A DNA stretch of 64,000 nt, taken from a virus. The stretch is from positions 1-64,000 of the IMG/VR virus record IMGVR_UViG_3300050119_000104; one strand, 5' to 3'. Below the pieces are notes generated by a model. That model was given only the letters and a program-made list of their open reading frames with translations, did no database searches and was not told the origin of the DNA. Positions 1-64,000 of this stretch are shown here, piece after piece. The translations under genes were made by a program, and so were the position numbers. Numbering within the stretch: the first letter of the stretch is position 1; each line of letters begins with the position of its first letter.

Positions 1-45
1 CGGCCCCGGCGCCGCTTGGTGGCGCCCCCCGCGGCTCAGACCCTG

Positions 46-522
46 TTAGCCGATGCCGAGATCGTCGTCGGCAGGCTTTGTAACTCCACCACCTTCGCCG
101 CTCGCGAGCGCACTTTCGCAACCCTCGAACACAGCGTCGTAGAATTCCGGTTTCAGATTGTTGAAGCTGGTCGCGCCGCCAGCATTTTCGGTGAGGATAT
201 CGATTGCACTTTGCTTGCCGAGTCCGGCCGTAGTCGCGACCTTGCGAAGCATATCGCGTACCTGATCCTGCGTGTGCTTGCCGCCTGGACCTTTCGTATG
301 GCCGCCGGGAGTCGCCGGGGGCTTGATAGCGAGCGCAGGTCGCCCAGCCTTGGCAGGTGCGGCCGCTGCTGCGGGCTTGGTCGCAGGCGCGGGTGCTGCC
401 GCCGCTGCGGGCTTGGTAGCTGCTGCGGGCTTTCCTCCAACCGCATCGAGAACTTTTGCGAGCGGGCCGTTCTTAGCGATGGCTTCGAGAGCCGTTGCAA
501 TTCGTTCTAAGTGAGCATCCAT
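46..522 (-). CDS. Hypothetical phage protein with Ala/Pro/Lys-rich linker
   Basis: ORF 46..591; preferred start ATG at 522 after AAGGAAG; TTGACA promoter-like site near 605-610 on the minus strand. Confidence 0.6.
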   Translation of the reverse strand: MDAHLERIATALEAIAKNGPLAKVLDAVGGKPAAATKPAAAAAPAPATKPAAAAAPAKAGRPALAIKPPATPGGHTKGPGGKHTQDQVRDMLRKVATTAGLGKQSAIDILTENAGGATSFNNLKPEFYDAVFEGCESALASGEGGGVTKPADDDLGIG

Positions 523-868
523 TGGGGACTTCCTTTTCTTTTTCGGTGACGGGTGTTCTGAGCAGGCCGTTTGAAGCATTGTCCATACCAACGCATCGGC
601 GGCAGTGTCAAGTAGGAATTACCGATGGCGGCCGACTGAATTCCTTTTTTAGGAATTCTTTTTTAGATTGAACTAGCTCGGAGTGAGACGCGAATGGCAG
701 TAATGATGCCGACGATCACCATCACATACGCTACTAATAGATGTGCAGGAAGTGTTTTCATACTAAAAGCTCTCTACCCGGTTTATCTGCTCGGTGTCAA
801 CTGCGATATTCGCTTGTGTAGCCTGGGCATACCTGATAAAAGCCGCACCTCCCCGCCGGAGATTTTTC

Positions 869-3295
869 ATGAAGCTCATTGACGCTGCACTCGATTATGG
901 GAAACAAGGTTGGAGGATTTTCCCAATTGTCCCCGGCCGAAAAGATGAGCCTCTCGTAAAATGGGGAACCGAAGCCACTAACAGCATCGATCAAATTCAA
1001 AAATGGTGGACCAGATTTCCGAACGCCAACATCGGCGTTGCCTGCGGTCAGTGCGGAATTTTTGTTGTCGATGTGGATATCAAAGACGGCAGGAACGGCA
1101 AGCGCACACTCGATGCGCTCGAACAAGCCGGTTTCAAATTATCCGAGACACGTTTTCAACGCACCCCTTCGGGCGGACTGCAATATGTTTTCCAAGGCGA
1201 CGGGCCATCGACTCAGAATATCATCGGCGCTTCGCTTTACGCCGGCACAGAGATTTCCCACATCGATACCAAAGGCGGCGGCGGCAACTACGGCGGCTAC
1301 GTCTTGCTGCCGCCTTCCCGGACATTAGACAATCCAGCGCGGCACACCAAAGCTGGAATGTACGAATGGAAGAACGGCGCAAACCACGCACTCGCGCCAA
1401 TCGATAAGTGGGTGCTCGATATGGTGGGCGAGCGCAAGATCGAGCGCACCGACAACTCAGCCGCGCCTGTCATCCGTATGGATCAGGAGAGCAACGAAGA
1501 ATGGTACATCGATTATCTCAAGAATGATGCGCCGTATTCAATCGAGTTTCAGTATGGCGAAGGGACGCTGTTACAAGTCGCCGCCAAGGGTAAGGATAGA
1601 GGACTCACCGAAGATGTGACGCTCGATCTCATTGATACCTACTACAACAAAGACATTTTAGACGGCGGCCGTTGTTGCCCGCCGTGGGACTATAACGGGC
1701 CCCCGAATAATTCTCTCAGAGTCAAGGTCCACAACGCCTACCTCTATTGCAATGAGACTGCGCCGGGCAGCGATACCCCGGAAGCTGAATTCGCCGATGC
1801 GGAAGTGCCCGACTTAGCCGGTCTAAGGAAGGCGGACGCAAAAGCCAAAGCCGATCTAAACAACCACGAAGCTGCTGAGAAAAATGACACCCTCGGGCGC
1901 GAACCCTGGGATACGGATGACGACGAGCCGACCGCCCCTCCTTTGACACCGCCGACGCGTGAGCCGTGGGATGACGCGACCACTCCACCGCCGCCAAAAC
2001 CAACGCGCGAGACATTCGAAAACTTATGCATCGATTGGGTCTACCTCACGATGATTGATCGGTTCGTAGAGCGAAAAAACCTCGACATGATCCTGAAAAG
2101 GGAAGTGTTCGATCAGCGCTATGATTACGCCAAGCCGGGTAAATCCACAAAAATTTCAAAAGTGATATTTGGTCGCTTCAACAATACGATGCCGAAACTC
2201 GATAAGCCGGTGTTCGTTCCGGGTGGAGATGAATTCATGGGCAAGACCTACAATTATTGGAGACCCTCGGAAGTCGTTGCGGCAGAGGGGGATGTGACAC
2301 TCTGGAACGCGCACCTTGAATATCTTTTTCCCGATCCTATCGCACGCGGTCACGTGCTGAATTGGTGCGCATGGCTCATCCAAAACATCAGCCTCAAGCC
2401 CAAGCATGCACTGCTCATCGTTGGCCACATGCCTGGGACGGGCAAGAGCTTCATCGCCGACGTACTCAGTCTGATCATCGGCAAGAAAAACGTCGCGCCA
2501 CTCGGGCACGCTGAGCTCGGCAGCACGTTCAATCGGTGGGCGCTCGGTTCAAAATTGCTCTTGATCGAGGAACTGCGCGCACTCGATAAGCGCGAGGTGG
2601 CGCATAAACTCCATCCGATCATCACGCAAGAAGAAATCCCGATCAACGATAAAGGTGTCGCAACATTCAAAGCCGATAATTGCTTTGGAATTTTCGCGAT
2701 GACAAACCACGAGGCGGCAATCCCACTCGACGACGGCGACCGGCGCTATCTGGTCGAACGCACCGATGCGGTACCCCGTGACGCGGCCTATTACATGGCC
2801 CTGTACATGATCCTGAAACAACCCGCAGCGCTCGCCGCCATCGCCTACGATTTGGAGCACCGCGATCTCGGCGCTTACGATGCGCGCCAGCGTGCGCCTG
2901 AAACTCAAGCCAAGCTCGATATGATCGAGTCTAGCCAAACCGATCTCGACTCATTCCTAATTTCCGAGATCGGCAACCCGCCGTTTGACCGCGATCTCAT
3001 TTGCATCCACGACGATATCATCCCGGTCATCCCGCCACGACTCATGCGCAGCGGTCCGAACGCCGGTCTGACGCGGGCAATAGCGAGCTTCCTGCGGCAT
3101 CGGCTTCGGGGCTTCCAGTTCGACCATCAGCATGTCCTCTCTGGGGGCAGGCGAGTCCGCCTGTGGTGCCTCCACGGCAAGCAGGGCATCCTCACGAAAT
3201 TGCAGCCCCACGAGCGAGTCAGGCTCTATGAAGCCCGTGGGGCCGTCGAGCGAAAGACCGCCGACGCCAAGGTCGCGGAAGATTTTGAAAGCTAA
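869..3295 (+). CDS. Bifunctional primase-polymerase fused to a D5/SF3-like NTPase-helicase
   Basis: N-terminal Prim-Pol motifs (GWRIFP, NIGVACG, VVDVD, RTPSGGLQYVF, GGYVLLPPS); C-terminal Walker A GHMPGTGKS, Walker B LLLIEE, MTNH and DRRY; GGAG RBS before ATG 869. Confidence 0.9.
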   Translation: MKLIDAALDYGKQGWRIFPIVPGRKDEPLVKWGTEATNSIDQIQKWWTRFPNANIGVACGQCGIFVVDVDIKDGRNGKRTLDALEQAGFKLSETRFQRTPSGGLQYVFQGDGPSTQNIIGASLYAGTEISHIDTKGGGGNYGGYVLLPPSRTLDNPARHTKAGMYEWKNGANHALAPIDKWVLDMVGERKIERTDNSAAPVIRMDQESNEEWYIDYLKNDAPYSIEFQYGEGTLLQVAAKGKDRGLTEDVTLDLIDTYYNKDILDGGRCCPPWDYNGPPNNSLRVKVHNAYLYCNETAPGSDTPEAEFADAEVPDLAGLRKADAKAKADLNNHEAAEKNDTLGREPWDTDDDEPTAPPLTPPTREPWDDATTPPPPKPTRETFENLCIDWVYLTMIDRFVERKNLDMILKREVFDQRYDYAKPGKSTKISKVIFGRFNNTMPKLDKPVFVPGGDEFMGKTYNYWRPSEVVAAEGDVTLWNAHLEYLFPDPIARGHVLNWCAWLIQNISLKPKHALLIVGHMPGTGKSFIADVLSLIIGKKNVAPLGHAELGSTFNRWALGSKLLLIEELRALDKREVAHKLHPIITQEEIPINDKGVATFKADNCFGIFAMTNHEAAIPLDDGDRRYLVERTDAVPRDAAYYMALYMILKQPAALAAIAYDLEHRDLGAYDARQRAPETQAKLDMIESSQTDLDSFLISEIGNPPFDRDLICIHDDIIPVIPPRLMRSGPNAGLTRAIASFLRHRLRGFQFDHQHVLSGGRRVRLWCLHGKQGILTKLQPHERVRLYEARGAVERKTADAKVAEDFES

Positions 3296-3369
3296 AGTCC
3301 GAGCACGCGGTCAATTACGATGCTGGCACGCTCACATGCCCGAAGGCTCCTGAAAATTTGGATCGCGAT

Positions 3370-3831
3370 CTAATCCACGCATCCCGGCGGACGGGGCTGC
3401 CCTCGGTCGTCCCAAGGCTCAAGCTCGTTGTCGTCCATGAGAGCCGGATCGTAAATCCAAATCTTCGCATCAGACAACGTGTCCCGCCAAATCGGTTTGC
3501 CATTCTTCTTGCCAGCAAGGATGTGGCTTATGACTCGCGTGCTGGTTTGATAGGTGGCCGATAAGGTTCGATCTGAAATAACAACGCTCTTCGCGAGCGC
3601 TGCAAACTTCTCCCGGCCGACCTGAATTATAGTTGTTCGGAGAGGATCACCATGCCGCGCACGAGCGACAGGATATTTGGAGGTGCGCCGGTACATTGCG
3701 TCAGCAATTTCGCGAAGATCATCTACAATATCTGTGAGATCGACCAACGCACCGATTTGAATTCGATGTATCACGTCTCGGAGTTGCTCGCGCAACTCAG
3801 GAGTGGTCGGCTTTACTTCAACATCGGTCAT
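3370..3831 (-). CDS. Hypothetical protein
   Basis: 153-aa ORF overlapping the upstream ORF in an operon-like arrangement. Confidence 0.5.
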   Translation of the reverse strand: MTDVEVKPTTPELREQLRDVIHRIQIGALVDLTDIVDDLREIADAMYRRTSKYPVARARHGDPLRTTIIQVGREKFAALAKSVVISDRTLSATYQTSTRVISHILAGKKNGKPIWRDTLSDAKIWIYDPALMDDNELEPWDDRGQPRPPGCVD

Positions 3832-4019
3832 TTCGAGAAAACACCCGAGAGGCCAAGTGATTTTGCAGCAGCCGCGAATTGATGACGATGGTAATATCCT
3901 TCGGCGTCTGGTTCGATGCCGAGCCCCTTTAAGATACGCCCCACATCGCTTTTAACAGGATCGCGTCCGTAGAGTCGGCGAAAAGTCGCAACGAAAGTTT
4001 CTCTTTTTTCCTTGGCCAT
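3828..4019 (-). CDS. Hypothetical protein
   Basis: 63-aa ORF tightly coupled to neighbours. Confidence 0.4.
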   Translation of the reverse strand: MAKEKRETFVATFRRLYGRDPVKSDVGRILKGLGIEPDAEGYYHRHQFAAAAKSLGLSGVFSK

Positions 4020-4020
4020 T

Positions 4021-5079
4021 TTAATCGCTCACATTCTTTGACCAAAAAGTCGTCATATTAATTCGGACCCAATGATCGAGTGTTGAACTATAGCTACCTT
4101 GAACCTCGGCGGTTCTGCGTCGTATATCCGCATCAGAGACTCGGCTGATAGCGTACAGCGTCCATTCGAGCACCGACCGCGTAACCTCGCGACTGCCACC
4201 AGTTTTCTTAGTCTCTAGCTTCACTTGATGCCACAAGGCAATCCACGGCAATTCGGTGTTGCCTGAACCAAGGCTCATGTAATACATCTTTATGAAAAAA
4301 CGCGCTCGCTCCGGGTCGGCGCGAAGATACACTAAGAATGCAGCTAGGAGACCAGCGTTAGTGCGTGGCTTCGCCATCCCCGCTTTCAGCCCTACATAGT
4401 CAATGACTAGTTGGTCGTCCACGTCCTTCATTTCGCGCTTCCAATAGCCTGTAAGCCCGAGCTTATCGCGCGTCGTGGCTTTATGATCCAAACCTTGCCG
4501 AACACCATCTGCAAAATCGAGTGCGGATGTGTAGCGCCCTCCGGCGAATAGGGCTGATTTGCCCTTGAAACCAGAAAGCGTCTGCGCGCCAAAGAGCACG
4601 TCGGACGCCTGCTTCGCCGCCAATTTGCTGTTGTAGGACCCGTATAGGCGGGCCGCTTGCGCATCTTGATCCCGCCGCGTGCCATGCCCTTGGAATGCTT
4701 TGCCTGAGCAATTCGGCGGCAACGTGATATCGCCTTTATGATGCATGAGGACAGTTGTGTTGCCGTCGATCAACTCTTCTTCCCCCGTCGAACGACCATG
4801 GTTGTCTGTGTATTGAAACACTACGAAATCGTGACCGATTGTTGGGTTCAGACAATCATATTCAGGACTGCGCAATTGATCCTGACGATGGTCCTCAGTA
4901 TCGCGCTGCCCTTTGTAGGCGGGGAGACTGAGAAAATACTCGCGTGGCTTTTGAAGTGTAACCACCACGAGCAAGACGCCCGCGACCGGAGCCGGGCCGT
5001 CGTGTCGTACTGGATTTGAAAATACCGGCTTAGAGAAGTCGGGGACAAACAATTTCCGCGCACGTGATGCCTTAGACAT
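4021..5079 (-). CDS. Hypothetical protein, possibly ParB-like N-terminal region
   Basis: Long ORF; GGAAAAGGA before ATG 5079; LIDGNT resembles the ParB-like DGxxR strand (weak). Confidence 0.55.
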   Translation of the reverse strand: MSKASRARKLFVPDFSKPVFSNPVRHDGPAPVAGVLLVVVTLQKPREYFLSLPAYKGQRDTEDHRQDQLRSPEYDCLNPTIGHDFVVFQYTDNHGRSTGEEELIDGNTTVLMHHKGDITLPPNCSGKAFQGHGTRRDQDAQAARLYGSYNSKLAAKQASDVLFGAQTLSGFKGKSALFAGGRYTSALDFADGVRQGLDHKATTRDKLGLTGYWKREMKDVDDQLVIDYVGLKAGMAKPRTNAGLLAAFLVYLRADPERARFFIKMYYMSLGSGNTELPWIALWHQVKLETKKTGGSREVTRSVLEWTLYAISRVSDADIRRRTAEVQGSYSSTLDHWVRINMTTFWSKNVSD

Positions 5080-5242
5080 TTGAGTCTTTCCTTTTCCAAA
5101 ACCGAACGTAACGGCTCCGGGGGCGGTTTTCAAGCGCCTCTTTTGAACAAGGTTAAGAGAAGATCATGCACGAGCGCCATCATCCCGTGATTGACGATTA
5201 CGCGTCATTTGAATGCCGCGCTCATTGAAACTCTGTTCAATC

Positions 5243-6103
5243 TCATGCGGGGTCCAACCTTTTCGGCGCAACTCCCGCGCTTCCGATCATGTCAGCCTTG
5301 CTCCGTTTTCTCAGACGTTGTTGTATTGCAGCATAGCGTTGAGTTGGCATGCTATCGATATGCGAGCCCTGTTGCGGCTTGGCGGACGCGGCAGAGCCGG
5401 GGTCCCAAGCATCTTTTATGTGATGCGGGCCAGAAGCAATCGGCAGTGTTGGCTTGCGGAACGACGCATGGATATGGGCTTGGGGATTATTTGGTCCAAA
5501 CACATACACTCCCGAACCAAGCGTGAGCCGCTTGACCTGCTCCGTGGCTTCCGCCAAAACTTGCCGACCGTATTTCTCCATGGTCTCAAGCTGCATGCGA
5601 ACCAAATCCATCGGTTGCAGTATCCGACGTAAATCGGCTGGCGTTATATTAGCGAGCGCAGGAAGGGTGAAATCTACGGACCTAAGAAGTCGTTCGCTTT
5701 CCTTTTGCAGATGCTTCGCCAAGCTCGACATCTTTGCGGTATTTTTGTTCACGACGATGGCACGCTCAGGAGTCGCAAGCTCGTATGTGCCAAGCGCAAC
5801 ACGCCGGATCGTAAACGCCGGGTCGTGTGCAGGGCCCCCATTTTTCAGGGTGCCAACCAACTCCCCGCGCATCGAAGTAGTTGCGCGCCAACGAGCCCCA
5901 CGCTTATCGGCTCGACCAGATGGCGCTATGTAATGGTGGGGATGGTCCTCGGGAAGTGTAGCAGCAAAATCGTTGATCTCGACTGCTTGCCCAAACGGCT
6001 CGACCTTGCCGCGCTGCGACGCGAACACGAAGAAACGGTGCGCAAGGTCCGTAGTTGCTTCGCCCGATAATCTTGTGTGGGCGCACAATAAAAAATGTAA
6101 CAA
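5243..6103 (-). CDS. Hypothetical protein
   Basis: 286-aa ORF co-oriented with the block; no motif recognised. Confidence 0.4.
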   Translation of the reverse strand: MLHFLLCAHTRLSGEATTDLAHRFFVFASQRGKVEPFGQAVEINDFAATLPEDHPHHYIAPSGRADKRGARWRATTSMRGELVGTLKNGGPAHDPAFTIRRVALGTYELATPERAIVVNKNTAKMSSLAKHLQKESERLLRSVDFTLPALANITPADLRRILQPMDLVRMQLETMEKYGRQVLAEATEQVKRLTLGSGVYVFGPNNPQAHIHASFRKPTLPIASGPHHIKDAWDPGSAASAKPQQGSHIDSMPTQRYAAIQQRLRKRSKADMIGSAGVAPKRLDPA

Positions 6104-6527
6104 GGCCGTCGAACTTCCACCCGCGCAATGGCCACATCAATCGGAGATCGCGGACTGTCGAGAGTCGGCCTGAGCCACCATCCAATGTCGAACTTCAAAC
6201 TCGGTTAACAGTTCGTTTCCGCTCATGGTCCACAACCCGGCGGCAAGTGATGCGTGATGATGGTGGTGATGGTTGTGCCCATAGCCACTACCTGCGGCGC
6301 CCACCCAAGTGGAAGTCAATCAGGCCCTCGAACAACGGATCATGTGTAAGAACATCCGCCAGCGGCAGTGCTTCGCGCACGCACGGCGGCAATAGACACT
6401 CGTCATCGCAAGCTTCCCGATAGCTCATTTCAAACTCGTAATGCATCGAGAAATCAAAACGGGATCGGTTCGTCATCTGTGTACACGGGTCGCGGTTTGT
6501 TTTGATAAATAATCCAGTTGCGCATGG

Positions 6528-6770
6528 CGTGCTTATCCGGTTGACACCCACAAAGGGTGACACGATCCGGTATTCCTCTACAGGACGCAGAGCACTCTGC
6601 GCGGCTCCCGAAGGAACCTTATTCATGACCCTTTTCAGCCTTTTGAACTGCCCCAATCGGGGTATTGGTCATGGAAACTCGATCTTACGTGTGCTTTCAA
6701 TCAGTCGAGAGCGATTGTCAAAACGAAGAAAAGCAAAATTTCAGGTAGCTGTCAAGCGTTGGGTGTCATC
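6528..6770 (-). mobile_element. Divergent copy of the IS1595-type MITE/omega-RNA-like cassette (copy A)
   Basis: TIR CGTGCTTATCCGGTTGACACCCAC at 6528; shares GCGCAGAGTGCTCTGCGTCCTGTAGAGG and the CTTGACAGC..AATTTTGCTTTTC block with the other copies; far TIR degenerate. Confidence 0.85.
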
Positions 6771-6842
6771 GTTTGATATCTTCTTCGCTTCCCGGGAGCC
6801 TCTGATACGGCGGATGGCGGTTCTCATATAGCATCCTTCGAC

Positions 6843-7364
6843 TCACTCGAAGTGCACATCTTTTTCTTCGGTGTCCAGCCAAATTTCCTCACGGATAAGT
6901 TCGCAGGCTTTCTCGGACTTCCAGTAGTCGGCGACAATCTGACCGGTGGCCATAGGCTCGGCGAGCGCCTCGTACCAGTAGGCGACGCGCAAATGGCCCT
7001 TCGAAGATGCACGCTCGTTCTGCGCTTGTTGCAGCAGAAATTCTTTGGTGGCTTCGCCGAGCGGCAGACTGCCGATCATATATTTGGTGAATAGCTCGCG
7101 CGTGGCTTCGGCGGCTTTACGCAGCGACGATTTGGATCGCCGTACACTGCCGTATGTTTTGCCTTTGACAAGTGTCTTGCTGATAACGCGGTGACGGAGA
7201 GTGCGCCGCACAGCAGCGTTCGCTTTTGCGTGGATGTGTTCGAGGCCGACCGTAATCACGTAGATGGCGCGGTCTTTAGAGCCACGATAGATTTTCTCGG
7301 CAGCATTTCGGATGTCGATACTGTCGGCGATCACTTGTAGAACATCATCTTTCATCGAGGCCAT
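6843..7364 (-). CDS. Hypothetical protein directly downstream of the TIGR-like array
   Basis: 173-aa ORF with AAGGAAG RBS; starts about 20 nt after the last array repeat. Confidence 0.65.
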   Translation of the reverse strand: MASMKDDVLQVIADSIDIRNAAEKIYRGSKDRAIYVITVGLEHIHAKANAAVRRTLRHRVISKTLVKGKTYGSVRRSKSSLRKAAEATRELFTKYMIGSLPLGEATKEFLLQQAQNERASSKGHLRVAYWYEALAEPMATGQIVADYWKSEKACELIREEIWLDTEEKDVHFE

Positions 7365-7386
7365 GGGGAACTTCCTTTTTATCAGT

Positions 7387-7759
7387 CGGTACTCTCAACA
7401 TGCACGGCTCGCTCTCGAGCTTCGGTACTCTCTCAGCTTTCGGCTCGCTCCACGACTTCGGTACTCTCCGCGTTCTCGGCTCGCTCTCTGTTTTCGGTAC
7501 TCTCCGTGTTTTCGGCTCGCTCCACGACTTCGGTACTCTCCGCGGTCTCGGCTCGCTCCACGACTTCGGTACTCTCCGCGTTCACGGCTCGCTCTTTGTT
7601 CATCGGTACTCTCGGCGGGCTGCGGCTCGCTCTCGTGCCTCGGTACTCTCACTCCTAGACGGCTCGCTCCTGACTTCCGGTACTCTCCCTGTGCTCGGCT
7701 CGCTCACGGTCCTCGGTACTCTCTCGCGTCCCGGCTCGCTCTTGGTTCATCGGTACTCT
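7387..7759 (-). repeat. TIGR-like dual-repeat array (AGCGAGCCG / AGAGTACCG alternating, 9-10-nt spacers)
   Basis: On + strand, 11 exact CGGTACTCT and 10 exact CGGCTCGCT alternate strictly with 20 variable 9-10-nt spacers; unit 36-37 nt; directly downstream of a Nop/IS110-like gene. Confidence 0.85.
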
Positions 7760-7800
7760 CATAGACTGTCGGCTGTGAGATCGCGACCGGCGTAGTTTCG

Positions 7801-8171
7801 TTAGGCCGCCTTCTTAAGCTGACGACCGTAGTACGCCTTCTCGAATCCGGGGAACATATCCATGTTCGGGACGCGTATCTCATGTGCATGGCCAAGCACT
7901 GAGATTGCAAACGGCTTGGGAGGAACGACACCGAAGTACTGCCAATACCAAACAGCGTGCAGATGTGACAAGAAAATCTTGACCGCATAGCGTCCGGCCA
8001 TCTTGTCGAGGTACGCAGGCGGCACCTTACCTGCGGCAAGGAGCGCCTTGTTAGTCTTATCGGTGACACCCTTGTAGACCGCAGCCTTCTCAGCAAAGCC
8101 GCCGCGCTCGTTGCGCGCGACGTATATTTCTTTCTTTGCTCGATAGAGCTTCCCGTAGAAGCTATCGGGAT
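7801..8171 (-). pseudogene. C-terminal part of the Tas-like (Nop/IS110 C-terminal domain) protein, separated by the IS1595 insertion
   Basis: DPDSFYGKLY...AGRYAVKIFLSHLHAVW continues in frame with the N-terminal part once the IS and one ATCCCGAT copy are removed. Confidence 0.8.
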
Positions 8172-8211
8172 CATGCTTATCCGGTTTGAACATACATCCC
8201 CCAAAGGTTGA

Positions 8212-9255
8212 TTAGTCATGATGGGTTTCCATCGTCGGATGCTTCCAAGTTCCCTCGTAAATCCCGGCATAGGTCGGGCCTTCGCCGTTGGTCCCGATGC
8301 CGAGCAGCGAGCGGAAGGCGTTGAACGGGTAGAAGCGCCGGTTAAAGCGGAACGTGAACTCATTGAGGTAGGCTTGCAGATGTTGCGGCTCGACGCGCCC
8401 GTGGTGCGTGCCCTGCAACCACGCCTTGAGGTTCGAAAACACAAGGTGGACGATGGGCAGAAATTCCTCAGCGACTTCCGGGTTTCCGGCTTCGACAACC
8501 GGCAGATGGGCGTAGCCGCTCATGCCGAGCTTGTTATAGGCCGGTGCCGCGTCCGTGATGACTATCGCGCCCGGCTCGACGGCCTGTTCCACAAAGCCAA
8601 CCAGAGACTTAGCGGATCGGTCAGGAACGATTTCCAGCCGCAGGCGGCCAGCGTAGCGCCCGCCGCGTCGCATGGGCTTATCGCCCTTCTTAGCCGGACG
8701 GGTGCGAACCTCAACAGCGGCAGATACGATAGTTTTATCATCAGCATGCGGGCCACGCCCTTCACCGCGCAGCATACCGCCGATGTAGGTTTCATCAACT
8801 TCGACATGATCGCCGCGCGCCAGATTGCTACCTATCCGGTCGCGGCCTTGTCGGACCATGCCAGCGCGCAGCTTATGCAGGATTTGGAACGCGGTTTCGT
8901 ATCGGGTAAGGCCAAGCTGGCGCTGGAACTGCACGGCAGACATGCCGGGTGTCATGCTCGAAACGAGATAGGCCGCCCAAAACCATACCGTCAGCGGCGT
9001 GTGCGTGCGCTGCATCACGGTATCGACCGTCAGCGACGTTTGCTTGCGGCAGACGCGACACGTCAGGACGCTGGTACGGGTCGCCATGCGGAACGGCTCG
9101 CCTTTTTCCTCGCAATGCGGACATACGAAACCCTTGGGCCACTTCGCGCCCTCCAAGTATCTGGCGCAAGCGGCGTCATCCTTGAACAACCGCTGGAAAT
9201 CTCTGAGAGATTTGGGGAAAGGCAAGTGTTCCCATTGGAGAATGTCGGGGGCCAT
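8212..9255 (-). CDS. IS1595-family DDE transposase
   Basis: N-terminal Zn ribbon CPHC..CRVC; VEVDETYIGG, VITD, VHLVFSNLK (D-D-H-K pattern of the ISSod11 group), YLNEFTFRFNRR. Confidence 0.95.
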   Translation of the reverse strand: MAPDILQWEHLPFPKSLRDFQRLFKDDAACARYLEGAKWPKGFVCPHCEEKGEPFRMATRTSVLTCRVCRKQTSLTVDTVMQRTHTPLTVWFWAAYLVSSMTPGMSAVQFQRQLGLTRYETAFQILHKLRAGMVRQGRDRIGSNLARGDHVEVDETYIGGMLRGEGRGPHADDKTIVSAAVEVRTRPAKKGDKPMRRGGRYAGRLRLEIVPDRSAKSLVGFVEQAVEPGAIVITDAAPAYNKLGMSGYAHLPVVEAGNPEVAEEFLPIVHLVFSNLKAWLQGTHHGRVEPQHLQAYLNEFTFRFNRRFYPFNAFRSLLGIGTNGEGPTYAGIYEGTWKHPTMETHHD

Positions 9256-9262
9256 AGCTTGC

Positions 9263-9448
9263 TCAACCCCTTTCCGCTGCTGGGAAAATTCCGTGCGGCC
9301 CAGTTCCCTCGTCAGTGGGCTTGGGCTCTGGGCGCTTTGGGCCAGGGATTACTCGTCGGCCATCTTCCGAGTACGTCGCAAGACAGTAGGGGCAGGTCCG
9401 CACAATCCCGGCCCAAAACGAATGTGAGTGAGTGCAAAGCCGGGTCAT
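9263..9448 (-). CDS. IS cargo gene, small Cys/His-containing protein
   Basis: 61-aa ORF coupled by ATGA overlap to the upstream cargo gene. Confidence 0.45.
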   Translation of the reverse strand: MTRLCTHSHSFWAGIVRTCPYCLATYSEDGRRVIPGPKRPEPKPTDEGTGPHGIFPAAERG

Positions 9449-9819
9449 GCCCCGACCCCAAATTGGGCATTATCGACCTTTGCCGCGCGAACGGCGTCCG
9501 GGGTGCGCTGCGCGTGCCAGTTCTTATCGAAGTCTTCCATTGCGGCTTCTGGCGTCTCACCGAAACCGCAGACGCCGCTCATGATGTCGTCGCCATAGAG
9601 GGCGCACCATTGGCTCCCGTCCGCATAGACGGAAGGCCGAAACAGGACAGCCGGGCGCTGCATTTCCCATGTGACGGTCATGAACTGATCGCGGATCATT
9701 ACTTGGGAGTGCGAAATATCAAAGGCTTGGTGCGCCGCCTCGCGGACAACCTCGCCAATATTGCCGCCGCTGATCCGGCTGCGAACCGCGTCATAGATTG
9801 CTTGGTAATTGTCGCTCAT
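9445..9819 (-). CDS. IS cargo gene, phage-type hypothetical with HicB-like C-terminal motif
   Basis: WCALYGDDIMSGVCGFGETPEAAMEDF resembles the HicB N-terminal G-T-EEA motif. Confidence 0.55.
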   Translation of the reverse strand: MSDNYQAIYDAVRSRISGGNIGEVVREAAHQAFDISHSQVMIRDQFMTVTWEMQRPAVLFRPSVYADGSQWCALYGDDIMSGVCGFGETPEAAMEDFDKNWHAQRTPDAVRAAKVDNAQFGVGA

Positions 9820-10361
9820 GGCGCTACCCCAAATTCTGGCGTGCGAGGGTCAAGGTTGCGTTGCAGCGGGTCCATGCCGCCGAGTTTTTCGATAGCCGCA
9901 AGGCAAGCGCTAATCGCCTCGCAGTATCCCTTGGCGACAAGGTCTTGTTCCAGAAACGTGCCGCCGAGCGAGTTAATTTCATGCCACGCCTGATCAAGCG
10001 CCCAGTTAGCTTCCGCCTCGCTGTTGAGGCCGTTGCAAACGGCGGCTGCGATGGCAAGGTTTTCTTGCCTAGACAGTTCCCTAGCGCCAGTAGCCGCGAC
10101 ATCGACCCCGTCGCGGCTAACCCATCCCATTCCGTCATCGCCGCGCAATTCCCTAAAGCTGTATCCCTCTTTGTGGATCATGCGAGCCTCCCGATGCCGC
10201 GCGTGGCGATAAGGACGTTCGCCGCCGCGATGGGCGAGAAGCCCGACGCTAACAGGTGGGCTAGGCGTAATTGCTCTTCCGTGCGGAGGCGTGGCTGCTC
10301 GCCGCGCTTCGTGAGGGCGGTTTGTACTTTTACAAAGAAACTGTCGTTTTTCATGGGTCAT
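9816..10361 (-). CDS. IS cargo gene, hypothetical (true start may lie further downstream)
   Basis: 181-aa ORF overlapping the next cargo gene by ATGA. Confidence 0.5.
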   Translation of the reverse strand: MTHEKRQFLCKSTNRPHEARRAATPPHGRAITPSPPVSVGLLAHRGGERPYRHARHREARMIHKEGYSFRELRGDDGMGWVSRDGVDVAATGARELSRQENLAIAAAVCNGLNSEAEANWALDQAWHEINSLGGTFLEQDLVAKGYCEAISACLAAIEKLGGMDPLQRNLDPRTPEFGVAP

Positions 10362-10421
10362 CTCCTATCCAATGGCAGCAATCTATCAGAGGTATTTGTA
10401 TGTGTCAACCGGATAAGCATG

Positions 10422-10967
10422 ATCGGGATGATTGCTCGACCGTTTGAAACATTCCCGCGCGTGATGCGCGAGTTGTTTCATGTCGGCGCTGAATGGGCGC
10501 TTCTGGCCTTTTTCCCATTTCTGATCGGGGTTGAGACCAGAAAAGCTCCAAATATGTCCGACTGTCGGGCACTTCTCGATGTCGATGTGAGCAAGATAAC
10601 CGGCCGCGACCACCGGGCCAATGCCGATCTGCTCCATCATCCATCGACCAACAGAAGACACCTGAGCGTATTCGCCAAGAGCCTTGGCGATGTCCTTCTC
10701 AAGTCGGACCTGTTCGTCGATGTAGTGTTGAAGCAGGAAGGCAATTTGAGTCTTGCCTTCTACGGTCTCAGCATCATCACCGATTTCCGGCTGGATGTTT
10801 TCGACCGGCGTCTTATCGCCGATGTGGCGGGTCTGCATGTCGCCAGCTTTGCGCTTATCCTGCGCGTCGTGGTAGTTGAAAACCAGCGCCCGAACTTCAG
10901 GGGCTGTCATTTTGGTAGCAGTGAAAACTAGCTCAGACGAGAGCGGGGTTCGGGGAGTACGTTTCAT
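10422..10967 (-). pseudogene. N-terminal part of the Tas-like (TasA-type, Nop domain, no nuclease) protein
   Basis: Coiled-coil EVRALVFNYHDAQDKRK, GIGPVVAAG, HIWSFSGLNP, KRPFSADMK; no N-terminal DEDD RuvC; rejoined product about 302 aa. Confidence 0.8.
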
Positions 10968-11345
10968 GTGAGTGTCCTTTGTTTGCACATGGTTGGGTTC
11001 CTAACGGAGATGGATGGAAACATCAATCGAATAATTTTTGGTTTTATAGTTAAACGATCACGTCGCTTCTACGTTTCATGTCGGGTGGCTCCGCTCCTAT
11101 TTGTGATCGTCACACCAATCACCGCCGAAGGCCAGTTCACATAGGTCAGATAGTCAATGCACTGCTGCAATGTTCGCCGTGAGCCGGCCCACTTTCCAGC
11201 AACGTAAATGTCATGAAGAATCGTGTCACCCGTCTCAGGGTCGTGGAACGTCGTTGACTCCGCGCGCGAGGTTTTCGCGCTGATAGTTTTGCAGTGAGTA
11301 GGTCACCCCGGCGGCCCCGTCAAGTGCGGAGGCGCATGACTGGAG

Positions 11346-11470
<125 letters not shown>

Positions 11471-11759
11471 CGTGTGCGTGTGCGTCTTCGTCGCTTCCAT
11501 TTTCTTGATAGGGCATGGCGTGAGTTTTAGCAGCGGCGCATTATCGAACGTGATGGGTTTGGGGATATTCTCTTCGGGGCCGCACGCATGCGCGCCAACA
11601 ACGATGATGCCGAGAGCGAGCACAAGACCAAATAATCGACTCGCGTAGCGCTTGAAGCACGGCGGCGACTTCGCGCCAGCCGCGACCGAAAATAGCGGGT
11701 GACCGTGGAAGCGTTCCAGATACGCGCGAGCGATAGGCAGGGTGTTGGTCATGTACCGT

Positions 11760-11990
11760 TCACCCTCCGGCGGTCCGGGTCTGTTTCCCAAATCCAGCCG
11801 GTTCGGTGCCAATCTGCAGCTCGCCCGGCGGCAATCCAGTCGTCCATATTTTTGCCATCCCTCCTACTCGGATGACCGCATCCTTGAGATCGACGCGGTA
11901 GAGGGCGATCAAAGCTTTCTCAAGCTCTGGCGTCATCACCACTTTGGCAGCACCGCTATTGATCATTTTCTTTTTTACTCTTTCCGCCAC
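11760..11990 (-). CDS. Hypothetical protein
   Basis: 76-aa ORF with AAGAG RBS, downstream of a TTGACA site near 12025. Confidence 0.45.
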   Translation of the reverse strand: MAERVKKKMINSGAAKVVMTPELEKALIALYRVDLKDAVIRVGGMAKIWTTGLPPGELQIGTEPAGFGKQTRTAGG

Positions 11991-12359
11991 GGCAAAGACT
12001 TCTGATACGCATCGTAGCGAATGTCAAGCTCGCGATCCACGCAGCGTCGGTTTTCTTTTTTACTTTAGCGCGAGCGTGCGCATTCTTTTTAGAGCGGGTG
12101 ATTTCACACTCGACACACTGGCCGCAGGCCGCTGTGACCTTTTGGACAGGGCTTACCCTGATAGTGAGTGAGTCCGATGCGGTCGCTCATTGTTCCCACG
12201 GTTCGCGCGGCGTGAGCTTGACCTTTTTAGTATAGCGCACCCGGCGCGGGCGAGGGAGCGTCGGGTCCATCGAGCAATGCTTCTCGTTCAGCGCGATGGT
12301 TGACGAGGTACAGATAGACCGCGCCGAGGATGAGAGTGATCGTTTCCATTGGTTCTTTT

Positions 12360-12833
12360 TTACTCTGGTTGACTGGCGTCTCGCCTAGCCTTTTGAAGCG
12401 CATCGAAGCGTTTGTCAAGCTCGCGATTTTCTAGGCGCAGTTCCTCAGCGTCGGTTTTCCTTTTTGCCTTGGCGATGGCTCTGTGCGTGTTTCGAGTGGC
12501 GACGGTGCTGCATTCAACACATGCACCTCCCTTGACGTAGCGCCTTCCGCTGTGGCCGTGCGGGCATGGTTTGCCATCATAGTGGATGAGTCCGGCGTGA
12601 CAGGCTTGTGCTCGGGTGATCAAATCCCATGGTTCAAGTTGTGAGTAACTCAATCCTGCCGCCGCGATCCGCCCCCGTTTGATTGATTGATATCTAAGTT
12701 CCTCACATCGCACGCATAAATCACTTCTGACATAGCGTATCCCGCCATGACCATGAGGACACGGGAGGCCGATGTATTTTCGGGCGATTTTTCTCATAGA
12801 ACGGCGTATTACATAGATCAGGTTGGCTGTCAA
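12360..12833 (-). CDS. Protein with two Y-x-G-x-PCPxGH...RY...CxxC zinc-binding repeats
   Basis: YIGLPCPHGHGGIRYVRSDLCVRC and YDGKPCPHGHSGRRYVKGGACVEC, a module often found in phage HNH N-termini; no HNH core seen. Confidence 0.65.
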   Translation of the reverse strand: MTANLIYVIRRSMRKIARKYIGLPCPHGHGGIRYVRSDLCVRCEELRYQSIKRGRIAAAGLSYSQLEPWDLITRAQACHAGLIHYDGKPCPHGHSGRRYVKGGACVECSTVATRNTHRAIAKAKRKTDAEELRLENRELDKRFDALQKARRDASQPE

Positions 12834-12839
12834 CAGTTA

Positions 12840-13700
12840 GGTTTTCAATTTGGCTATCTCAGCACTCTCGGATCGTTCTCAGATTATCCGAGATGGGCAA
12901 AGCTTTATTTATCAATTACTTAGATCACTATCTCATCATTCTCATCAATTTGAGAGATAGATTGATAGAGTAGTACTATAGGTTGTAGTAGGTACATGTA
13001 ATACACTGCGTAGGAAATGACTTGGCGAGATGCTGAGTATGCTGAGAGCGAGCCCAAAAGGGGGCTTAAGTCATTGATAACACTGATAAACACTCATCTC
13101 AGATAGTGGTAAATCATCCGAGAGGTATCCGAGAATGGATGCGCCTTACGCGATATGGCTGACTCCCGGCGTCGGCTCGACCGGATCATTGAAGAATTCC
13201 TCTTTCTCGGGCCGCGTTAACCTTAACGCTTAACCTTGCTCGCGTACGAAGTCTGCCCACCAAAAAATCCCCTGTATTATCAAGTACTTAGCTCACCCGT
13301 CTGCCCACGATCCTTTCTTTTTTACATTAACAGTGCCCCTTTAGGCCCACTATATAGTGTATATTTAAGGTTAATATGCCCACTGAGGCTAAAAGTTAAG
13401 GTTAACCGCGTCGGTTGGGTGGCTGTTAACCTTTATTAACGAGCGGTCAGTCGTATTTAACCTTAATTCTATACTATAGTTGCGCCGCTCGGTCGCATTA
13501 ACCTTAATTCTATACTATGGTTGCGCCTTGAGGACTCGAAGTTTTCTTTTTTACCCAGCCGCATTAACCATGGTGGGCAAATTAACCCTCTCGAAGGTTG
13601 GTGCTTGACAAGTCCCGGAGGGTGGCTCAGCTACGGGGAAGGTCTACTAAATTGATCGACTATGTGCAAAACGTATGAGGGGTACAATCTGTGCTTCGTG
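12840..13700. other. AT-rich non-coding divergent region with iterated motifs (origin or control region)
   Basis: Repeated TCTCAG/ATCCGAGA motifs (12856-13140), about a dozen TTAACC/GGTTAA motifs (13217-13590), 30-bp direct repeat at 13457-13486 and 13498-13527; gene orientation switches here. Confidence 0.65.
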
Positions 13701-13768
13701 CGATTTTCTCAAAAAGAATAAATAAAAAAGAATAAATAAAAAAGAACCATCAATTTTCTCAAAGCGAA

Positions 13769-14021
13769 CATGCTTATCCGGTTGATGCCCAATGCTTGAC
13801 AGCCACCTGGAATTTTGCTTTTCTCCATTCCGACAATCGCCTCCGATTGATTGGGGGTATCTAAAGACCATGTTTCCGTCGTCTGTTCGCGCCGAAAGGT
13901 AATCCGAGAGGTAGAACGGCGATGAATAAGGTCCATTTCGGTGGACCGCGCAGAGTGCTCTGCGTCCTGTAGAGGAGAGCCGGGTTCGTGTCGCCCATTG
14001 GGCGTCAACCGGATAAGCACG
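13769..14021 (+). mobile_element. IS1595-type MITE/omega-RNA-like cassette (copy C, 253 bp)
   Basis: TIRs CATGCTTATCCGGTTGA(T)GCCCAATG / CATTGGGCGTCAACCGGATAAGCACG; no direct TSD. Confidence 0.92.
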
Positions 14022-14051
14022 CGCTTTGTCATTCGGAAACCGGTTCACACA

Positions 14052-14594
14052 ATGACCAACATCATGCTCGATATCGAAACGCTCGGACTGGACTCGACTG
14101 CCGTCGTCCTCAGCATCGGCGTGACCAAATTCACACTGAATGAAGCGGCACCACTGATCGGCGACTCAATGTTGTGGACGCCAAACTTGGCGGAGCAATT
14201 CGCCAAAGGCCGCAACGTCAACCACTCCACGCTCGACTTCTGGCGCAAGCAACCAGACGCAGCCAAAGCGAGTTGGCTCTATCCGTCGAAACCCGAACCC
14301 GTTCATACGGCACTCACCGAATTGAGCCAGTTCATTAGTAGCGACTACGAAGTCATGATGTGGGCCAACGGGATCACGTTCGACTTCGGCATCATGGCGT
14401 CGCTCTATCATGACTTTGAAATCCAGGTGCCGTGGAAGTACAACGCAGTCCGCGACGCACGAACCATCTATCGCGTGCTGCCAAAGATACGAACGCGGCC
14501 GGAAGGATCGGAGCAAGGCCCTGAACATGATCCGGTCGCCGATTGCATCTTCCAAATTTGGAATCTGTGGGAGCATTGGCCATTCGGCAATTGA
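14052..14594 (+). CDS. DEDDh 3'-5' exonuclease (phage exonuclease VIII/RNase T-like)
   Basis: IMLDIETLG, WANGITFD, RDART, HDPVAD motifs. Confidence 0.85.
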   Translation: MTNIMLDIETLGLDSTAVVLSIGVTKFTLNEAAPLIGDSMLWTPNLAEQFAKGRNVNHSTLDFWRKQPDAAKASWLYPSKPEPVHTALTELSQFISSDYEVMMWANGITFDFGIMASLYHDFEIQVPWKYNAVRDARTIYRVLPKIRTRPEGSEQGPEHDPVADCIFQIWNLWEHWPFGN

Positions 14595-14636
14595 CATCCG
14601 CACACTGTCGTGCCAATTTTCAGAAATGCACTGGAG

Positions 14637-14871
14637 CATGCTTATCCGGTTGACGCCCAATGCTTGACAGCCACCTGGAATTTTGCTTTTCTCCGTTCCG
14701 ACAATCGCCTCCGATTGATTGGAGGTAGCTAATGTTTCCGTCGTCCGTTCGCGCCGAAAGGTAGAACGGCGATGAATAAGGTCCATTTCGGTGGATCGCG
14801 CAGAGTGCTCTGCGTCCTGTAGAGGAGAGCCGGGTTCGTGTCGCCCATTGGGCGTCAACCGGATAAGCACG
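14637..14871 (+). mobile_element. IS1595-type MITE (copy D, 235 bp)
   Basis: Both TIRs; 8-bp TSD CACTGGAG. Confidence 0.95.
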
Positions 14872-15219
14872 CACTGGAGTAAGCGCAGGGCGGCTAACTG
14901 GTGCCGTCATTGTGATCTTGAAAGCATGAAAGAACAACGCAGTTGTTGATGACGGACTTAAACACGCAGATGGCGATTTCTTTGCCGAAGTCGGCATCTA
15001 TGAGAATTCCTGAAACTGGCAGTGGAGTCGCCGTGATAGCGAAGCTGATCACGCTGTGGCGGGCGATGAAGCGCCCAATCCCAACATGACCGTGACCAAC
15101 GAAGAGTTAGAAGTCGCCTGCCGTGCCACGTATGGACCAATGGACCGGATGCCCGGTGAGAAGCGGCAGTACGCTCGAAAGTTCTTAGAAGCCGTCGATG
15201 CGTATCGAGCGCGGCCCAC

Positions 15220-15453
15220 ATGACCGCGACCATTCTAAAATTTCCGACTCCCGCCACTGTGACCCTTCGCGACGAGCGCTCGGTCCAAGCGTGGATCGAT
15301 GAGCTAGTGTCTGACCATCCCGAGCTTGGGGGTATGGAGCTTGAGGAAATTTTTGTGAAGTACATCTGCGAAGGAATACCAAACCCTATTCAATCAAGCC
15401 TTGGCGCGCGCATACTTTTCAGATCGAAAGTTCGCTACGTTCCACCCCGTTAG
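15220..15453 (+). CDS. Hypothetical protein
   Basis: 77-aa ORF. Confidence 0.4.
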   Translation: MTATILKFPTPATVTLRDERSVQAWIDELVSDHPELGGMELEEIFVKYICEGIPNPIQSSLGARILFRSKVRYVPPR

Positions 15454-15471
15454 CTCAGTGATAGAAGGCTT

Positions 15472-15706
15472 CATGCTTATCCGGTTGACGCCCAATGCTT
15501 GACAGCCACCTGGAATTTTGCTTTTCTCCGTTCCGACAATCGCCTCCGATTGATTGGAGGTAGCTAATGTTTCCGTCGTCCGTTCGCGCCGAAAGGTAGA
15601 ACGGCGATGAATAAGGTCCATTTCGGTGGATCGCGCAGAGTGCTCTGCGTCCTGTAGAGGAGAGCCGGGTTCGTGTCGCCCATTGGGCGTCAACCGGATA
15701 AGCACG
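15472..15706 (+). mobile_element. IS1595-type MITE (copy E, 235 bp) inserted at the tip of the TnpB element's left TIR
   Basis: Both TIRs; 8-bp TSD GAAGGCTT. Confidence 0.95.
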
Positions 15707-15707
15707 G

Positions 15708-16846
15708 AAGGCTTATCCGGTTGATACCCACAGGCGCTAAATCCAGATGATCTTGACCTACAAATATCGCATCAAGAACCGGAACGCCAAGTCGGCTTTG
15801 CGCCGCCACGCCTTTGCGGTCAATCAGGTGTGGAATTACTGCTGTGCGCAACAGCGCGATATCGAGTCGCGTTATCGGGCCGGAGCGCCGAAGCGCAAAT
15901 GGGCGTCACACTATGACTTGCAACGCCTCTGCAAAGGCGCGGGAGCGATGTTTGGCATTCACCAACAGACCATCGGCGGCGTGTGCCGAACTTTCGCGCA
16001 AGCCCGCGACAAGGCTCGGCACGCCCCGGCGTTCCGCAAGAGCTACGGCGTGAAACGGTCCTTGGGTTGGATACCGTTTGAGGGCCAAAGCCGCCAGATC
16101 AAAGACGGCGTTGTAACCTATCTCGGCAAACGCTTCTACCTTTGGGGCCTCAAGCGGCGGCCTATTCCCGCTACGGTCAAGGGCGGCGCGTTCGTAGAGG
16201 ATGCCTTGGGGCGTTGGTATGTGTGCCTCACGGTTGAGGTCGAACGCACCCCCGCAACCGGCAACAAGGCCATCGGCATCGATTTAGGACTGAAAAGCCT
16301 CGCCACGCTCAGTGATGGCCGCAAGATCGAGGCACCACAAATCTATCGCCGATATGAACAACAGCTTGCCGCGCTACAGCGCGCAGGAAAGCGGCGTCAT
16401 GCGAAGCGGTTGCACGCGAAGATCAAAGCGTGCAGGGCTGATTTTCTACATAAGATTTCGACGGAGCTTGCTGGTCAGAACGCGATCATCGCAGTGGGCA
16501 ATGTCAATGCACGCGCCTTGGCGTCCAAGTCAGTCCTTGATGCCGGGTGGTCCTCATTCCGAAAGATGCTCGCCTACAAGGCGACCGACTATCGGGAGGT
16601 GGACGAAAGGTTCACGACCCAAGATTGTTCGGCGTGCGGTGCACGCGGTGGCCCAAAAGGTCAAAAAGGTCTTGGAATAAGGCAATGGCAATGTTCATCC
16701 TGTGGCGAAAGCCATGACCGCGATGTGAACGCGGCTTTGAACATTCTCGCCATTGCCCGGCGCAGTGCTGCGCCGCCTGTTGAGGAATACCGGAGAGCGG
16801 CATGACACAGGATTTAGTGCCCGTGGGTGTCAACCGGATAAGCACG
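15708..16846 (+). mobile_element. Non-autonomous IS1595-TIR element carrying tnpB
   Basis: Left GCTTATCCGGTTGATACCCACAGGCGCTAAATC versus reverse complement of right end GCTTATCCGGTTGACACCCACGGGCACTAAATC (30/33 identical); no IS605 end hairpins. Confidence 0.85.
15747..16805 (+). CDS. tnpB: TnpB RNA-guided nuclease with rearranged RuvC-II
   Basis: GIDLGLK, AVGNV, VDERFTTQDCSAC, CSSCGESHDRDVNAALNI. Confidence 0.95.
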   Translation: MILTYKYRIKNRNAKSALRRHAFAVNQVWNYCCAQQRDIESRYRAGAPKRKWASHYDLQRLCKGAGAMFGIHQQTIGGVCRTFAQARDKARHAPAFRKSYGVKRSLGWIPFEGQSRQIKDGVVTYLGKRFYLWGLKRRPIPATVKGGAFVEDALGRWYVCLTVEVERTPATGNKAIGIDLGLKSLATLSDGRKIEAPQIYRRYEQQLAALQRAGKRRHAKRLHAKIKACRADFLHKISTELAGQNAIIAVGNVNARALASKSVLDAGWSSFRKMLAYKATDYREVDERFTTQDCSACGARGGPKGQKGLGIRQWQCSSCGESHDRDVNAALNILAIARRSAAPPVEEYRRAA

Positions 16847-16934
16847 CCAAGGGCTAGATCATGCCTACGCAATGTGGACTGTACGTGTCCCATTATGGGA
16901 CAGTCGAGGCGGCGGCCTTCATATAGGGTCAAAA

Positions 16935-17111
16935 ATGAAACCGAAAAAATACTACCGCATGTTCGCAGCGAAGCGCGACGGCGTACTCAATTGCGGCTTC
17001 ATTTCGTTCACTGCGGCCAACGTGCGCTACCGAGTCGGTCTGCTTTATGAGGGCTGGCAGCGAGCAAAGAAAAAAGGTTGGCGCGTCGTGCGAGTTTGGA
17101 TTAGTGAATGA
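16935..17111 (+). CDS. Hypothetical protein
   Basis: Short basic ORF. Confidence 0.4.
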   Translation: MKPKKYYRMFAAKRDGVLNCGFISFTAANVRYRVGLLYEGWQRAKKKGWRVVRVWISE

Positions 17112-17359
17112 AGTGCCCCCACTGTGGCAACGCCATCAAAGCATCGACGGAGGAAATAATTCAGTCGGTGATCGACGCGTTCGCCATCGGCGCGGTCGTT
17201 CTTGATTTTGGGGACAGAGGTTTTGTAACGTACCCACGCAATCCGCAAGACACGATCACGTTGGACCGAGAGTGACCATGAGCCTTGAACAGTGGGCCGG
17301 AGAATATGTCAATTTCGATGAGCTTGGCATCCAGGATCGAAAGAGCGGAAGATACTCAC

Positions 17360-17539
17360 ATGAGTTTTCATTGCCCCAACTGTGATAGCCCGACCGTCGT
17401 GCGCGAGACTCGTGGAGAAGTTCGCATGCGCCGATGCAAAGGCTGCAATAAAGTTTTCCGCACGGAAGAGACCGAACTGGAAGAACCACGAGCACCAAAC
17501 AAACCCGGCAAGCCAAAAAAGAAAGTAACACGACGATGA
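17360..17539 (+). CDS. Small Zn-ribbon protein (Ogr/Delta or NrdR N-terminus-like)
   Basis: CPNC...RMRRCKGCNKVFRTEE. Confidence 0.6.
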   Translation: MSFHCPNCDSPTVVRETRGEVRMRRCKGCNKVFRTEETELEEPRAPNKPGKPKKKVTRR

Positions 17540-18025
17540 AACACCCAATAGCCCTCATCATGCTCGGGATAGTCTGATGACCTGGGGTAGCAATCCATCT
17601 TACGATATCGTTCCATGCCCTTGGTGCGGCAATGACATGGTGGACAACACGGACGAATGGCCAACCACTCACATGATGCAATGCCCCCAACGCGGTAATA
17701 AAGCCGTGAGGCCTTCCGTGCTCGTACTCTTGATCTGCGGTTATGCCGCCATGGCTCTGCTCTTTGCGAGTGTGTTAGGACTTATCTAATAGCCGCCCTT
17801 GACACCGAGACTTTTTTAGATCAAAAAGAAAATGGCAGGCACGAGTGTGAGGACCAGAGCAGTGCAGGTTGAAGAGCAGTGCGGTTCAAAACAGTCGGGC
17901 CTGTTGGAATTTCAGTCACGGTTCAACATGATCGTAAACGTCGCACGTAACATTCCTCAGGCCAGGGCATTGGCCGTTGAGCCTCCCAAGCGAACGCTAA
18001 GGCTCAGCTTTTCGCGGTTGATCAC

Positions 18026-18253
18026 ATGACACGCGGAAGGCGCACCAATGACGCACGGATCGGGGCGATGCTCGCGGCCGAAAAAATCTACGGCAGCGCA
18101 GGATGCGCAATTTGCGGCGGTGTCGAGAGGTACGCGTCGAGTGGAGCGTGCGTTGCTTGCTCTAAATGGCAGGCGCGTCAGCGCTACGTTGTCAACCGAG
18201 TGGAGATCGCTAAGGCTGATGCTGCCCGTTACCAAGCGAGGAAGTTGAAATGA
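18026..18253 (+). CDS. Small Cys-motif protein
   Basis: CAICGGVERYASSGACVAC, similar module to the 12360..12833 product. Confidence 0.5.
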   Translation: MTRGRRTNDARIGAMLAAEKIYGSAGCAICGGVERYASSGACVACSKWQARQRYVVNRVEIAKADAARYQARKLK

Positions 18254-18451
18254 TTTGGGTACTCATGATCATGGACAACGACGGGGCTGACGGGGATTGC
18301 CGACGCATTGTCTCTGTTCACAAAACAGAAGAGGGTGCGGCCGCAGCAGAAAAATTTATCGCGCATCAGCACTCTTGGATCGATGGCCCTTACGTATTGA
18401 TGGATTGAGGAATGGAACAGGAGATGGTGCGAGATAGCTTGCGTGCGACTC

Positions 18452-18707
18452 CAATCTTATCCGCCGGTTGACGCCCAATGCTTGACAGCCACCTGGAATT
18501 TTGCTTTTCTCCGTTCCGACAATCGCCTCCGATTGATTGGGGGTAGCTAAAGACCATGTTTCCGTCGTCCGTTCGCGCCGAAAGGTAATCCGAGAGGTAG
18601 AACGGCGATGAATAAGGTCCATTTCGGTGGACCGCGCAGAGTGCTCTGCGTCCTGTAGAGGAGAGCCGGGTTCGTGTCGCCCATTGGGCGTCAACCGGAT
18701 AAGCACG
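18452..18707 (+). mobile_element. IS1595-type MITE (copy G), left TIR degenerate
   Basis: CAATCTTATCCGCCGGTTGACGCCC (3-nt insertion); right TIR intact; no TSD. Confidence 0.9.
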
Positions 18708-18726
18708 ACTGCGCCCGTGAGGTTGG

Positions 18727-18966
18727 ATGATGCCTGACGACAGAGTGTGTGAGGACGGCGAGTTTTGCATCTGTATAAGAAATGATTGGGATCGCGAGAC
18801 GTGTGAGCTTTTCCATTTCCCAAGTCCCAAAACGCTGCGCTCCGGCCGCTCGACTATGCTCACCGAATTGCGCGACCAGGGGCACGACCGCATCCGCAAA
18901 GAGAATGCCGAGACCCGCGACCGCCGCGCTGCGCTCCGCGCTACGCTGCCTAGGAAACATCGATGA
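18727..18966 (+). CDS. Hypothetical protein between two MITEs
   Basis: 79-aa ORF with GAGG RBS. Confidence 0.4.
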   Translation: MMPDDRVCEDGEFCICIRNDWDRETCELFHFPSPKTLRSGRSTMLTELRDQGHDRIRKENAETRDRRAALRATLPRKHR

Positions 18967-18973
18967 CAGAATA

Positions 18974-19208
18974 GCCCAATGCTTGACAGCCACCTGGAAT
19001 TTTGCTTTTCTCCGTTCCGACAATCGCCTCCGATTGATTGGGGGTAACTAAAGACCATGTTTCCGTCGTCCGTTCGCGCCGAAAGGTAATCCGAGAGGTA
19101 GAACGGCGATGAATAAGGTCCATTTCGGTGGATCGCGCAGAGTGCTCTGCGTCCTGTAGAGGAGAGCCGGGTTCGTGTCGCCCATTGGGCGTCAACCGGA
19201 TAAGCACG
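18974..19208 (+). mobile_element. IS1595-type MITE (copy H), left TIR deleted
   Basis: Begins at GCCCAATGCTTGACAG; right TIR intact. Confidence 0.9.
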
Positions 19209-19237
19209 CATCTGTCATCTGAAAGGGAAGAACCCCC

Positions 19238-19641
19238 ATGCTCATTGAATGGTGGAGGGGCGGCAAGCCACAAGGTCAGTGGTTGTCGGTTCAAGACATG
19301 ATTGCGGATATCGGACCGGGGAAGTTCGAGCTATTGCCCGGCGACAAAATACTTTTCCTAGAGTCATACACATTCGCCAAATTCCGCGCTGAGGTAAATG
19401 CCGCGCGGACGCCGAAGCCCACGCTGCGGCTAGTAACCAAAGAAAGACAGGAACCTTGACAGGGATGATAGAGCCGTTCTACCTGATCCCCATGAACGAC
19501 ACCATACTCGATCTGCCAGCCTTCCTGCCAAGCCGTCGCGCCGCCGGGACTCGCGTCATGCTACGTTCGAACAACAAGCGATATCGAGGCGGCCCGGCCA
19601 TCATCGTTCGAGCCGAAGGTACTGCGCATGACTCAAGATAA
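19238..19641 (+). CDS. Two coupled small hypothetical ORFs (19238..19459, 19456..19641) ending at an orphan TIR
   Basis: Overlapping stop/start; followed by a TIR of the type at the TnpB element end. Confidence 0.4.
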
Positions 19642-19672
19642 AGGGCCTGTGGGTGTCAACCGGATAAGTACG
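19626..19672 (+). mobile_element. Orphan right end of an IS1595-TIR element
   Basis: GCATGACTCAAGATAAAGGGCCTGTGGGTGTCAACCGGATAAGTACG closely resembles 16800-16846. Confidence 0.75.
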
Positions 19673-19860
19673 AGCGAGCAAACATACCGCGTCTCAGGTG
19701 GCTCAGATGTGTTCTACGTCGTGACTGGCGAAGGCAAACGAGAAATCACCGTCACGAAATGGACCCGTAGCCGAGCGAAAGCGGAAGATTGGTGCGTCAC
19801 GCTAAATCGCACCGCGCAAATCGAAAGTGATCGCAAACGGCAGACCAAAGGATAAGGTCG

Positions 19861-20058
19861 ATGGTAGATTATAAGCGCAGACTTGAACGAAATGCTAAGT
19901 ATGAACGCGAGGAAGCAGAGCAGCGGCGCGAGGAAGCACGCGAGGAAGCACGCAAAGAAGCGCTCTCGATGTGGGAACGTATCGAGGAAGCTGACGCGAG
20001 CGCTGATGTGAAAGATATTCTGCATCGCATTGCATGTCAGACTGGATTGGAAACATGA
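19861..20058 (+). CDS. Hypothetical protein
   Basis: 65-aa ORF with AAGG RBS. Confidence 0.45.
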   Translation: MVDYKRRLERNAKYEREEAEQRREEAREEARKEALSMWERIEEADASADVKDILHRIACQTGLET

Positions 20059-20167
20059 TCGACCGAATTTTCAATTTCCTTGAGCAGCACCCTGGTACAA
20101 TCGCCATCGTTCTCTACAGCGTGATACTTGTGAATGGGCTCGTTGCGCTCTTGCATGCGGCTATGCA

Positions 20168-20601
20168 ATGAGTCGCAAGAGCAATAGCACGCCGGTTTAT
20201 CTGTTCGATATCGATGGCCCGCTCGCAAACCTATCGCATCGACTGCATTTCATTCAGGGCGAGCACGATGATTGGAATGCGTTCTATGACGCTTGCCCAG
20301 CGGACAAGCCGCACCGCCATATGTGTGATCTCGTACTTCGGGGCGTTCGGCGCGCGTGCGCTACCAGACGATCCGCTGGCTATATGAAAATATCGGTTGT
20401 ACCCTGAGCGCTGCCTGCCGCCTTTACATGCGAGCGGAAATGGATCATCGACCGGATCATGTTGTCAAGTTCGAATTGCTCAAGCAAATAGTTTGGGATG
20501 GCTACGCGCCGATCATGGCTTTTGATAATAGAGATCAAGTCGTCAAGATGTGGCGCGGGATCGGCATCCCCTGCGCTCAAGTTGCCGAAGGAAGTTTTTG
20601 A
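20168..20601 (+). pseudogene. Frameshifted HAD-family polynucleotide 3'-phosphatase (PNK-like)
   Basis: LFDIDG..A...HRLHFI..DWNAFY in one frame; K..LLK...FDNR.QVVKMWR.IGIPC.QVA in another; middle apparently shortened. Confidence 0.7.
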
Positions 20602-20786
20602 TGAAGTACCAAATCAAGATCGTTCCCAATGCCACGCCAAACGCTGACGGCCGATGGATCGACGTTCCGAGAGCACCACCAAAGACGTGCAGTTGGATCG
20701 AAATGGTACAGTCGTATGCGGACTGCATTCCCGCCGGGCATCACATGGTAGCCACTCAGTCGAGCACGGACTGCTTTTTCGATTGA
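20600..20786 (+). CDS. Hypothetical protein
   Basis: TGATG coupling to upstream ORF. Confidence 0.4.
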
Positions 20787-21104
20787 AAAGGATTGAGCGA
20801 TGGCGGAGAAATACAACATGGAAACGAAGCCGCTCCAATGCCGGGTTGATCCTGAAACGCAAGCGCAGGTCGTCGCTACGCGAAAAAGTTCGGCCTGACC
20901 ATCGCGGCAGCGTTACGCGAGCTAATAGAATTCGGACTCATGGATGTAGCTCACCACTTGTAGGCATAAAAAATAATGGCTAACGTCAAGAAGGGGCAAA
21001 CAGTGCGATTCGCCGCAGTGGAGGAAACACTTGAAAGAATGGAAGCGCGTCTTTTGGAAGAAACAACGGAAAGCGTTTCGGCGTGATATCAAAAGGAAAA
21101 TAAA

Positions 21105-21353
21105 ATGTGGATGATCATCGTGACATGGCTCGCGGTAACTGGCGCACCAATCGAGCAGGTTCATTATTTCGCAGTGCCACAGTTCGAAAACGAAGCGGCA
21201 TGCAAGGCAGAGCTTGCGAGTGAGAATTTCAAACCGGCAATGGCGGATTTGCAAAAGCAGGTGGATAAAGCCGTCGGCAAAAACCCCACACTCGCGGGTG
21301 GCTCTATCAAGGCGGCGTGTGTGCCGTCCGATACCAAGCCGCTACATCCATGA
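21105..21353 (+). CDS. Small exported protein
   Basis: Hydrophobic N-terminus MWMIIVTWLAVTG; AAGGA RBS; similar in style to 57992..58261. Confidence 0.55.
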   Translation: MWMIIVTWLAVTGAPIEQVHYFAVPQFENEAACKAELASENFKPAMADLQKQVDKAVGKNPTLAGGSIKAACVPSDTKPLHP

Positions 21354-21505
21354 AACGCGATCTACCGAATGATGTGATCCTTCCAGCTATCGGCGCTATC
21401 ATATTGTTCGTGGCGTGGCGGTACGGTTGGCTAAGTTGGGAAATCATCAAGGTCATTATTGGCTTGAGTTGATCCACATGAAATCTACTAGGGTAGAGGT
21501 TAAAA

Positions 21506-24500
21506 ATGAAAGGTGATGGTGATTTGAGGATGCTAGGAGTGCGAGACGGCTTGGCGTCTGCGCTTGTGCATTTACGCTGTCAAACGATGGCGTCGCTCAA
21601 GCAAGAGCGCCAGCGTCTTGATCCACGGCATGTTCGGAAGATTGCCGAGAATGAGCGTCGCCTGGGGCCTTTGCTGAAACTTGACCGCTGGCTAGAAATC
21701 CAAGTCGGTGAAGTGGATAAAGCCTACAAAAAGACCCGCGAAATTGGATGCGAAGGCGAAGGATCGAGCCAACCCTATGAAATGGGTCATATTTAGCTGG
21801 TCAAAGTCCAGCCGCATCCTCCATTTTGTATCTGTTAACCACTGCCCGGGGTTTCGGTTGAAAGTCTCGCCGGGCATGCTACGTTCTGAGCAACAGAAAA
21901 GGACTACCAAATGAAGAACCCAGGAAATGATTTCCATCGCCGCGACGCTGATGCGCGTTGGGCGAACGAACTTATCCGTGGCGAGGCACAGGCTAAGCTC
22001 AATGCCCGTGAATGGTTGCGGCGTTCAGACGAGACCAACGATGTTGGGCTGGCTTGTCGCCTCATCGATCAGGCGCAGTTGGAACTGCGACCCTACGGAC
22101 ACTGAATTTACGCATAGCGGCAGTGTGGACGGGAAGTTCCTGCTCTGCCGAATTTTTAAACGATCAGTGGGTGTACCGGGACGCGTCGGTCCCGCTGGGT
22201 CTCGCAAAGTACCGCATCGAGCGATGCTTCGCGAGACCAAACCAGGAGAATGAAAATGACCTCGTTTACTGGGTACAGCAAGCTTCATGACGTACCGACA
22301 CAATCTGTCAGTGTTCACGAAGCTGCCGCCCGCGCCGCTCGCGACGTACTCGCGCACGGTCTACAGACTTCCATGGTCACCATGGGGTCACGTCTTGACT
22401 AACTTTGAAGCTGCCTACTTTTACCGCCGAGATATCGCGCAAGCAATTGCGCGGTACTCGGCGTCCTTGCGCACAATCTTCAAGGCGCATGGAAGCCCTA
22501 TCCCGCCCTCACCGGACTGCGCCTGCGCTATGGGCAACGCTTGGGCCCTATGCCGTGTGGACTTCTACAAAGCCGACCAGCGACTCGCGCTGGCCCGCCT
22601 GGACGAGTTTACAACGCGCAACGATGCGTAGCGCGAGCGCGAGCGCGCGGCCCGATCTGGCGTTAACCCCCTGCTAACCACTCCAACAAGTCTCGCTTGA
22701 ACGCGCCAGGGGGCATGCTACATTCAAATCACGGGAACGGAGCCACTCGCCAAAACGGCCGGGCAAACCTTCCGGGTCTCGCGGATGCAAGGGAAGCGTT
22801 TCATCGACACAACTTACCCATGTACCGCGAAAAAATAAAGTCCGGCGGAGTGCGATTGAGTGAATACGTCGCGCCGCCGGACTAACTGAAGGAACGTTAT
22901 TTGACAACGCCACTCGACAAAGCCGCTGCGGGCTGGATGCCCTGAATATCGCGGTCTATACGGTAATCCAAAATTATCGTGCCGATGCGGCGCTCTCAAA
23001 TAACGGAGTTGAAAACGACCCGATTTCTAATCGGGGAGAGTTGAAGCTGACTGGTCCGTTCGTGAGATGCAAGCATAACGGCGGGCAGAGGTTGGCGGCA
23101 AGACAGCCGGGGTGATCACCCGAAATTAAGTAAACGGGTCTGACAAGCTCCCCACGATTAGAGATCGAAGCAAGGAGTTGAAAATGGCTGACCGTAAGTG
23201 GACCAACTACAGTGCCGTTGCCGCGTGCGAAGGCTTCGACGGCCAGGATCACGATGAGGAAACGATTTTCAGTGCATGGCAATACCTCATCGACACCGAC
23301 CTCGTTTGCTCGCTTCAAGGATGGTTCGGGCGGCAGGCGCAGGCTCTCATCGACGCCGGGCATTGTTCGCCCCCAACAGGAGACTGCTAAAATGATACCG
23401 CGTCCTCTTTCTCAGATCGCCGCCGACATACGCAAGGACTGGCGTCGCCCGAATTATGCGGCGGTGCCCTACCTCGATGCCATGGCGTCGCTCAACGATA
23501 TTGGCGACAACTATTTCGCTGATAGCGCAAAATCCATTGTGCTCTACTTTCTCGGAAACGCGAGCACATGGCGCGGCCCGGTCGCCAAGGCGATCAAAGG
23601 CGAGCTTAAACTTATGGCCGGCTACAAATGACCATGTTCGACCAAGCAAAGTTCGACTCGTTCCTCGTTCGAGCGCAGGCGGTAGTCGATGCCCACTACA
23701 AGGGCTTGCCCGCGCGTCTGGTCCTATCGGCGATGTTCGGTCGGAAATTCATCCGCATCGTAAGCGAGTGGAATAGCCAACGCACGTCTTTTTGTTTCGT
23801 GGATCGTGAGACTGGCGACGTGCTCAAGTGCGATAGCCGGACACATCCGGCGAAGCACGCTCGCGGGAATATTAACGACGAGGCCAACGGTCTCGACGCC
23901 ATCACGCCTTACGGCGCAAAATATCTAAGGTGATGCTATGAAACGCACGCGAAGAACCAAAGCACGCGAGCTTATCGAGCGGCTCAATCGCGGGCCCGCG
24001 TTCAGCCTGCATGCATCCTTCGGTGGACTCACGGCAGCGTACATACCGCCTAAGGCTCGATCATTGATCGAAGCTGAGATGAGCCGCCAATATCGTGGCT
24101 GGATCGAAAGTTGGGTTCAGGACGACGTTCTCGACTTGGTACCCGAGCTTCGGAAAGGAGCAGATGAAATATGACAGCTTTTCATCACGAAATTTCCAAG
24201 TGCAAACGCTGGCGCGCGGGCGATGTGGTTCGAGTTTTTGACGGCGCGTTCAGTGATGCTGTTGTGCTCGGTTTCGACGCCAAGGGCGACGCGCTCGTGC
24301 AACGCGCCTATGCCTACGCGTCGTGTGTCGGTACCACGGGACCGACGGTGCTGCTCGGTTCGGAACGCATCGTGTATCCTTCGCTGGATTGCTTCGAAAA
24401 AGTCGGAGAGGGCCGCGTGTCATGAACCTACAACCGATCTGCCCGTCGATACCGGCGGAGAATGCACAAAAAACGCAATGGCGCTTCGCGTGCCGTGGCT

Positions 24501-24625
24501 GCGGCAAATTGAAAGTCGCTGACTCGTACACGCGAGCGGACATGGATGGTCCGGCGTTCAATGCGTACTACTGCGGCGAGTGCGTTACCGATATGCATCG
24601 CATCGATATCGTTCTGCCGATGTAA
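21506..24625 (+). CDS. Run of small early hypothetical ORFs (21506..21796, 21911..22105, 22287..22631, 22697..22885, 23184..23390, 23392..23631, 23628..23933, 23938..24174, 24171..24425, 24422..24625)
   Basis: Co-oriented, mostly with RBS or overlapping stop/start; 23392..23631 and 23628..23933 (GRKFIRI..FVD..TGDVLK...PAKHARGNI) resemble widespread phage hypotheticals. Confidence 0.55.
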
Positions 24626-25141
24626 AGGAAGGACCAAAAATGAAGCGAAGCATTTACCATGCTCAAAGGTCTCGCTTGCAAGCCTCCCAGGAGGTGCTAT
24701 GTTTTCAGTTGTCAGAACGGCGAGGCACACTTTCAAGCCCTCGGGGGAGACAAGCTCCCAACGGTCTGATAGCCGGTCAAGCGGCTTAAGCGGGTAGATC
24801 AGCGGTCGGGTGCTGATCCGGGAAACGACGGTGTAGTCCTTTCCTTGGGGAGCCCTAGAGGGTCGTTGATCCGCACTTGACGGAATTTACGTCCGGCGAG
24901 CAATGGGCAAAGCCCTCTAAGCTCAGGATCGCCGGGCCACCAATTCAGGAGCAACGACGATGGCGCTACGCAGAAAAGTTCTTCGGCCGATCATCGGCAC
25001 CCTGCGTTCCGCGCGTGCGGAGCAGATCGCCCTTCGCATGCTCACCGACGCGAAGCAGTTTCAAGTTAATCCCAGCCTCGCGACTCGCCTTGTGCGGTTG
25101 CAGGTCAAACAGAGAGGTGCTCAGGCATAGTGAAAAACCTA

Positions 25142-25374
25142 GCGGTCTCGGTGTCCCCTGCCGAGACCGCCATCTGAAAATCGACACGAGAGCTTGTCCC
25201 CTTAAGAACCAAGTAGGCACAAACGCGTGGCATGTCACGCTAGCCGAACGTACTAAGATTGGGAATAGGCACGGGTTCGAGCCCCGTAGGGATCAGCACA
25301 CAAGGTAGCCGCGAGAATGCGGAGCAACTAACACGAGGCGTCTGTGCACGCCTACTCGGTTCGATTTTCAGATG
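25142..25374 (+). ncRNA. Candidate structured RNA with tRNA-like T arm
   Basis: 10-bp hairpin 25142-25170; perfect 14-bp inverted repeat 25171-25184/25361-25374 enclosing ACGGG-TTCGAGC-CCCGT. Confidence 0.4.
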
Positions 25375-25693
25375 GTCAAAGAGCTACCAGCGGCTCGCGG
25401 GAGGCGCGAGCAGGATGGAGCAGGGCATCATCTGAAAACAATGTCCTGACCAGCGGTCGGCGTGTTGGTTAGCTACCTTCGGCTGGCACGGCCGACCGCA
25501 ACTTCCTTTTTTGGAGAACGAAAAGATGATGAGTGACCGATTGCTAGTGCGACTCATTGACGAGATGCACGCCGCGACAGTGTTCATCATGGAGCACGGC
25601 AAGCTTGAGCTTGGCACGCCGCAATCCGCGCGATTGATCAAGACGATCAAGGCCGCCACAGAAATATCCGATGGATAAGCACGGTTTTGTTCG

Positions 25694-26071
25694 ATGATAA
25701 AATGTAAGCACGCTGCCAAGTACAAAGCTACTCTCGCCCCACGCTGTAGCTCTGTTGAAGGTCGGGCCCCATGCGATGTGTGCGCCGCGAAGTGGGCCGC
25801 ACGTACAGCACCAAATCCGAAACGGCTCACCTCCAACTTCGGGCTTCTTGATGTCAAGCTCGGGCGGCAGCAACTCCGCAAAATGATCGAGGATCAAAAG
25901 CTCGGCGTCCCGGTTCAAATCACTGGCACCCTCATCGGAGTTTGGAGCGCCGATGATGGCGCGTCCATGGAATTCGAAATCGAAGTCAGCGGTGTCTCAC
26001 TCGGCAAGGCATCGGCGCGCAAGCTATATTTTTGGGAGCGCATCCCAGCCCGTCGGCTTGAAGAAGTTTAG
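25694..26071 (+). CDS. Hypothetical protein
   Basis: 125-aa ORF. Confidence 0.5.
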   Translation: MIKCKHAAKYKATLAPRCSSVEGRAPCDVCAAKWAARTAPNPKRLTSNFGLLDVKLGRQQLRKMIEDQKLGVPVQITGTLIGVWSADDGASMEFEIEVSGVSLGKASARKLYFWERIPARRLEEV

Positions 26072-26073
26072 CG

Positions 26074-26329
26074 CGTGCTTATCCGGTTGACGCCCAATGG
26101 GCGACACGAACCCGGCTCTCCTCTACAGGACGCAGAGCACTCTGCGCGATCCACCGAAATGGACCTTATTCATCGCCGTTCTACCTCTCGGATTACCTTT
26201 CGGCGCGAACGGACGACGGAAACATCATGGTCTTTAGCTACCCCCAATCAATCGGAGGCGATTGTCGGAACGGAGAAAAGCAAAATTCCAGGTGGCTGTC
26301 AAGCATTGGGCGTCAACCGGATAAGCATG
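26074..26329 (-). mobile_element. IS1595-type MITE (copy J, 256 bp, inverted relative to local genes)
   Basis: Both TIRs; no TSD; its CATG end could supply the ATG (26327) of the ORF running to 26530. Confidence 0.92.
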
Positions 26330-26526
26330 CTTTGGACAATCAATTACAATCGGATCGCGACCTTGCATCGGTCGGATGGCGTCAGTCTTGAGACTGTGGC
26401 GGATATTGCACACGTGATCGCCGAGTCAAAGGCTATGGCGCTCGCCGCGTTTGGAGTGCGCTACCCCGACGCGTTGGAGGTTTCAATTCGCCGGTTGCTT
26501 CTTGTAGATATCATCGTTAGGATCGC

Positions 26527-27406
26527 GTGATGACAACTCGGAAGGGGGCCATGCGCGAATTTTCTTTTGACGACGCGAACAGCTACATGGCATGCGATGC
26601 CAGGAAGGGCAAATTCCCCGCTGTCTGGAACATTGATGATTTGCGTCAGGCGATGACGGCGCACGCCTATCAATTCGATCTCGTTCGGACTCTCGCCGTT
26701 CTTAAAGAAATTACCGGACTTAGCGCTGGTCAGGGTGTTGTCTTGAGCATGCCCCGGCGATACTATGGCCTACTGATCGCGCGCTACTGCGCCGAGATAG
26801 TGGGAGATCGACCATACTTGAAAAAGGTGAATGCATGAACGAGTCCCCTGTACGCTTGCCGATCTCGCGTTTCATTACCGGCGGAGGCACTCTCAAAGTC
26901 AAACGCGCGGGCGGCACCGGCACGAGCAATAGCGGCGGCAGCGGCCGTTCGAAACGTGTCTATACGCCCGGTCGTGCGACGCGCAACCCCAAGAATGGGA
27001 GACATCTACCGTGGCCAGCGCGGGGCAAACCAATTTGGGACCCCAACAACGACCCCTTCATTGCTGCATATAGAGCGGCACATGCTCAGGATGGGGCAAC
27101 CCGGAGAGCAGCATGAAGTGGAAGTCTAAAAATCTCGATGAACTTCTCCGTGAAGTCGCTGCTGCTGGTGAATTAAATTACTTGTCGTTGACGCCAGTAG
27201 CACACAAGGGAGGCATCGGCTTCTCAGCTACGTATGCTCCCGCGACCAACTGTACGCACGGCTATGCGACGAGCGCTGACCCAACTGAGGCTGCTGTAAA
27301 CGCGATCAAGGATTGGACAGGTCCCGTTCGCGTCGAGCAGTACGCTAAAACGGAGCCGATCCGGCCGCCGAAGAAACCCAAGACGAAAGAACCGTGGGAC
27401 TTGTGA
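26527..27406 (+). CDS. Three coupled hypothetical ORFs (26527..26838, 26835..27116, 27113..27406)
   Basis: ATGA overlaps. Confidence 0.55.
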
Positions 27407-27777
27407 TGGACCAGTACACCGTCCAACTTCTAATGACTGTCTTTTTCTTTTGCATCTTCGCGGGCGTCTGAATAATAGACGGAGAAAAAAGAACCCTGAT
27501 TACGAGCGCCTGCGCTATTTAAAGAACAAATCCAAAAACCCAAAATATCTTCGTCAACAATATCTCGCCAAGCTGAAAAGGTGGAACAAACACAACCGCT
27601 ACTGAATTTATTTTCGATATTGATATGTCTGAGGAATTTTCAACTAAAATTTGAAGATCAAAGACTTAGCTTGTTTGATCGGAGATTTGACGTGTACCCT
27701 ACAACCCACCGTCGTGCTATACTTTGTTCACGGTCAAATACAGATCGGGCTGTTTGAAAAGTGAATAGGAGAAATAG

Positions 27778-28350
27778 ATGACGCGCGTGTACGATGCTAT
27801 CGTAGACGTGGGCCACAAAGCGTACTGCGGTCCACTTGCGATATCCAGGCTGACGGGTGTTCCGATCAGCCACATCGAAAAGATGATCCGCAAGTTGCGT
27901 TCCGATTGGGGCAAAGGTAGGAAGCAACCAATCAAAGGAACGTACACTTGGGAAGTGGTCAAAGTTCTTGAGCGCCTTGGCTGCAAGGTGACGAAGCTCA
28001 CGATGGTAGAAAACACCATCGGACGTTTCGTCGAGGACATGAAGCACCTCGATCATGTTTTCTTGGTTGAAGTTACGGGTCACTTTGTAGTTGTTCACAA
28101 GGACACCCTCAGCGACTCGTTCCTGAGACCTAATCGGCAAGTGCAAAAAGTGTGGCGGGTTGAAGCTCCCGCCGAGCCCCGATACAAAGCGCCGACGCCA
28201 AAACCACCCAAGCCTAAGCCCGACATCAAGCAAGTTCGGCGCGAACGAGTTGTGCAACGGCTCGCGGCTTGGCAGTCGAAACTAAAACGAGCGGAGAGTG
28301 CGATCCGTAAACTCAATCGACAGGTTCGGTACTACAGCCGGGCCGCTTAA
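27778..28350 (+). CDS. Hypothetical protein with possible papain-like (C39) Cys-His pair
   Basis: YCGPLAISRLTG ... GHFVVV; basic C-terminus. Confidence 0.55.
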   Translation: MTRVYDAIVDVGHKAYCGPLAISRLTGVPISHIEKMIRKLRSDWGKGRKQPIKGTYTWEVVKVLERLGCKVTKLTMVENTIGRFVEDMKHLDHVFLVEVTGHFVVVHKDTLSDSFLRPNRQVQKVWRVEAPAEPRYKAPTPKPPKPKPDIKQVRRERVVQRLAAWQSKLKRAESAIRKLNRQVRYYSRAA

Positions 28351-28411
28351 CGAAAACGTAACCCGTCACGGTCTATAGACTGTGACGGGCAGTATTGAAC
28401 AGGAGAACAAC

Positions 28412-30542
28412 ATGACCGATCTAACAATCCCCGACGATCTCTCGATCCCGAAATTCCTGGACTTGAAAATTCCAGCGAACCACACGGCTTGGAAAGAGGG
28501 TCACAAAATTTGGACGCCCCGGAAGGTCAAGGCCGAAGCCAAGGCAAAGATCAATCGTGATAGTGAAGGCCGCTCGTTGCCGAAGAACATGGATGAAACT
28601 TCCTGGGCATTCTTGCGCGCCCAAGAAAAGGAAACCAAAGCTGAGGTTGAAGCGGATAAAGCTGAGCGCTTCCGATTTTTGGAAGCTTTGCGCCAAGAAA
28701 AGGCTCGGGTCAAGGCAGCGGCGAAGGCGGTTAAGCATGCCATATGATGGCGCTGGACAATACCGATATTGAAAGGCTAGGAAGAGACCATGACGATGAA
28801 ATGTGTTCAGATTGTCGGGGCAACATGTCCTGATCCGAGTCAGTGACGGGGACGCACATGAGCAGTAACCTTATAGACTGCGATCTCTATCCTTGGTGCG
28901 ATAGCCAGGGTTGCGTAGGTCATCCTGAGACTTGCCACCGCGCAGCAGATTTGCGTGCCGGTATTGACAAGCGTAATCCATTCTCAAAGGGGTCACGCAC
29001 TTTCGGACACCTAGGTACCAAGCAGGAATTGCTTCGGCGCTTGCAGGAGCTACAGCGGGGATATCAGGAAGCAGCCGCGCCAATCATCCAACAACTCGCG
29101 GATATCGTGGCGCTCGAACCGCCACCGCCGACTATTCCGCGCGATCAGATATCGCCGGAAATTCTGAAAATTATAAAAAGGCAAGAAAATGACCAAACTT
29201 GAAAAGGCCCTCTATCACACACGAGTCGCGCTCACGATTGCATTTGCTCTCGGACTCGTTGCAATCCCTTGTGCACAAGCCGAGGTGCTCGCGCTGCCGC
29301 AAACCGACAACGGTTACAGCTACTGCCAGGGCGGTCTCTGTGTGTGGGGTTCGGGCGCGCTGCCGACTCCCGGCGTGCATCAAGTGCCCCAGCCCTCGTC
29401 CGAAGATCGAGAAGCTGCCGCGAAACACGAGCATGAGTGGGCGGAGCGGTGCAAGCCGACAATCGGCTATGACGCCTATGGTGTCGCGCGCTACACTTAT
29501 GCCAAAACCGGTTGCGAATTCGGTAATGGCCGATGAAGTTTTATCTCGCGCTCGTGTCACTTCGGTTCAATCAATTCGCGTGGCGGCTGTGGATGTTAAG
29601 CGAACGATGGAACCAAGAATGCATCGACCGATGGCTGTTCAATAATAGATAGGTTCATGCTTATCCGGTTGACGCCCAATGCTTGACAGCCACCTGGAAT
29701 TTTGCTTTTCTCCGTTCCGACAATCGCCTCCGATTGATTGGGGGTATCTAAAGACCATGTTTCCGTCGTCTGTTCGCGCCGAAAGGTAGAACGGCGATGA
29801 ATAAGGTCCATTTCGGTGGATCGCGCAGAGTGCTCTGCGTCCTGTAGAGGGAGAGCCGGGTTCGTGTCGTCCATTGGGCGTCAACCGGATAAGCACGGGT
29901 TATAATCCGGCCCAAAGTTTATAATACCGGATTGCGGTTCGCGAGCGTTCGTGCGAAAGTCTCGGTCGAAACACAGGAGGCAATCACATGGCGACTGTTC
30001 GAAAACTTTTGAAGCGCGTGAAAAAGACGATCAGACAAGCGCAAATGGCAACGGCCGATGCGAGATTTGCTACGCAGGAAATTCACGATCTCATCGATGC
30101 GATGAATGCTACGCCCCCTCTTACAGACCCGGAGTCGGAAAGCCCGGCGACTCCGGCGGAAGATGAGACACAAAGCCCGGCGGCGTATTCGGGCGGCTGC
30201 TGAGAGAGTGGTTTACGAAGATACGCTCGATAATCCGTTCTCGACGTAACTGCAAAAAAGGAAGTCCCCAAAATGAGCAACACATCTGGAAGATGCTTTC
30301 GAGCTTTCCGCCGAACAAAGAAACGGCTGAATAGTCAGGGCCGTCCTTGGGCGCGACCGATCAGAACCAAAATCCCGCTCTCCCTCCGAATGTTCATGCT
30401 CCCTGGTCATGGACAAGCGAGTCAGAAATCAGTCACGCGTGACGTGCTGGCTGGTATCGTTCAGCGATATACGGCGGCGTGGATGGCTTACGTCAAGAAA
30501 ATGCAGGCTGAGAAAGCTGCCGCTGCGAAAGCCGCCAACTAA
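28412..30542 (+). CDS. Small hypothetical ORFs (28412..28747, 28858..29202, 29189..29536 exported, 29988..30203, 30273..30542)
   Basis: GGAG/AGGA RBS before most starts. Confidence 0.5.
29656..29897 (+). mobile_element. IS1595-type MITE (copy K, 242 bp)
   Basis: Both TIRs; no TSD; same variant as copy L. Confidence 0.92.
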
Positions 30543-30622
30543 ATTTACCGGGTTGCGCCGCTTTCCGGTCTGCGCTAAACCATGGCTGGTCCCCCTTCCT
30601 GAATTTTTCAGGAGAAATCGCC

Positions 30623-30847
30623 ATGGCTACACTTACCACGAAAGCCCGCAAGGCAATCCCCGCAAGCAAATTTGCTTTGTCCGATGGACGCTTTCCGGTG
30701 GAGAACAAAGCTCACGCGGTCGCTGCCAAGCGCCTCGTCGGGCGATCCTTATCGAAGGGCAACATCACGCCACCGGAAGCCGCCAAGGTTCGGCACCGCG
30801 CCGACGTTGTGCTCGGTGAGAACGACTCGAATTACCACAACAAGTAA
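30623..30847 (+). CDS. Small basic protein (DUF6582-like)
   Basis: RKAIPASKFAL..GRFPVENKAHAVAAK; AGGAG RBS; promoter motif at 30544. Confidence 0.6.
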   Translation: MATLTTKARKAIPASKFALSDGRFPVENKAHAVAAKRLVGRSLSKGNITPPEAAKVRHRADVVLGENDSNYHNK

Positions 30848-30912
30848 CGCCCCTTTAACCTCATAACTATCGCGTACTTTGTAGGACACGAAAGTTGTGA
30901 TAGGAGATGGTC

Positions 30913-33046
30913 ATGGCAAAAGATGCACGCGGACACGGTAGCGAAGGCGGTCGCGGCGGCGTAAGTCGGCCGGTCGGATCAGGTTTGCAATTCGGCGTTG
31001 CGTCAAAATTCAAATCAAAGGGCGGCGCGGGCATGAAGTCGGATCGAGATCACACCTCCGATGCGGCGCGCACCGTTTCCGATCTGCGCTCGCGCATGGC
31101 GACCACTGGCGCAGGCCACAAAACCGGACTCATGCAGGGTATCAAGAATTTTCTCGGAGGCAGGTGATGGCAAAGGATGCAAAAGGTCACGGTTCGGAAG
31201 GTCGCAGTGGCGGTCAAAAGCAAAGCTGGGATGCGAAGCGCGGAAGCTATGCCAAAGGATTTGCAGGGCCTACGCCGGATGGCGGTCATGGAGTATCTGG
31301 TTCACAGATAAAGCAATTCATGGCTGCTAGGCAAGCCGCAGTTACCGCCCCGGATTTAGGTGCCCCATCTGATCCGGCCGCGCATCAAACTGGCGTAGAA
31401 GCCGCGCGCAACACGCCGCGCGAGTCGCTTCGCGGTAGCATCAACAGCAATCCAATCGATGCCTCGGGTGAAGGCGGCGAAGGCCAGCCTACCGCACGCA
31501 ATCCGCACGGCATTCATATAGGCTACACGAAGGCGTGATTAGACAAGGCGCGCAAATGCGCCTAATCTTTTTTCTAACAACGAAAGCGAAAACACCTCCA
31601 CAACAAAGCGGCATCGGAGTAAAGTCATGGCGAAGGACAAAGGCGGACACGGTTCAGAAAGTCGCGGCGGCAGCGCACTCACCGCGTCTGTCTCTCGCGG
31701 TACTCCGATTGCAGGTATTCCAGCGTCCGGTGGCCAGCCGGTCGCATCCAACGAGCACGCGGCGGCAACGCTCGCGAGCGGCCCGAAGTCGGCACCGGTC
31801 GCGACGCACGACATGATGGGGCGCTCTCAGGAGTCGATTGAAGGCGGCGAAGGCCAGCCTACCGCACGCAATCCGCACGGCATTCATATGGGCTACACGA
31901 AGGCGTGATTAGACAAGGCGCGCAAATGCGCCTTCCAGCGTCGAGGCCGTGCGTGATATGCCGCGCGCCGCGCTAGCTTGGCGGGATCGTCAAAACAGTA
32001 TCCAACAAAGCATGCTTATCCGGTTGACGCCCAATGCTTGACAGCCACCTGGAATTTTGCTTTTCTCCGTTCCGACAATCGCCTCCGATTGATTGGGGGT
32101 ATCTAAAGACCATGTTTCCGTCGTCTGTTCGCGCCGAAAGGTAGAACGGCGATGAATAAGGTCCATTTCGGTGGATCGCGCAGAGTGCTCTGCGTCCTGT
32201 AGAGGGAGAGCCGGGTTCGTGTCGTCCATTGGGCGTCAACCGGATAAGCACGCAACAAAGGACGCTAGGGAAAGCTGCGTCGTCCCGAGAGGTTCGCAGC
32301 AAAGCCGATCTCACTGGACGCGCGAGCTATTGGGGGCAATTGAAGGACGCAGGCGGTCACGGTAGCGAAGCACACGCGGCGCATCAGGCGGGCACGCTCG
32401 ACGCGCTTCCTCGGATAATTCGGAATGCCGACGACGATACCTTGCTTGACATATCCCGCTGGGAGCGGCAAACATTGCAGGGTGCTATGTTAGCGCATGG
32501 TAAAACTCAGTGGGACGAGAACCAGGACAGTGGGAGCCTGGACCCGAACCGCCCAGCAAAGGCAGCGAGCAAATGAGCAAAGATGCAAAAGGTCACGGCA
32601 GCAACGCACGCGGCGCACATTCTAGTGGAGTCGATCAGGTCGGCAAGCCTGCGCCCCAGGTCAACGACGCGGCGATGAAAGTCATCAGTAGCACGAAGCC
32701 CGGCGAAGGCTTCTCTATCACACCGGGCGGCAGTCAACCGACAGACGGTCACATGGTTGCCCTGCCAAGCCGTACACAGGATGTCGATCCCGCTGCGTTA
32801 TCCGGGCCCGGCGGTCGTGCCATCATTGACGCGTTCACCGCGAAGAACGCGGACGTTTTCAGTGGCAACCCGAATATGCATGTCGGTGGCTGGCTCGATC
32901 CCGACACGCACAAGCTTTCACTCGATCCGTCCGAGAATATCAAGGATCGCAAGACAGCGATTGCCTCTGGCATAGCGCGCAATCAAAAAGAGATTTGGGA
33001 TGTGAAGAATAAGACCGGGATAAAGACAGGTGGCAGTGGTACATGA
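30913..33046 (+). CDS. Five short Gly-rich paralogs beginning (M)xKDxxGHGS (30913..31167, 31167..31538, 31627..31908, 32340..32576, 32573..33046)
   Basis: Shared N-terminal motif visible in the translations. Confidence 0.75.
31469..31933 (+). repeat. 95-bp direct repeat (31469-31563 and 31839-31933)
   Basis: One mismatch; duplicates the C-terminus GGEGQPTARNPHGIHxGYTKA and the downstream sequence. Confidence 0.9.
32011..32252 (+). mobile_element. IS1595-type MITE (copy L, 242 bp)
   Basis: Both TIRs; 8-bp TSD CAACAAAG. Confidence 0.95.
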
Positions 33047-33236
33047 CGCGGACTGCCGGCTGCATTTCACGGACGCGCCCCAACGGTTAAACATGAAGCG
33101 GCGCATCACGACGGAAAGAAACTAAAACAACTCAGCGCGTAACCTGTCTTGGAAAACGCCGGTTGAAAATGAACAAGATAAGGCGCAGCATGGTACATAC
33201 CGACGCGGAATACGAAAAGCAGGAGCGGATCATCCG

Positions 33237-33704
33237 TTGTCAAAATTGACCGAAGTCCAGCGACGGCAGATTAGAACGGCTACCGGGATTACAGCGCGAG
33301 ATAGCAGCGGAATTCGGGATCACTCAGCCACTTGTTTCGATGATAAAGGCAGGGCTATACACATGAAGAAAGAATTGAAGCCGGGCGAAGTCGGCGAACA
33401 CCATATCCCGATCTACGACCACAAAGGCCACATGCGGGGCAGAGTCGGGCCGCGCGCTTCAAGCGTGACGGTCGCTCGCTTCATTGGCCTGCACGGCGCG
33501 AAGCTCGGGACCAAAGACGGCCGCACCGCATGGATCGGTCCGAAGCCGCCACCGCCGAAATTGCCGACTGCCGTCGCCGTCGCCGAGCAACAGGCTAAGG
33601 CGAAACCGCAGAATAACACGCTCGAAATCTCGCTCAAGGCCGATAAGGGCAGCGTGACAAAGACGCCGAGTGCGCCAAAGACGAGCGCCCGGCCGAAGAG
33701 GTAG
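33237..33704 (+). CDS. Hypothetical basic protein
   Basis: 155-aa ORF. Confidence 0.5.
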   Translation: MSKLTEVQRRQIRTATGITARDSSGIRDHSATCFDDKGRAIHMKKELKPGEVGEHHIPIYDHKGHMRGRVGPRASSVTVARFIGLHGAKLGTKDGRTAWIGPKPPPPKLPTAVAVAEQQAKAKPQNNTLEISLKADKGSVTKTPSAPKTSARPKR

Positions 33705-33710
33705 AGGCTA

Positions 33711-33956
33711 ATGAAGGATGGCTACGGACTGACTACGGCCAGCATTCTCTATCGTCGGCCTGACCATCTTTGGTTGCTTCAAAGCTATATCTGGCAAGAG
33801 TATGATTTCTGTCCAGTGTTTCCTCAGTTACACAAGTTCCTGGATTTTTGGTTGGCCAAGCTCGACGGTCCATTACACTCGGTCACGGTCGCGCATGAGC
33901 GCTTGATAAAACCTACCGAAATCCGCGCCATAAGTAGCGAGTTTCGGCTTCACTAA
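33711..33956 (+). CDS. usg: Usg-family protein
   Basis: GYGLTTASILYRRPDH..LLQSYIWQEYD..P.FPQLHKFLDFW...LDGPLHSVTVAH..LI.P.E matches the alphaproteobacterial Usg pattern. Confidence 0.85.
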   Translation: MKDGYGLTTASILYRRPDHLWLLQSYIWQEYDFCPVFPQLHKFLDFWLAKLDGPLHSVTVAHERLIKPTEIRAISSEFRLH

Positions 33957-34015
33957 CACCGGGTTGCTTTCATAATGCAATCGATGTTATCATGTAAAAA
34001 TCCTGGGAGAGTGCT

Positions 34016-35348
34016 ATGATCAAAGACAAATTCGATTGCGATTGCTCGGGCGGCCAGCCGGTCGAGAACGATCAGCATGCGGCGACCGTGCTCGCGCAGG
34101 GCGGCCCGAAATCAAAGCGCGTCCCGGTCAAGTGGGGCATGAAGGATCAAGATAGCGGGGCCGAAGGGCTCGCGCGCAAAGGCGGTTCCGACCCCTACGC
34201 GTAAGCTCGAAATTTACCGGGTTGCTTTGGTTAACGGACGCGGCTAAGGTGCCTCCGAAGAATTTCATTCTCGGAGGATATTCCCATGGCAGTCAAGGGC
34301 AGTGGATTAGGCGCGGGTCCTGATGGATCGCGGGTTGATCAAACGAAGTTCGACGCCCGGAGCGGCGCTGCCAAGCGCACGCAAACCAAATTTCCGATCA
34401 AGGATACCATGAAGGATCAGACCAGCCTTTCGTATGCTGGTCCAGCCAATCCTGGTACGGGTCCCGATGCCGATCCGGCCGACGTTATGTCGCCGGAGCC
34501 GAAGGGTAAGACTTTGCATCGTCAGTCGCAAATTCTCTTCAATCGTTGGGGTATGAAGGGTGCTGCGCCCGACATGACCGACTCAGCCAAGACAGGCAAG
34601 ACGCTCGACGCCAATATCGGTGGCAAGGTCCTGGGCGAAGCGATCCTTTCAGGTTCGAGCAATCTCCCCGCGAAGGGAACTGCACTTACCGATAGCGGCA
34701 AAGCGCCGTCCCGGAGCTAACGTGCTATGCGCGCCTTCCATGGTGCGCGTGAAAATACGCTCGGTGCGGAGACTAATCTCGCGCCGGGCTTCAATCTTGT
34801 CTCACCGAAAGTCGCTGCGGCTACAATGCACAACGATCTTGCGGATGACGTGAAACAAATTGCCGACGGAACGAAGAACGTTCCTATTCATCCGGCGCAA
34901 GTCGCTACCGAAGGATCAGATAAACAGGGATACGGCGGCGACGCTGCGCAACACGATCCGACGGGGATTGGACGAGGCATGTGATGAAAGACGCAAGAGG
35001 GCACGGCAGCAACGGCAACGGTGGTGGAATTGCGCATCAAACCGGCGTCTACCAAATTGATTCGATGCTGACGCCGCTCGGTAATCGCACGCTGCAACAT
35101 CCACGCGACAATGTTCAAAAAGGTGGGAACGCAGCCGGGCAATACTTGGCGCAAGGCGGAGATGATTGATGGCCAACGTGGCAAGTGGCTCGACGACGGT
35201 CGCGGACGTGATCGTTCCGAAGGGAAATTTCGGACCATACCCCTCCAAGCGCCGAAAGCGGCGCGGGGGCTATGGCCAACAGATCACTGATGAAAGTGCT
35301 GCACTTACATTGGGGCAGGGGCATCCGAAAAGTAGGGCATCAAAATGA
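34016..35348 (+). CDS. Short Gly-rich ORFs (34016..34204, 34286..34720, 34727..34984, 34984..35169 with KDARGHGS, 35166..35348)
   Basis: GGAG/GAGG RBS or overlaps; shared motifs AATVLAQGGPKS and WGMK. Confidence 0.6.
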
Positions 35349-35454
35349 CAGCGCGCGCACCCCGTAAAAAAGTGATTAAAGTGAAACCGACGAAACCGAC
35401 GAAGCCGGTGACGAAGCCGACGAAGTTGGCGAAGTTTATGAAGTGGTGGCTGAC

Positions 35455-35598
35455 ATGGGCTTGATCCTTTTGATTATCGTACTTGTTCTGTTGTTCGGCG
35501 GCGGTGGATTTTACGCTGGCGGCGGTCGCGGTCTTGGTGGGGGTCTCGGTCTTATTCTGATCATCCTCTTGATCGTGTTTGTGCTCGGCGGGATTTGA
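35455..35598 (+). CDS. Small Gly-rich membrane protein (DUF3309-like)
   Basis: MGLILLIIVLVLLFGGGGFYAGGGRGLGGGLGLILIILLIVFVLGGI, translated by hand (below the ORF-track cut-off). Confidence 0.7.
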   Translation: MGLILLIIVLVLLFGGGGFYAGGGRGLGGGLGLILIILLIVFVLGGI

Positions 35599-35599
35599 A

Positions 35600-37293
35600 A
35601 TGAAAGACGCGCAAGGTCACGGTAGCAATTCTAAAGGCGGCCAAGCGGCTGTCACATCGTGGCGGGCGGCACATCAAGAAGGAATTCGGCAATCGGTCCC
35701 CAGCTTGATTAAAGCGTTCGTGAAGAACGAAAGCGGCGAAGGCCGCTCTCTCGGGGAGCTTAAGAGCTACGATCCGGAGCCCACATCACGGCTTATCGGT
35801 GAAGGCATCGGCGCGGCGGCTTCGGGCGAACACGCAGGATTAGCAGAAGTCGGAAAAACGCTTATTCATCTGGCGCATTTCCTCGGGGTCTTGGGTGCGC
35901 TCGCATTAGTCGATCTGATGGCTCATTTGGTGGGGATAGCATGACACGTGGAACCGGATATTCTGGACCCAACTCGACGAAGCCAACTCAGCCGCAAGAG
36001 GACGATCTCGCCAATGAGGGCGGCACCGCTCCAGGCGGCACTGTAGCCTTCATGGGAGCGGCCTCGCAATGGTCAAGCTCGAACGCGGCGAACCGGAACA
36101 ACTTTCCAGACCCGATCAAATCGGCGAAGATGATGCACTACGGACTCAAGGATGAAGCGCCCGCCGAAAAGGGTGATGTCCCGGTCCACCCAGGTCTCGC
36201 GCCCGGCTTGTTTCGAACCGCACGCGACGCCAACTATGCCGCGCCGGACGGCGAGACAAACGTGAACGCCGCTGAAACTGGCGGTCATCCACTGTCGGCC
36301 AGCGGCAAGTCTCGCGGTGAGTCGCCCGAGATCGAAAATCAAGAAAGAGGTATGTACAAACCTTAAAGGAGGCTAAGATGTGGTCTGACGCAGCACGAGA
36401 GGCGGCTATAGCCGCGCGAAAGGGTGGTGGAATGGCAACGGAGCCACAGACTGCCGCAGAATTTGGTCAGCAGGTGTCTGATAAAAACGCCGCTGGCGCG
36501 CTCGCGCAAGGTGGCGCGAAGTCGGTTCCGGTCGCTGTTCATTCCGGCGCAACCGGGCGCAATCCCGCAACGGAAACGGGTTCGAGCGAATACCCGTGGT
36601 AATTTGAGGAGGCTTAAAATGGCAGTTGATATCATTGGTTCAAAGATGCCGTCGTTTGCGTCTGATGTGAAGGCGCCTTCGGACAACAGGAAAACCGGCT
36701 ACGGTCAGAACGGCTACATGGGCGCAAGTTCGGACACGGACTTGGGCAACCCAACCCGTAGCGCACTGAGCGTCGATCTTTTCCCCAACCCGCAAGTGGT
36801 CGTGGTCGATCAAACGCGAATACTTCCGTCAGGGAATGTTCCTGATGCCGTTGGCATGGCGTCGGCGCGCGCCCGGCAACCCACTGCTCGCAAGGTAGGA
36901 ATATGAGGGCCGTCGCGCTCGTGATCTTGGCCCTAATGCTCGGGGCATGTGGACCAGTGCGCCACTTCCCAATGTCGCCAGCATCGGAGTCGAACCATGT
37001 CGTTCGGAATGCCTGATCAGACCGGCGGCGACGCCCCGCCGTCTGCCCCCGCAGCTCCCATGCCAGGGGCCCTGACGCTTGGGAGTGCGAGTGCCAAGGG
37101 TACAGCAGTCGGAGCCGCTCCGCCTCCTGGTGGGGCTCCGCCGCCTCCTGCGGCCCCAGCGAGCCCGCCGGTCGGCGGACCATGGCAGGCTAACCCGGTT
37201 GTTGCGCCGCACATGGGCCAGCCATCAATCGGTACGCACGCTTCCGCTTCGCCTCTTTTAAGGGGCAATCCGACCTTTGAGGTCGCCAGATGA
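35600..37293 (+). CDS. Short ORFs (35600..35944 with KDAQGHGS, 35941..36366, 36378..36602 MWSDAAREAA, 36619..36906, 36949..37293 Pro-rich)
   Basis: Strong GGAGG RBS before several; low-complexity products. Confidence 0.55.
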
Positions 37294-37555
37294 CTAACTT
37301 TACGAGGCATTCATGGTGTTTGCTCCGATGGTTGTCCTGCACGATCTCACAGGCAAACCTTATTTTATTCAGATCGTTCACATCGCCGGTCGGCGCGCGG
37401 TGCCGCCGTTCGGGCATACCCTTGTGAGCTTCGACAATTGTGAGCCTTTGGAAGTTCGCGAGACCCTTGCGGAGATCGCGCAATTGATAAAAGACGCCTA
37501 GCTCGAATGATCGAGCACACAAGCTGGCTTGTGAGGTGCAAAAAGGAGACGCGGC

Positions 37556-38320
37556 ATGGCTGCGAATAAACCGAGTTGGCCGAAGTGCGGATGCATCGAG
37601 CGATGCGAACGTCTCAAGTGTCAGATGGCTGGAGGTCGAGACGCCTACAAACGCGCCGCCACGGCAGATAACAATCCGAAGCAAGGTATCGCCACTCGGA
37701 AATACTCCCCTCAATACCTCAAAAGTATCATCGCTGCCGCAGCAGATGTTCCGGCGGAGGCCGTCATCTGTAGGAAAGTGGGCATATCCCGTACCATGCT
37801 CCGGTATTGCCTAAAACGCAGCCAAGAGGGGCGCGCGGGGGATATGTTTGATGTTGAAGTCAAAGATGGCCACGCCGAACGCTTCCACATTCTATATGAG
37901 GACGCGATTGACGCGGGCTACGACAGGCATCAACAACATGCTAACGATCTCGCTCTTGGCGCGGCACGCGAAGTTCTCGAACATCACGGTCGAGTCGTAT
38001 ATAAATCTGATCCGGTTCTTCTATCCTTTGGGCTGAAAGGAGCAGACGCATATCTGTTGGATAAGGATGGAAGCCCTGTTCCTGAAACACGGCCTGTTGG
38101 TGGGGCAGTGCAAGCTGAGATGACACGCTGGATTTTAACGCATGTTCGTCCGAAGCAGTACGGCACCAAGGTACAGGTCGAGCACGAGCATAAGGGAGGA
38201 ATTGTTGTCGTCAGCGCGCCACTGACTCCTGACCAACTCGAAAAAACTTTCGGTGGCGGCCAGAAAATAGTCGATGTGGAGTTTGAAGCGCTGCCGCCAC
38301 CCCCGGAGAAGAAGTCATGA
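37556..38320 (+). CDS. Probable terminase small subunit
   Basis: Directly upstream of and overlapping TerL; HTH-like region; KQYGTKVQVEHEHKGGIVV tail typical of TerS. Confidence 0.65.
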   Translation: MAANKPSWPKCGCIERCERLKCQMAGGRDAYKRAATADNNPKQGIATRKYSPQYLKSIIAAAADVPAEAVICRKVGISRTMLRYCLKRSQEGRAGDMFDVEVKDGHAERFHILYEDAIDAGYDRHQQHANDLALGAAREVLEHHGRVVYKSDPVLLSFGLKGADAYLLDKDGSPVPETRPVGGAVQAEMTRWILTHVRPKQYGTKVQVEHEHKGGIVVVSAPLTPDQLEKTFGGGQKIVDVEFEALPPPPEKKS

Positions 38321-40734
38321 GTTTCCCGACAGTCTATCGATGGCGGTTCAATGGCACTGAATACGTTCCAATTATTCTCGACGCATTCGGGAACGAGATG
38401 GAGTGTATTTGGGCCCCGCAAGCCGGGTCGCAAGCTGCGTTTCTATCGGCTACCGAGCTTGAAGTCATATTTGTCGGGACGCGCGGTGGATGCGGCAAGT
38501 CGGATGCTTTGCTTTTTTCATATTTACAGCATGTCGGTCGCGGATGGGGCGGAGCCTGGAAAGGTATCATTCTGCGGCAGACGCATCCGATGTTGCGGGA
38601 ATTCATTGACCGGACGAAGCGTTGGATACCCCGGATTTGGCCCGGCTCCGAATACAACGAAGTAAAATATCGTTGGACGTTTCCTAGCGGGGAGACACTC
38701 TATCTATCGCATCTCTCCGAACCTGTTGATTTCCATGAGTACCAAGGCCAGGAGTTCACATTCATTGGATTTGAAGAACTTGTGACGTGGCCAAATTTGG
38801 ATTGCTACAAGCTCATGTTCTCTTGCTTGCGATCTCCGGTCCCTGGTATTCCTTTGATGATACGTTCGACGACCAACCCCTACGGACCCTCTCACAATCT
38901 CATCAAGAGCCGGTTCAATTTGCCAATCCCAAATGCGAAGTCCATGGCAAATCCAGACGGCGCGGTCATGGGGCCGCTCATCCCAGGCGAGGTCGATGAG
39001 AACGGTATTCAAGAACCGGATCGCCGTGTATTCCATGGACACATCCTGGAAAATAAACTCCTACTCAGGAGCAATCCAAGATATGTGGACAATCTGAAAG
39101 CCAGCGCCAAGAGCAAAGATTTGGAGCGGGCGTGGCTCGATGGTGATTGGGACATCACGGCAGGCGGCCTTCTCGATAACGTTTGGGCGAAGGCGAAGAA
39201 ATTTGCTGTTCTGGAAGGGCTGTCGCCGCAAACGATCCCAGATGATTGGACAATTTTCAGAGCTTATGATCACGGGTATTCAGCACCGTTCGTTGTCCAG
39301 TGGTACGCTTTGAGCAATGGCAACGATATTACCTTGGTAAATGGTAAGGTAAGATCGACTCGACGGGGCGATCTTTTTTTGGTCCGGGAATGGTATGGTT
39401 CGTCGGGCAAACCAAACGAAGGCATGGAAATTCTAGCGCCCGAAATTGCCAAGGGTATTGTCGCACGCGAGATCGAGTGGGGCTGGCAACCCCCCGCCGG
39501 GGGTAAAAGCCGTGTCAAATCAGGACCGGCGGATACCGGAATTTTTGACGATGTGAATGGAGTCCACATCTCGGCGGACTTTGAAAAACCCGTTCACTTG
39601 AACAGCCGCAAATATCGAGGGATCATATGGGAGCACGCGGATAAAGGAAAAAATTCTCGCGCGCTGGGTTGGGATCAGTTGCGGGAACGTTTGGACGCTA
39701 CGGTGCCGCTTGAAGGCGTTGGTCGCGAGCGGCCGGGGCTTTTCGTTTCATCTGAATGCCACGCATGGCTGCGGACAGTCCCGGTCTTGCCGCGCGACGA
39801 AGCGCAGGTGGACGACTGTCCAAAGAATTGTGAGGACCATTGTTTTGTTGCCGGGACTATGGTGGATACAGAAGAGGGCTCTATTGCAATCGAGAAGTTA
39901 CCTGTATCGGGGCGGCTACATTCATTAGACCGTATTGAGCCATACTGTAACCCCCGACTAATTCAGCGAGAAGCACACGTTGTGCGATTGACGTTTAATG
40001 ATGGACGGACTGTGGAATGCACACCGGATCATAAATTCCTTGTAGATTTAGATGAATGGTGGTACGCAAAAGACTTACTCGGAAAGGAAGTCCTGTGCAG
40101 CCGATCATTATCAGCCAAACGATCCAGGAATTTGAAGGAGTCCGCTACTACCTCTGCGGCAAATACTTTCAGCACAAAGGCAGTCGCCTCCATATTCGCG
40201 TGTGGGAGTATCACAAGGGACCTATACCAGCGGGCCACCACATTCACCACAAACATACTCGCGCCCAAAATGGACCAAATGATCTGGAATGCCTCACCGC
40301 TGTTGAGCATGGCAGGGATCGGCATGGGGCGGAGTCTGGAGAAAGAGGGCGGCAATATCTCCCACTTGCTCAGGCCGCTGCCGCAGCTTGGCACAGAACC
40401 GACGAGGGCCGTCAATGGCACTCGGAGCATTCTAAAAAGTTCATGCGGGAGCGTGTTGCAGATTGCGTATCGCTTAATTGCCAGCATTGCGGAGCGACCT
40501 TTTCCACGCCTCGATACGCCAGTGGTTTTGCAAAATTTTGCCACCCGAATTGTAAAGCGCGTGCGTTGCGTCGGCGTCGAAAACTTGCAAGAGCGACGTG
40601 ACGTATATTGCTTGACTGTTCCGACCAATCACACATTTTCGATTGAGGGCGGCATCCTCGTCGCGAATTGTGGGGATTGTTGCAGATATGCCTTGCGGTT
40701 CGAATATCAGCCAATGGTCAGCCGTCGAATTTGA
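38317..40734 (+). CDS. terL: Terminase large subunit containing an intein
   Basis: GTRGGCGKS Walker A, FIGFEE Walker B, STTNP motif III, RAYDHG and EDH/CGDCCRYA nuclease motifs. Confidence 0.93.
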   Translation: MSFPTVYRWRFNGTEYVPIILDAFGNEMECIWAPQAGSQAAFLSATELEVIFVGTRGGCGKSDALLFSYLQHVGRGWGGAWKGIILRQTHPMLREFIDRTKRWIPRIWPGSEYNEVKYRWTFPSGETLYLSHLSEPVDFHEYQGQEFTFIGFEELVTWPNLDCYKLMFSCLRSPVPGIPLMIRSTTNPYGPSHNLIKSRFNLPIPNAKSMANPDGAVMGPLIPGEVDENGIQEPDRRVFHGHILENKLLLRSNPRYVDNLKASAKSKDLERAWLDGDWDITAGGLLDNVWAKAKKFAVLEGLSPQTIPDDWTIFRAYDHGYSAPFVVQWYALSNGNDITLVNGKVRSTRRGDLFLVREWYGSSGKPNEGMEILAPEIAKGIVAREIEWGWQPPAGGKSRVKSGPADTGIFDDVNGVHISADFEKPVHLNSRKYRGIIWEHADKGKNSRALGWDQLRERLDATVPLEGVGRERPGLFVSSECHAWLRTVPVLPRDEAQVDDCPKNCEDHCFVAGTMVDTEEGSIAIEKLPVSGRLHSLDRIEPYCNPRLIQREAHVVRLTFNDGRTVECTPDHKFLVDLDEWWYAKDLLGKEVLCSRSLSAKRSRNLKESATTSAANTFSTKAVASIFACGSITRDLYQRATTFTTNILAPKMDQMIWNASPLLSMAGIGMGRSLEKEGGNISHLLRPLPQLGTEPTRAVNGTRSILKSSCGSVLQIAYRLIASIAERPFPRLDTPVVLQNFATRIVKRVRCVGVENLQERRDVYCLTVPTNHTFSIEGGILVANCGDCCRYALRFEYQPMVSRRI
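39841..40668 (+). mobile_element. Intein (276 aa) in the TerL nuclease motif
   Basis: Starts CFVAGTMVDT; block B ECTPDHKF; block F/G VYCLTVP..H.F..EGGILVAN followed by Cys+1. Confidence 0.9.
40095..40601 (+). CDS. HNH homing endonuclease in an alternative frame inside the intein
   Basis: RLHIRVWEYHKGPIPAGHHIHHK....NGPNDLECLTAVEH..RH plus C-terminal CQHC..FC..NC; AAGGAAG RBS before GTG 40095. Confidence 0.85.
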   Translation: MQPIIISQTIQEFEGVRYYLCGKYFQHKGSRLHIRVWEYHKGPIPAGHHIHHKHTRAQNGPNDLECLTAVEHGRDRHGAESGERGRQYLPLAQAAAAAWHRTDEGRQWHSEHSKKFMRERVADCVSLNCQHCGATFSTPRYASGFAKFCHPNCKARALRRRRKLARAT

Positions 40735-40787
40735 ACCTGTTGCGGCTGAGGCATAGATGTGGTTAATAGCCGTTTTTGGGGAACCGC

Positions 40788-41010
40788 CATGGGCGAGAGA
40801 ATTCACACAATTCGAATTGGCGAGGACGGCTATCCGGAGCCTGCACAAGCAAGGATGAACTACGGACCTAAGCGTAGTGCGTCCGAGCGGTATGATAGTG
40901 AAAATATAGGAACTGGCCCTAATCCAGAAAAGCAAAGTGGCGGAGTTGAAGCCGTCTCGTGGAATGGGGTGCTCAGCGGCGAAGGTCGCCGAGGCTTCAA
41001 ACAAAGCTAA
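40788..41010 (+). CDS. Hypothetical protein
   Basis: Short ORF between terL and portal. Confidence 0.4.
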
Positions 41011-41089
41011 AGAGGGCGGTGTCGATGGCGTATTCGCCTAAAATCAACAGGGAAGGTACCATCTTGCGAGTAGGCGTGTTGCTAATCCA

Positions 41090-41252
41090 GAAAGAATGCT
41101 CCTGATACCGCGACTCTTGATCGTATAAAGAACGAACTTGGATATGTTATCGGGAATGTTTTTATTGTGAGTGCCCGAGCGAACGTGTTGAAGCGAGACG
41201 CGACGCCGGATGAACTTCGGAAGCTCGCAGACTTCTATGATAGGAGGCTCTA
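41090..41252 (+). pseudogene. HNH endonuclease remnant
   Basis: Hand translation PDTATLDRIKNELGYVIGNVFIVSARANVLKRDATPDELRKL; no intact 5' part. Confidence 0.6.
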
Positions 41253-42872
41253 GTGGGAATAGATGATAAGCACCCCGATTTCATTTCTCAGCTAGGGAAT
41301 TGGATACAGCTTCATGATGTCTATGAAGGGGAAAAAGAAATCAAGAGAAAAAGATTGGATTACCTCCCAGCTACCGAAGCTATGTTACAAGATGGAATGA
41401 CTACACCGAGTGCACCCGGCTGGAAGGACTACGAAGGCTATCTCACACGCGCATATTTCCACGATCATTTCCGCGACGCTGTTAAAGCGATGGTGGGAAT
41501 GCTCCACATGAAACCCGCCGTTATCAAGTTGCCGCCGAAGCTTGCCCCGATGGTGGATAAAGCCACCATTCAAGGTGAGGGGCTGCAAATGCTCATGCGT
41601 CGCATCAATGAGGCACAACTTGTTTATGGGCGTTGCGGTTTGTTGGTGGACGCACCGACCGGCGCTGACCCCTATACGGCGCTACCATATCTCTCGTTCT
41701 ATGATCCCCAGCGGATCATCAATTGGGATGCTGGGCGTGAGGACGAGGGCCGCAATCAGCTTGAACTTGTCGTGCTCGACGAGAGCGGTTTTCAGCGCGA
41801 GGGTTTCACCTGGGTGTCAGAAAGGAAGCATAGAATTCTGACACGGGGTATCCCTGAGTCACTCGAAAGTGGTTGGACGCGGCCGAGCCCCGAGGACAAT
41901 TTCTCGGTCTGCGTAAAAGTCAACGATATGTCGATGCCGATCCCGAGCGATTTTATTTTCCCGCAGATCGCTGGCCGACAGCTTAATGAAGTCCCGTTCG
42001 TTTTTATCGGCTGCAACGATCTCGTGCCGCAACCAGACATGCCACCGTTGCTTGGGCTCAGCAACTTGTGTCTCACGATCTACCGGGCCGAAGCGGATTA
42101 CCGGCAGACACTTTTCATGCAGGGCCAGAATACTCTCGTCGTCGTCGGCCCCGCTGGCGATACGGATACGCAATTGCGTGTTGGGGCCAAGGGCCTCATC
42201 TGGTTGAAAATAGGTAGCAGCGCGGAGTACATCGGTGTATCTGCTACGGGCTTGGGCGAGATGCGGCAATCACTCAAGACCGACATGGACGCCGCCGCCG
42301 CCGCAGGTGTCGCGTTCATGGACGTAGGCAATGCCCGTGGTGAGTCAGGCGAAGCGCTGCGCATTCGTGTCGCCGCGCGCACGACCACGATCTCGGCAGT
42401 CGCGCAATCGGCTGGTGCGGGATTGGAGCAAGCGCTCAAACTGTGCGCTACATGGGTCGGCGAGGACCCGGATGAAGTATCAGTTACGCCGCAGACAGAT
42501 TTTGCGGATCAGAATGTCGCTGGTGCCGCGCTGCTTGCCTTCATGCAAGCCAAGCAGCTTGGTCTCCCATTATCGCTCAAGTCAATGCATCGCATGATGC
42601 AATTGAACGACATGACCGAGATGACCTTCGATGAGGAAAATGACCAAATCGAGGAAGAGGCTGAGACTACAATCGGCTCGATGGTCATGGGCGCGAACGT
42701 AGGCGATACAGATAACTCGTATCTCGATACCGAGGCGGGCGGCAATAGCGATCCTATACCGCCAACGCCGACTGTGCCACCCGCCGGTAATCAACCCGTC
42801 CCGGTCACACCTCATCGGCGCGGCTCGCCTGTGCCCTTAAAGCGCAAGCTTGGCAAAGGGTCTAGTACCTGA
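41253..42872 (+). CDS. Portal protein (DUF4055-like)
   Basis: Position after terL; HPDF, RLDYLP, Y..YLTRAYF.D, PPLL.L..LCL.IYR..ADY...L motifs. Confidence 0.85.
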   Translation: MGIDDKHPDFISQLGNWIQLHDVYEGEKEIKRKRLDYLPATEAMLQDGMTTPSAPGWKDYEGYLTRAYFHDHFRDAVKAMVGMLHMKPAVIKLPPKLAPMVDKATIQGEGLQMLMRRINEAQLVYGRCGLLVDAPTGADPYTALPYLSFYDPQRIINWDAGREDEGRNQLELVVLDESGFQREGFTWVSERKHRILTRGIPESLESGWTRPSPEDNFSVCVKVNDMSMPIPSDFIFPQIAGRQLNEVPFVFIGCNDLVPQPDMPPLLGLSNLCLTIYRAEADYRQTLFMQGQNTLVVVGPAGDTDTQLRVGAKGLIWLKIGSSAEYIGVSATGLGEMRQSLKTDMDAAAAAGVAFMDVGNARGESGEALRIRVAARTTTISAVAQSAGAGLEQALKLCATWVGEDPDEVSVTPQTDFADQNVAGAALLAFMQAKQLGLPLSLKSMHRMMQLNDMTEMTFDEENDQIEEEAETTIGSMVMGANVGDTDNSYLDTEAGGNSDPIPPTPTVPPAGNQPVPVTPHRRGSPVPLKRKLGKGSST

Positions 42873-42929
42873 TACGGAGGGCCGCATGACCCAAGATAAA
42901 GGGGCTGTGTATCCCGGAAAGTAAGTCAC

Positions 42930-45695
42930 ATGCCCTTTGACGAAAGCCAGCATCCGCGTGGTGAGCACGGCCGGTGGGCAGTCAGCGCGGGCGGCACTGT
43001 CGAGCCGCTCGTCGATCCGCGCGTGCTCGATGTCGGCGGCGATCAATGGAACAAGGATACTGCGGCCCGACTCGAAAACGAGTATGAGGCAGCGCGTCCG
43101 GCACTGAACGCTCTTGTCGAGACGGCGGCCAAAGCACCGTCGCCTTCGGATGATGCCGAAGTAAGCGCCGCAGTAAAAGCAAACACTACAGCTAATTTTC
43201 ACGACTTAGAAAATAGCTTGTCCGATACTGAGTCGGCTGCGCTTATCAGCAAGTATGGCTCAATTCAAGCGGCATCCACAGCATTGTACGGTAAAGATGC
43301 GCCTGGTTTCAAAGGTACGGACGAACCCGAGGACGAGGAGAGTCCGGAGTCCTGGGATGAGATGAATAACGATCTACAAGAACAGGCAGGGGATAAATAC
43401 AAAGAGTCAAACTATGAACAAGCCCTAGAAAGCGAGCAAAATAACTGGTCAGAAAATGGCGCGCCTGCGGAGGCAGCAGCCAAGGTCGCAGAAGATGACG
43501 ACTGGAAAGCGGAATTCTTGACAGATTATCTCGCGCAGCGGATCGAGGACGGCGAGCCCGCCATCCCTTACACCGCACAAGAATTGCTCGACTCAATCAC
43601 ATTGAATTTCGATCATGACTCAGCCTCTGGCTCGGGCTATGGTTCAAAAAGTCTAGCCGAAAAATATCTGGAAGTCGGATTTGACGACAGTCAATTGCAG
43701 CACCCTCACAACAATTTCAATCCCGATCAAATGACGCTTCCTGGTATTGAAGAGGTGAAACCAGAAAGCTCGCTCACTGAGGATATGCGCAAAGACATCA
43801 CCGAAGCCATCACTGACGCATTCATAGAAAAAACAGATAAAGAGACAAGCAATATGGAGGCTCCCGATTATCTTTCGGAAAGCGCTAATGACCTGGTAGC
43901 TGAAGATTGGGACCAAATGGGCGACAAGGATAAGTTTCAATGGGTCAAAAATAATACTGATCTCGTGGATGATGAGAAGCCGGGGAAGCCTGAACCGAAG
44001 GACGAGGGGCCACTTTTAATACCCACGACCTGGAACCCGATGCAAGACAACGATAAGGGCGCAGGAAATTACACTCGCACGCAACGAATGGCGAAATATC
44101 TCGCCAATAACCGCGCCGTTCAAGTCATGGCGCAGCGTGGCGTACAGACTCTAAATCAAAGGGGCGATCCGGTTCTCACACATGCGGCGGTGCCGGGGAC
44201 TGATACCAAGTATAGTGAGGAAGCACATCCTCTTACCCCGACGCTTGAGGCTATTGAGCAATCAGATGAACGATTATGGTCCGGCTGGAAGGGAAGCTCT
44301 ACCGGAGCGGAGGGGCGGCTCCTACAGGTTGCATCGGCTGACGAGCTTGGCGGCCGACTCAGGGAAGCGATAAAAAATCCTGATATGGCGGTGGAGTATA
44401 GCGCATTTGCGAAAAGCGATATCGCAAAAACAGGTACCTTAGAGGAATTTTCAGCGGGACTAAAGGCAAGCAGCAATCCAGTCGAGATGGCAAAGGCGGC
44501 AAAATCTGATCCTGATACATCATTCGAACAAAAACAAAAAGCTCAGGAAATTATAGAGAACCCCCCTACTTGGAAGCAGCCGCCGCTCGGCGAAAAGGTT
44601 ACGTTATTCAGTGGGACTGAAATATCGCTGGATAGTAACCCCATGTTGCATGCTTTAGGCAGCAAATTAAAACTTCACGACGGCACGGAAATTCAGAAGC
44701 AGCCAGACGGCAAATGGAAAGCAACAACAGGTCCACAACCGAGTACGTTGCCGACTCAGGGTAATCCGGCGAAGCTGAAAAGTGAAACCGTATCTCGATA
44801 CCCCGCAGTAGGCGCGAGTGGTGCGGGCGCTCCCAGCTATCAGAGACTTCCTGAAATGAACGTCGTGCGTAACGGAGCTACTTCAACTACCACTGATCTA
44901 GGTGTCGCAAACGGTTGGGGCGGTACGGCGAACAATGCATCCAACGGTATCAGCCGGGACGAAGCTATCGAATACGCCAACATGAACTTTGCCAGCATTG
45001 GCGGCTACGAGGGTGTCAAAGCAGCGGTCCGGGCGAAATGGGAAACTACACAATACATGCTCGATAAGGCCGACACACCGATTGTCCAGGTCTATCGCGG
45101 CATGAGCTACCCGCACACGCGTTCAGAAGATGTGATACCTGCCGGAGCCGCAGGTAAAAAATTGGCTGCTGCGGATTTAGAAACTGGGGTTTCTTTTATA
45201 AAAGCGCAACCTAAAATGGAAGTCTCCACGCTTCTGGATAAATCAGGAGAGCCACAACAAAAAGCTCTCATCGCTGAATATGGAAGCCTCTACAACGCAA
45301 TTGGTGCTATTCATGGTCACGATGCCAACGCGATCAAACTACACGACGTGATCCAAAAAGTGCAGGCGGTTCCTACACCTCATGAAGCCGTATCGTATTT
45401 GAGTGGGACGGAAATGGAAGCCCTTACAAAACAGTATGGCTCTTTTGCCAAAGCGTGGGTGGAGATACATCCCGCAGAAGAAACTCCGACTCGCGGGCGC
45501 GTTGTGCTACGCGCTGAGGTACCGCGCACGGCCGTCCTGTCAGTTCCAGCCTACGGCGTAAATGTCCATAGCGAGCACGAAGTTGTTGTCACTGGCACAT
45601 CCTGGCGTGGCTGGGATGCATGGTCTGACAAGGCACCGTCGTTTGAGGATGTACCAATGGGTACGAAGACGTCTCCACCAAGGGGCCGCTTATAG
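42930..45695 (+). CDS. Large head-associated protein with N-terminal FDESQHPRGEHGRW motif and C-terminal ADP-ribosyltransferase-like motifs
   Basis: VQVYRG ... VVLRAEVPRTAVLSVP ... SEHEVVV (R..ExE); three ALIxxYGS helical repeats. Confidence 0.65.
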   Translation: MPFDESQHPRGEHGRWAVSAGGTVEPLVDPRVLDVGGDQWNKDTAARLENEYEAARPALNALVETAAKAPSPSDDAEVSAAVKANTTANFHDLENSLSDTESAALISKYGSIQAASTALYGKDAPGFKGTDEPEDEESPESWDEMNNDLQEQAGDKYKESNYEQALESEQNNWSENGAPAEAAAKVAEDDDWKAEFLTDYLAQRIEDGEPAIPYTAQELLDSITLNFDHDSASGSGYGSKSLAEKYLEVGFDDSQLQHPHNNFNPDQMTLPGIEEVKPESSLTEDMRKDITEAITDAFIEKTDKETSNMEAPDYLSESANDLVAEDWDQMGDKDKFQWVKNNTDLVDDEKPGKPEPKDEGPLLIPTTWNPMQDNDKGAGNYTRTQRMAKYLANNRAVQVMAQRGVQTLNQRGDPVLTHAAVPGTDTKYSEEAHPLTPTLEAIEQSDERLWSGWKGSSTGAEGRLLQVASADELGGRLREAIKNPDMAVEYSAFAKSDIAKTGTLEEFSAGLKASSNPVEMAKAAKSDPDTSFEQKQKAQEIIENPPTWKQPPLGEKVTLFSGTEISLDSNPMLHALGSKLKLHDGTEIQKQPDGKWKATTGPQPSTLPTQGNPAKLKSETVSRYPAVGASGAGAPSYQRLPEMNVVRNGATSTTTDLGVANGWGGTANNASNGISRDEAIEYANMNFASIGGYEGVKAAVRAKWETTQYMLDKADTPIVQVYRGMSYPHTRSEDVIPAGAAGKKLAAADLETGVSFIKAQPKMEVSTLLDKSGEPQQKALIAEYGSLYNAIGAIHGHDANAIKLHDVIQKVQAVPTPHEAVSYLSGTEMEALTKQYGSFAKAWVEIHPAEETPTRGRVVLRAEVPRTAVLSVPAYGVNVHSEHEVVVTGTSWRGWDAWSDKAPSFEDVPMGTKTSPPRGRL

Positions 45696-45747
45696 GGGAG
45701 ATTTCTTCTGCGGACTATGTTAAGCTGCAAAAAGAGGCATACCCGGT

Positions 45748-46185
45748 ATGATCGATGTAGATTTGAATGATCATAGTGGCGGACCGCATTGGCTCACAAA
45801 AGCAGGCGGTCATGACCACGCCAAAAATATCCGCGCCAAGCACCGCGCTGCGTGGGTAGCGAAGCATCCGCGCGTGCCTAATCCCGTGCGCCCGGAGACG
45901 ATGGCGAAGTTGGAAGCTGTCAGCGCCTATGCGCAGAAAGTTCACGCTGCCAAAGTCCTGGCTCGAATAACCAAAACCTGGAATACCGCGCTCGCGATCA
46001 TCGATAAATCAGAGCTTGTATTGCGCGACGTGATCGAGCGCGGGCTTTTGAATACCGCCGGACTTGATCATCAGCGCTACAATGATGCGATGCGGGTCGC
46101 TGACCGACTCATGAAAAAGATCACACGCATTCGGACCAAAGCCATCAAAGCTGCCTTCCGCCTTTTGCGGGATCAATCCTATTAA
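45748..46185 (+). CDS. Hypothetical basic protein
   Basis: 145-aa ORF; its stop codon lies inside the IS605 right end. Confidence 0.55.
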   Translation: MIDVDLNDHSGGPHWLTKAGGHDHAKNIRAKHRAAWVAKHPRVPNPVRPETMAKLEAVSAYAQKVHAAKVLARITKTWNTALAIIDKSELVLRDVIERGLLNTAGLDHQRYNDAMRVADRLMKKITRIRTKAIKAAFRLLRDQSY

Positions 46186-46198
46186 CGTCTTCCCCGGT

Positions 46199-47275
46199 CT
46201 AAAGGCCAGGGATTTCCACTACCGGAGGCGGACGTTCCCGCCCGACACGGAGAATGTTTAGCGCTGCGTTCACATCCCGATCGTGAGAAGTGCCGCAGTC
46301 TGAACAAACCCAATGTCTTATTTCAAGCGCGCCCATACCTTTCGGACTGCTGTCGGGAATACACCCGCAGCACGAGCACGTCTGAGAAGTCCATCGCTCG
46401 TCGGCTTCTACATACCGAGCCCCGTGCCTGCTGGCTTTGTAGCGGAGCTGATTGCGGAACGTCGTCCATCCTGCATCGAGTACGGATTTAGCCATCCGCG
46501 TCTTTACAAGTTTGGCGGCGCTCACATTGCCGACAACGATAAGCCGATTTTGGCGAACTATCGAAGTAGTCGCCTTGTGGTGTTGATCCTTTCGGACGTT
46601 CGCAATCTTTGCGTGGATGGCTTTGACGCGACACTTGTTGCCGGCGCGCTGTTGAACGGCGAGCGCGACCTCGTACTTGCGATAGTGCTGAAGCGCCGGA
46701 ACAGTGTTGCCATTGCTGCACGTCGCCAGCGTCCTCAATCCAAGGTCGATCCCTATCTCTCCGTTGCCGGTCGGCAGGTCATCGGTAACCTCACACTGGA
46801 AACAGACATACCAGCGCCCGCGAGCGTCCTGAGTAAAGCAGCCGGCCTTGATGTCGTCGGGAATATCCCGCGATTTCCAGAAGTGGAATTTCCGTTTGAG
46901 GTAGACGACATGTGCGCCTTCGAGACGTACAGCGCGCTTGATAAATGGCAGCCAACCGAGTGCGCGCTTCGACCCACCGCTGGCGCGAAAGCGCGGGGCG
47001 TGGCGGGCGGCGTTGCGCGAGATTACAAACTGCTTGCAAATCTGACTGACCGTATCGGAGTGCAGCCCAAGTTCCGCAGCACATCCAGTAGTCAGCTTGA
47101 CAAGATCGAAGTGCGACGGCCAACGACGCTTAGGCGCGCCGTCCCTGTAATTGGACATCGCCCTGCGCTGTATCTCGCAACAGTAATTCCACACGAAGTT
47201 GCACGCCCGCGAGTGCCGCCCGAGGTACTTACCGACCATTGCGTCTTTGATGCGGAACTTATATGTAAGGATCAT
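46199..47275 (-). CDS. tnpB: TnpB RNA-guided nuclease with rearranged RuvC-II
   Basis: GIDLGLR, VVGNV, ADERWTSQTCSCC, CSDCGTSHDRDVNAALNI; clearly similar to the 15747..16805 TnpB. Confidence 0.95.
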   Translation of the reverse strand: MILTYKFRIKDAMVGKYLGRHSRACNFVWNYCCEIQRRAMSNYRDGAPKRRWPSHFDLVKLTTGCAAELGLHSDTVSQICKQFVISRNAARHAPRFRASGGSKRALGWLPFIKRAVRLEGAHVVYLKRKFHFWKSRDIPDDIKAGCFTQDARGRWYVCFQCEVTDDLPTGNGEIGIDLGLRTLATCSNGNTVPALQHYRKYEVALAVQQRAGNKCRVKAIHAKIANVRKDQHHKATTSIVRQNRLIVVGNVSAAKLVKTRMAKSVLDAGWTTFRNQLRYKASRHGARYVEADERWTSQTCSCCGCIPDSSPKGMGALEIRHWVCSDCGTSHDRDVNAALNILRVGRERPPPVVEIPGL

Positions 47276-47304
47276 ACGCAGGAAGTATTGGTCGGTGGTC
47301 AAAA

Positions 47305-47715
47305 ATGCAAGGCTTCAGGCGCGAACGACATAGCGTTTCCCGGCTCACGGTCCACTTGGTCTGCGTCACGAAATACCGACGCAAAATCCTCGATGGCCGG
47401 GCGCTTGACTGGCTCAAGGCGCACTTTGCCAAGGTTTGCCAGACAATGGATTGTGTACTTCTCGCCTGCGACGGTGAGAACGACCATGTCCATTTGCTGG
47501 TCGAGTACCCACCGAAACACTCGATCTCTGTCTTGGTTAATGCCATCAAGGGTACGTCCAGCCGGCTACTGCGCGCCGAAAGGCCAGACGTCGCCAAGCG
47601 CTACTGGAAGGGTGTTCTGTGGTCCCCGGCCTATTTTGCCGCCTCGACCGGCGGAGCCACGCTTGAAACGGTTAAGCGGTACGTCGAACAGCAGCGCGCC
47701 TCCTCCTCGCCCTGA
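47305..47715 (+). CDS. tnpA: IS200-like Y1 HUH transposase
   Basis: HLVCVTKYRR, DHVHLL (HUH), LWSPAYF, KRYVEQQ (catalytic Tyr). Confidence 0.95.
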   Translation: MQGFRRERHSVSRLTVHLVCVTKYRRKILDGRALDWLKAHFAKVCQTMDCVLLACDGENDHVHLLVEYPPKHSISVLVNAIKGTSSRLLRAERPDVAKRYWKGVLWSPAYFAASTGGATLETVKRYVEQQRASSSP

Positions 47716-47745
47716 AGGGCAAGGTTTCCGGCTTGGAGATTTACG

Positions 47746-49338
47746 ATGACCGAATTCGACGAGGGCGCGCATCCACGTGGCAAGGGCGGCAAGTTCGCGC
47801 TCAAAGGTAGCGCGGGTGGTCATGAAGGACAGATCGCGACTGCCATCGCAACAAGTGTGGACGCGGACACCGATCAATATAAACAGCCGAGCGTCGCAGC
47901 AATGGCGGGCGACGGCGCAACCGATCCGAAAGTCATCGCGGCTACTGAGAAAAATTTCGAACATGATATCGGGCTATTCCACGATGCTTCGATCTATCCA
48001 AATTTTCGATCAGATGAATTGAAAGGCACTGTGCGCGAGCAAGCTACCGCCATCGTCAAGAACCTGACGAGCAATCTCGTGTTCCTCTATAATCAGGCGA
48101 GCGACGAAGTAAAGCACGCTGGGAGTATCTGGTACGAGAGCGCGCACAAGGTTGGTGAGAAAGCCACCGCTGATAGCGTAAATGCGGACTTCCCGAAGGG
48201 GCTACCACAGATCGGCGTATTTGGCACAATCGCAATTTTGTCGCCGAACAAAGAATGGGACCAGAACGTCGATATGGCTCGCCGTGTCGTGGACACTTAT
48301 GCGACGAAACAACATTATCAGTTCGACGAGGCTATGCGAGCGCAATTCGCGAAAACTTGGGACGCCAATAAAGCCGGTAGTTCTGGAAAGCCAGACCCGG
48401 ACTCGCAGAAGTACAAAGACAAGGTGAAGCTTTTTGAGTCGTATCGCCGGGACGTGGAGGGTAAAAAGCTTGGTGAGTTATCCAGTCCATTGCTCAAGGC
48501 AGTATGGATCAGAACCTATGATGAGGCGCACAATCCGCAAACATACCACACGTTTTTGCCTAACGGCGATATTGGCCCGCTCGCGCGCAATCTTCCAAAT
48601 AGGAAATTCCCGGAGGGTGCACCCACGACGATGGTGTGGCAATCGACCAAGTTCGTTGCTAATGCTGTTCGTTGTTTAGAGTCCAATGGCGACCGACAAA
48701 TCATCTCAGATAATATGGGCGGCAACCATAAAGTGCGATCATTTTTCAACAACATCCTAGACCCCCATTCACCAAACCAAGACACAACCATTGACACGCA
48801 CCAAGTCGGTGCGGCATTGTTACGGGGACTCGGTGCAAAGTCGGCTCCAGTGACCCAAAACTTTGGGTTGGCACCGCCGAAAGGCGTCGAAGCTGCGAGC
48901 GGATCGGAGGTCACTGGCCTATCCGGTACCTACGGCGTTTACGCCGACGCCACACGCGCCGCCGCGAAAGAAACGGGCGTGCCCTACGCTCAGGTGATGC
49001 AAGCGATCACTTGGGTCACGAAACGAAACGTACTCGGGGAGACTTCTGACGCAGCCAACGCGCTGATAGAAAAAGCCTGGGGCCGCTATCACGACGGCCG
49101 ACTGACGCAACCGCAGACGCAAAAGTTGGTTTGGAATATCGCTATGCAAGATGTGGCGCGCCAAGCCGTGGCGCGTAAAACGAAACTCGATTGGGATTTA
49201 GCAGCGCCTGCTCGGGTTGCGGCACGAGCGGTCGCAAGAGCGCAAACGGACTCGGACAAGGCCGCGCGAGCGACTGCGCGAGCGAAGAAGAAAGTGAAGA
49301 GTGCTACACAAGCAAAGAAAGTGAAGTTGCTATTATGA
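47746..49338 (+). CDS. Head-associated protein with FDEGAHPRGKGGKF motif and a possible HhH-glycosylase-like domain
   Basis: WYESAH, ILSPNKEWDQN, HKVRSFFNNI, TIDTH pattern. Confidence 0.6.
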   Translation: MTEFDEGAHPRGKGGKFALKGSAGGHEGQIATAIATSVDADTDQYKQPSVAAMAGDGATDPKVIAATEKNFEHDIGLFHDASIYPNFRSDELKGTVREQATAIVKNLTSNLVFLYNQASDEVKHAGSIWYESAHKVGEKATADSVNADFPKGLPQIGVFGTIAILSPNKEWDQNVDMARRVVDTYATKQHYQFDEAMRAQFAKTWDANKAGSSGKPDPDSQKYKDKVKLFESYRRDVEGKKLGELSSPLLKAVWIRTYDEAHNPQTYHTFLPNGDIGPLARNLPNRKFPEGAPTTMVWQSTKFVANAVRCLESNGDRQIISDNMGGNHKVRSFFNNILDPHSPNQDTTIDTHQVGAALLRGLGAKSAPVTQNFGLAPPKGVEAASGSEVTGLSGTYGVYADATRAAAKETGVPYAQVMQAITWVTKRNVLGETSDAANALIEKAWGRYHDGRLTQPQTQKLVWNIAMQDVARQAVARKTKLDWDLAAPARVAARAVARAQTDSDKAARATARAKKKVKSATQAKKVKLLL

Positions 49339-49751
49339 CCACCACCTACGTTGATCCTATAGTTGAGTATTGCCGGGAGAGAGGGCTCAATCTCACTCGC
49401 GATTTATACATCGATAGCTGTTATCCGACCGGAGTGCCGGACCCCTGGACCCCTGAAATGGAGGCGGAGCTTCCGCCGCAGCTTCAATGGCGTGACGCTG
49501 ATGAACCGCCACCGAAGGAATTGCGGGGCTACACTTACGCGCAATGGGCTGTCCATTTCATCACGACCGATCTCGCGCGGATCGATAATGCCGTCCGCTC
49601 GGGATTGATTGCTGGTCAGGATAGCGCGGAAATCGGCCGTAGGGTCATCGGCTCCATGAGCAAAAACGGCGTGGATGGAGTTACAGAAATAACGCGGCGG
49701 CAGATCGCGCAACTCGGGCGCTTGGCGCTTAAAGCGGCCAAGGGCAAATAA
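49335..49751 (+). CDS. Short protein with MuF/gp7-like segment
   Basis: IDNAVRSGLIAGQDSAEIGRRV..VTEITRR resembles head morphogenesis proteins. Confidence 0.45.
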   Translation: MTTTYVDPIVEYCRERGLNLTRDLYIDSCYPTGVPDPWTPEMEAELPPQLQWRDADEPPPKELRGYTYAQWAVHFITTDLARIDNAVRSGLIAGQDSAEIGRRVIGSMSKNGVDGVTEITRRQIAQLGRLALKAAKGK

Positions 49752-49809
49752 CCCCTTGCATCTGCGCCAGATATATGGTTAATGCGACCCTCAATTAGAG
49801 GGTCCCCAA

Positions 49810-50295
49810 ATGTGGAATGTAATTGGTGCGCTAGTCGCCGTGGTCGTGCTCGCCGCGATTTTCTTTTTTGCACCTTCACAAGTCTATTCTGTTGCACCGG
49901 CACAAGTTTCGCGCGTCATTCCCTGCGATCCAAAAGTAGGTGACGAGGAAGGGAACGATTGCCCTTGCGCTTTTTTGGGCAACTGTAAAGGCTACGACAA
50001 GCACAACAAGCCGCTGGCCGCGCGTCCTCATTTCAACTGTGACCCGCAAGAGGGCGAGAGCCTTGGAGGCGACTGCCCCCAGGCACAACCCGCCAAAGAA
50101 GCGGCCAAGCCCGCAGCGCCGCACAAGCCAATCTATCGCCGGGTTTTGAAAAGCGGACATTTAGACGGCGAGATTGATTGCAAATCTATGCCACTGGCTA
50201 TCCGACAACTTTCGCACGAACAGATTTTAGCTGCCGCGCGATCTTATGGTTTGAGCATGGCTCAGATCGAGAAGTTTCGAGTCTGTCTGAATTAA
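49810..50295 (+). CDS. Cys-rich exported protein
   Basis: N-terminal hydrophobic helix; promoter motif near 49756. Confidence 0.55.
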   Translation: MWNVIGALVAVVVLAAIFFFAPSQVYSVAPAQVSRVIPCDPKVGDEEGNDCPCAFLGNCKGYDKHNKPLAARPHFNCDPQEGESLGGDCPQAQPAKEAAKPAAPHKPIYRRVLKSGHLDGEIDCKSMPLAIRQLSHEQILAAARSYGLSMAQIEKFRVCLN

Positions 50296-50356
50296 ATAGG
50301 GATCATGGGGTCCGCCTGAACGGATGGCCGGTCAGGAGAAGATAAGGAAACGTGCT

Positions 50357-51220
50357 ATGGCGAAGCTCAAAACGATTTACGAAAAGGTCGAGGAAATCCC
50401 GGAAGGCTATGCGGAATTGTACGTCGAGCGAAATGGAAAGTACGAACTGACCGGCATCGAAGGTGTCAAGACTCAGGCGGACATTGACCGGGTTCAGGGC
50501 GGCCTCGTCAACGAGAAGAAAGAACACAAGGCCACGAAGGAGAAGCTCGCAAAGTTCGGCGATCTCGATCCAGAAGTGGTTCCTGCGCAACTCTCTGAAC
50601 TTGAGGCAACAAAAGCTCAGTTAGCCACCGCGATCACCGACGGCAAGATTGACCCCGAGAAGAATGCAGCGGCCATTGACGCCGCCGTGAAGCGGGCACT
50701 CGGTCCCGTCGAACGCGAAAAGACTCAGCTACAGCGCGATCTCGATGCCGCGCGCAAGGCTGGGGAAATGAAAACTGCGGAAGTTCTCGCGCTGGAAGGC
50801 AGCATCAAGCAGACCAAGATGGAGGGCACACTGCGCGACGCTGCGCTCGACGGTAAAGTCCTTCCAACTGCAATCGACGATGCCGTGATGGTTGGCTCGC
50901 GCATGTTCGAGTTAGCCGAAGATGGTCGCATGCTTACGAAAGACAACGTGGGCGTGACGCCGGGCCTAGACGCAAAAGAGTGGCTCAAAGATATGAAAGA
51001 GAAGCGCCCTCATTGGTGGCCGTTGTCACAAGGCGGCGGAGCGCGCGGTGGGGGAGGCGGACCTACCAGCCGAGCGGACAACCCTTTCACTCAGGAAGGA
51101 TGGAACGTGTCCAGGCAAGGTCAGGCTATCAAGACGCTTGGTTTGGCGAAAGCCGCCGAGATGGCCAAGGCTGCGGGTGTCGAGATTGGTGCTACGAAGC
51201 CTGCGGCAAAAGCAGCCTGA
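50357..51220 (+). CDS. Capsid scaffolding protein
   Basis: Y.E..GKY.L..IEG start, coiled coils, RPHWWP.SQGGGA.G and NPF..E.WN...QG tail. Confidence 0.8.
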   Translation: MAKLKTIYEKVEEIPEGYAELYVERNGKYELTGIEGVKTQADIDRVQGGLVNEKKEHKATKEKLAKFGDLDPEVVPAQLSELEATKAQLATAITDGKIDPEKNAAAIDAAVKRALGPVEREKTQLQRDLDAARKAGEMKTAEVLALEGSIKQTKMEGTLRDAALDGKVLPTAIDDAVMVGSRMFELAEDGRMLTKDNVGVTPGLDAKEWLKDMKEKRPHWWPLSQGGGARGGGGGPTSRADNPFTQEGWNVSRQGQAIKTLGLAKAAEMAKAAGVEIGATKPAAKAA

Positions 51221-51252
51221 CCTTTTTAGCTCACTGAAAAATTAGACAAGAA

Positions 51253-51277
51253 CGGCCGCCTCGTGCGGCTGTTTTTA
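51253..51277 (+). terminator. Probable intrinsic terminator after the scaffold gene
   Basis: ACGGCCGC-CTCGT-GCGGCTGT followed by TTTT. Confidence 0.5.
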
Positions 51278-51363
51278 GCGTCCCATTTTACCGGGTTGCG
51301 TTGAGTTGCCACACCCGCTACCGTTAACCCATAAATCCACAGATTAGAAATAGGGCATTTCCG

Positions 51364-52099
51364 ATGGCTGGGCGCACTGTATCGCAGGTCAACATCTCCA
51401 TACCGAATAATGTTTGGTGGATGGATGCCTTCCAATTCGGAGTCGTGGGCGATACCTCATGGTCATTCGCGCACAAACATTTTCTATGTGACTTGAAGGC
51501 GGACCCTACGCAGACGGCGGCCGACATGGCGCTTTCCTCGATTGCGAGTCCGCAGACGATTATTGTTGTCGATGAAATAGCTCGCATCTTGCAATTCGAA
51601 GTGACCGATATGGCACTTCGCGCGGCACTGGTCGTGCAGCCGTACTCATATGATCTCGTGATGGTCGATGATACCACGGACGAGCGTGACTTGTTGATGA
51701 TCGGGACGATTACTGTCACTCAAGGAATTACAATCGAGGATTAAAACGGAGGGTATCATGGCTGTTCTCACCATAAAACGCACATTCGGTCCGGTCGCAT
51801 TCGCAGCCTCGGCAGCGAACATCTACAACAACGCATCAGCGTTGATCTACGATATCATCAAACAAATCCACGTGGTCAATACGACCAGTGGTGCGCTTTG
51901 GTTCAGTCTGTTCGTGTCGGCAACTACTGGCACAGAAACGGCGGGCTTGGAGTTTTTCGTCGAGCAGAACGTTGGTGCCTACTCGGCATTCGATTGGTAC
52001 GGCTCGTTGAAATTGCTCTCGACTGATTTTTTGGTTGGGCATGACTCGACTGGAACAGGGCTCACGATCACAGGCATGGGCGAAAAGTACGTCGTTTAA
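51364..52099 (+). CDS. Two small beta-rich structural or adaptor proteins (51364..51744, 51758..52099)
   Basis: YSYDLVM...LMIGTITVTQGIT resembles BppU-like adaptors; promoter motif at 51287. Confidence 0.6.
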
Positions 52100-52113
52100 A
52101 TTTTAGGTGAGCT

Positions 52114-55100
52114 ATGGCCGACGATGGTTCGACGCCGACTCAAGTTCCTGTCGGGCCGGGCACGCCGACTGTCGTTGAAGGTACTACGATCACAGTCGGT
52201 ATTCCCGCGCCTGCAATAACTCCGGTCGTTTCCTCAATCCCCATCGTGACACAAGTCCCTGTGTCCGCGCGTGAACCTATCGCAATTCCCACCACACCAA
52301 TTGTTGTTCAGGTTGAAGCAACAGCCGTTATCACGCCCGTTCCAGTTATTCAGCGCGGACCCGTCGGTGCATCCGGCGCAAGCGGCGGGACTGGGGCGTC
52401 AGGCGGTACCGGGCCTATCGGCCCTGGTGGCGGGGCATCTGGCAGCACGGGCGCGTCAGGCGCATCGGGCGCGACGGGTGCGACAGGAGTCGGCACGACG
52501 GGTGCAACAGGAGTCGGCACAACCGGAGCAACAGGTCCAATCGGTGCATCAGGTGCCTCGGGCGCGAGCGGCGCATCGGGCGGTATGGGCGCAAGCGGTG
52601 CGACGGGTGTGAGCGGATCGCCGGGAGAAGCAGGCGAAGATGGCGCTGACGGATCAGTCGGTGCAAGCGGCGGTTCAGGAGCAACAGGCACATCGGGCGC
52701 ATCAGGAATTCCAGGATCAGTCGGTGGCACAGGCGGCACAGGTAGCGTCGGCGCAAGCGGGGCAGATGGCGCGAGCGGCGCGACGGGTGCATCAGGTGCC
52801 TCGGGCGCGACGGGTGCGACAGGAGTCGGCACGACGGGTGCGACAGGAGTCGGCACAACCGGAGCAACAGGTCCAATCGGTGCATCAGGTGCCTCGGGCG
52901 CGACGGGTGCGACAGGAGTCGGCACGACGGGTGCAACAGGAGTCGGCACAACCGGAGCAACAGGTCCAATCGGTGCATCAGGTGCCTCGGGCGCGAGCGG
53001 CGCATCGGGCGGTATGGGCGCAAGCGGTGCGACAGGTGTTCGTGGCGAACCGGGTGACGCGGGCGATGATGGTACTGACGGCACGCCGGGAGCTTCGGGC
53101 GCAAGCGGCGGTTCAGGAGCAACAGGCACATCGGGCGCATCAGGAATTCCAGGATCAGTCGGTGGCACAGGCGGCACAGGTAGCGTCGGCACAACTGGAG
53201 CAACAGGTCCAATCGGTGCATCAGGTGCCTCGGGCGCGACGGGTGCGACAGGAGTCGGCACGACGGGTGCAACAGGAGTCGGCACAACCGGAGCAACAGG
53301 TCCAATCGGTGCATCAGGTGCCTCGGGCGCGACGGGTGCGACAGGAGTCGGCACGACAGGTGCAACAGGAGTCGGCACAACCGGAGCAACAGGTCCAATC
53401 GGTGCATCAGGTGCCTCGGGCGCGACGGGTGCGACAGGAGTCGGCACGACGGGTGCAACAGGAGTCGGCACAACCGGACCTACAGGGCCGACTGGCGCAA
53501 CAGGCGCAACAGGCGTCGGCGCGACAGGAGCAACTGGAGTCATCGGCTCAGTCTCATCGACACCTTACGGCATGGTGATGTCGAATAATCTTTCGCCAGC
53601 CGTCCTGAATGTCGCAGCGGGAGTCCGCATTGATAGTACGTTCACGACCTATATCACGCTCGCCGCTTTCACCAAATCAGTTGCGGGATCATGGGCAGCT
53701 GGGTCCGGCGGTAATGGCATGGGCACCGGACTCACTGCAACAAACGCCACATGGTACCACGTCTTTGCGATCATCAATGGCGGTGTCGCTGACGTTTACT
53801 TCGATACATCAATCACCGCAGCAAACAAGCCCGCTGGCACCACTGCGTTTTGCCGTATCGGTTCGATCTACTATCTGACGGGCCAGATAAGACCGTTCAC
53901 GCAAGTCGGAGATCGATTTGAACTTGTGACACCTGTCACCTTTATCAGTGGCGCGGCCACGACCGCAACCCCCCAACTTCCTGTTTGTGGCGCACCAATC
54001 GGCTTGTCAGTTATAGCGACATTTGATGCATATTTGAACTACTCGTCGGCGGCATCTTACATGACTTTCTATTCCCCTCTTCAAACAGGTCAGGGAGCAG
54101 AAGGGACCCCGCTGGGGACGTATAGTCTAATAGCGTTTTCGGCGGCGGCTGCCGGAGCGATGGGACAATTTTCAGTCCTTACAAATACGTCAGGACAAAT
54201 TGAATGGGTCGCAAATGGCGTAGGAGGATTGTTATACGCAGCACTTACTGGGTGGACTGAGCCGACTATGAGCATCGCTGGCCCGACCGGCGCCACGGGG
54301 GCCACGGGTGCCATAGGCGCCACAGGCGGCACGGGTGGCACTGGCGGTACCGGAGCGACAGGAGTCGGCACGGCAGGCGCCACAGGCGTCATCGGCTCAG
54401 TCTCATCGACGCCTTACGGCATGGTGATGTCGAATGGTGCAACAGGCACAGCCCTCAACGTCGCTGCCGGTGTTCGCATCGATAGCACTTTCACGACGTA
54501 CATCACGCTCGCCGCTTTCACCAAATCAGTTGCGGGATCATGGGCAGCTGGGTCCGGCGGTAATGGCATGGGCACCGGACTCACTGCAACAAACGCCACA
54601 TGGTACCACGTCTTTGCGATCATCAATGGCGGTGTCGCTGACGTTTACTTCGATACATCAATCACCGCAGCAAACAAGCCCGCTGGCACCACTGCGTTTT
54701 GCCGTATCGGTTCGATCTACTATCTGACGGGCCAGATAAGACCGTTCACGCAAGTCGGAGATCGATTTGAACTTGTGACACCTGTCACCTTTATCAGTGG
54801 CGCGGCCACGACCGCAACCCCCCAACTTCCTGTTTGTGGCGCACCAATCGGCTTGTCAGTTATAGCGACATTTGATGCATATTTGAACTACTCGTCGGCG
54901 GCATCTTACATGACTTTCTATTCCCCTCTTCAAACAGGTCAGGGAGCAGAAGGGACCCCGCTGGGGACGTATAGTCTAATAGCGTTTTCGGCGGCGGCTG
55001 CCGGAGCGATGGGACAATTTTCAGTCCTTACAAATACGTCAGGACAAATTGAATGGGTCGCAAATGGCGTAGGAGGATTGTTATACGCAGCACTTACTGG

Positions 55101-55572
55101 GTGGACTGAGCCGACTATGAGCATCGCTGGCCCGACCGGCGCCACGGGGGCCACGGGTGCCATAGGCGCCACAGGCGGCACGGGTGGCACTGGCGGTACC
55201 GGAGCGACCGGTTCGACTGGTACTGTAGGCGCGACTGGACCATCAACAGTGATCCCGCAAAATATCCAGAGCGGGGCATACGGGCTATTGATTGGCGATG
55301 CGGGCTACGAAATTTTCCATCCGACCGCTGACGCGACCGCGCGCATCTGGACTATTCCGGCTAACGGGTCCATAGCGTTTCCGATTGGGACCGTGATCAC
55401 CTTCACTAACCAACACGGTGCGGGTGTCATCACAATCGCGATCACGACAGATACGATGTACATGGCTGGGACGGGCTCGACTGGTAGTCGCACATTAGCG
55501 GCAAATGGCATTGCAACGGCGAAGAAAGTCACGGCGACAGAGTGGCTCATCTCCGGCGTAGGACTGACTTAA
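52114..55572 (+). CDS. Collagen-like fibre protein with duplicated globular domain
   Basis: Long G-A-T/G-A-S triplet tracts; 283-codon near-identical tandem duplication (starts 53539 and 54388); phage-fibre-type C-terminus. Confidence 0.85.
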
Positions 55573-55573
55573 A

Positions 55574-56791
55574 ATGGTCGCGACTCTGCAACAGATATTT
55601 CTTGGAGAACAGCAAACTCCAACGGTGACCGGTATCAGTCCGGCCAGCGGCAGCGTGCTCGGCGGCACGGCCGTGACCATCACTGGGACCGGCTTCATGC
55701 AGGGCGTGACATCGGTCCTCATCGGCGGCACCGCCGCAACGAGCATCGTCGTTGTCAGCGACACCTCGATCACGTGCGTCACAGGGACTGGCGCTGCTGG
55801 CGCTGTTGATGTGCAAGTGACAACTGAGATCGGGAACACGACGAACACCCTTTACACCTATTTCAACGTTGTTCCGACCGTCTCTGCGATCACCGCCAAT
55901 AATGGCACGACCAACGGCGGCACCGGGGTCACGATCACAGGCACCAATTTCGTCATAGGCGGCACAACGGTTACAATTCGCGGCGTCGCATGTACCTCCG
56001 TTTCTGTTTCAAATTCTACCACGCTCACATGCACGACCCCCGCAGCAACGACTGGTGGTACGGCGAGCGTCCTCGTGACGACCGCAGGCGGCACCAACGG
56101 GGCAAACATGCTGTGGACTTACAACATTGCGTCGCCGGGGACTTACTCGTACACGATAGGTAGTGGCAATTTCACTGTCCCGGCCTACAACACCCTCACG
56201 ATCCAATTGTGGGGGGCGGGTGGTGCTGGTGGTTCAACAACAACATCGGGGGCGGCGATAAACGGAAATGCTGGTGGATATAGCGAAGTCGCAGCTTTGG
56301 GTCTGGTCGCGTATGGCGGCGGCGGCGGCGGAGGAACAAACTCCACTACCTCTGGCACGGGCGGCGCGGGCGGCGCGCCATCAGGGGGCAATACCGCAAA
56401 CGCCGCTGGAACTACCGGCGGTGCAGGCAGCTATAATGCGACCGGTGCAACACTCACGACGGGCGCGGGTGGCGCGGCGGCAGGAGGCGGCGGTGGGGCA
56501 GCGGCCGGAGTCTCAGTTACCACGACCTCTACGACGCAACAATTTACCGGTAACGGGGGCAACGCTCCGGGTGGTGGCGCTTCCGCAGGTGGCTACTCAA
56601 CCGAGGTTATATCCTCCCACTTTGAATATGCAGGAGCAGGTGGCGGTGGTGGCGCATTCGTCAAGAGCGTTTACACGGGCGGTACTTATGCGGGCGTTAG
56701 TTTAGCTTGGATAGTCGGTGCAGGCGGCACCAGCGGGGGCGCGGGCAGTCCCGCAGGCGCGGCCGGAGAAATTCAATTCATCATTGCCTAA
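55574..56791 (+). CDS. Virion protein with two IPT/TIG domains and a Gly-rich domain
   Basis: PTVTGISPASGSVLGGTAVTITGTGF and PTVSAITANNGTTNGGTGVTITGTNF; LWGAGGAGG. Confidence 0.85.
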   Translation: MVATLQQIFLGEQQTPTVTGISPASGSVLGGTAVTITGTGFMQGVTSVLIGGTAATSIVVVSDTSITCVTGTGAAGAVDVQVTTEIGNTTNTLYTYFNVVPTVSAITANNGTTNGGTGVTITGTNFVIGGTTVTIRGVACTSVSVSNSTTLTCTTPAATTGGTASVLVTTAGGTNGANMLWTYNIASPGTYSYTIGSGNFTVPAYNTLTIQLWGAGGAGGSTTTSGAAINGNAGGYSEVAALGLVAYGGGGGGGTNSTTSGTGGAGGAPSGGNTANAAGTTGGAGSYNATGATLTTGAGGAAAGGGGGAAAGVSVTTTSTTQQFTGNGGNAPGGGASAGGYSTEVISSHFEYAGAGGGGGAFVKSVYTGGTYAGVSLAWIVGAGGTSGGAGSPAGAAGEIQFIIA

Positions 56792-56838
56792 GCTCGCGTG
56801 ATGTGCCACAAAGCAAAAGAAAAAAAAAAGAAATCCCC

Positions 56839-57960
56839 ATGCCTTTCCGCTTCCATGTTTTAGGGCTCGCACACACGATCTCGACGCCGGAGTATTCGAC
56901 CTGCGCGTTCACGCAGAAAGTCGTGAAGCTGTGCAAGCTGCTCAAGGCGCAGGGTCACTACGTCATCCACTACGGCCACGAGGATTCGAAGGTCGAATGC
57001 GATGAGCACGTGACCGTTGTCAAGCGCTACGACTACAACAAAGCCTACGGCACCCATGATTGGCGAAAGCACGGATGGGTAGGCTATGATATTAACAAGG
57101 ATTGGACCTACAAAGTTTTCAATACGCGAACGCCGCTTGAAGTCGAGACACGGAGACAGCCGAGTGATTTCCTGCTTTGCTCATTCGGCTTCGGTCATAA
57201 GCCGGTTGCCGATGCCTGTCCTGAGTTGATCGTTGTCGAGCCTGGCATCGGCTACTCGACCGGTGGCTTCGCCAAATACCGCGTGTTTGAGAGCTACGCA
57301 ATTATGCACGCATATCAGGGTCAGAAAGCAATCGAATTTTCGAGCAACGACTTCTGGTACGATGCAGTGATCCCCAACTATTTTGACATAGCCGACTTCA
57401 CATATTCATCCTCCAAGGATGACTATTTTCTGTTCCTTGGTCGCGTCAACGACGGCAAGGGCGTTCACATCGCCGAACAGATCGCGAAGATAACCGGCAC
57501 TAAACTCATCGTCGCCGGGCCTGGTCAGCGTGAACACGCAGAGGGTGTCTCATACGTCGGCGTCGTGAACCCGCAAATTCGGGCGGAGTTACTCTCACGA
57601 GCAACAGCGATCCTCTGCCCCTCGACGTTCATCGAGCCGTTCTGCGGTGTTCAAATCGAAGCGATGCTCTCCGGCACGCCGGTCATTTCATCCGACCGTG
57701 GTGCTTTTTCGGAATACAACAAGCACGGCGAGACTGGCTTCCGATGCAAAACGTTCGAGCAGTTTACATGGGCCGCGCGCAACATCAATCGCATCGATCC
57801 GCTGGCATGCCGTGCATGGGGCGAGCGTTTCACTCTCGGGCGCATCGGTCTGATGTTCGATGAATATTTCCAATCGGTGTTGGACATCTCGCAAGGGAAG
57901 GGCTGGTACCAGGAAAAGCCTGATCGGGACAATCTTGACATGACGACGTGGAGAGCGTAA
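56839..57960 (+). CDS. GT-B (family 4-like) glycosyltransferase
   Basis: FLFLGRVNDGKGVH, PSTFIEPFCGVQIEAMLSGTPVISSDRGAFSE. Confidence 0.9.
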   Translation: MPFRFHVLGLAHTISTPEYSTCAFTQKVVKLCKLLKAQGHYVIHYGHEDSKVECDEHVTVVKRYDYNKAYGTHDWRKHGWVGYDINKDWTYKVFNTRTPLEVETRRQPSDFLLCSFGFGHKPVADACPELIVVEPGIGYSTGGFAKYRVFESYAIMHAYQGQKAIEFSSNDFWYDAVIPNYFDIADFTYSSSKDDYFLFLGRVNDGKGVHIAEQIAKITGTKLIVAGPGQREHAEGVSYVGVVNPQIRAELLSRATAILCPSTFIEPFCGVQIEAMLSGTPVISSDRGAFSEYNKHGETGFRCKTFEQFTWAARNINRIDPLACRAWGERFTLGRIGLMFDEYFQSVLDISQGKGWYQEKPDRDNLDMTTWRA

Positions 57961-57991
57961 CCCAGCCCCCGAAATTCAAAAGGAGAACACC

Positions 57992-58261
57992 ATGTGGAAG
58001 ATCGTCTTGATAATGGTGGCTATCGTCAGCCCGAATGGCCCTCCGAAGCACCTCGCAGACGGGGTTGTCAGAAATGGTTTCGCTACTGAGGCCGTGTGCG
58101 AGAAAAATTTAGCAAAGAAAAGTTTCGCAAAAATGACACAAGATATGGTCGAGGGCATCTCTAAGAAACTCAACGGTACCAAGGTTATAATCACCGCTCG
58201 ATGCGTTGATACGTCAAAGAAAGTCGAACCAAAAATTGAGCCGCAGGGCGAGTCCATTTAG
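57992..58261 (+). CDS. Small exported protein
   Basis: MWKIVLIMVAIV; GFATEAVCE; AGGAG RBS. Confidence 0.55.
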   Translation: MWKIVLIMVAIVSPNGPPKHLADGVVRNGFATEAVCEKNLAKKSFAKMTQDMVEGISKKLNGTKVIITARCVDTSKKVEPKIEPQGESI

Positions 58262-58441
58262 TTCTTTTTTACCCGGTTGCTGACACGTACTTCTCGTGGT
58301 AAATATCTCCATCATCACGTGATCCTCTGCCTCGACGTGGCTCCATGGTGAGTGACTCGGCAGGGCTTTCACATTCTACCCGCGAACCTCCATGGGGAGG
58401 CGACGGTTTTTGTCGTCAACCCCTTTTGTGAGGTTATCCCA

Positions 58442-59590
58442 ATGACCAATGTTTCCACCACGATTGCGGATGTGATCGTCCCCGAAGTTTTCACCCCGTA
58501 CACGCAGCAGCTTACGATGGAAAAGACCGCAATTATCCAGAGCGGTATCGCTGCCCGTGACGACTTCATCGACAATTTGCTTGCTGGCGGCGGCTTGACC
58601 TTCACGGTCCCGTCCTGGCAGGACATCGGCGATCCGGCCGAGAATGTGTCAAGCGACGACGCCAACACGTTCTCGACTCCGAACGCCACGCAGACGAGCG
58701 CCGAAGTTGCGGTGCGACTCTCGCGCAACAGTTCTTGGAGCACGATGCGTCTCGCGACCGCCCTGGCCGGTGCCGACCCGATGCAAAGCATCGCGGCTCG
58801 CGTTTCCGACTATTGGGTCCGTCGATTGCAGCGGGCATTCGTTGCCGCTGCTGCAGGCGTCTTCGCCACCAATGAGTTGTCCGATCCGACCGATGGTCGC
58901 TCGCACAACATCGGCCTCAATGCCGCCTACGGCAATATGGCTGATCTGACTCAGGATATCAGCACGGGCGGCTACGCTGCCGGTGTGTCCGACTTCTCCG
59001 CCTCCGCGTTCATCGACACCTGTTCGTTGCTCGGCGACGCCGCCGAGGACGTGACGGCAGTGTTCATGCACTCGGTGGTCTACGCCAAGGCGCAGAAGAA
59101 CAACCTCATCGACTTCATTCCTGATGCGGAAGGTCACGTCAATATCCCGACCTTCCTCGGACGGCGCGTGGTCGTTGACGACGGCATGCCCAACCCGGCC
59201 GGTGACTCGACTGCCGGTGCCTCCACCTCAAGTGGCGTCTACCACACGTGGCTCGTTGGCCCCGCGTCGTTCCGCCTGGGTGTCGGCACGCCAATCGTCC
59301 CCACCGAAGTTTTCCGTTACCCGGCTCAGGGCAACGGCGCAGGCTCGGACGTTCTGTTCAATCGCGTCGAGTGGTGTCTCCATCCCGTTGGCCATGCCTA
59401 CGTCGGCACCAACTCGAATGGCGGCCCGACCAACGCGAACCTCGCGGCGGCACCCTCGTTCGTCCGCGTGTTCCCGGAGCGCAAGCAGATCAAGCTCGCC
59501 CGCCTCATCACGGCGGAGTCAATCGCCAACCCTGGCGCATACCGCGCCGATCCGGCTGGCACTGAGAGCGGCGGTCTGTGGACTCGCTAA
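58442..59590 (+). CDS. Major capsid protein
   Basis: IADVIVPEVFTPY, SGI, GG....PSWQD, LAGADPMQSIA.RV..YW, FMHS.VY, FLGRRVVVDD, HPVG pattern; GAGG RBS. Confidence 0.88.
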   Translation: MTNVSTTIADVIVPEVFTPYTQQLTMEKTAIIQSGIAARDDFIDNLLAGGGLTFTVPSWQDIGDPAENVSSDDANTFSTPNATQTSAEVAVRLSRNSSWSTMRLATALAGADPMQSIAARVSDYWVRRLQRAFVAAAAGVFATNELSDPTDGRSHNIGLNAAYGNMADLTQDISTGGYAAGVSDFSASAFIDTCSLLGDAAEDVTAVFMHSVVYAKAQKNNLIDFIPDAEGHVNIPTFLGRRVVVDDGMPNPAGDSTAGASTSSGVYHTWLVGPASFRLGVGTPIVPTEVFRYPAQGNGAGSDVLFNRVEWCLHPVGHAYVGTNSNGGPTNANLAAAPSFVRVFPERKQIKLARLITAESIANPGAYRADPAGTESGGLWTR

Positions 59591-59667
59591 CCCGGTTTGA
59601 AAAGATAGTCGGATGCCAACTTAGACTTGGCATCCGAGCCTTTTCTTAAACCAAAGGAAGCACCATC

Positions 59668-61038
59668 ATGGCCATCGATGAGCCCTTCAAACCCGATACC
59701 AAGGCGTCGCCCCGACTTTACCGTCGGCATCAGCGTTACGCCAACTATAGTCGCTTGCGCTACGGCGCGCAGGAGCGCGCATGGTTGACTCAGCAAGCCG
59801 AGCGCTTGGAGTCGGCGGGCGCGGATCAGACGATTTTCGATTATTTGTACACCAACACGGCGGGCGAGATTAAGTTAGCGACCAACGTGTCGCACCTGAA
59901 CCCAGGTCGCGTTTAAAGTTTCGGTGCGCGGTTTGAAGGGGGACTTCCGGCCGCCCACTGAGATCGGCCGGGGTCGCAAGACCCCGGCCACGATTTTACG
60001 AGCTTCGCCATTCATGAGAATGGTGCATGTCCCCAAGCTGAACGAGGATTATCATGACTGACCAAGCCAAGTACCACGAGAAGATCAAGACTGCGCTCGC
60101 GCAACTGGACCACGACGATGCCGACTCATGGACCGAAGATGGTCTGCCTCGCACAGGCATCGTCCAGAAACTCTTAAACGATCAGACAATCCGGCGACAA
60201 GATATCGGCGATGCGTGGCCCGGTTTCGTCCGCAAGGTCTCAGTGACCGCGCCTATTGAACCAACTGCAACGGACCCAGGTCCGAAAGCGGATGGTGGCA
60301 CAACGTTGGTCGATCCCATTGAACCAATCGCGCCAGTCGATACGCGGCCGACCGAAGCTGAGTATCGAGCGAAGCTCAATCAGGATGTGGTCGATGCCGA
60401 GATGGCATATATCGCCAACAAGAAAGAGCTTGCGGTCTGCCATGGCCGCGAGCAGCCGCTCCGGTTGGAGATCGAGCGCACGAAAAAGGTTCGTGCCGCC
60501 GCGTTCCCACCGATGACCGCCGCGCAGAATATCAAGGAATATCTTGCCGGTGAGCATCAAAAGCGAATTGAAACTTCACGACTCAATCAGGTCGATGCGG
60601 CGATGGGGAAAGGCAACACCCTGGGTTGGAAGCGTCCTGTCCGTCCCATGATCGGGGTTGATGGCAACGTGGTTATGCCCATCGCGCGGGATAAAATCCG
60701 CCGGACCGGGTAATCTCCGGCCGGAATAAAAGGTCGGAACGATGAGCGCACTTCTCAATCCTCCGTACCGGCCGACCGCTGAAATGCAGGCGGGGCTTTA
60801 CTATGCCCGCCGTCGCAATCGGGCACGTCAAGCTCTCCAAAATTTGCCGTTATGGTCCGCCGATCTCTCGGTGGCTGATGGGGCGTATTATCAGTATGGC
60901 GGCAACGCCTATCAAGCGCTCGGGGCGGGGACAACCGGCTCGACTGCACCTATTGTTGATCGCGGTCAGCAGTCAGATGGAGCGGTCAATTGGGTATATG
61001 TTGATCCGCAAGTGCTCATCGGGCGGGTGCTGCCATGA
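59668..61038 (+). CDS. Head-associated hypothetical proteins (59668..59916, 60054..60713, 60742..61038)
   Basis: Follow the MCP; WTEDGLP motif in the second; carbohydrate-binding-like W...Y...G..YQ in the third. Confidence 0.6.
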
Positions 61039-61949
61039 GTATCATTTTCGCGCAGCAGGACAGGACGGGCACCGTAGCTCAGATCACGGTCGCCGCCGCG
61101 CCCGCTAATCCAATTGCCGTCAATGACACCGGAACCATTGCAGGCGTGCAACCGTGGAACGGCAACGAAGTGTCACTCGCGTTCACGGTCGGGCAAATCC
61201 TGAACACGGCGCAATTCGGTATCACGACCGCGCTTCCGAACGGCGCGGGTCCTGGCGAAGTGCTGCAAAGTGGATGGCCAGAAGCAGGCAGTGTAATCAC
61301 GTGGATCACTGGCGCGAATGCCGAGACGACTTCCGCCGTGACGCAGATGGTTCCAGCCAACGCCTACATCACGTCGAATTTCTTCAAGGAATATCACGCC
61401 TCACGCGGCAACGTGTACGGCACACCGACGACCGCGCAATTGCAGCAGGCAATAGTTCAAGGCACGGACTATCTCGATCAGTGGTATCGCTTCAAAGGCG
61501 TGAAGCTCCTGCAATTTCTTGGCGGCAACGATATCCTCGATCCGATGCTGCCATTTATTGATCCGTGGCTTAGCCCGTTCGGTTTCACTCAAACTGCATT
61601 CTATGTACCGAGCACTACGCAACAGGCAACGGAATGGCCTCGTCAGGGCGTGGTCGATTTCAATGGTGATAACGTATACGGAATTCCAAAAGCAATTTCA
61701 TTCGGGTGCGCGGAGCTTGCGCTTCGCATGATCAATGGCATCATCCTCCAACCGGATTACGATCCGACTGTCGTGTTAGCCGGAGCCATCATTGAGTCAG
61801 CTTCCCAGGAGGTCGGCCCAATCAAGGTGTCCGCGACTTATGATACCAAGCTCGGGATCGGATTTTTCGCGGACTTCCCGCACGTGAGTCGTTTATTGGC
61901 GAAGGCGGGACTCTTGATTGCTTCTGGCGGCCACCAGATTATTAGGTGA
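61035..61949 (+). CDS. Head-tail adaptor (DnaT-like domain family)
   Basis: NAYITS.FF..YHASRG, A..QGTDYLD, Q..EWPR, IP.AI..GCAELA, EVGPIKVS..Y. Confidence 0.75.
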   Translation: MSIIFAQQDRTGTVAQITVAAAPANPIAVNDTGTIAGVQPWNGNEVSLAFTVGQILNTAQFGITTALPNGAGPGEVLQSGWPEAGSVITWITGANAETTSAVTQMVPANAYITSNFFKEYHASRGNVYGTPTTAQLQQAIVQGTDYLDQWYRFKGVKLLQFLGGNDILDPMLPFIDPWLSPFGFTQTAFYVPSTTQQATEWPRQGVVDFNGDNVYGIPKAISFGCAELALRMINGIILQPDYDPTVVLAGAIIESASQEVGPIKVSATYDTKLGIGFFADFPHVSRLLAKAGLLIASGGHQIIR

Positions 61950-62902
61950 TGGGATGGCAGGAACCTTCAATTATCGAGCACTTGCGGCCGTCGCTGACAA
62001 GCTCATTCTGCAATTCGGCATGGCCGCATCGCTGCGCCCCGTCGGCGCAACGGATAGTTCGCAGGATCGTCCGTGCACAATTGTCATCACCGAGTATGAT
62101 CCGCACGATGCTGCGACCCAACTCACGAACCCGACCGACCGCAAAATCCTCATTGCGCCGGGATTGGGCGCAGTTCCAGGCCAGCCGCCTGACAATGAAA
62201 AAGACCAGATAGTCGTTCTCATTGGCCCGGATGCAGGCCGGGTGCTCCCATTTACAAGTCCGGTCAAGCTTTACTCGCCCGCCGGGATTATAGTCCTTTA
62301 TGAGTCAACGGTCCGTCGCTAAATTTACCCGGTTGCAGACGCCCCCGATCTATGGTTAATGACAGCCTGGAAGGCCCTGGAATATGACGCAGTTTGATCG
62401 ACGGCAGGCGATTTTGGTGGAGCTTGGTTCAATGCTGGCGGCGCTCGTGCCGACCATCGTTTTGACCGGGACGCAAGGAACGCCAGCGGGGTTTGCTACC
62501 GGAGGCTACGTGCACAATCGCAACGAGCTTCCACAAGGTTTAGTCCCTGGCATCATTCTGTTAGATGCTGATGAGTTACCTGGGGGAACGCCGGTAATAC
62601 CCGGCCGGGCGCAGACAAGGATCGCGCCGCAGATAATGAAGATGACGCCGGAAATTTACGTCGTGTTGGACGTGCGAAAGCCGAACAACTTAAACGTGGG
62701 AGAGGATTTAGATTTAGCGCGGATCGCGATCCTTCAAGGAATTTGGACGGATCAGACCCTGCTGAATTTGGTTAGTTCGAATGGACGAATTGTTGTTGAA
62801 GCCTGCGTGACCGATCTCGCGCGCAACCGGACGATGCAAGGCCAATTGGGAATTTCAATGTCGTTCTACTATCCACTGCTACCAAACGAGATCATCGGTT
62901 AA
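61950..62902 (+). CDS. Head closure and tail-completion proteins (61950..62322, 62384..62902)
   Basis: Synteny between adaptor and tail tube. Confidence 0.55.
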
Positions 62903-63013
62903 ACGAGCGCGAAAATGCCGAAGCAAGTCGGTCGAGCAGATCATCCAATCGTATGCTTTACTCATGCGATCCATAGTTTCACACCCGTGCTCGCTGCATA
63001 AAGGGAGGCTCCC

Positions 63014-63586
63014 ATGGCTGGATTTCTCGATATTGAGGGCAGTTTAACCTCCCCCAACATAGGCAATTATTACATCGGCCGTGGCGTGGTCTCAATCAAA
63101 GTTCTCGGTGAGGAAGTATTCACTGATTGCGGCAACTGCCCGACGTTCGAATTCTTGGCGAAGGTAACGCAACTCGATCACTATTCGAGTCGTTCCGGTG
63201 TCCGCGTCAAGGATTTCGTCGCGACTACGCAAATCAGCGGCATGCTGACGATGGTCCTTGAGGAATTCACCGCGCGCAACATGGGTTTCGCTATGCTTGG
63301 GGTCACCCCGACCGTTGGCAGCGGTCCGTCGCCGTTGGAGGAAACCCTCGACATCTTCTCGACGCCCGTCCTGTACGCCGCCGTGCAATTCGTTGGCGAC
63401 TCGCTCGTCGGCCCGGCATGGACGGTTGAATTCCCGCTCGTGCAACTGACCCCGAACAAGGCCATTTCGTTGATCGGCAATACCTGGGGCACGCTCGATC
63501 TACAGGGCGACGTTCTGTTCGACCAAGCCAGCGGCACTTTCGGCACTGCATTCGTCTCGCTGCCGAATAGCCCGGTCAAGGACTAA
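63014..63586 (+). CDS. Major tail tube protein
   Basis: YYIGRG.V, DCGNCPTFE, DHYSSRSG, LEEFTARN pattern. Confidence 0.75.
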   Translation: MAGFLDIEGSLTSPNIGNYYIGRGVVSIKVLGEEVFTDCGNCPTFEFLAKVTQLDHYSSRSGVRVKDFVATTQISGMLTMVLEEFTARNMGFAMLGVTPTVGSGPSPLEETLDIFSTPVLYAAVQFVGDSLVGPAWTVEFPLVQLTPNKAISLIGNTWGTLDLQGDVLFDQASGTFGTAFVSLPNSPVKD

Positions 63587-63687
63587 ATACGCAAGCGCGT
63601 ATATTTTGACTTTAAGCGCACTCGCGTATAAAAAGGTCGGCACCTGCGTGTAGGGTGCCGACATCTGCACACCCCCCGGAGGCTCCC

Positions 63688-64000
63688 AATGACAGATCAA
63701 CCGCAACCGCGTCCCTTCCCCGTCAAAGACTCAGGCGTAAAGCCTTTCGATCCCGCTCGGGAACAAAATGTGGCTTTGGACGCCAGCGCAACAGGCGCCC
63801 CGTGGCCCTTCCCAGGAGCCCACACAGCCGATCCTGCGCCTGCCGCCCCACATACCCAGCCAACACCTGCGGCCGTCCCTGCGACGCCCGGTGCCCCGCC
63901 TGCGGTCAATTCCCCGGTGTCGGAGCCTGCGACTGCGCCGCTCCCGGCCGCCGTGCATGCCGCGCCCCCGAGCAAGACCTCGCAAGAGCGGCTACTCATC
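63688..64000 (+). CDS. Pro/Ala-rich ORF truncated by window end
   Basis: GGAGG RBS then ATG 63688 (MTDQPQPRPF...); open to the edge. Confidence 0.5.

Follow-up and report, generated by a model that had tools for sequence, protein, structure and literature searches.

The window analysed here, a stretch of 64,000 nt from the 117-kb genome of a peat phage, carries repeated gene-less elements of about 240 bases each, together with an autonomous IS1595-family element, tnpB genes and relics of tnpB-type right ends. The preliminary description of this DNA had reported nine copies of the gene-less element (A to I below), and all nine were located in the window at the claimed positions. The features are as follows (R1 is a covariance model described below):

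6528 to about 6775, minus strand: copy A, right end intact, left inverted repeat absent; R1 71.9 bits
8172..10421, minus strand: autonomous IS1595-family element, with its left end at 10404-10421, two small ORFs, a DDE transposase CDS at 8212-9255 and a degenerate right end at 8172-8189
13769..14021, plus strand: copy B; R1 68.5 bits
14637..14871, plus strand: copy C, 8-bp duplication CACTGGAG; R1 70.6 bits
15472..15706, plus strand: copy D, 8-bp duplication GAAGGCTT
15708..16846, plus strand: tnpB-only element between inverted repeats, CDS 15747-16805 (352 aa), own omega-RNA region from about 16620 to 16846
About 18455..18707, plus strand: copy E, damaged left end
18974..19208, plus strand: copy F, without left end
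19582..19672, plus strand: relic of a tnpB-type right end; R1 35.5 bits
26074..26329, minus strand: copy G
29656..29897, plus strand: copy H, without an 8-bp duplication
32011..32252, plus strand: copy I, duplication CAACAAAG
42829..42925, plus strand: decayed tnpB-type right-end relic downstream of the portal gene; 19 bits
46182..47302, minus strand: second tnpB, without inverted repeats, CDS 46199-47302, omega-RNA region 46182-46390

The repeats are non-autonomous IS1595-family elements (MITEs). They are 235-256 bp long with 26-nt inverted repeats and contain no conserved ORF and no transposase gene; the core of the repeat, GTCAACCGGATAAG, is present 19 times in the window, where 0.37 occurrences are expected. 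Eight of the nine window copies are 93-100% alike, the exception being copy A, a diverged lineage with 72-85% identity to the others. The three 8-bp target site duplications that had been claimed in the window are present and exact around C, D and I, and two further full copies outside the window (genome positions 95814 and 102018) also have exact ones, giving five such copies genome-wide; B, G and H have none. Copy D has inserted into the left end of the tnpB element at 15708..16846, within the outermost bases. Across the searched collections the same end family accounts for 86 independent insertions with exact 8-bp duplications, and the MITE gave no match when queried against GenBank phages and PLSDB plasmids. 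A DNA contig from another sample (X9) has a clean 32002>32253 joint, its shorter side only 22 letters long, that skips exactly copy I and one copy of the duplication, and a diverged RNA-library contig spans the H site without copy H (loose end at 29639); the insertions at H and I are polymorphic in the peat phage population.

The transposase CDS of the autonomous element (8212-9255) matches Pfam DDE_Tnp_IS1595 (1.3e-34) and has a Zn ribbon, and the terminal inverted repeat said to be common to this element and the copies is indeed identical over 18 nt at its left end (10404-10421). Copy A was considered as this element's native right end and rejected, since the element ends at 8172-8189 and the same end layout recurs in relatives that are 80-95% identical. 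About 70 fetched loci have an IS1595 transposase near an end of the MITE type, and one of them (L149) has transposase and tnpB inside a single repeat pair. The MITEs would be moved by the transposase of 8212-9255 or by a relative. Since other MITE families combine these ends with unrelated interiors, the interior is dispensable for transposition.

The TnpB encoded at 15747-16805 has Pfam OrfB_IS605 and Cas12f1-like_TNB matches, and its RuvC/TNB half aligns with ISDra2 TnpB (PDB 8EXA, 8H1J, 8BF8) at E 4e-24. It differs from ISDra2 TnpB in having Gly at the canonical RuvC-II Glu position and another Glu six residues before the first CxxC; four intact TnpBs fit this rearranged-Glu signature, and we infer from these sequences that the TnpB nucleases of the genome have a rearranged but complete RuvC site. 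The omega-RNA region of the same element scores 101.7 bits with R1 and 86.8 bits with R2, a hand-annotated model of the upstream tnpB domain. A paralogue of this TnpB is encoded at genome positions 93271-94323. The second tnpB (46199-47302, minus strand) has the hairpin-plus-CCGGTAGTGGA layout attributed to it, and its omega-RNA region (46182-46390) follows the same plan with another pseudoknot pair (R2 59.4 bits). A site downstream of the portal gene (42875-42909), considered as a guide target, is instead part of the decayed right-end relic. No Y1 TnpA was found among the ORFs scanned.

That the MITE interiors are related to TnpB omega-RNAs had been proposed from a short match between copy A and tnpB 16776-16794. 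The match is real (18/19 nt, with the copy A position at 6566-6584, one base off the claim), but the homology to the tnpB 3' region, in sequence as well as in fold, takes in the full scaffold, about 135 nt long, and not only these 19 nt. Model R1, trained solely on 11 tnpB-linked right ends, gives the nine copies 65-72 bits (E about 1e-17 to 1e-19) and inverted-repeat-only ends 11-24 bits, and by blastn the last 76 nt of the MITE align to tnpB elements (best E 4e-13). Matches of R2 to the MITEs are weak (8.7-16.7 bits, best E 0.05) and every one of them lies at the collinear place; copy A has the most tnpB-like upstream domain among the copies, a three-way junction. RNAalifold gave no consensus for the upstream tnpB domain because of bulge shifts. 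Rfam at gathering thresholds had no match in the window, and at E<=10 over 13700-19800, tnpB 3' end included, it returned nothing relevant.

The MITE scaffold follows the tnpB 3' region part by part: first a branched domain, then AAUAAGG, then three hairpins and finally a tail. Minimum free energy folds give an equal domain order in tnpB regions and MITEs, with GAAA and UUCG loops in the MITEs taking the place of the protein-coding hairpin tips. In copy I the parts are placed as follows:

32011-32036, plus strand: left repeat
32038-32043, plus strand: TTGACA
32081-32100, plus strand: hairpin
32119-32154, plus strand: stem Sa
32155-32161, plus strand: AAUAAGG
32160-32177, plus strand: stem Sb (UUCG loop)
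32178-32194, plus strand: stem Sc, with pseudoknot loop 32185-32189
32196-32205, plus strand: mini-hairpin
32211-32243, plus strand: stem Sd
32244-32252, plus strand: tail, with pseudoknot strand 32247-32251

In the scaffold alignment 98.8% of cells pair, compared with about 39% with slid partners, and compensatory changes occur in 10 of the 18 pairs (none of 500 shuffles was as good). The stems co-vary between the lineages of copy I, copy A and locus L001, and the substitutions found among near-identical copies preserve pairing.

The Sc loop GUGCU is predicted to form a pseudoknot with AGCAC, the last bases of the inverted repeat, which are followed by G. Covariation of the pseudoknot was computed for GUGCU:AGCAC and GCGUU:AACGC (the latter in L003), and hand reading gave the pairs AACGU:ACGUU in the second tnpB and L004 and GACGU:ACGUC in L006. 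A CACG terminus is found at all eight omega-type ends in the viral set and at 8 of 119 other ends (p = 1e-8). The scaffold had been thought to finish at an internal GTCAA, and plain alignment to repeat-less relatives likewise suggests a GTCAA end, which would make the repeat tip a fixed guide. We rejected that placement, since the partner strand of the pseudoknot is located in the repeat tip and co-varies at that position. It follows that the element tip is where the scaffold ends, and the flanking DNA would be the guide. Judged from these alignments and folds, the MITE cargo is probably the omega-RNA scaffold in a minimised, protein-free version; in the phage's tnpB elements with inverted repeats this scaffold normally overlaps the 3' end of the gene.

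The hairpins could also be DNA-level cis elements, sites for transposase or a host factor that are required for movement, and the recurrence of a TTGAC word beside the left repeat fits such a role. However, neither the autonomous element nor the majority of the other elements that share these ends have the hairpins, the fold is also present within tnpB coding sequence, and both UUCG/GAAA loops and pairing of a loop with the tail in a pseudoknot are RNA features; we regard this explanation as extremely improbable.

Similar scaffolds occur elsewhere in the fetched loci. L192 holds a second omega-only MITE family, L001 and L158 hold homologues, and an independent 375-bp family has the same scaffold plan. 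Two further loci, L114 (378 bp) and L163 (about 115 bp), hold plain deletion products of tnpB elements in which the right end is kept; because such derivatives exist, retention of the scaffold is by itself no proof of function. They lend weight to the idea that the phage copies too are inert deletion derivatives of repeat-flanked tnpB elements, whose scaffold has no RNA function and was kept merely as the neighbour of a right end that the transposase requires. We think this unlikely: although the interior is unneeded for transposition, all helices and the pseudoknot have been preserved through compensatory changes in diverged lineages, the coding tips have been swapped for stable GAAA/UUCG loops with no decay, and the independent 375-bp family has retained the same plan.

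The promoter assigned to the MITE (CTTGACA with a degenerate -10) survives in its first half: all copies have CTTGACA, with a perfect -35 box, but a sigma-70 consensus scan found no acceptable -10 in them and no sigma-70-type promoter. CTTGACA, which is conserved, could have been inherited from the tnpB start (ATG ATC TTG ACC) or could be a site for the transposase. The first of these readings would suit inert derivatives, as would the finding of neither promoter nor TAM. Eight of the nine window copies are oriented like their flanking genes (p = 0.02), a hint of expression, with copy G the sole antisense one. A second hint comes from contigs of peat RNA libraries, which span one MITE right end-flank junction (14010-14237) and include an A-like scaffold variant; both are assembled sequences that lack strand and ends and in which DNA carry-over is possible. 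The phage is present in the peat metatranscriptome runs X16 and X17. Depth of the RNA contigs, or missing cover, over single copies is not interpretable and was set aside.

We consider the best explanation of these observations, with a probability of about 0.6, to be that the elements are IS1595-type MITEs carrying a minimised omega-RNA which is transcribed and loaded by TnpB, with a guide that matches the element's own flank. Transcription toward the right end of the element would start from a weak internal promoter or, more likely, come from read-through of phage genes; the RNA would extend about 16-20 nt into the flank, and a TnpB nuclease of the genome would load it. With a flank-derived guide and TnpB loading, every insertion would add one guide against its own flank, that is, against the uninterrupted allele.

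The insertion sites and predicted guides bear on whether cleavage would follow. Neither the end-family insertions nor the seven omega-bearing ones read by hand showed a conserved TAM-like motif ahead of the duplications, and the insertion sites have only a weak palindromic transposase target preference. Predicted guides matched nothing beyond their own flanks in the genome and 1.6 Mb of fetched loci, except for that of copy D, which matches off-site because its flank is itself a left repeat. The RNA might be made with no guided cleavage and titrate TnpB, as decoy or regulator, or else modulate IS1595 transposition. The absence of discernible TAM logic at the insertion sites would agree with this, as would the tally of about a dozen MITE copies against four or five tnpB genes in 117 kb. 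Yet the scaffold end and the pseudoknot lie exactly at the expected guide start, published standalone omega-RNAs guide in trans (PMC10691335), and nothing in the data is specific to a decoy role, all of which makes such a role very unlikely.

Supply of guides by the MITEs, as set out above, has precedents for its separate parts. The literature already contains both standalone mobile omega-RNAs acting in trans and TnpBs between the inverted repeats of DDE transposons (PMC10691335; bioRxiv 10.1101/2023.03.14.532601), and the suggestion that the arrangement had not been described was therefore overstated. The ingredients are known singly; the gene-less omega-RNA cargo on an IS1595-type element is a new combination. 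As cited in those two sources, the standalone omega-RNA or PATE-like gene-less IS200/IS605 elements are likewise protein-free and mobile and keep a right-end guide scaffold, and in both systems the nuclease is encoded elsewhere in the genome, so that the guide would have to act in trans. PATE-like elements have asymmetric hairpin ends, no target duplication and a Y1 (HUH) TnpA, whereas the phage MITEs have 26-nt inverted repeats and 8-bp duplications and would be moved by an IS1595-family DDE transposase; they thus lack the marks of PATE and IS200/IS605 elements (subterminal hairpin ends, no inverted repeats, no duplication, Y1 TnpA).

The DDE-associated TnpB branches of PMC10691335 resemble the present case in having a symmetric transposon end no more than 250 bp from tnpB, solo tnpB genes mobilised in trans, catalytic-site rearrangements and some viral branches. 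A review (PMC13565253) lists ISL2, IS630 and IS1031 for DDE-transposase-associated TnpB; the accessible main text of these two papers does not name IS1595, and RNA-only gene-less derivatives of DDE-type elements are not described there. Among eukaryotic systems, Fanzor1 and Fanzor2* (PMC10711439) likewise have a nuclease gene captured by a cut-and-paste transposon with terminal inverted repeats and target site duplications, an inverted repeat folded into the guide-RNA scaffold, and a rearranged RuvC-II glutamate (ExxxxxxCxxC). The present case differs in being prokaryotic and phage-borne and in retaining the pseudoknot that is lost in Fanzor1; moreover the 8-bp duplication is variable in sequence and so, unlike in the Fanzor case, could not be taken into the scaffold as a constant segment. 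The ISDra2 omega-RNA is also a multi-stem scaffold with a pseudoknot between a loop and guide-adjacent bases, but the transposon ends of the phage elements are different.

A further and unlikely extension is that MITE guides and TnpBs form a homing or exclusion device in co-infection, each guide being aimed at the uninterrupted allele of related phages. Cleavage of MITE-free competitors would then end in their loss or in their repair from the MITE-bearing genome, and the MITEs and linked phage alleles would be driven through the peat phage population.

Should the RNA prove active, it would be a TnpB guide scaffold that evolution has already pared down to about 135 nt by removing the coding hairpin tips, and it would be useful for engineering compact editors. 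A DDE transposon end that doubles as the pseudoknot strand of a guide RNA would be a prokaryotic parallel to the eukaryotic Fanzor capture, and it touches on the reason for the earlier view that ties TnpB to IS200/IS605 and IS607 (PMC10711439). That a phage tolerates about a dozen such elements along with four or five tnpB genes is unusual, and raises the idea of RNA-guided competition between phages.

Repeat finding and alignment recovered all nine of the ~240-bp IS1595-type MITEs listed in the preliminary description: copies A (6528, minus strand), B (13769), C (14637), D (15472), E (~18455), F (18974), G (26074, minus), H (29656) and I (32011). Eight of them are 93-100% alike and differ mainly by two small indels; the left end is damaged in E and missing in F. 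The whole genome (117,459 bp, rated complete; the window is its first 64 kb) has two further full copies (95814-96054, 102018-102258) as well as fragments; within the window there are 19 occurrences of the repeat core, with 0.37 expected. The reported 8-bp target duplications are exact around C, D and I, and exact ones also surround both copies outside the window. A permafrost-sample DNA contig joins 32002 to 32253, omitting copy I and one copy of the duplication, through a joint of eight shared letters whose shorter side is only 22 letters long, and a diverged RNA-library contig runs across the copy H site without the element.

Features of the MITE, IS1595 and tnpB families (virus record unless stated)
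6528-~6775, minus: copy A, a diverged MITE lineage without a left end
8172-10421, minus: autonomous IS1595 element, bounds set by comparison with relatives 80-95% identical
19582-19672 and 42829-42925 (the latter just past the portal gene): decayed relics of tnpB-type right ends
genome 93227-94362 and 116344-117459 (record end): identical repeat-flanked tnpB elements outside the window
L192 (a fetched locus) 853-1227, minus: omega-only MITE, AT-rich, 375 bp, same ends as the window's MITEs

The gene at 8212-9255 (minus strand) encodes an IS1595-type DDE transposase with a zinc ribbon (Pfam); its element has two small ORFs upstream of the transposase and, immediately past the stop codon, a degenerate right repeat. 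Because relatives place the bounds of this element at 8172-10421, copy A is not its end. A tandem array of 36-nt period (7386-7747) adjoins the element. The 18-nt end occurs widely: viral contigs gave 106 stretches, species-representative genomes (Alphaproteobacteria, Acidobacteriota and others) 29 and metagenomes at least 120, and ~70 fetched loci have an IS1595 transposase nearby. Across these loci, 86 independent insertions have exact 8-bp duplications with a weak, palindromic target preference, and the interiors of most elements with these ends are unrelated to the window's MITEs. In one Alphaproteobacteria MAG (L113-L137) a 1168-bp IS1595 element that shares these ends is present at least 12 times, and most of its copies have 8-bp duplications.

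Three of the five tnpB genes in the genome stand alone between IS1595-type inverted repeats, at 15708-16846 and in two mutually identical copies beyond the window; of the other two, one lacks repeats (tnpB2, 46199-47302, minus) and one is distant. The record ends inside the third repeat-flanked element, and the contig break at 117459 probably arose in assembly, through this repeat. The RuvC/TNB half of TnpB aligns with ISDra2 TnpB (E 4e-24) and has glycine at the canonical RuvC-II glutamate position, and four close paralogues match a rearranged signature described in PMC10711439, in which a glutamate stands six residues ahead of the first CxxC; these four are probably active. Such repeats also flank tnpB in other loci (L222, L102, L115, L119, L177 and L189, the last with a perfect duplication), and in the metagenome contig L149 a single repeat pair (438-3055) surrounds an IS1595 transposase, an ORF of 93 aa and a tnpB that is frameshifted but has its omega-type right end.

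Alignment of 11-12 tnpB 3' regions (A2, A3), extended by four repeat-less or variant relatives (A4), gave a recurrent RNA plan in seven parts. The first is a branched domain Sa', closed by a helix that stops just before the second, a nearly invariant AAUAAGG. Next come the long stem Sb, which codes for the second half of the zinc finger, the hairpin Sc, with six bases in its loop, and a mini-hairpin of three pairs. The sixth part is stem Sd, to which the inverted repeat contributes the 3' strand, CCGG, and the last is a tail of nine bases. In A4 98.8% of cells pair, versus ~39% with partners slid, and 10 of 18 pairs have compensatory changes, a number that no shuffle reached. Five bases of the tail can pair with the Sc loop, and the two strands co-vary: the common type has GUGCU with AGCAC, L003, whose repeat tip is different, has GCGUU with AACGC, and hand reading gave AACGU with ACGUU (tnpB2, L004) and GACGU with ACGUC (L006). 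It is the same type of loop-to-guide-adjacent pseudoknot as is known for TnpB RNAs (PMC10711439). The scaffold had been thought to finish at an internal GTCAA; the co-varying pseudoknot instead puts its end one base short of the element tip, which would make the flanking DNA, from the duplicated 8 bp onwards, the guide. It also accounts for an asymmetry between ends: in the viral set all omega-type ends have CACG (8/8, versus 8/119 other ends; p = 1e-8), and the MITEs' left ends have CATG.

As judged from sequence and predicted folding, the MITEs carry this tnpB-linked RNA scaffold. A covariance model built only from 11 tnpB-linked right ends scores the nine copies at 65-72 bits and repeat-only ends (MITE left ends, both IS ends, the tnpB left end) at 11-24 bits, and the last 76 nt of the MITE are 64-78% identical to tnpB elements by blastn. 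Unconstrained folds give the same domain order in MITEs and tnpB regions, with a 7-bp, UUCG-capped stem in the MITEs in place of the long coding stem Sb and a GAAA-capped Sa apex in the common lineage; in copy A the three-way junction of the tnpB domain is complete, down to a similar CAAAAGG loop. MITE stems co-vary among lineages I, A and L001, and the few substitutions among near-identical copies preserve pairing. A hand-annotated model of the upstream tnpB domain gives weak matches to the MITEs (8.7-16.7 bits; E at best 0.05), all of them at the collinear position. A second omega-only family, seen in L192 and in L182, has retained AAUGAAUAAGG along with Sc, the mini-hairpin, Sd and the tail; L114 and L163 are simple deletion products of tnpB elements.

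The proposal that each MITE has its own promoter is not supported: the -35-like TTGACA is conserved in all MITE lineages, but no sigma-70-type promoter passed a scan of the copies, and TTGACA could be left over from the start of tnpB. In L192 a single sense-direction site resembles the promoter consensus (TTGACT-17-TAGTAT). Eight of nine copies are co-oriented with flanking genes (p = 0.02), as would be expected from expression by read-through or if antisense insertions are selected against. Peat RNA-library contigs span a junction of right end and flank (14010-14237) and cover an A-like scaffold variant; they give neither strand nor ends, and may derive from DNA.

Near-identical DNA is present in many peat and permafrost metagenomes. 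The window encodes a primase-polymerase, a terminase (terminase-like ORF 38317-40734 with an intein splicing domain), a portal and a capsid protein, and at 52114-55572 a protein of 1152 aa that has collagen triple-helix repeats; an IPT/TIG-domain protein and a glycosyltransferase are encoded next to it, further on. A 100-nt direct repeat (31464-31563 and 31834-31933) is 97% identical, and a DNA contig of another sample skips 31837-31933 within it.

The preliminary description knew of no account of this arrangement. Standalone mobile omega-RNAs and PATE-like elements are already reported (PMC10691335; bioRxiv 10.1101/2023.03.14.532601), and so are TnpBs that accompany DDE transposases and inverted ends, some of them solo copies moved in trans (PMC10691335; PMC13565253). 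In Fanzors, too, the scaffold is known to take in inverted repeats (PMC10711439). Among the texts searched, none was found that names IS1595 or describes a DDE-type MITE with RNA only.

No conserved motif that could serve as a TAM was found upstream of the 8-bp duplications, in the insertion set or, by hand reading, in seven omega-bearing insertions. This leaves three readings: a very short TAM, usable guides from only part of the insertions, or a different role. The predicted guides match their own flanks only, so the predicted target is the empty allele. The best reading is that the MITE would be a mobile gene for a guide alone, on which the resident TnpBs would draw in trans, on the model of the standalone omega-RNAs of IS200/IS605 for which use in trans has been shown (as cited in PMC10691335).

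Follow-up and report, generated by a model that had tools for sequence, protein, structure and literature searches.

An interrupted tas gene and its array

The minus strand between positions 10967 and 7387 of the window (the whole 64,000-nt stretch analysed, taken from IMG/VR record IMGVR_UViG_3300050119_000104) runs from the start codon of a tas gene to the last repeat of an array, with an insertion sequence splitting the gene. TIGR-Tas systems, which have been described recently, consist of a small RNA-guided DNA-binding protein and an array of dual-spacer guides. The 5' part of the gene, here called tasA (10422..10967, minus strand; codons 1–182), encodes a short N-terminus, a coiled coil and the first half of a Nop-like domain. 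The 3' part (7801..8163, minus strand; 120 codons plus stop) encodes the second half and a C-terminal ...KPFAISVLGHAH... loop, both assignments coming from NCBIfam profile NF052498 and an alignment of homologues. As the sequence-only reading had it, the parts rejoin (10967..10422, 182 codons; 8163..7804, 120 codons) into a protein of 302 aa. In alignment with intact 290-aa homologues the halves abut exactly and seamlessly at ...NHPD|SFYGKLY..., with the 5' part corresponding to residues 1–170 of the intact proteins P0003, P0004 and P0005, and the 3' part to residues 171–290.

The interrupting element (8172..10421, minus strand; 2,250 bp) has terminal inverted repeats that begin CATGCTTATCCGGTT and a perfect 8-bp target duplication, ATCGGGAT, at 8164–8171 and 10422–10429, which indicates a genuine insertion. 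Its 347-aa transposase (8212..9255, minus strand) matches Pfam DDE_Tnp_IS1595 (1.3e-34) with an N-terminal zinc ribbon (Zn_ribbon_IS1595, 1e-11), and scores 190 bits with NCBIfam NF033547 (cut-off 75). Together with the inverted repeats and the duplication, these features place the element in the IS1595 family. A passenger region (9445..10361, minus strand) holds small ORFs of 124 aa (9819..9445), up to 181 aa (10361..9816) and 58 aa (10354..10178), for which no Pfam or PHROG family was found. Homologous elements with the same termini and transposases 83–89% identical occur in Alphaproteobacteria MAGs. Several of these MAGs are assigned to Hyphomicrobiales-type genera, a hint at the host and nothing firmer. 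A search of 185,579 reference genomes with a 26-mer of the MITE end returned zero matches.

The insertion point lies between tasA codons 182 and 183, so full-length TasA cannot be made from this copy; no second or intact copy was found in the rest of the 117-kb record. The N-terminal frame continues 18 codons into the element to a stop at 10388..10386, giving a 200-aa fragment, and an ATG within the other end opens a 130-aa ORF covering the 3' fragment. Because the transposase gene is directed towards the 3' fragment and, beyond it, the array, and because of this ATG, the C-terminal fragment could be made.

The array (7387..7774, minus strand) begins 27 nt 3' of tasA on the same strand. It opens with an edge repeat that is truncated at its 5' end, AGCCG (7770..7774, minus strand), read directly from the sequence. 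From 7759 down to 7387, an exact-motif search finds ten copies of the edge repeat AGCGAGCCG and eleven of the loop repeat AGAGTACCG in strict alternation, and the periods given by Tandem Repeats Finder are 36 and 72. The 11 units are 36–37 nt long, as first read, with the final one lacking spacer B and the closing edge repeat. Spacers flanked by full repeats measure 9 nt in 16 of 20 cases and 10 nt in the other four; a fifth 10-nt spacer directly follows the truncated AGCCG, so that the earlier count of five in 20 was essentially right. The terminal base of the spacer is G in all 20. This is the anatomy of a dual-repeat TIGR array, in which two distinct repeats of 8–12 nt (9 nt here) alternate, with spacers of some 9 nt between them, over several units beside a tas gene. 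The opening AGCCG is the counterpart of the 5' end, AGCCA, of the published mature tigRNAs of SpTasH and TaTasR.

Phage contig L001 matches the window at 72% identity (blastn) over tasA, the array and the gene directly downstream of it (6843..7364, minus strand; 173 aa), which is syntenic with the post-array gene of L001 and has no family in Pfam or PHROG. The intact relatives L001–L003 have both repeats as in the window and entirely different spacers, and their arrays terminate in a spacer followed by AGC. Relative to L001, the window array is about 65 nt short at its 3' end, where the last spacer B and the truncated AGC repeat are both absent, which suggests a 3' deletion. We found no terminator at this end on the minus strand and no Rfam match in 6500–11600. 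The array is also internally redundant to an unusual degree: one spacer B is common to three units, and the spacers A of these three are near-identical.

Assignment to the TasA subtype

The sequence-only reading described a nuclease-less Nop-type gene followed on the same strand by an array of about 11 units, and proposed comparing the protein with profiles and structures of the Tas family. Both comparisons agree with the sequence and the array anatomy in bearing that description out. Against NF052498 (TIGR_Tas_endo), whose cut-off is 100 bits, the N half by itself reaches 104 over profile positions 2–151, and the C half continues directly at positions 152–214. The intact homologue P0004, 75–79% identical to the window halves, scores 152 bits. 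In phmmer searches the 5' part matches TasR 9mty and TasH, and a profile built from 68 homologues recovers TasR 9mty (1e-26), TasH (6e-16) and IS621 (4e-5). Evidence on the fold comes from the predicted structure of P0004, the nearest intact homologue, rather than from the split protein of the window. With this AlphaFold model (pLDDT 89, pTM 0.87), TasH and TasR account for all ten of the best Foldseek matches (E 1e-7 to 1e-5, TM 0.54–0.72), with IS621 and ISCro4 next.

In the 302-aa protein the coiled coil is preceded by no more than about 35 residues, and the profile alignments start at residue 122 of TasR and residue 91 of TasH, past their nuclease domains. No Pfam match to an HNH or RuvC nuclease domain was found in the window protein, and this absence assigns it to the TasA subtype. 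The IS110/IS621 bridge-RNA recombinases share the Nop-like RNA-binding domain but differ in carrying a DEDD/RuvC-like catalytic domain, absent here, and in using a single bridge RNA instead of a guide array. An IS110-family transposase was considered and ruled out, as the protein lacks the N-terminal DEDD catalytic domain and matches the family model NF033542 not over its full length but in the Nop-like part alone, at 20.6 bits where the cut-off is 140, and Pfam Transposase_20 stays below threshold (E 0.01).

Repeat motifs and the processing dyad

Both window repeats read AG....CCG, with box D first and box C last, and the edge and loop repeats match in this respect. The sequence-only reading, which recovered the locus as a TIGR array with an interrupted nuclease-less Tas, went on to regard these motifs as atypical and proposed a variant subtype with altered RNA recognition. 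That second part is not supported when set against published systems. The SpTasH tigRNA, AGCCA-N9-AGACAACCA-N9-AGCG, implies an edge repeat AGCGAGCCA (Faure et al. 2025, PMC12045711), processed in experiments and one base from AGCGAGCCG, with a conserved base right before box D in both. The same work assigns SpTIGR an 'AG box D' and FpTIGR a 'CCN box C', and describes motifs that diverge yet covary between the two repeats; UG...CCA is the consensus of TasR and does not govern the whole family. Nor do 10-nt spacers mark a variant, since the founding paper's materials include spacers of up to 12 nt.

Two characterised systems are closest to the window. SpTIGR-TasH of Salicola phage CGphi29 (PMC12045711; PDB 9W03 and others) is likewise phage-borne and dual-repeat, with 36-nt units, an AG box D and a homologous Nop-like domain (the profile match and best fold matches given above), and its His296 is kept in the window. 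It differs in having an HNH domain, in a box C that ends in A rather than G, in its loop repeat (AGACAACCA versus AGAGUACCG) and in Tyr289, which is Phe in the window; moreover, the window gene is interrupted. FpTIGR-TasA of Flavonifractor plautii, compared here by its published description, has a nuclease-less solo-Nop effector with a dual-repeat array downstream, as in the window. In its repeats, AGTGTACCN and AGTAACCCN, box D is AG and box C is CC followed by a third base that is free, and the protein binds 36-nt RNAs (Faure et al. 2025). It is bacterial rather than phage-borne, retains the Y/H dyad and is intact.

We surveyed 80 related phage loci, 75 of which have a candidate periodic array near tas. 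Among the 28 distinct arrays in which both repeats could be parsed, box C is CCG in both repeats in six and CCA in both in 20, and edge and loop repeats share its third base, where determinable in both, in 27 of these 28. Position 2 of box D covaries with position 1 of box C (G-C 48, A-U 9, U-A 3; four exceptions). Among these loci, having CCG in both repeats is a minority state, but one that recurs.

The Y/H dyad of the C-terminal loop (Y289 and H296 in SpTasH) serves tigRNA processing and is reported to be conserved across dual-repeat systems. Its His is present in the window and invariant in 68/68 homologues, whereas Phe stands at the Tyr position in the window and in its nearest relatives (Phe in 18 of the 68 homologues, Tyr in 50; the nine closest all have Phe). 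Because Phe replaces the dyad Tyr, autonomous tigRNA processing is uncertain even for an intact form of the protein. The change touches autonomous processing and not family membership.

A subtype with a different readout of box C and host-RNase-dependent processing could draw on several of these observations: the CCG shared by both repeats of the window and its closest relatives, the conserved G before box D, the mixture of 9- and 10-nt spacers, and Phe for the catalytic Tyr. It could also point to TaTasR, which has Trp at the Tyr position and whose protein is required for RNA processing yet is not thought to be the cutter. Several protein columns (e.g. window residues 165, 233, 236 and 239) separate CCG from CCA arrays, but these are confounded by shared ancestry. 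A link between Phe and CCG was rejected, as the two are not coupled: CCG arrays have 6 Phe and 9 Tyr, and CCA arrays 3 Phe and 36 Tyr. Given also that characterised systems include examples of AG as box D, of CCN as box C, of a conserved base preceding box D and of longer spacers, we consider such a subtype unlikely. About equally doubtful is a broader proposal, in which the phage TasA lineage would form a mechanistically distinct dual-repeat branch (Phe for Tyr, CCG box C) with host-RNase maturation and a different reading of box C, and the redundancy would reflect array growth by unit duplication and point divergence instead of acquisition of foreign DNA.

Activity, targets and significance

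We conclude that the locus is very probably a dual-repeat TIGR-TasA system of a 117-kb soil phage, knocked out by a transposon. In the intact state, judging from published systems, tasA and the array would be transcribed from the minus strand. A TasA dimer would bind the precursor through the AG (box D) and CCG (box C) motifs carried by its two kinds of repeat, edge and loop, and the precursor would be cut within the edge repeat (AGCG|AGCCG) to give tigRNAs of 36–37 nt, AGCCG-spacerA-AGAGUACCG-spacerB-AGCG. The complex would then bind DNA sites composed of spacerA+revcomp(spacerB), one spacer per strand, and, because it has no nuclease domain, would block transcription without cutting. TasA has been described as an RNA-guided repressor, and MbTasA and dead TasR, which are nuclease-free, are guided to bind DNA by tigRNAs and act as transcriptional repressors (Xu et al. 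2026, bioRxiv 10.64898/2026.09.09.750476); these assays concern orthologues other than the window clade, some with stem-loop arrays. By analogy, repression of this kind may be the activity of the intact form of the window locus. In the present genome, the IS1595-family element interrupts tasA in a loop of the Nop-like domain. The system is probably inactive here, and the array, intact save for its last unit, is most likely non-functional.

Continued activity in the phage could be envisaged in two ways. The record is a metagenome assembly, and hence the insertion may exist in only part of the phage population; or the 200-aa N-terminal and 130-aa C-terminal fragments might reassemble. Complementation of the latter sort is conceivable, since each fragment carries a start and a stop codon of its own, the split site maps to a loop that joins two predicted helices (about residues 165–171 of the P0004 model), reading from the transposase gene leads into the 3' fragment and then the array, and the array is mostly intact. 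Against this stand the perfect target duplication of a genuine insertion, the lack of an intact copy elsewhere in the record and the fact that a split Tas has not been described; the deleted last unit and unusually redundant units fit decay. We regard a working system as improbable, somewhat more so than a variant subtype. That the tract is not a guide-RNA array, but instead acts at the DNA level (as iterons or as sites for a protein), codes for a tandem repeat or is a degenerate CRISPR array, is very improbable: ORFs of 85–150 aa can be read through it on both strands and an 18-bp periodicity could suit DNA-binding sites too, but 36/37-nt units break any reading frame, relatives keep the repeats while the spacers differ completely, relatives carry the tract on the same strand as tas, with two end motifs that covary in Watson-Crick fashion as expected for RNA, the repeats are only 9 nt with neither cas genes nor Rfam matches, and the opening half-repeat is exactly that retained in mature tigRNAs.

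The field's stated reason for missing natural targets is that most loci lie on short contigs. Since this locus lies within a complete 117-kb phage genome, a whole-genome search for self-targets was possible, and its outcome was negative. The search used all 11 guides in both possible geometries, including the published spacerA+rc(spacerB), with up to 4 mismatches. Unit 7 alone gave a match at ≤2 mismatches (59979–59996), at a site in the GC-rich stem of a hairpin that resembles a terminator and follows a small ORF; one of the mismatches is at spacer A position 6, near the seed positions reported for TasR. A match as good arose in 5% of shuffled-spacer sets, and we take this one as chance. Guides of L001–L003 matched the window's phage genome at 3 mismatches only, in both geometries, no better than a shuffled background made from the window's own guides (mean 0.9 such matches per set), and were likewise rejected. 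Across IMG/VR, the 20-nt targets of units 1 and 5 had 0 exact matches. An exact scan with the degenerate 18-mer of units 6, 7 and 9 gave 6 matches in unrelated contexts and contigs, a count close to the rough chance expectation for an 18-mer in a collection this size, and these too were set aside. The target search that the sequence-only reading had proposed therefore yielded no convincing target in the phage genome or the IMG/VR scans.

In a family that already counts ~20,000 tas loci, with 6,685 annotated arrays, a further phage TIGR-TasA locus matters little in itself. It corrects the notion that there is something unusual in AG...CCG repeats and adds minor points: Phe for the processing Tyr, a truncated last unit and unusual redundancy within the array. 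It also provides a natural transposon knock-out of tasA, which recalls the IS1 insertions that appeared as escape mutants in a published plasmid-loss experiment.

The tasA gene and the element that splits it

The interrupted gene encodes a member of the Tas family. Its N half matches NCBIfam NF052498 ("TIGR-Tas system RNA-guided endonuclease") over positions 2-151 with 104 bits (cut-off 100), and its C half matches the adjoining positions 152-214. A profile of 68 homologues recovered TasR (9MTY; 1e-26), TasH (6e-16) and the recombinase IS621 (4e-5). From the same alignment, an AlphaFold model was made for P0004 in place of the split protein of the window; this intact homologue, the closest found on a long contig, is 75-79% identical to the window halves. 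The model has a pLDDT of 89, and its top ten PDB structure matches are all TasH/TasR complexes, followed by IS621 and ISCro4. The Nop fold on which the sequence-only reading had staked its proposal is thus predicted, as modelled for P0004. No nuclease domain was detected in the protein, and ~35 residues lie ahead of the coiled coil; the short N-terminus and lack of a nuclease domain identify it as TasA.

Precursor cleavage by SpTasH uses Y289 and H296 (PMC13421893), a dyad described in a 2026 preprint as conserved in dual-repeat systems. The H296 position is an invariant His in our alignment. At the Y289 position, TaTasR carries Trp and the window protein carries Phe, as do its nine nearest relatives (18 of 68 homologues overall have Phe here). 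Phe at this position does not track a CCG box C.

On the minus strand, the 5' and 3' sides of tasA appear as a 200-aa ORF (10988..10386) and a 130-aa ORF (8193..7801), with ~2.2 kb between them. The IS1595-family element (10421..8172, minus strand) has ends CATGCTTATCCGGTT..., an inverted repeat pairing 8164-8196 with 10397-10429, and a perfect 8-bp direct repeat on both sides (ATCGGGAT, plus strand). Its 347-aa transposase matches Pfam DDE_Tnp_IS1595 (1.3e-34), plus a zinc ribbon, and NCBIfam IS1595 (190 bits, cut-off 75); the nearest relatives, in Alphaproteobacteria MAGs, are 83-89% identical and sit on elements with the same termini. The element's further small ORFs gave no family match. 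When the element and one duplication copy are excised, codon 182 (...NHPD) meets SFYGKLY..., a junction that alignment shows to be identical in the intact ~290-aa homologues P0003, P0004 and P0005. The rejoined product is 302 aa, and its start codon at 10967 (MKRTPRTP) agrees with that of the homologues. No second tasA copy was found in the whole 117,459-bp genome.

Several features surround the split gene. Within the right terminal inverted repeat (TIR) of the element lies a sigma-70-like promoter directed into it (minus strand 10380-10408: TTGACA, 17 nt, TAGATT, with an upstream TG), near consensus at 10/12; its TTGACA belongs to a TIR common to the IS and to MITEs. The left end (8191-8198) provides an ATG at 8193 that follows GGGGGA and shares the reading frame of the 3' tasA fragment; the transposase stop codon (8212-8214) lies a short way upstream of it, so translation of the transposase transcript could yield a C-terminal TasA fragment of 130 aa. 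A perfect (TGA)x41.7 trinucleotide repeat occupies 11346-11470, some 380 bp upstream of tasA. It encodes a run of ~42 His in a 169-aa minus-strand ORF (11812..11303), or poly-Ser when read in a different frame, and may be either a contingency tract or an artefact of assembly.

The virus record is rated complete, the window being its first 64 kb, and encodes a terminase, portal, major head protein, tail fibre and primase. For a phage, its transposon load is unusually heavy. Ends of one IS1595-type TIR occur 29 times (window 6528-32252, genome 93227-116344). At least nine TIR pairs form MITEs of 235-256 bp, five with perfect 8-bp duplications; MITEs lie at 13769, 14637, 15472, 26074, 29656 and 32011 in the window and at 95814 and 102018 past it. 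Two further pairs bound 1.14-kb elements (15708-16846; 93227-94362), and there are several solo ends.

Array anatomy and repeat motifs

An exact-motif search of the minus strand (7774-7387) found two 9-nt repeats in strict alternation, AGCGAGCCG ten times and AGAGTACCG eleven times, with a half-copy, AGCCG (7774..7770, minus strand), preceding the first full repeat by one spacer. Tandem Repeats Finder gave periodicities of 36 and 72. Spacers between full repeats are 9 nt in 16 of 20 cases and 10 nt in the other four; the opening spacer is 10 nt, and all spacers end in G. These counts bear out the 11 units of 36-37 nt described from sequence alone. By homology with SpTasH, AGCGAGCCG is assigned as the edge repeat and AGAGUACCG as the loop repeat, which fits the half-repeat that opens this array and the AGC half-repeat that closes those of L001-L003, related loci with intact genes. 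The mature guide is predicted to be AGCCG-spacerA-AGAGUACCG-spacerB-AGCG.

Relative to L001, the array is short by ~65 nt at its 3' end, so that the last loop repeat abuts the next gene's ribosome-binding site. L001 also has a strong hairpin (GGGTCGGCAG...CTGCCGACCC; L001:10873-10935) in the gap from the tasA stop codon to the array; the window, whose gap measures only 27 nt, lacks it. Units 6, 7 and 9 have spacer B AAGTCGTGG in common, and their spacers A differ at 1-2 positions. Spacer pairs within one mismatch (6/190) make up the top fraction among 54 arrays compared, a redundancy that fits unit duplication with divergence, or else recombinational decay.

The sequence-only reading took the AG...CCG repeats and 10-nt spacers to be atypical, measured against UG...CCA, which is the TasR consensus. 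The repeats are not atypical. The TaTasR tigRNA is AGCCA-N9-UGAAACCCA-N9-UGCG and that of SpTasH is AGCCA-N9-AGACAACCA-N9-AGCG (oligonucleotide table, Faure et al. 2025, PMC12045711). The ends of the latter give an SpTasH edge repeat of AGCGAGCCA, a single base different from AGCGAGCCG. The supplement to that paper describes an "AG box D" for SpTIGR, with a conserved base immediately ahead, and a "CCN box C" for FpTIGR, the FpTasA repeats being AGTGTACCN and AGTAACCCN; spacers reach 12 nt (main text).

Motif covariation among relatives

The close homologues in L001 (a 118-kb contig), L002 and L003 are intact and followed by arrays in which both repeats are the same as in the window and the spacers wholly different. 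Relatives are encoded on 566 IMG/VR stretches, of which we examined 80 (L093-L172) for arrays; in 75 of the 80, a candidate array with a period of ~36 lies no more than 3 kb from tas. Box motifs diverge, yet covary between both repeats (Faure et al. 2025, PMC12045711). Counted over distinct consensuses of the repeats, position 2 of box D and position 1 of box C were G-C in 48, A-U in nine and U-A in three, with four exceptions. This Watson-Crick covariation in phage TasA arrays (AG..CC, AA..TC, AT..AC) reproduces the published one. Almost all of these arrays have G ahead of box D.

For the 28 distinct arrays with both repeats parsed, the third box-C base in both repeats was A in 20, G in six and C in one, with one clearly discordant. 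CCG is thus a recurrent minority state. Alignment columns matching window residues 165, 233, 236 and 239 split CCG from CCA arrays, making these residues candidates for reading the third base of box C, with phylogeny as a confounder of the signal.

Expected function and status of the system

As inferred from the family, the array would be transcribed along with tasA, a TasA dimer would bind the motifs of boxes C and D, and the precursor would be cut within the edge repeat. The complex would then recognise spacerA+rc(spacerB), a geometry that the published target of TaTasR confirms (Faure et al. 2025, PMC12045711). Steric repression of transcription, shown for MbTasA (bioRxiv 10.64898/2026.09.09.750476), would be the outcome.

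The search for guide targets gave no convincing one in the genome of the phage itself, the related loci or IMG/VR. The best self-match of any guide, and the single one with two mismatches, is that of unit 7 at 59979-59996 (correct geometry). It is located in a terminator-like hairpin, within the stem, and this hairpin is downstream of a small ORF that comes after the major head gene; the match is no better than chance, as 5% of shuffled guide sets give such a hit.

The TIGR locus was correctly spotted from sequence, in that the Tas profile, the fold of P0004 and the array anatomy agree; the motif novelty claimed for it fails. The locus is an ordinary TIGR-TasA inactivated by a transposon, and the system in this genome is most likely dead.

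Follow-up and report, generated by a model that had tools for sequence, protein, structure and literature searches.

The repeat at positions 13769–14021 of the phage record IMGVR_UViG_3300050119_000104 is a non-autonomous transposon of the IS1595 family (a MITE), and its cargo is probably a protein-less, miniaturised TnpB guide-RNA gene that travels on an IS1595-type carrier and is used in trans by TnpB. The source record is 117,459 bp long and is rated complete by CheckV; the window that we analyzed comprises its first 64 kb (64,000 nucleotides). A preliminary description of the window had proposed that the interior of this repeat is an RNA fold conserved on one strand, an interpretation that our results support. 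Judging from its homologs, the interior is most likely an omega-RNA scaffold (reRNA) from which the protein-only parts have been removed, and it would keep a one-strand RNA fold because it is such a trimmed scaffold.

The element is one member of a repeat family of 235–256 bp (about 240 bp) that has 26-bp terminal inverted repeats and no ORF, and of which the 117 kb of the genome hold 11 full copies plus fragments. The copies beyond the window start at 95814 and 102018 (minus strand), with fragments at ~111442 and ~115891. Within the window, and on the plus strand unless stated otherwise, we found full copies not only at 13769–14021 but also at 14637–14871, at 15472–15706 (sitting in the left tip of a tnpB element), at 18455–18707 (with an altered left tip), at 18956–19208 (with its left end replaced and homology starting at ~18974), at 29656–29897 and at 32011–32252, together with a divergent copy that has a degenerate left end (6528–6771, minus strand, 63 bits in a covariance model) and a copy at 26074–26329 (minus strand). 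Perfect 8-bp target-site duplications (TSDs) flank five copies and are mutually unrelated, comprising CACTGGAG (14637 copy), GAAGGCTT (15472 copy) and CAACAAAG (32011 copy) as well as AAGAGACC and AAACATAA; unrelated direct repeats of this kind show that insertion involves a staggered cut. The 13769 and 26074 copies lack TSDs; an inversion between them was considered as the cause and rejected, as inspection showed that it does not fit the flanks. The copies at 18455–19208 flank a 79-codon ORF (18727–18966), the end of which is overlapped by the left-end replacement of the second copy, and this region may be a composite or rearranged unit.

An autonomous IS1595-family element resides in the same window at 8172–10421 (minus strand), as identified from a PF12762 match and from reading its ends and its 8-bp TSD (ATCGGGAT). 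Its transposase gene (8212–9255) encodes a DDE_Tnp_IS1595 domain (PF12762, 1.4e-36), and about the outer 15–18 nt of its ends are common with the MITE ends; ends of this type are found on all MITE copies, the tnpB elements and the IS1595 element. Inverted ends, 8-bp TSDs on five copies and an autonomous partner with matching ends together make the designation of the repeat as a MITE, already used in the preliminary description, a sound one. Adjoining the IS1595 element is a tandem array (7386–7747) of ~36-nt units, each with a conserved 28-nt core. Farther along the window, long G-rich repeat arrays with periods of 9 nt and 93 nt (52329–55214) probably belong to a structural gene, where they would encode collagen-like Gly-X-Y repeats.

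The family has been seen in this phage, in one related viral contig and possibly at the end of one metagenome contig (L100), and it comprises ~3 lineages: the main one, the 73%-identical copy at 6528 and one copy in IMGVR_UViG_3300050136_000008 (L031). Searching phage and plasmid collections with the element by blastn gave no match, exact-motif scans for the MITE interior reached only one other contig among viral contigs, and the 15 matches that such scans returned from species-representative genomes were all chance matches in unrelated taxa, while another such scan of these genomes had no match. Rfam had no match in the whole window at gathering scores, and a permissive regional scan yielded one chance match of 11 bits. 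A second phage contig carries a MITE that is 90% identical and a tnpB element that is 95% identical to those of this phage, and the only other sequence that the two have in common is one 1.3-kb gene at 76% identity. The presence of both elements in an otherwise divergent phage is evidence of mobility between genomes.

Reading the copy at 13769–14021 from left to right on the plus strand, the left terminal inverted repeat (13769–13794, tip CATG), which pairs as an inverted repeat with 13996–14021, is followed by a conserved 5′ block (13795–13827) that contains CTTGACA and TTTTGCTTTTCT and is ~89% conserved even in the 6528 copy and L031. Next come H1 (13828–13856), a MITE-specific 5′ stem-loop with one compensatory pair and wobble changes in its lower stem, and stem P (13877–13924), in which 13877–13888 pairs with 13914–13924 around a short GAAA-containing hairpin (13891-12) and which shows two compensatory and two wobble changes among MITEs. 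Stem Q (13930–13947), preceded by a conserved GAAUAAG linker, is cut down to a UUCG-capped hairpin with two compensatory pairs among MITEs. Hairpin X (13949–13964) has a GUGC loop (13955–13958) that pairs with GCAC at 14017–14020 to form a pseudoknot, and hairpin Y (13966–13975, CCU-GUAG-AGG) is paired in 100% of alignment cells, two of its three pairs being compensatory among relatives. Stem Z (13980–14012) joins CCGG at 13980–13983 to CCGG at 14009–14012 around hairpin W (13993–14003); its 3′ strand falls inside the right inverted repeat, and IS605-type relatives have an 8-bp hairpin at its position. The RNA scaffold finishes on the last bases of the right terminal inverted repeat (13996–14021), the tip of which is CACG. 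On the analogy of TnpB omega RNAs, the flank directly 3′ of the scaffold (14022–14041) is the predicted guide.

From stem P to its right end, the MITE is homologous to the 3′ end of the tnpB genes of this genome. Its final 75–90 nt align with the 3′ ends of the tnpB elements in blastn, and what distinguishes MITEs from the sister tnpB 3′ modules is compensatory pairs in two hairpins. An nhmmer profile of the MITE interior from which both inverted repeats had been removed recovered tnpB 3′ ends in unrelated contigs (E values of 1e-6, 7e-4 and 2e-3). We gathered TnpB relatives from assemblies as well as viral contigs and, after aligning 28 distinct right ends linked to TnpB (alignment A2), built a covariance model (R1) containing hairpins X, Y and Z from TnpB-linked ends alone, with the MITEs excluded from training. 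All nine MITE copies in the window scored 59–64 bits (E values of ~1e-19 to 1e-20) and did so in the fold orientation only, whereas the opposite bare ends scored 15 bits and the IS1595 ends ~10 bits. The R1 signal did not arise from the inverted repeat, because the omega module was carried by only ~10 of ~169 ends of the inverted-repeat family (150 other metagenome and viral loci). In every MITE copy the module extends exactly to the right tip, and its GCAC strand stops one base short of the end.

This homology also indicates what the MITE has lost. Within the tnpB genes, the first zinc-finger pair is encoded inside stem P, and the ~60 nt inside stem Q (7–13 bp) encode the second zinc-finger pair and the RuvC-III motif. 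The MITE retains P, the CCGAAAGG piece, the GAAUAAG linker, the base of Q, X, Y, Z and the tail, and the two coding loops are replaced by the short hairpins capped by GAAA and UUCG. Its 5′ 85 nt (the CTTGACA block and H1) had no detectable homolog in tnpB loci and are better conserved than the rest of the element.

The sequence variants on which the preliminary description had based its RNA fold could all be found. The 6528–6771 copy (minus strand) has CATGACC/GGTCATG and GGTTCC-UUCG-GGAGCC, and the main copies, including 13769–14021, have CGTCGTC/GGCGATG (13877–13883 with 13918–13924) and GGTCCAT-TTCG-GTGGACC (13930–13947) in their place; the point variants GGACC/GGATC, CCGTTC/CTGTTC and GGAG/GGGG each create a G-U pair on the plus strand only. 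The further claim that two inner hairpins are kept with different sequence is weaker, since the inner region of one lineage does not align with that of another. The main lineage is better described there by one stem (GCC/GGU) with an insert, and a 12-nt indel drops the insert to leave the GAAA-capped hairpin GCC-GAAA-GGU.

We aligned 12 MITE copies (10 distinct rows; alignment A6) to a hand-written structure of 46 pairs that comprised H1, P, Q, X, Y, Z, W and the pseudoknot. Standard pairs formed in 99.3% of cells, compared with 33–43% when the partners were slid by 1–3 columns. Six pairs changed on both sides, compared with 0.8 ± 0.8 in shuffles (0 of 500 shuffles), and in 11 pairs only one side changed, each such change creating or removing a G-U pair. 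G-U pairs made up about one in eight cells and would be C-A mismatches on the opposite strand. The upper stem of H1 had one uncompensated mismatch in each of two divergent copies (two in total). Folding energies favored the same strand, both for the whole element (−122.2 kcal/mol on the plus strand versus −99.5 on the minus strand) and for the interior only (−76.7, z −2.7, versus −59.1, z −0.16). By this measure the fold is specific to the plus strand.

An element derived from a tnpB gene could have inherited its stems from the parent and be an inert relic, the unused remnant of an internal deletion. The MITE is plainly derived from a tnpB 3′ end, there are further derivatives that arose by deletion or are chimeric (e.g., L132:5581–6285), and the insertion sites show no TAM pattern, all of which would fit a relic. 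However, after loss of the ORF three lineages kept every stem, with the six double and 11 wobble-compatible single changes noted above, the coding loops did not decay but became stable UUCG and GAAA caps, and the 12-nt indel preserves a capped hairpin. We therefore consider an inert relic unlikely.

Because the MITEs effectively comprise three lineages, covariation within the family is thin and, taken alone, suggestive; the deeper test is that of the TnpB-linked homologs. The preliminary description had named covariation in a larger alignment as an observation on which its reading should stand or fall, and there covariation was strong. For this comparison, we used a model-guided alignment of 24 distinct TIR-type 3′ modules with the MITEs included (A4), in which 98.3% of cells paired (compared with 25–38% for slid partners) and nine of 17 pairs changed on both sides (0 of 500 shuffles). 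Since A4 was fitted to X, Y and Z, its counts for these three elements lean towards the structure. The pseudoknot was absent from the model, yet 100% of its cells paired, with two compensatory pairs. Four of the six stem pairs of hairpin X co-vary among relatives.

Across relatives, changes in the loop of hairpin X are matched by changes in the four to five bases that directly precede the end of the element. The pair is GUGC/GCAC in the MITEs, GCGC/GCGC in L240, GCGU/ACGC in L231, a wobble of the GUGU/GCAC type in L216, AACGU/ACGUU in IS605-type relatives such as L241, and GACGU/ACGUC in L193. We counted the pseudoknot on the TIR-type subset only, because the MAFFT alignment was off by one column between the IS605-type and the TIR-type tails. 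Since the X loop pairs, through the pseudoknot, with the final bases of the right inverted repeat, the scaffold and the element end together.

Stems P and Q were assessed separately. RNAalifold recovered stem P from an alignment restricted to TnpB-linked sequences (A5), and RNAalifold finds P, X and Y. When each strand was paired with its own partner rather than with the partners from other sequences, the mean duplex energy was −9.1 versus −6.3 kcal/mol for P and −12.7 versus −6.9 kcal/mol for Q (0 of 5000 permutations in each case); this cross-pairing control does not correct for phylogenetic relatedness, but the effect is large and includes the MITE variants. Altogether, stems P, Q, X, Y and Z co-vary across ~30 relatives.

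A fold this strong on one strand could also belong to a cis-acting mRNA element that works independently of TnpB by stabilising, terminating or directing the processing of neighboring transcripts, a role known from ERIC and Correia repeats. ERIC, Correia and similar MITEs are short TIR elements that are intergenic and often co-transcribed. The copies described here are likewise intergenic, and as the preliminary description had stated for the window, most are co-oriented with local genes (eight of nine in the window, where the copy at 26074 is the sole one opposing them, and nine of 11 across the genome, with gene orientation taken from crude gene calls), although read-through transcription would account for this co-orientation as well as selection on the RNA would. 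ERIC and Correia, however, fold mainly by pairing their two ends and are without guide-scaffold homology, whereas the interior of this MITE has its own asymmetric, co-varying fold. A cis-acting role leaves the omega homology, the terminal-base pseudoknot and the linker motifs common with tnpB unexplained, and a terminator scan called no site on the plus strand; we regard such a role as quite improbable. That the hairpins act instead at the DNA level, as single-strand or cruciform signals for the transposase, is very improbable, for although DNA hairpins tolerate G-T pairs and the inverted repeat overlaps both stem Z and hairpin W, these stems are also present in relatives of the IS605 type, whose transposase and ends are different, the autonomous IS1595 element is without them, and IS1595 DDE enzymes work on double-stranded inverted ends.

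A guide-RNA gene used in trans needs a TnpB, and the genome has five tnpB genes, three of which are enclosed by MITE-type inverted ends. The enclosed gene in the window (15747–16805) lies with its omega-RNA region in an element at 15707–16846 (plus strand) and encodes a 352-aa TnpB (PF07282, 8e-20; PF01385, 2e-17); R1 scores this element at 75.7 bits (16751–16846). Two other elements with the same ends, which are identical to each other, lie at 93227–94362 and from 116344 to the contig end. The contig thus stops partway through an inverted repeat of the third tnpB element (116344–117459), and the assembly probably broke at the repeat despite its completeness estimate of 100%. Two further tnpB genes lie outside inverted repeats, at 46184–47400 (minus strand) and at 85103–85306 of the full record, and the right end of the tnpB at 46253 is of the IS605 type and includes the same omega module (54 bits).

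Remnants and rearranged forms of these elements were also seen. A solo right end of a tnpB-type element at 19600–19672 (tip TACG, 12 bits in the model) had no left partner that we could find, and a 27-nt stretch at 42883–42909 and 19625–19651 is near-identical to the inner right end of the 93227–94362 element; by alignment it lies upstream of the inverted repeat, in the variable loop of stem Z rather than in the guide. The 705-bp stretch at L132:5581–6285, on a metagenome contig, has the same inverted ends and contains the first 25 tnpB codons, then an unrelated insert, and then the omega 3′ module (80 bits), and it looks like another nuclease-less derivative. At L198:1783–2030, 3′ of tnpB, there are several tandem fragments of inverted-repeat tips (...GGATGAGCACG / ...CCGGATAAGCACG).

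A protein search listed more than 6,000 TnpB relatives, and the close ones fall into two types. Some belong to IS605 elements of the classical kind, which have a divergent tnpA and a subterminal hairpin and whose tail is AAGACGUUAA. Others, including those from bacterial assemblies labelled Beijerinckiaceae or Bradyrhizobium, lie between IS1595-type inverted repeats with 8-bp duplications, as illustrated by L197 (GTCCCATC, 8/8) and L199 (7/8). In the latter type the tip of the inverted repeat doubles as the pseudoknot strand, which fits the observation that omega-bearing right ends read CACG and MITE left ends CATG.

Throughout this TnpB clade the canonical RuvC-II Glu is replaced by an invariant Gly251, and an invariant Glu287 is found six residues before the first CxxC; Asp179 (RuvC-I), Asp324/326 (RuvC-III) and both CxxC pairs are also invariant. 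Glu287, the Asp residues and the CxxC pairs match the 'rearranged' TnpB signature defined by Yoon et al. (PMC10711439), and on this reading of the active site we infer that the TnpB of the sister elements is a nuclease. The absence of the canonical Glu could instead point to a nuclease-dead TldR, a reading that we set aside in view of the rearranged Glu, both Asp residues and the invariant zinc finger.

If the MITE cargo is a TnpB guide-RNA gene, the cassette would be transcribed on the plus strand, whether its own conserved 5′ block drives this or transcription reads through from phage genes in the same orientation. This block may be a promoter or leader; a sigma-70 consensus scan called no promoter at its TTGACA, or for the transcription start that the preliminary description had suggested just 3′ of TTTTGCTTTTCT, and the block has no recognizable −10 element. 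TnpB from the sister elements would then bind and process the MITE RNA in trans, with the 16–20 nt of flank 3′ of each copy serving as the guide, and each copy would target TnpB to the intact form of the site that it occupies; a cut there, in a genome without the insert, would favor copying in of the element by recombination. The sole perfect match of the predicted guide at 14022–14041 in the genome is itself, and none of the predicted guides of the copies has a second genomic target, each matching only its own site. The copy at 15472 is inserted in the left tip of a tnpB element, and its predicted guide is therefore the left end of that element; this guide resembles every family end with 2–3 mismatches (window 15464–15714).

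A homing or retention role has been shown for IS605 TnpB. IS605-type relatives have YCAT directly outside the left end, and we found no shared motif 5′ of the MITE TSDs, which implies that empty sites may often lack a TAM. In addition, a DDE carrier is argued to gain less from homing (PMC13565253), and the rationale for homing is weakened because a cut-and-paste DDE transposon already breaks its donor site (PMC13565253).

Bacterial tnpB genes are said to reside in IS200/IS605 and IS607 elements, where the omega RNA spans the right end and takes a guide of ~16 nt from the flank (10.1101/2023.11.30.569447). The MITE RNA resembles the omega RNAs of those elements in its right-end location, in a scaffold that runs to the boundary with the flank as predicted guide, in its homology to the tnpB 3′ end, and in having a multi-stem fold with a pseudoknot beside the guide, as in the reRNA scaffolds whose terminal pseudoknot uses transposon-end bases (PMC10711439). 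It differs in that the MITE stands alone, has tetraloop hairpins in place of the coding loops and an extra 5′ block, and has a carrier with IS1595-type TIRs and TSDs rather than one of the IS605 or IS607 type.

The nearest precedent in terms of working is provided by the PATEs of IS200/IS605, which, like the MITE, are protein-less and non-autonomous, keep a guide-RNA gene, often encode omega RNAs and need TnpB in trans (10.1101/2023.03.14.532601). Non-autonomous elements that carry a stand-alone omega RNA are therefore a known kind. PATEs, however, have subterminal hairpins, no TIR and no TSD, enter 3′ of a short invariant motif, and are moved by the Y1 TnpA, whereas the MITE has 26-bp inverted ends, variable 8-bp TSDs and a DDE transposase partner; the TIRs and variable TSDs rule out that the MITE, though PATE-like in its working, is a PATE proper. 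TnpB and Fanzor proteins have also been found in TIR (DDE) transposons: Fanzor1 occurs within TIR elements (PMC10711439), and a 2026 review lists rare prokaryotic TnpBs in inverted repeats with DDE transposases of the ISL2, IS630 and IS1031 types (PMC13565253). These resemble the present system in having a guide-RNA nuclease between inverted repeats with TSDs and an RNA scaffold that uses inverted-repeat bases. They differ in that no IS1595 carrier was found named among them (our literature search for TnpB linked with IS1595 ends found no paper) and in that the MITE is a nuclease-less derivative. What is new here is the IS1595-type TIR/TSD carrier, the evolutionarily trimmed scaffold, the MITE-like burst and the phage host.

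Most descriptions of bacterial TnpB guide RNAs come from IS605 and IS607 elements, in which guide RNA and nuclease gene overlap; here the two are separated, and the MITE shows which parts of an omega RNA selection keeps in the absence of coding constraint, which is useful for the design of compact guides. The sister elements also document that IS1595-type elements can carry a TnpB clade whose active site is rearranged, a type that has been linked to how eukaryotic Fanzors arose. A broader scenario, which we put forward tentatively and consider rather doubtful, is that the phage carries a dispersed library of at least 11 stand-alone guide cassettes, each having its own flank-derived guide, multiplied by a DDE transposon and served by three trans-acting tnpB genes, that would cut related phages lacking the inserts. 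If this scenario is true, guide genes have in nature become physically uncoupled from the nuclease gene and been amplified alone, and the trimmed scaffold is a naturally minimised omega RNA. TnpB and these guides would, in mixed infections, drive the cassettes into related phages or exclude those phages, which leads to the testable idea that phages may use TnpB together with many trans guides for homing or competition.

Follow-up and report, generated by a model that had tools for sequence, protein, structure and literature searches.

The right inverted repeat of IS1595-type MITEs in a phage genome probably ends a TnpB omega-RNA scaffold, with the guide taken from the flanking DNA

The genome of a phage detected in over 20 metagenome runs from peat and permafrost carries a family of MITEs in which, to judge from the sequence, the 13-nt outer tip of the right inverted repeat, CCGGATAAGCACG, is probably part of a TnpB omega-RNA scaffold, so that the guide would consist of the target duplication (TSD) and the flank outside the element. 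The window analysed is the first 64 kb of the 117,459-bp virus record IMGVR_UViG_3300050119_000104. Positions 13998–14040 of this window comprise the right end of a 253-bp MITE (13769–14021), which reads ...CCCATTGGGCGTCAA-CCGGATAAGCACG, and the adjoining flank, CGCTTTGTCATTCGGAAA. A preliminary description of this locus had offered 2 options for the guide, namely the transposon's own tip, if the scaffold ends at TCAA, or the TSD and flank, if the scaffold includes the whole terminal inverted repeat (TIR). The second option is supported by the covariation of a pseudoknot and by a one-sided TAM-like motif, whereas the first is disfavoured, given that the GTCAA preceding the tip is not conserved and that the tip itself is a pseudoknot strand.

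The MITEs have 23-nt terminal inverted repeats, C[A/G]TGCTTATCCGGTTGACGCCCA, with 9 copies in the window (Table 1) and further copies in the remaining genome, and their interior aligns with the 3′ end of tnpB1 (15747–16805). The latter is one of 3 tnpB genes located between IS1595-type ends, tnpB2 and tnpB3 being outside the window. With up to 2 mismatches, the 13-mer CCGGATAAGCACG occurs 22 times in the window compared to 1.8 occurrences expected, a count reached by none of 100 shuffles. It is found without mismatches at the RNA-3′ end of each of the 9 window MITE copies and of the tnpB1 cassette, and TCAA directly precedes the tip in every copy of the phage genome except for a remnant at 111442 (TCAG).

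Table 1. Coordinates of the MITE copies, scaffold elements and related transposons in the window.
Feature	Coordinates	Strand	Remarks
MITE copy under study	13769–14021	+	no ORF; interior homologous to tnpB 3′ end (omega-RNA scaffold); no TSD
Left junction of this MITE	13758–13768	+	CTC ([A/C]-T-N motif) and 8-nt block AAAGCGAA abutting the left tip
Left 23-nt TIR	13769–13791	.	CATGCTTATCCGGTTGATGCCCA
Hairpin A	13948–13965	+	stem GCGCAG/CUGCGU; covariation in 5 of 6 pairs across the clade
Pseudoknot 5′ strand	13955–13959	+	GUGCU, loop of hairpin A
Small covarying hairpin	13966–13975	+	CCU-GUAG-AGG
Inner hairpin	13992–14004	+	CGCCCA-U-UGGGCG; right-end-specific arm and inner TIR; followed by UCAA (14005–14008)
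Right 23-nt TIR	13999–14021	.	TGGGCGTCAACCGGATAAGCACG
Outer tip, 13 nt	14009–14021	+	CCGGATAAGCACG; transposase end and, probably, 3′ tail of the RNA scaffold
Pseudoknot 3′ strand	14016–14020	+	AGCAC, tip bases 8–12; followed by one tip base (G14021)
Predicted guide of this MITE	14022–14041	+	CGCUUUGUCAUUCGGAAACC; predicted from the pseudoknot position
MITE copy	14637–14871	+	perfect 8-bp TSD CACTGGAG
MITE copy	15472–15706	+	perfect 8-bp TSD GAAGGCTT; inserted into the left tip of the tnpB1 cassette
MITE copy	18455–18707	+	left tip mutated; no TSD
MITE copy 18956	18974–19208	+	first 18 nt of the left end absent; no TSD
MITE copy, inverted orientation	26074–26329	−	no TSD
MITE copy	29656–29897	+	duplication of 4 bp only (GGTT); counted as lacking a TSD
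MITE copy	32011–32252	+	perfect 8-bp TSD CAACAAAG
Diverged MITE copy (73% identity)	6528–6782	−	left end degenerate, right end intact; no TSD
tnpB1 cassette	15708–16846	+	between the same TIRs (tnpB 15747–16805); left tip broken by MITE 15472–15706
Autonomous IS1595-family element	8172–10421	−	8-bp TSD ATCGGGAT; outer 18 nt of TIR in common with the MITEs
IS605-type comparator	46182–47275	−	tnpB4 at 47275–46214 (−), Y1 tnpA upstream; right end ...GAAGACGTTAA

Members of the IS1595 family, as defined in ISfinder, encode a DDE_Tnp_IS1595 transposase with a zinc ribbon, have inverted ends, generate 8-bp TSDs and give rise to non-autonomous derivatives sharing their ends. The transposase of the autonomous element in the window (8212–9255, minus strand), which is present as a single copy in the whole phage genome, matches both DDE_Tnp_IS1595 (1.3e-34) and Zn_ribbon_IS1595 (1e-11), and this element is the likely mobiliser of the MITEs. 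The MITEs and the tnpB1 and tnpB2 cassettes have inverted ends of 23–33 nt, and of the 8 MITEs in the whole 117-kb genome that have retained both ends intact, 5 are flanked by TSDs and 3 are not. Furthermore, an identical 22-nt right end was found on unrelated cargo elements in 45 metagenome contigs; 8-bp TSDs surround 6 of these elements as well as the tnpB cassettes of 2 relatives (L012 and L102). Thus, the MITEs and tnpB cassettes were moved by DDE-type transposition, and given the 8-bp TSDs and matching transposase ends, the repeat is not an IS605 right end. Neither the MITEs nor the tnpB1 and tnpB2 cassettes display the traits of IS200/IS605 elements, namely, Y1 TnpA mobility, subterminal hairpins and a lack of inverted ends and TSDs. 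The sequence TTGAC/GTCAA, being present in the autonomous element and in cargo devoid of an omega-RNA, is part of the generic IS1595 TIR. We had also considered an IS605-like element nested in a palindromic pad, with TTGAC as the TAM and TCAA as the right end; this reading was abandoned, as TTGAC/GTCAA belongs to the IS1595 TIR and no tip-tip palindrome was found in the phage genome.

The role of the tip was assessed across 160 loci encoding relatives of TnpB1. A tip of the form YCGGATARGCACG follows TnpBs that are at least about 52% identical to TnpB1 and are encoded by phages and alphaproteobacterial MAGs, with all 23 tip-bearing TnpBs falling into a single clade of 27 (SH-aLRT 98). The 3′ regions of this clade comprise, in order, hairpin A, the small hairpin, the motif GAGGAAAGCCGG with a variable insert of 5–45 nt, and the tip. 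The loop of hairpin A is complementary to tip bases 8–12, and the 2 strands change in concert: GTGCT in the loop is accompanied by AGCAC in the tip in this MITE and in tnpB1, GTGTC by GACAC (L107), GCGTC by GACGC (L101), GCGTT by AACGC (L007), GCAC by GTGC (L109) and GCGCT by AGCGC (L125). Across the 24 distinct clade sequences that were aligned, 99.2% of the cells in the pseudoknot helix are paired, and in 4 of its 5 pairs both partners vary; mapped onto the TnpB tree, these substitutions correspond to at least 2, 1, 6 and 8 changes of pair type, none of which disrupted the pairing. The whole structure is 99.1% paired in these sequences versus 33–39% when the partners are slid, a level matched by none of 500 shuffles. 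The outer CCGG/CCGG stem is invariant in the same alignment, so that covariation cannot show it. The right tip invariably reads CACG, with C at position 12, whereas the left tips and the IS1595 ends read CATG, with T at this position; the C is accounted for by its pairing with a G in the hairpin loop, and its restriction to the right tip fits an extra RNA constraint acting on that tip. Searches against Rfam returned no family at the gathering score, nor at E ≤1 over positions 13500–17000.

An independent anchor for the boundary is provided by 33 IS605-type relatives, including tnpB4 of the same phage, the product of which is 51% identical to TnpB1. In these, the scaffold tail is paired with the loop of the corresponding hairpin (GACGT/ACGTC, GACAT/ATGTC, AACGT/ACGTT and AACAT/ATGTT; 100% paired, with 3 covarying pairs), and the 3′ strand of the pseudoknot stops 2 nt before the right end of the transposon. 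This end is fixed to the base by 9 copies from Acinetobacter thermotolerans (...GGATGTCAA, left flank TTTAT) and also by comparison of tnpB4 with L008; the 2 copies did not fix the left-end boundary and hence the TAM of tnpB4. In the cryo-EM structure of ISDra2, the omega-RNA pseudoknot is built with positions −6 to −2 and immediately precedes the guide (PMC10097598). The tip strand falls exactly on −6 to −2 if the guide starts at the first flank base. With tip bases 8–12 forming the guide-adjacent pseudoknot strand and one tip base remaining, the first guide base would be flank base 1 or 2, the uncertainty of one base stemming from the 2 bases that follow the pseudoknot in IS605-type relatives as opposed to the one in the tip. 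For the MITE under study, the guide predicted in this way occurs nowhere else in the genome, and it overlaps the 5′ leader of the next gene (ATG at 14052). A search of the genome and the fetched loci for further sites matching the flank guides was negative for all copies but the one at 15472, the flank guide of which is a left TIR.

If the scaffold instead ended at UCAA, all copies would share the guide CCGGAUAAGCACG plus a few flank bases, which would aim TnpB at the IS1595 ends, with cutting just outside of them. Such an arrangement could be expected from the GTCAA that precedes the tip in nearly all copies of the phage, from the invariance of the 13-mer and from the IS605-type relatives, in which the guide boundary directly follows a terminal ...GACGTCAA or ...GATGTCAA. 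Indeed, aligning the IS605 right end ...GACGTCAA with the MITE sequence ...GGGCGTCAA favoured this boundary, but the alignment was rejected because the pseudoknot maps to the tip and many clade members keep the tip without GTCAA (for example, CATGCC/ACGG, GCGTT/CCGG and GGCGC/CCGG, with the slash marking the start of the tip). Bases 8–12 of the tip covary with the hairpin-A loop as the guide-adjacent pseudoknot and, being already engaged in that strand, cannot serve as the guide, whereas GTCAA is explained by the generic IS1595 TIR, including that of cargo without an omega-RNA. In addition, the DNA of every copy would itself constitute a perfect target with the same preceding bases, and the one-sided motif described below would have no role. 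We therefore regard a scaffold ending at UCAA as very improbable.

The second line of evidence for a guide located in the flank comes from the opposite side of the element. In 21 distinct omega-RNA-bearing insertions, we inspected the 3 bases to the left of the 8-nt block abutting the left tip. All 21 left flanks have T at −2; at −3, there are 14 with A, 5 with C and 1 each with G and T (A or C in 19 of 21), and any base can occur at −1. On the mirrored right sides, the corresponding counts are 8 of 21 for T at −2 and 10 of 21 for A or C at −3 (Fisher test, left versus right, p = 1.6e-5 for −2 and p = 0.006 for −3). The asymmetry extends to all 8 MITE insertions with both ends intact, each of which has T at −2 on the left side only. 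Because the motif lies to the left of the left TSD, which is the place of a TAM in the empty allele, it favours homing, and we consider [A/C]-T-N a putative TAM. A competing interpretation, in which the motif is a target preference of the IS1595 transposase and the TnpB RNA serves purposes other than homing, such as regulation or defence, appears highly unlikely. Same-TIR elements lacking an omega-RNA do have T at −2 on 7 of 11 sides, including both sides of symmetric ones, and T at −2 may thus partly be a transposase preference, with only the one-sidedness and the base at −3 being specific. However, a preference of a DDE transposase should be symmetric, which is at odds with the contrast between left and mirrored right sides, and A or C at −3 is found on only 3 of the 11 sides of the other same-end elements (Fisher test against the omega-RNA insertions, p = 5.6e-4).

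These observations can be combined into a model that we consider likely as a whole. The approximately 240-bp MITEs and the tnpB cassettes would be cargo of an IS1595-type DDE transposon, with the transposase supplied in trans, and the cargo would be a TnpB omega-RNA scaffold fitted onto the right inverted repeat. Tip bases 8–12 (AGCAC) and the hairpin-A loop (GUGCU) would form the guide-adjacent pseudoknot, leaving one tip base before the boundary, and each copy would produce an RNA with its own guide, namely the first 16–20 nt outside the element, corresponding to the 8-nt TSD and the adjoining flank. Such a guide would match the insertion-free allele, where the match would be preceded by the left flank, with [A/C]-T-N as the TAM. 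The most likely function would be the cutting of empty alleles in trans by TnpB1, TnpB2 or TnpB3 in the manner of IS605 elements; in the phage, co-infecting genomes without the insertion would be cut, and repair would then copy the element. Homing is harder to reconcile with the TSD-less copies, for which a simple empty allele would offer no target preceded by a TAM. More tentatively, and with less confidence than we place in the model itself, the phage might harbour a distributed multi-locus gene drive, in which each IS1595-mobilised MITE would be an allele-specific homing cassette with its guide written by insertion, only TAM-adjacent insertions would persist, and a few tnpB genes would serve all cassettes in trans. 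The same 13 DNA bases would then act both as a DDE transposase end and as a guide-adjacent RNA pseudoknot.

The state of the individual copies bears on this model. As the preliminary description had noted, 6 of the 9 window copies lack a TSD (13769, 26074, 29656, 18455, 18956 and 6528), as does the tnpB1 cassette, and 3 copies (6528, 18455 and 18956) have mutated or truncated left ends; tnpB2 likewise lacks a TSD, whereas the autonomous IS1595 element, unlike the tnpB1 cassette, has one. The proposal that breaks made by TnpB account for the missing TSDs and the left-end damage found no support, since under the favoured boundary TnpB would not be aimed at the element ends. The suggested fallback, recombination between copies, left no trace either: flank homologies and matching TSD halves were not observed, and the flank pairings predicted by inversion or ectopic recombination do not occur, so that this cause was discarded. 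In the TSD-less copies, the left-flank motif is found at the correct distance, and thus their left junctions look intact and the irregularity lies on the right. Consistent with such an irregularity, a contig of a relative represents the empty site at 29656 and reveals a loss of 4 nt beside the right tip of that MITE. Comparison of junctions with empty alleles, which had been proposed as a check, was thereby possible for 29656 but not for 13769, for which a gapped flank pattern gave no match among IMG/VR sequences. An IMG/VR search with the protein of the gene neighbouring MITE 13769 likewise yielded no related viral loci. In addition, and in line with DDE-type mobility, a DNA contig in run X10 skips 250 nt at 32002–32253, corresponding exactly to the MITE at 32011–32252 and one TSD, with 8 letters at its junction fitting both sides and a shorter side of only 22 letters.

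The right, RNA-3′ end is present in each of the 6 truncated or remnant copies of the genome, and there is none in which the left end alone survives; elsewhere, the left tip is kept in only about 12 of 27 tip-type tnpB loci. Such a bias is expected if the RNA depends on the right tip whereas the left tip serves transposition alone, and it fits an RNA role better than a link to TnpB cutting. It also weighs against the view of the MITEs as products of ordinary deletions in a tnpB cassette, kept only because their ends transpose, with the RNA-like interior being an unused relic. Compatible with this view are the youth of the copies, most of which are 91–100% identical, the lack of an Rfam match and the outcome of a consensus scan, which found no sigma-70-type promoter inside the MITE, the conserved TTGACA being devoid of a recognisable −10 element. 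The metatranscriptome data are also compatible with it. One contig in run X22 starts at 14010, 12 nt before the flank (DNA contigs reach 26–30 nt into the repeat), and another in run X23 spans the 3′ part of a 6528-type MITE, but both are assembled contigs covering small parts of the region, from which RNA ends, strand and transcription cannot be read. Nevertheless, we find a mere relic unlikely. The 73% identical copy at 6528 retains hairpin A, the motif GAGGAAUACCGG, the tip and the inner hairpin, the latter with changed sequence, and the left-only T at −2 in all intact MITE insertions would be unaccounted for. Moreover, 3 intact tnpB genes with matching scaffolds are present in the same genome, and the Fanzor "ghost" loci, which are of the same design, act in trans (PMC10432273).

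TnpBs located within DDE transposons with inverted ends, along with solo copies in the same ends, were described in 2023, and the DDE-associated branches were named DDE-1 to DDE-6 (Altae-Tran et al. PNAS, PMC10691335). For these TnpBs, the guide was assumed to be taken from beyond the element end (PMC10691335), and a 2026 review lists ISL2, IS630 and IS1031 as partner families (PMC13565253). The general arrangement is thus already published, and our analysis refines it without defining a new class. The phage elements resemble the DDE-associated TnpBs in having inverted ends, solo copies mobilised in trans and a tnpB 3′ end no more than 250 bp from the end (PMC10691335); the tnpB1 stop codon (16805) is 41 nt from the cassette end (16846). 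They differ in the partner, which is IS1595 here rather than IS630, ISL2 or IS1031 (PMC10691335, PMC13565253). Furthermore, a TIR pseudoknot, a TAM-like landing motif and ORF-less RNA-only derivatives, which are features of the phage elements (the [A/C]-T-N motif and the MITEs), are not described in PMC10691335. What sets the phage elements apart from other IS1595 MITEs and passenger elements is a cargo consisting of a guide-RNA scaffold and the additional use of the right tip as RNA structure.

A second parallel is offered by Fanzor1 Spu-1 (Saito et al. 2023 Nature, PMC10432273), whose elements are bounded by inverted repeats, encode a nuclease of the TnpB family and are accompanied by many ORF-less "ghost" copies that have retained the omega-RNA region beside the right repeat. 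There, the guide is situated downstream of the right repeat, a conserved motif is located upstream of the left one, and the ghost RNAs act in trans (PMC10432273). The phage MITEs are similarly ORF-less, flanked by inverted repeats and in possession of the omega-RNA region, and by analogy their RNA may be used in trans. We regard them as a prokaryotic, phage-borne counterpart of the ghost loci, that is, an analogue and not a member of that group, the nuclease being a prokaryotic TnpB and not a Fanzor. Fanzor1 Spu-1 is eukaryotic, belongs to another nuclease clade and has an unidentified transposase, whereas the present elements reside in a phage, have IS1595-type ends and an 8-bp TSD, and number about a dozen copies in 117 kb. 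With the TnpBs of ISDra2 and other IS605 elements (Karvelis 2021; Meers 2023; PMC10097598), they share the common TnpB domains, a scaffold at the tnpB 3′ end and a guide-adjacent pseudoknot; in our model, as in ISDra2/IS605, flanking DNA would supply the guide, and the left flank the TAM. Unlike ISDra2/IS605, the MITEs and cassettes have inverted repeats and an 8-bp duplication in place of a Y1 TnpA and subterminal hairpins, the first 8 guide bases would equal the duplicated target, and the TAM could not be imposed by the target specificity of the transposase.

To these systems, the analysis adds a covariation case for the tip as a pseudoknot strand, its connection to an IS605-type boundary mapped to the base, a one-sided motif found at RNA-only MITEs as well, and a phage with about a dozen cassettes and 3 tnpB genes. 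For a TnpB carried by a cut-and-paste (DDE) transposon, the sequence evidence would place the guide start beyond the inverted repeat, the tip of which has been co-opted for the RNA pseudoknot. It has been a concern that a fixed TAM cannot be provided by DDE transposons; the [A/C]TN motif is a candidate answer, in that only TAM-adjacent insertions may be retained or spread. Potential reagents provided by the system are a compact TnpB of 352 aa and a scaffold whose end is defined, together with a predicted TAM and around a dozen naturally occurring guides.

The TnpB1 protein itself matches the Pfam families OrfB_IS605 (2.4e-17) and Cas12f1-like_TNB (8.2e-20) as well as the ISDra2 TnpB structure in the PDB (4.4e-24). 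In the RuvC domain, the aspartates of the GIDLG and HDRD motifs align with those of ISDra2-like TnpB, and the canonical RuvC-II glutamate (IAVEDLN) is replaced by glycine in TnpB1 (IAVGNVN), which counts against the model. Two invariant glutamates, E284 and E287, located 7–10 positions before the CxxC motif, are candidates for the relocated residue, in agreement with the published "rearranged RuvC-II" class (PMC13565253, PMC10691335).

A copy of the MITE, the short ORF-less IS1595-type element with a TnpB omega-RNA scaffold as its interior, interrupts the tnpB1 cassette in its left tip (window 15464-15722), that is, in the outer part of the cassette's left terminal inverted repeat. As this copy (15472-15706) lies inside the tip, its predicted guide, GAAGGCUUAUCCGGUUGAUA, is itself a left inverted repeat. 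Compared with all left ends of the family, the predicted guide displayed at most 3 mismatches, all of them at the 5' end of the guide (36 matches).

Coordinates of related tnpB cassettes are given in the table. At the cassette of the Xanthobacteraceae MAG (L014), CGCGCAT adjoins CCGGTTGAC on the left and also comes after the right tip, and looks like a target-site duplication (TSD) retained after a small deletion in the left tip. Among the tip-type tnpB loci without a left tip, the base directly after the right tip is A in 12 of 14 (L006, L007, L016, L099, L101, L104, L107, L109, L111, L125, L126, and L127), resembling the unpaired A that precedes the guide in IS605-type relatives; such loci may represent immobilised copies with a fixed guide. 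In the cassette of the AT-rich phage (L003), the tnpB reading frame, which is in 2 pieces (2612-3097 and 3131-3775), extends into the tip, where the TAA within GGATAAG serves as the stop codon.

Coordinates and characteristics of tnpB cassettes, MITE flanks and the IS605-type element
Feature	Location	Strand	Characteristics
tnpB cassette, Xanthobacteraceae MAG	L014:940-1000 and 2088-2115		left tip without outer 9 nt
tnpB cassette, AT-rich phage	L003:2525-3780		38-nt inverted ends
Flanks of MITE 13769-14021	window 13746-13768 with 14022-14036		CAAAGCG/CGCTTTG
Flanks of left-truncated MITE ending 19208	window 18956-18973 with 19209-19225		GATGACAGA/TCTGTCATC
Complete IS605-type element	window 46182-47800	minus	Y1 tnpA, tnpB4, left- and right-end hairpins

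In 2 MITE copies lacking TSDs, the left flank is the reverse complement of the right flank across the insertion, and the flanks, if joined, would form perfect hairpins. This arrangement would reflect either duplication-free insertion into hairpin loops or repeats generated by repair.

The MITE's right end is also found on unrelated cargo. An identical 22-nt sequence, GGGCGTCAACCGGATAAGCACG, flanks many such elements (45 metagenome contigs, L171-L215, and L005:1511-2115); their lengths are 392, 603, 605, 852, 1634, and 2429 bp, their TSDs are 8 bp long, and they originate from soils, sediments, and groundwater.

The product of tnpB4, carried by the IS605-type element with end hairpins CCTTGCCC-TTCA-GGGCGAGG (left) and CCCTGGCC-TTTA-GACCGGGG (right), is 51% identical to TnpB1; thus, both vehicles of one TnpB lineage are present in a single phage genome. 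A third cassette, tnpB3, occupies genome positions 116344-117459, beyond the window, and scores the same against TnpB1 as does tnpB2. The contig stops within this cassette, and hence the "linear" end of the phage record probably reflects a repeat at which the assembly broke off.

In place of window positions 23421-24679 (1257 nt), a contig from metagenome run X10 has 29 letters, TATCCGGTTCCACAGGAACTAAATCCAGA, similar to a tnpB cassette's left end. Positions 23847 and 24809 show weak similarity to the tip. A tandem repeat family with 36-nt spacing (window 7386-7747) lies directly upstream of the autonomous IS1595 insertion.

Follow-up and report, generated by a model that had tools for sequence, protein, structure and literature searches.

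Six branches of DDE-associated TnpBs (DDE-1 to DDE-6) with inverted terminal repeats have been described, together with solo TnpBs that lie inside the same ends and for which mobilisation in trans was inferred (Altae-Tran et al. 2023, PMC10691335), and a 2026 review names ISL2, IS630 and IS1031 as DDE families of TnpB (PMC13565253). IS1595 is named in the main text of neither publication, and a literature search that combined TnpB with IS1595 or ISSod11 gave no relevant result. In this work we describe a tnpB unit, referred to as E1, whose terminal inverted repeats (TIRs) carry the tips of an IS1595-family transposon found in the same phage genome. The window that we analysed covers the initial 64 kb of a viral contig of 117,459 bp (completeness 100% by CheckV), whose genes for portal, large terminase, major head protein, tail fibres and primase indicate a tailed phage; many peat metagenome runs contain sequence near-identical to it. 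With a probability of about 0.7, we read E1 as a non-autonomous IS1595-family TIR element whose sole cargo is an RNA-guided TnpB, belonging to a lineage (clade T) that would have swapped IS605 ends for those of IS1595; such units would be mobilised in trans by an IS1595 transposase, along with MITEs bearing the omega-RNA, and TnpB would bias the inheritance of the resulting insertions.

The E1 unit and the ends it shares with IS1595-family elements

The inverted repeats of E1 are 34 nt each and complementary at 31 of 34 positions (91%). Measured from the outer edges of the two repeats, the ORF begins 36 nt in on the left and terminates 38 nt short on the right, in good agreement with an earlier note on this sequence, which had placed the gene about 40 nt inside near-identical inverted copies. 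Elements of this contig carry an additional 3-nt tip (C-R-T) outside the repeats; with this tip included, E1 spans exactly the 15708-16846 that had been proposed for it, and 41 nt separate the tnpB stop codon from the tip of the unit. The window contains 20 occurrences of the terminal 14-mer, GCTTATCCGGTTGA, where 0.5 would be expected. No target duplication (TSD) accompanies E1, whose flanks read GATAGAAG and ACGCCAAG, and AAG stands at its left tip in place of CAT. This tip was later hit by the MITE at 15472-15706, whose TSD (GAAGGCTT) includes the 4 outermost nt of the left repeat of E1. Logan contigs from four peat runs, placed on 14900-17900, have identical E1 junctions and none of them skips the unit, the contigs being short and of little weight. 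A scan of 15300-17000 for promoters and terminators found no promoter-like site inside or ahead of E1, and an Rfam scan of 13500-20000 returned zero family matches. The tRNA-like look of the left flank was dismissed as meaningless, a tRNA scan of the window having found none.

The transposase that had been assigned to IS1595 at 8212-9255 is real and intact (NF033547, 3.3e-56), with a zinc ribbon and a DDE domain. It resides in an intact 2250-bp element (8172-10421) that shares its 14-20-nt tips with E1 and the MITEs and is flanked by a perfect 8-bp TSD, ATCGGGAT. IS1595 is a bacterial relative of the Merlin superfamily, and the end CATGCTTATC would fit the ISfinder consensus (nnnGCnTATC) of the ISSod11 group of this family. 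When species genomes were scanned with the 20-nt end, 1162-bp ISs were recovered, mainly in alphaproteobacterial MAGs, in which a 65%-identical transposase lies between matching tips and perfect 8-bp TSDs flank 14 of 14 copies. Viral contigs yielded further copies with a transposase, L025 and the TSD-flanked L020, as well as many MITEs. The tips of E1 are identical to those of the element at 8172-10421, of L020 and L025, and of the 1162-bp ISs. Over all loci, perfect 8-bp TSDs were found at 43 distinct TIR elements; their target preference, T-N-[8]-N-A, is symmetric, in keeping with a DDE enzyme.

Table 1. Coordinates of E1, of its parts and of related elements on the phage contig.
Feature	Coordinates	Strand	Remarks
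E1, complete TIR-tnpB-TIR unit including 3-nt tips	15708..16846	+	left tip AAG (non-canonical), right tip ACG
E1 left terminal inverted repeat	15711..15744	+	first 14 nt identical to IS1595 and MITE tips
tnpB of E1	15747..16805	+	352 aa; D179, G251, E287, D326, C294/C297/C316/C319
Predicted omega-RNA 3' domain of E1	16728..16846	+	covariance model 84.9 bits; covariation alignment
E1 right terminal inverted repeat	16810..16843	+	doubles as 3' end of predicted omega-RNA scaffold
E2, TIR-tnpB-TIR unit	93227-94362	-	same contig
E3, TIR-tnpB-TIR unit	116344 to contig end	-	same contig
IS1595-family element with passenger ORFs	8172..10421	-	transposase 8212-9255 (-); TSD ATCGGGAT at 8164-8171 and 10422-10429
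Variant MITE, far end truncated	6528..6766	-	covariance model
MITE without TSD	13769..14021	+	covariance model
MITE	14637..14871	+	TSD CACTGGAG; covariance model
MITE carrying omega-RNA 3' domain, no tnpB	15472..15706	+	polar CATG...CACG; TSD GAAGGCTT at 15464-15471 and 15707-15714
MITE, left end degenerate	18464..18707	+	covariance model
MITE, left end degenerate	18974..19208	+	covariance model
Solo right-end remnant of E2-like TnpB unit	19625..19672	+	
MITE without TSD	26074..26329	-	covariance model
MITE without TSD	29656..29897	+	covariance model
MITE	32011..32252	+	TSD CAACAAAG; covariance model
Comparator, canonical IS605-type IS	46186..47709	-	tnpB 46199-47302 (-), RE hairpin ...GGGGAAGACGT; divergent Y1 tnpA 47305-47709 (+)

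The TnpB protein, its predicted omega-RNA and the MITEs

The product of the E1 ORF is a TnpB (NF040570, 2.3e-59; PF01385, OrfB_IS605; PF07282, Cas12f1-like TNB domain) that matches the ISDra2 TnpB structure at 4e-24. Relative to the latter protein, D179 and D326 correspond to D191 and D361, but G251 occupies the position of E278. E1 therefore departs from the canonical D-E-D RuvC triad, and the earlier statement that all three catalytic acids are present has to be corrected for RuvC-II, where glutamate is replaced by G251. In an alignment of relatives, G251 sits in an invariant motif (VGNV), E287 is invariant, and the cysteines of the C4 zinc finger (C294/C297/C316/C319), intact in E1, are invariant as well; on the basis of this alignment, E287 is the likely substitute for the missing RuvC-II glutamate. 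Loss of the RuvC-II glutamate, with a glutamate from the following strand predicted to replace it, is the signature of the RIIr-5 clade (PMC10691335). E1 resembles these proteins in its RuvC-II Glu to Gly change (VGNV), in its RuvC-III motif (DRDxN) and in the alternative invariant glutamate, E287, in or after the next strand, and by motif alone it would be placed in that branch. The dN/dS ratios of 0.085 (E1 and L092) and 0.094 (E2 and L013) indicate that the protein is under purifying selection. E1 TnpB is probably active despite a rearranged predicted catalytic site; the E1 copy, with its AAG left tip and without a TSD, is probably no longer mobile, yet encodes a selected TnpB.

Alignment of the terminal 100 nt from 22 clade-T units and three MITEs supports a common RNA structure, with 99.1% of cells in pairs and compensatory changes at 11 of the 18 pairs; none of 500 shuffles reaches the observed values, and slid controls attain 24-38% pairing. 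In E1 the structure consists of a P1 hairpin (16758-16775) with a conserved GUGC loop (16765-16768), a 3-bp hairpin, P2 (16776-16785), and P3, a stem between CCGG at 16790-16793 and the CCGG within the TIR at 16834-16837, which encloses a variable hairpin. In 22 of 24 sequences P1 is closed by a G.U pair, an indication of a sense-strand RNA and not a DNA hairpin. The TIR tip is thus, as predicted from covariation, part of the omega-RNA 3' domain. The GUGC loop is also complementary to the tip GCAC (16842-16845), and in L116 both sides are changed (GCGU and ACGC); with one doubly compensated sequence as its basis, we tentatively propose a pseudoknot between loop and tip. Fusion of the scaffold to the tip would account for right tips that read CACG while left tips read CATG.

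The scaffold would be housed mostly within the 3' end of tnpB and end exactly at the tip of the transposon. With the scaffold-guide boundary at the transposon end, the guide would consist of the DNA that borders the right end, the 8-bp target duplication coming first (in E1 it would start at 16847). A comparison of the guide-like right flanks of all tips with the contig revealed no second target, and a 27-nt match at 42875 was rejected as a guide target, since it matches the inside of the E2 right end (the tnpB stop region) and not with a flank. The variability of the 8-bp TSD leaves no obvious fixed position for a TAM, which counts against the reading that we prefer.

In addition to the tnpB units, the contig harbours about 12 MITEs of ~240 bp with the same tips as E1. 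All eight complete MITEs are polar (CATG...CACG), and a 38-nt block within the MITEs is 84% identical to the 3' end of E2 tnpB, with compensatory changes in stems. A covariance model derived from the above alignment and applied to the contig recovers the three TnpB units and 12 MITE copies at 72-94 bits, and gives a weak hit (33.6 bits) to the IS605 right end of the element at 46 kb, as expected from common ancestry. The earlier statement that the IS605-type hairpin is absent from E1 needs qualification: the RE hairpin of the 46-kb element aligns to a 20-nt gap in E1 and E2, but a homologous stem persists in the omega-RNA, where it is closed by the CCGG of the TIR. The same model found nothing in a MAG with at least 10 plain 1162-bp IS copies, which implies that the IS family exists without TnpB and that the TnpB/omega-RNA module is the captured part.

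Mobility, origin and alternative explanations

Comparison of sibling units defines their boundaries precisely. Over 1113 bp E2 and E3 show 100% identity, and the sequences that flank them part ways directly after ...AAGCACG. Likewise, E2 and L013 match at 94.7% over exactly 1136 bp, from CAT to ACG, L015 and L036 at 98% over 1136 bp, and E1 and L092 at 93% over 1137 bp, from the GCTT of the left TIR (15711) to the right tip (16846), each of these pairs having unrelated flanks. By these comparisons, clade-T units are mobile as exact CAT...ACG blocks. Exact 8-bp TSDs flank four full-length TIR-tnpB-TIR units (L105, TCTGATAT; L111, GAACGGAG; L186, GTCCCATC; L187, GAGCAAAG), and a further full-length unit, L106, has an 8-bp TSD, TTCATTTC, offset by a 5-nt tip slip. 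The TSD-flanked homologues for which the earlier note had suggested a search therefore exist, in 5 of 17 full-length contexts, and are joined by L048, a 372-bp derivative that an E1-type unit left by internal deletion and that has an exact 8-bp TSD (GAAGGTTG).

The remaining 12 of the 17 contexts (E1, L092, L185, E2, L013, L015/L018, L036, L097/L088, L104, L107, L030 and L049) have no TSD, whereas sibling IS and MITE copies mostly do; an earlier and smaller tally had found TSDs at 0 of 6 units and at 8 of 11 other elements (Fisher p ~0.007). Apart from paralogous repeats around L037, a search of the flanks of TSD-less units for longer or displaced duplications gave nothing above shuffled controls. 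Empty sites were recovered neither in viral contigs, using flank-gap-flank patterns for E2 and L015, nor in peat-run contigs for E1. Searches with the L015 flanks against the records of other units matched nothing beyond the unit itself, and the flanks of the sister copies E2, E3 and L013 show no guide-like similarity. Assembly chimeras as the cause of lost TSDs are contradicted for E1, a unique sequence with its junctions in several runs, and for L088, found in four assemblies, E2 lying outside the scope of this argument. Possible causes of the deficit are wrong-end pairing that shuffles flanks, short-homology recombination in TIR-rich phage genomes, and an effect of TnpB on the junctions.

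Both ends were scored in the loci of 104 relatives, and a quick maximum-likelihood tree was built from 85 proteins. For relatives at least ~54% identical to E1, nearly every readable 3' sequence ends in ...CCGGATAAGCACG, 13-77 nt past the stop codon, and a Y1 tnpA hit was obtained at none of the clade-T loci. Relatives at most 52% identical, including the comparator at 46199-47302 (51%), mostly have an IS605-type RE hairpin ending in GGGGAAGACGT, and many adjoin a divergent Y1 tnpA. In this tree clade T (39 rows) forms a monophyletic group (SH-aLRT 96) whose sister is a Y1/hairpin clade (98), which suggests one switch of ends in the descent from an IS605-type ancestor. Its members probably descend from Y1/IS605-associated TnpBs of the RuvC-II-rearranged type, the IS605 ends having been exchanged for IS1595 ends. 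Among PLSDB plasmids and INPHARED phages the best match has 45% identity, hence no clade-T member among these cultured records. Mobilisation of E1 by Y1 TnpA was rejected, as E1 has no LE/RE hairpins; the sole Y1 element of the contig, at 46 kb, has ends that differ from those of E1. The capture of a TnpB by a DDE TIR transposon, as first proposed for this locus, is therefore upheld for the lineage by shared ends, TSD-flanked relatives and precise boundaries, and less so for E1 itself, given its AAG tip without a TSD, or for the majority of units, which are TSD-less.

Same-tip MITEs are abundant in the contig, a Y1 TnpA is encoded at 47305-47709, and TIR tips do serve as insertion targets (the MITE in the E1 tip; the duplicated tip of L030), all of which would suit a nested insertion, in which an IS605/IS1341-type tnpB element entered an IS1595 MITE and the TIRs, belonging to that MITE, never moved tnpB. 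This origin is hardly credible, as it leaves only 36 and 38 nt between ORF and tips with no IS605 LE or RE inside, predicts a host-MITE TSD that is missing at E1, and has to contend with a tip that covaries in the omega-RNA and an association that holds clade-wide; the precise co-mobility of units as whole CAT...ACG blocks largely refutes it. The paucity of TSDs gives more substance to the view that the right "TIR" is kept mainly as an omega-RNA scaffold and that most of the spread of clade T took a TSD-less route, through phage recombinases acting on short TIR homologies, wrong-end pairing by the transposase with rearrangement of flanks, or repair of TnpB breaks, with IS1595 transposition only occasional. 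The 12 of 17 contexts without a TSD, the presence of three lineages (E1, E2 and L015 types) in several contexts and an L088 junction seen in four independent assemblies are all in its favour. So is the state of the ends: units with both TIRs and units with a right end only are interspersed in the tree, and left ends are variably damaged or replaced (AAG in E1, GCGCATCC in L049), while recognisable right ends nearly all read ...GCACG. We nevertheless regard a predominantly TSD-less spread as unlikely, because the TSD-less lineages have precise boundaries at either tip, unlike those left by break repair, no flank homology or duplication was found, the unrelated right flanks of E2, E3 and L013 argue that spread was not guide-directed, and perfect TSDs flank four full-length units, plus L106 after its 5-nt tip slip.

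A further proposal, compatible with our preferred reading, concerns E1 alone, which may be an immobilised copy kept by the phage for its TnpB activity, for example as a nuclease that uses MITE and unit guides against competing alleles of phages or of the host. The non-canonical left tip and absent TSD, the same junctions in contigs of four peat runs, strong purifying selection and the fifteen omega-RNA modules in one 117-kb genome can be cited for it. Such retention is nonetheless very unlikely as the explanation of the locus, for guide-like flanks have no matches elsewhere in the contig, closely related units are clearly mobile, and nothing ties E1 to a host function. Two further observations count against the reading of E1 as a captured, trans-mobilised IS1595-family element: about half of clade T is without any left TIR, and the MAGs that carry L049 and L048 have only distant IS1595-family transposases (30-46% identical).

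On that preferred reading, we infer that an IS1595 transposase, here the one encoded at 8212-9255, would act in trans to move both the tnpB units and the ~240-bp omega-RNA MITEs, that guides would start at the right end of each insertion, and that TnpB would be an active nuclease. Provided with guides from the flanks of both kinds of element, it could cut unoccupied alleles in co-replicating phage genomes, and this cutting would bias the inheritance of insertions in the manner of a gene drive or of restorative homing. TnpB acts as a gene drive in multicopy plasmids (bioRxiv 10.1101/2025.02.20.638934), and on our analysis gene drive is the most plausible role for it in a replicating phage. A more speculative scheme, which we consider possible though doubtful, is a three-part phage system in which the IS1595 transposase scatters tnpB units and omega-RNA MITEs and the right flank of each insertion becomes a new guide. 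The transposase would then serve as guide-acquisition machinery for an array-free library and TnpB would drive insertions in trans; L093, which contains a mini-array of tip repeats, might represent a first step toward CRISPR-like arrays.

Implications and comparison with described systems

These findings add the IS1595 (Merlin-like) DDE family, in a bacteriophage, to the known partners of TnpB, and offer a testable RNA design, in which an omega-RNA scaffold is joined to a TIR tip and matching MITEs lie alongside the TnpB units. They bear on what use a guide-RNA nuclease has for a transposon that by itself generates double-strand breaks and target duplications, and on how guide repertoires may have grown before CRISPR arrays. 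Clade T furthermore provides compact (~350 aa) TnpBs with a rearranged site and a well-defined predicted scaffold-guide boundary, and the deficit of TSDs around TnpB units, when nearly all sibling ISs and MITEs have them, could reflect an influence of TnpB on the junctions.

With the IS200/IS605 family, including the IS1341 group and the ISDra2 OMEGA system, E1 shares its protein family and, as predicted, an omega-RNA that spans the 3' end of tnpB and takes its guide from the flank. It differs in that clade T has neither LE/RE hairpins nor a Y1 tnpA hit, and has TIRs and, in several members, 8-bp TSDs, neither of which IS605 makes. Stand-alone mobile omega-RNAs (Altae-Tran 2021, cited in PMC10691335) resemble the MITEs of this contig in being protein-less copies of a scaffold in a genome that also encodes the effector; the copies described here are TIR/TSD MITEs of a DDE family and not derivatives of IS605 type. 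Fanzor1, too, is a TnpB-family nuclease that travels as cargo, within DDE TIR/TSD transposons that are often non-autonomous (Bao and Jurka 2013, PMC3627910), whereas E1 is prokaryotic, phage-borne and compact, and Merlin is not among the Fanzor carriers listed in that study. A prokaryotic parallel to Fanzor capture, as the earlier note had put it, can thus be drawn at the level of the lineage, and it is not new in principle (cf. PMC10691335).

The closest counterparts remain the DDE-associated TnpBs (PMC10691335). As in those systems, the TnpB of E1 lies within symmetric TIRs, with the 3' end of tnpB less than 250 bp from the end of the transposon, and the solo TnpBs described there were likewise inferred to be mobilised in trans. 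E1 is set apart by its partner family, IS1595, by a scaffold that ends in the TIR tip, by the accompanying omega-RNA MITEs and by the TSD-less state of most units; in clade T, moreover, no member was seen with a transposase inside its TIR pair. What seems new is the transposon family and the RNA design, with an IS1595 partner, a scaffold fused to the TIR tip, a swarm of omega-RNA MITEs in a phage and a deficit of TSDs around the units that encode TnpB.

Right end and right flank of the E1 unit

The inner right end of E1, the TIR-tnpB-TIR unit at window 15708-16846, mirrors the unit's left end (window 16810-16829), which yields a TIR of 34 nt. In the L092 unit, a relative from another record that is 93% identical to E1, the inner right end has stayed like that of E2, the second such unit of the contig, and the TIR measures only ~22 nt. 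Set against this counterpart (L092:3560-3580), the mirror-like end of E1 is a product of remodelling. The right flanks of E1 (window 16855-16862) and L092 (3611-3618) share TAGATCAT, for which L185 has the version AAATCAT; in these three independent E1-type units the motif lies 9-17 nt past the tip. In a further ORF (window 16802-17050) the start codon overlaps the stop codon of tnpB as ATGA, and the reading frame crosses the right TIR and extends into flanking sequence, a layout that recurs at E2. Such an overlap may provide translational coupling, limiting the polar effects of insertion in a phage operon.

The IS1595 element and insertions at TIR tips

Within the IS1595 element (window 8172-10421), passenger ORFs adjoin the transposase (window 9260-10361), and searches of these against Pfam, NCBIfam and PHROG returned no match. 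The element is bounded by the TSD ATCGGGAT (window 8164-8171 and 10422-10429). The same 8-mer is also found at a different locus, contig 93218-93225, 1 nt from the right tip of E2, where its recurrence could reflect either chance or a preferred target.

Insertions are drawn to TIR tips, as in three cases, E1, L030 and L105: within window 15464-15714 the TSD of a MITE overlaps the first 4 nt of the E1 TIR, at L030:3765-3790 a second, incomplete tip (GATAAGCACG) comes after the right tip, and at L105:3620-3634 the sequence after the TSD is CATGCT, resembling a left tip.

Additional ORFs of the phage genome
Feature	Coordinates	Strand
Passenger ORF, 181 aa, in the IS1595 element	9816-10361	-
Fifth TnpB homologue in the same phage genome, distant, 30-35% identical	contig 85046-85837, beyond the window	-

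Right-end sequences outside complete units

Between the portal gene and a gene of 921 aa, ~30 nt of window 42866-42905 (GGAGGGCCGCATGACCCAAGATAAAG...) are near-identical to the inside of the E2 right end, the part in which tnpB terminates and which also contains an ATG and an SD-like GGAGG. This stretch is either a remnant of a right end or a translation-start block common to both sites; a role as guide target was rejected, the similarity being to the inside of the E2 right end.

At L037, a tnpB of clade T (the TnpB lineage that includes E1) has a right end only and lies between two copies of a ~55-nt repeat (2915-2970 and 4125-4180); these copies, ~70% alike, are probably tandem paralogous genes. 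Another clade-T tnpB, at L093, is 86% identical to that of E1 and lacks a left TIR. On its 3' side (L093:1921-2030) the right-end tip occurs four times, twice as GGATGAGCACG and twice as CAACCGGATAAGCACG, and unique stretches of 8, 13 and 16 nt separate the copies. In arrangement, the tip copies look like a mini repeat-spacer array, in which scaffold ends would alternate with guides.
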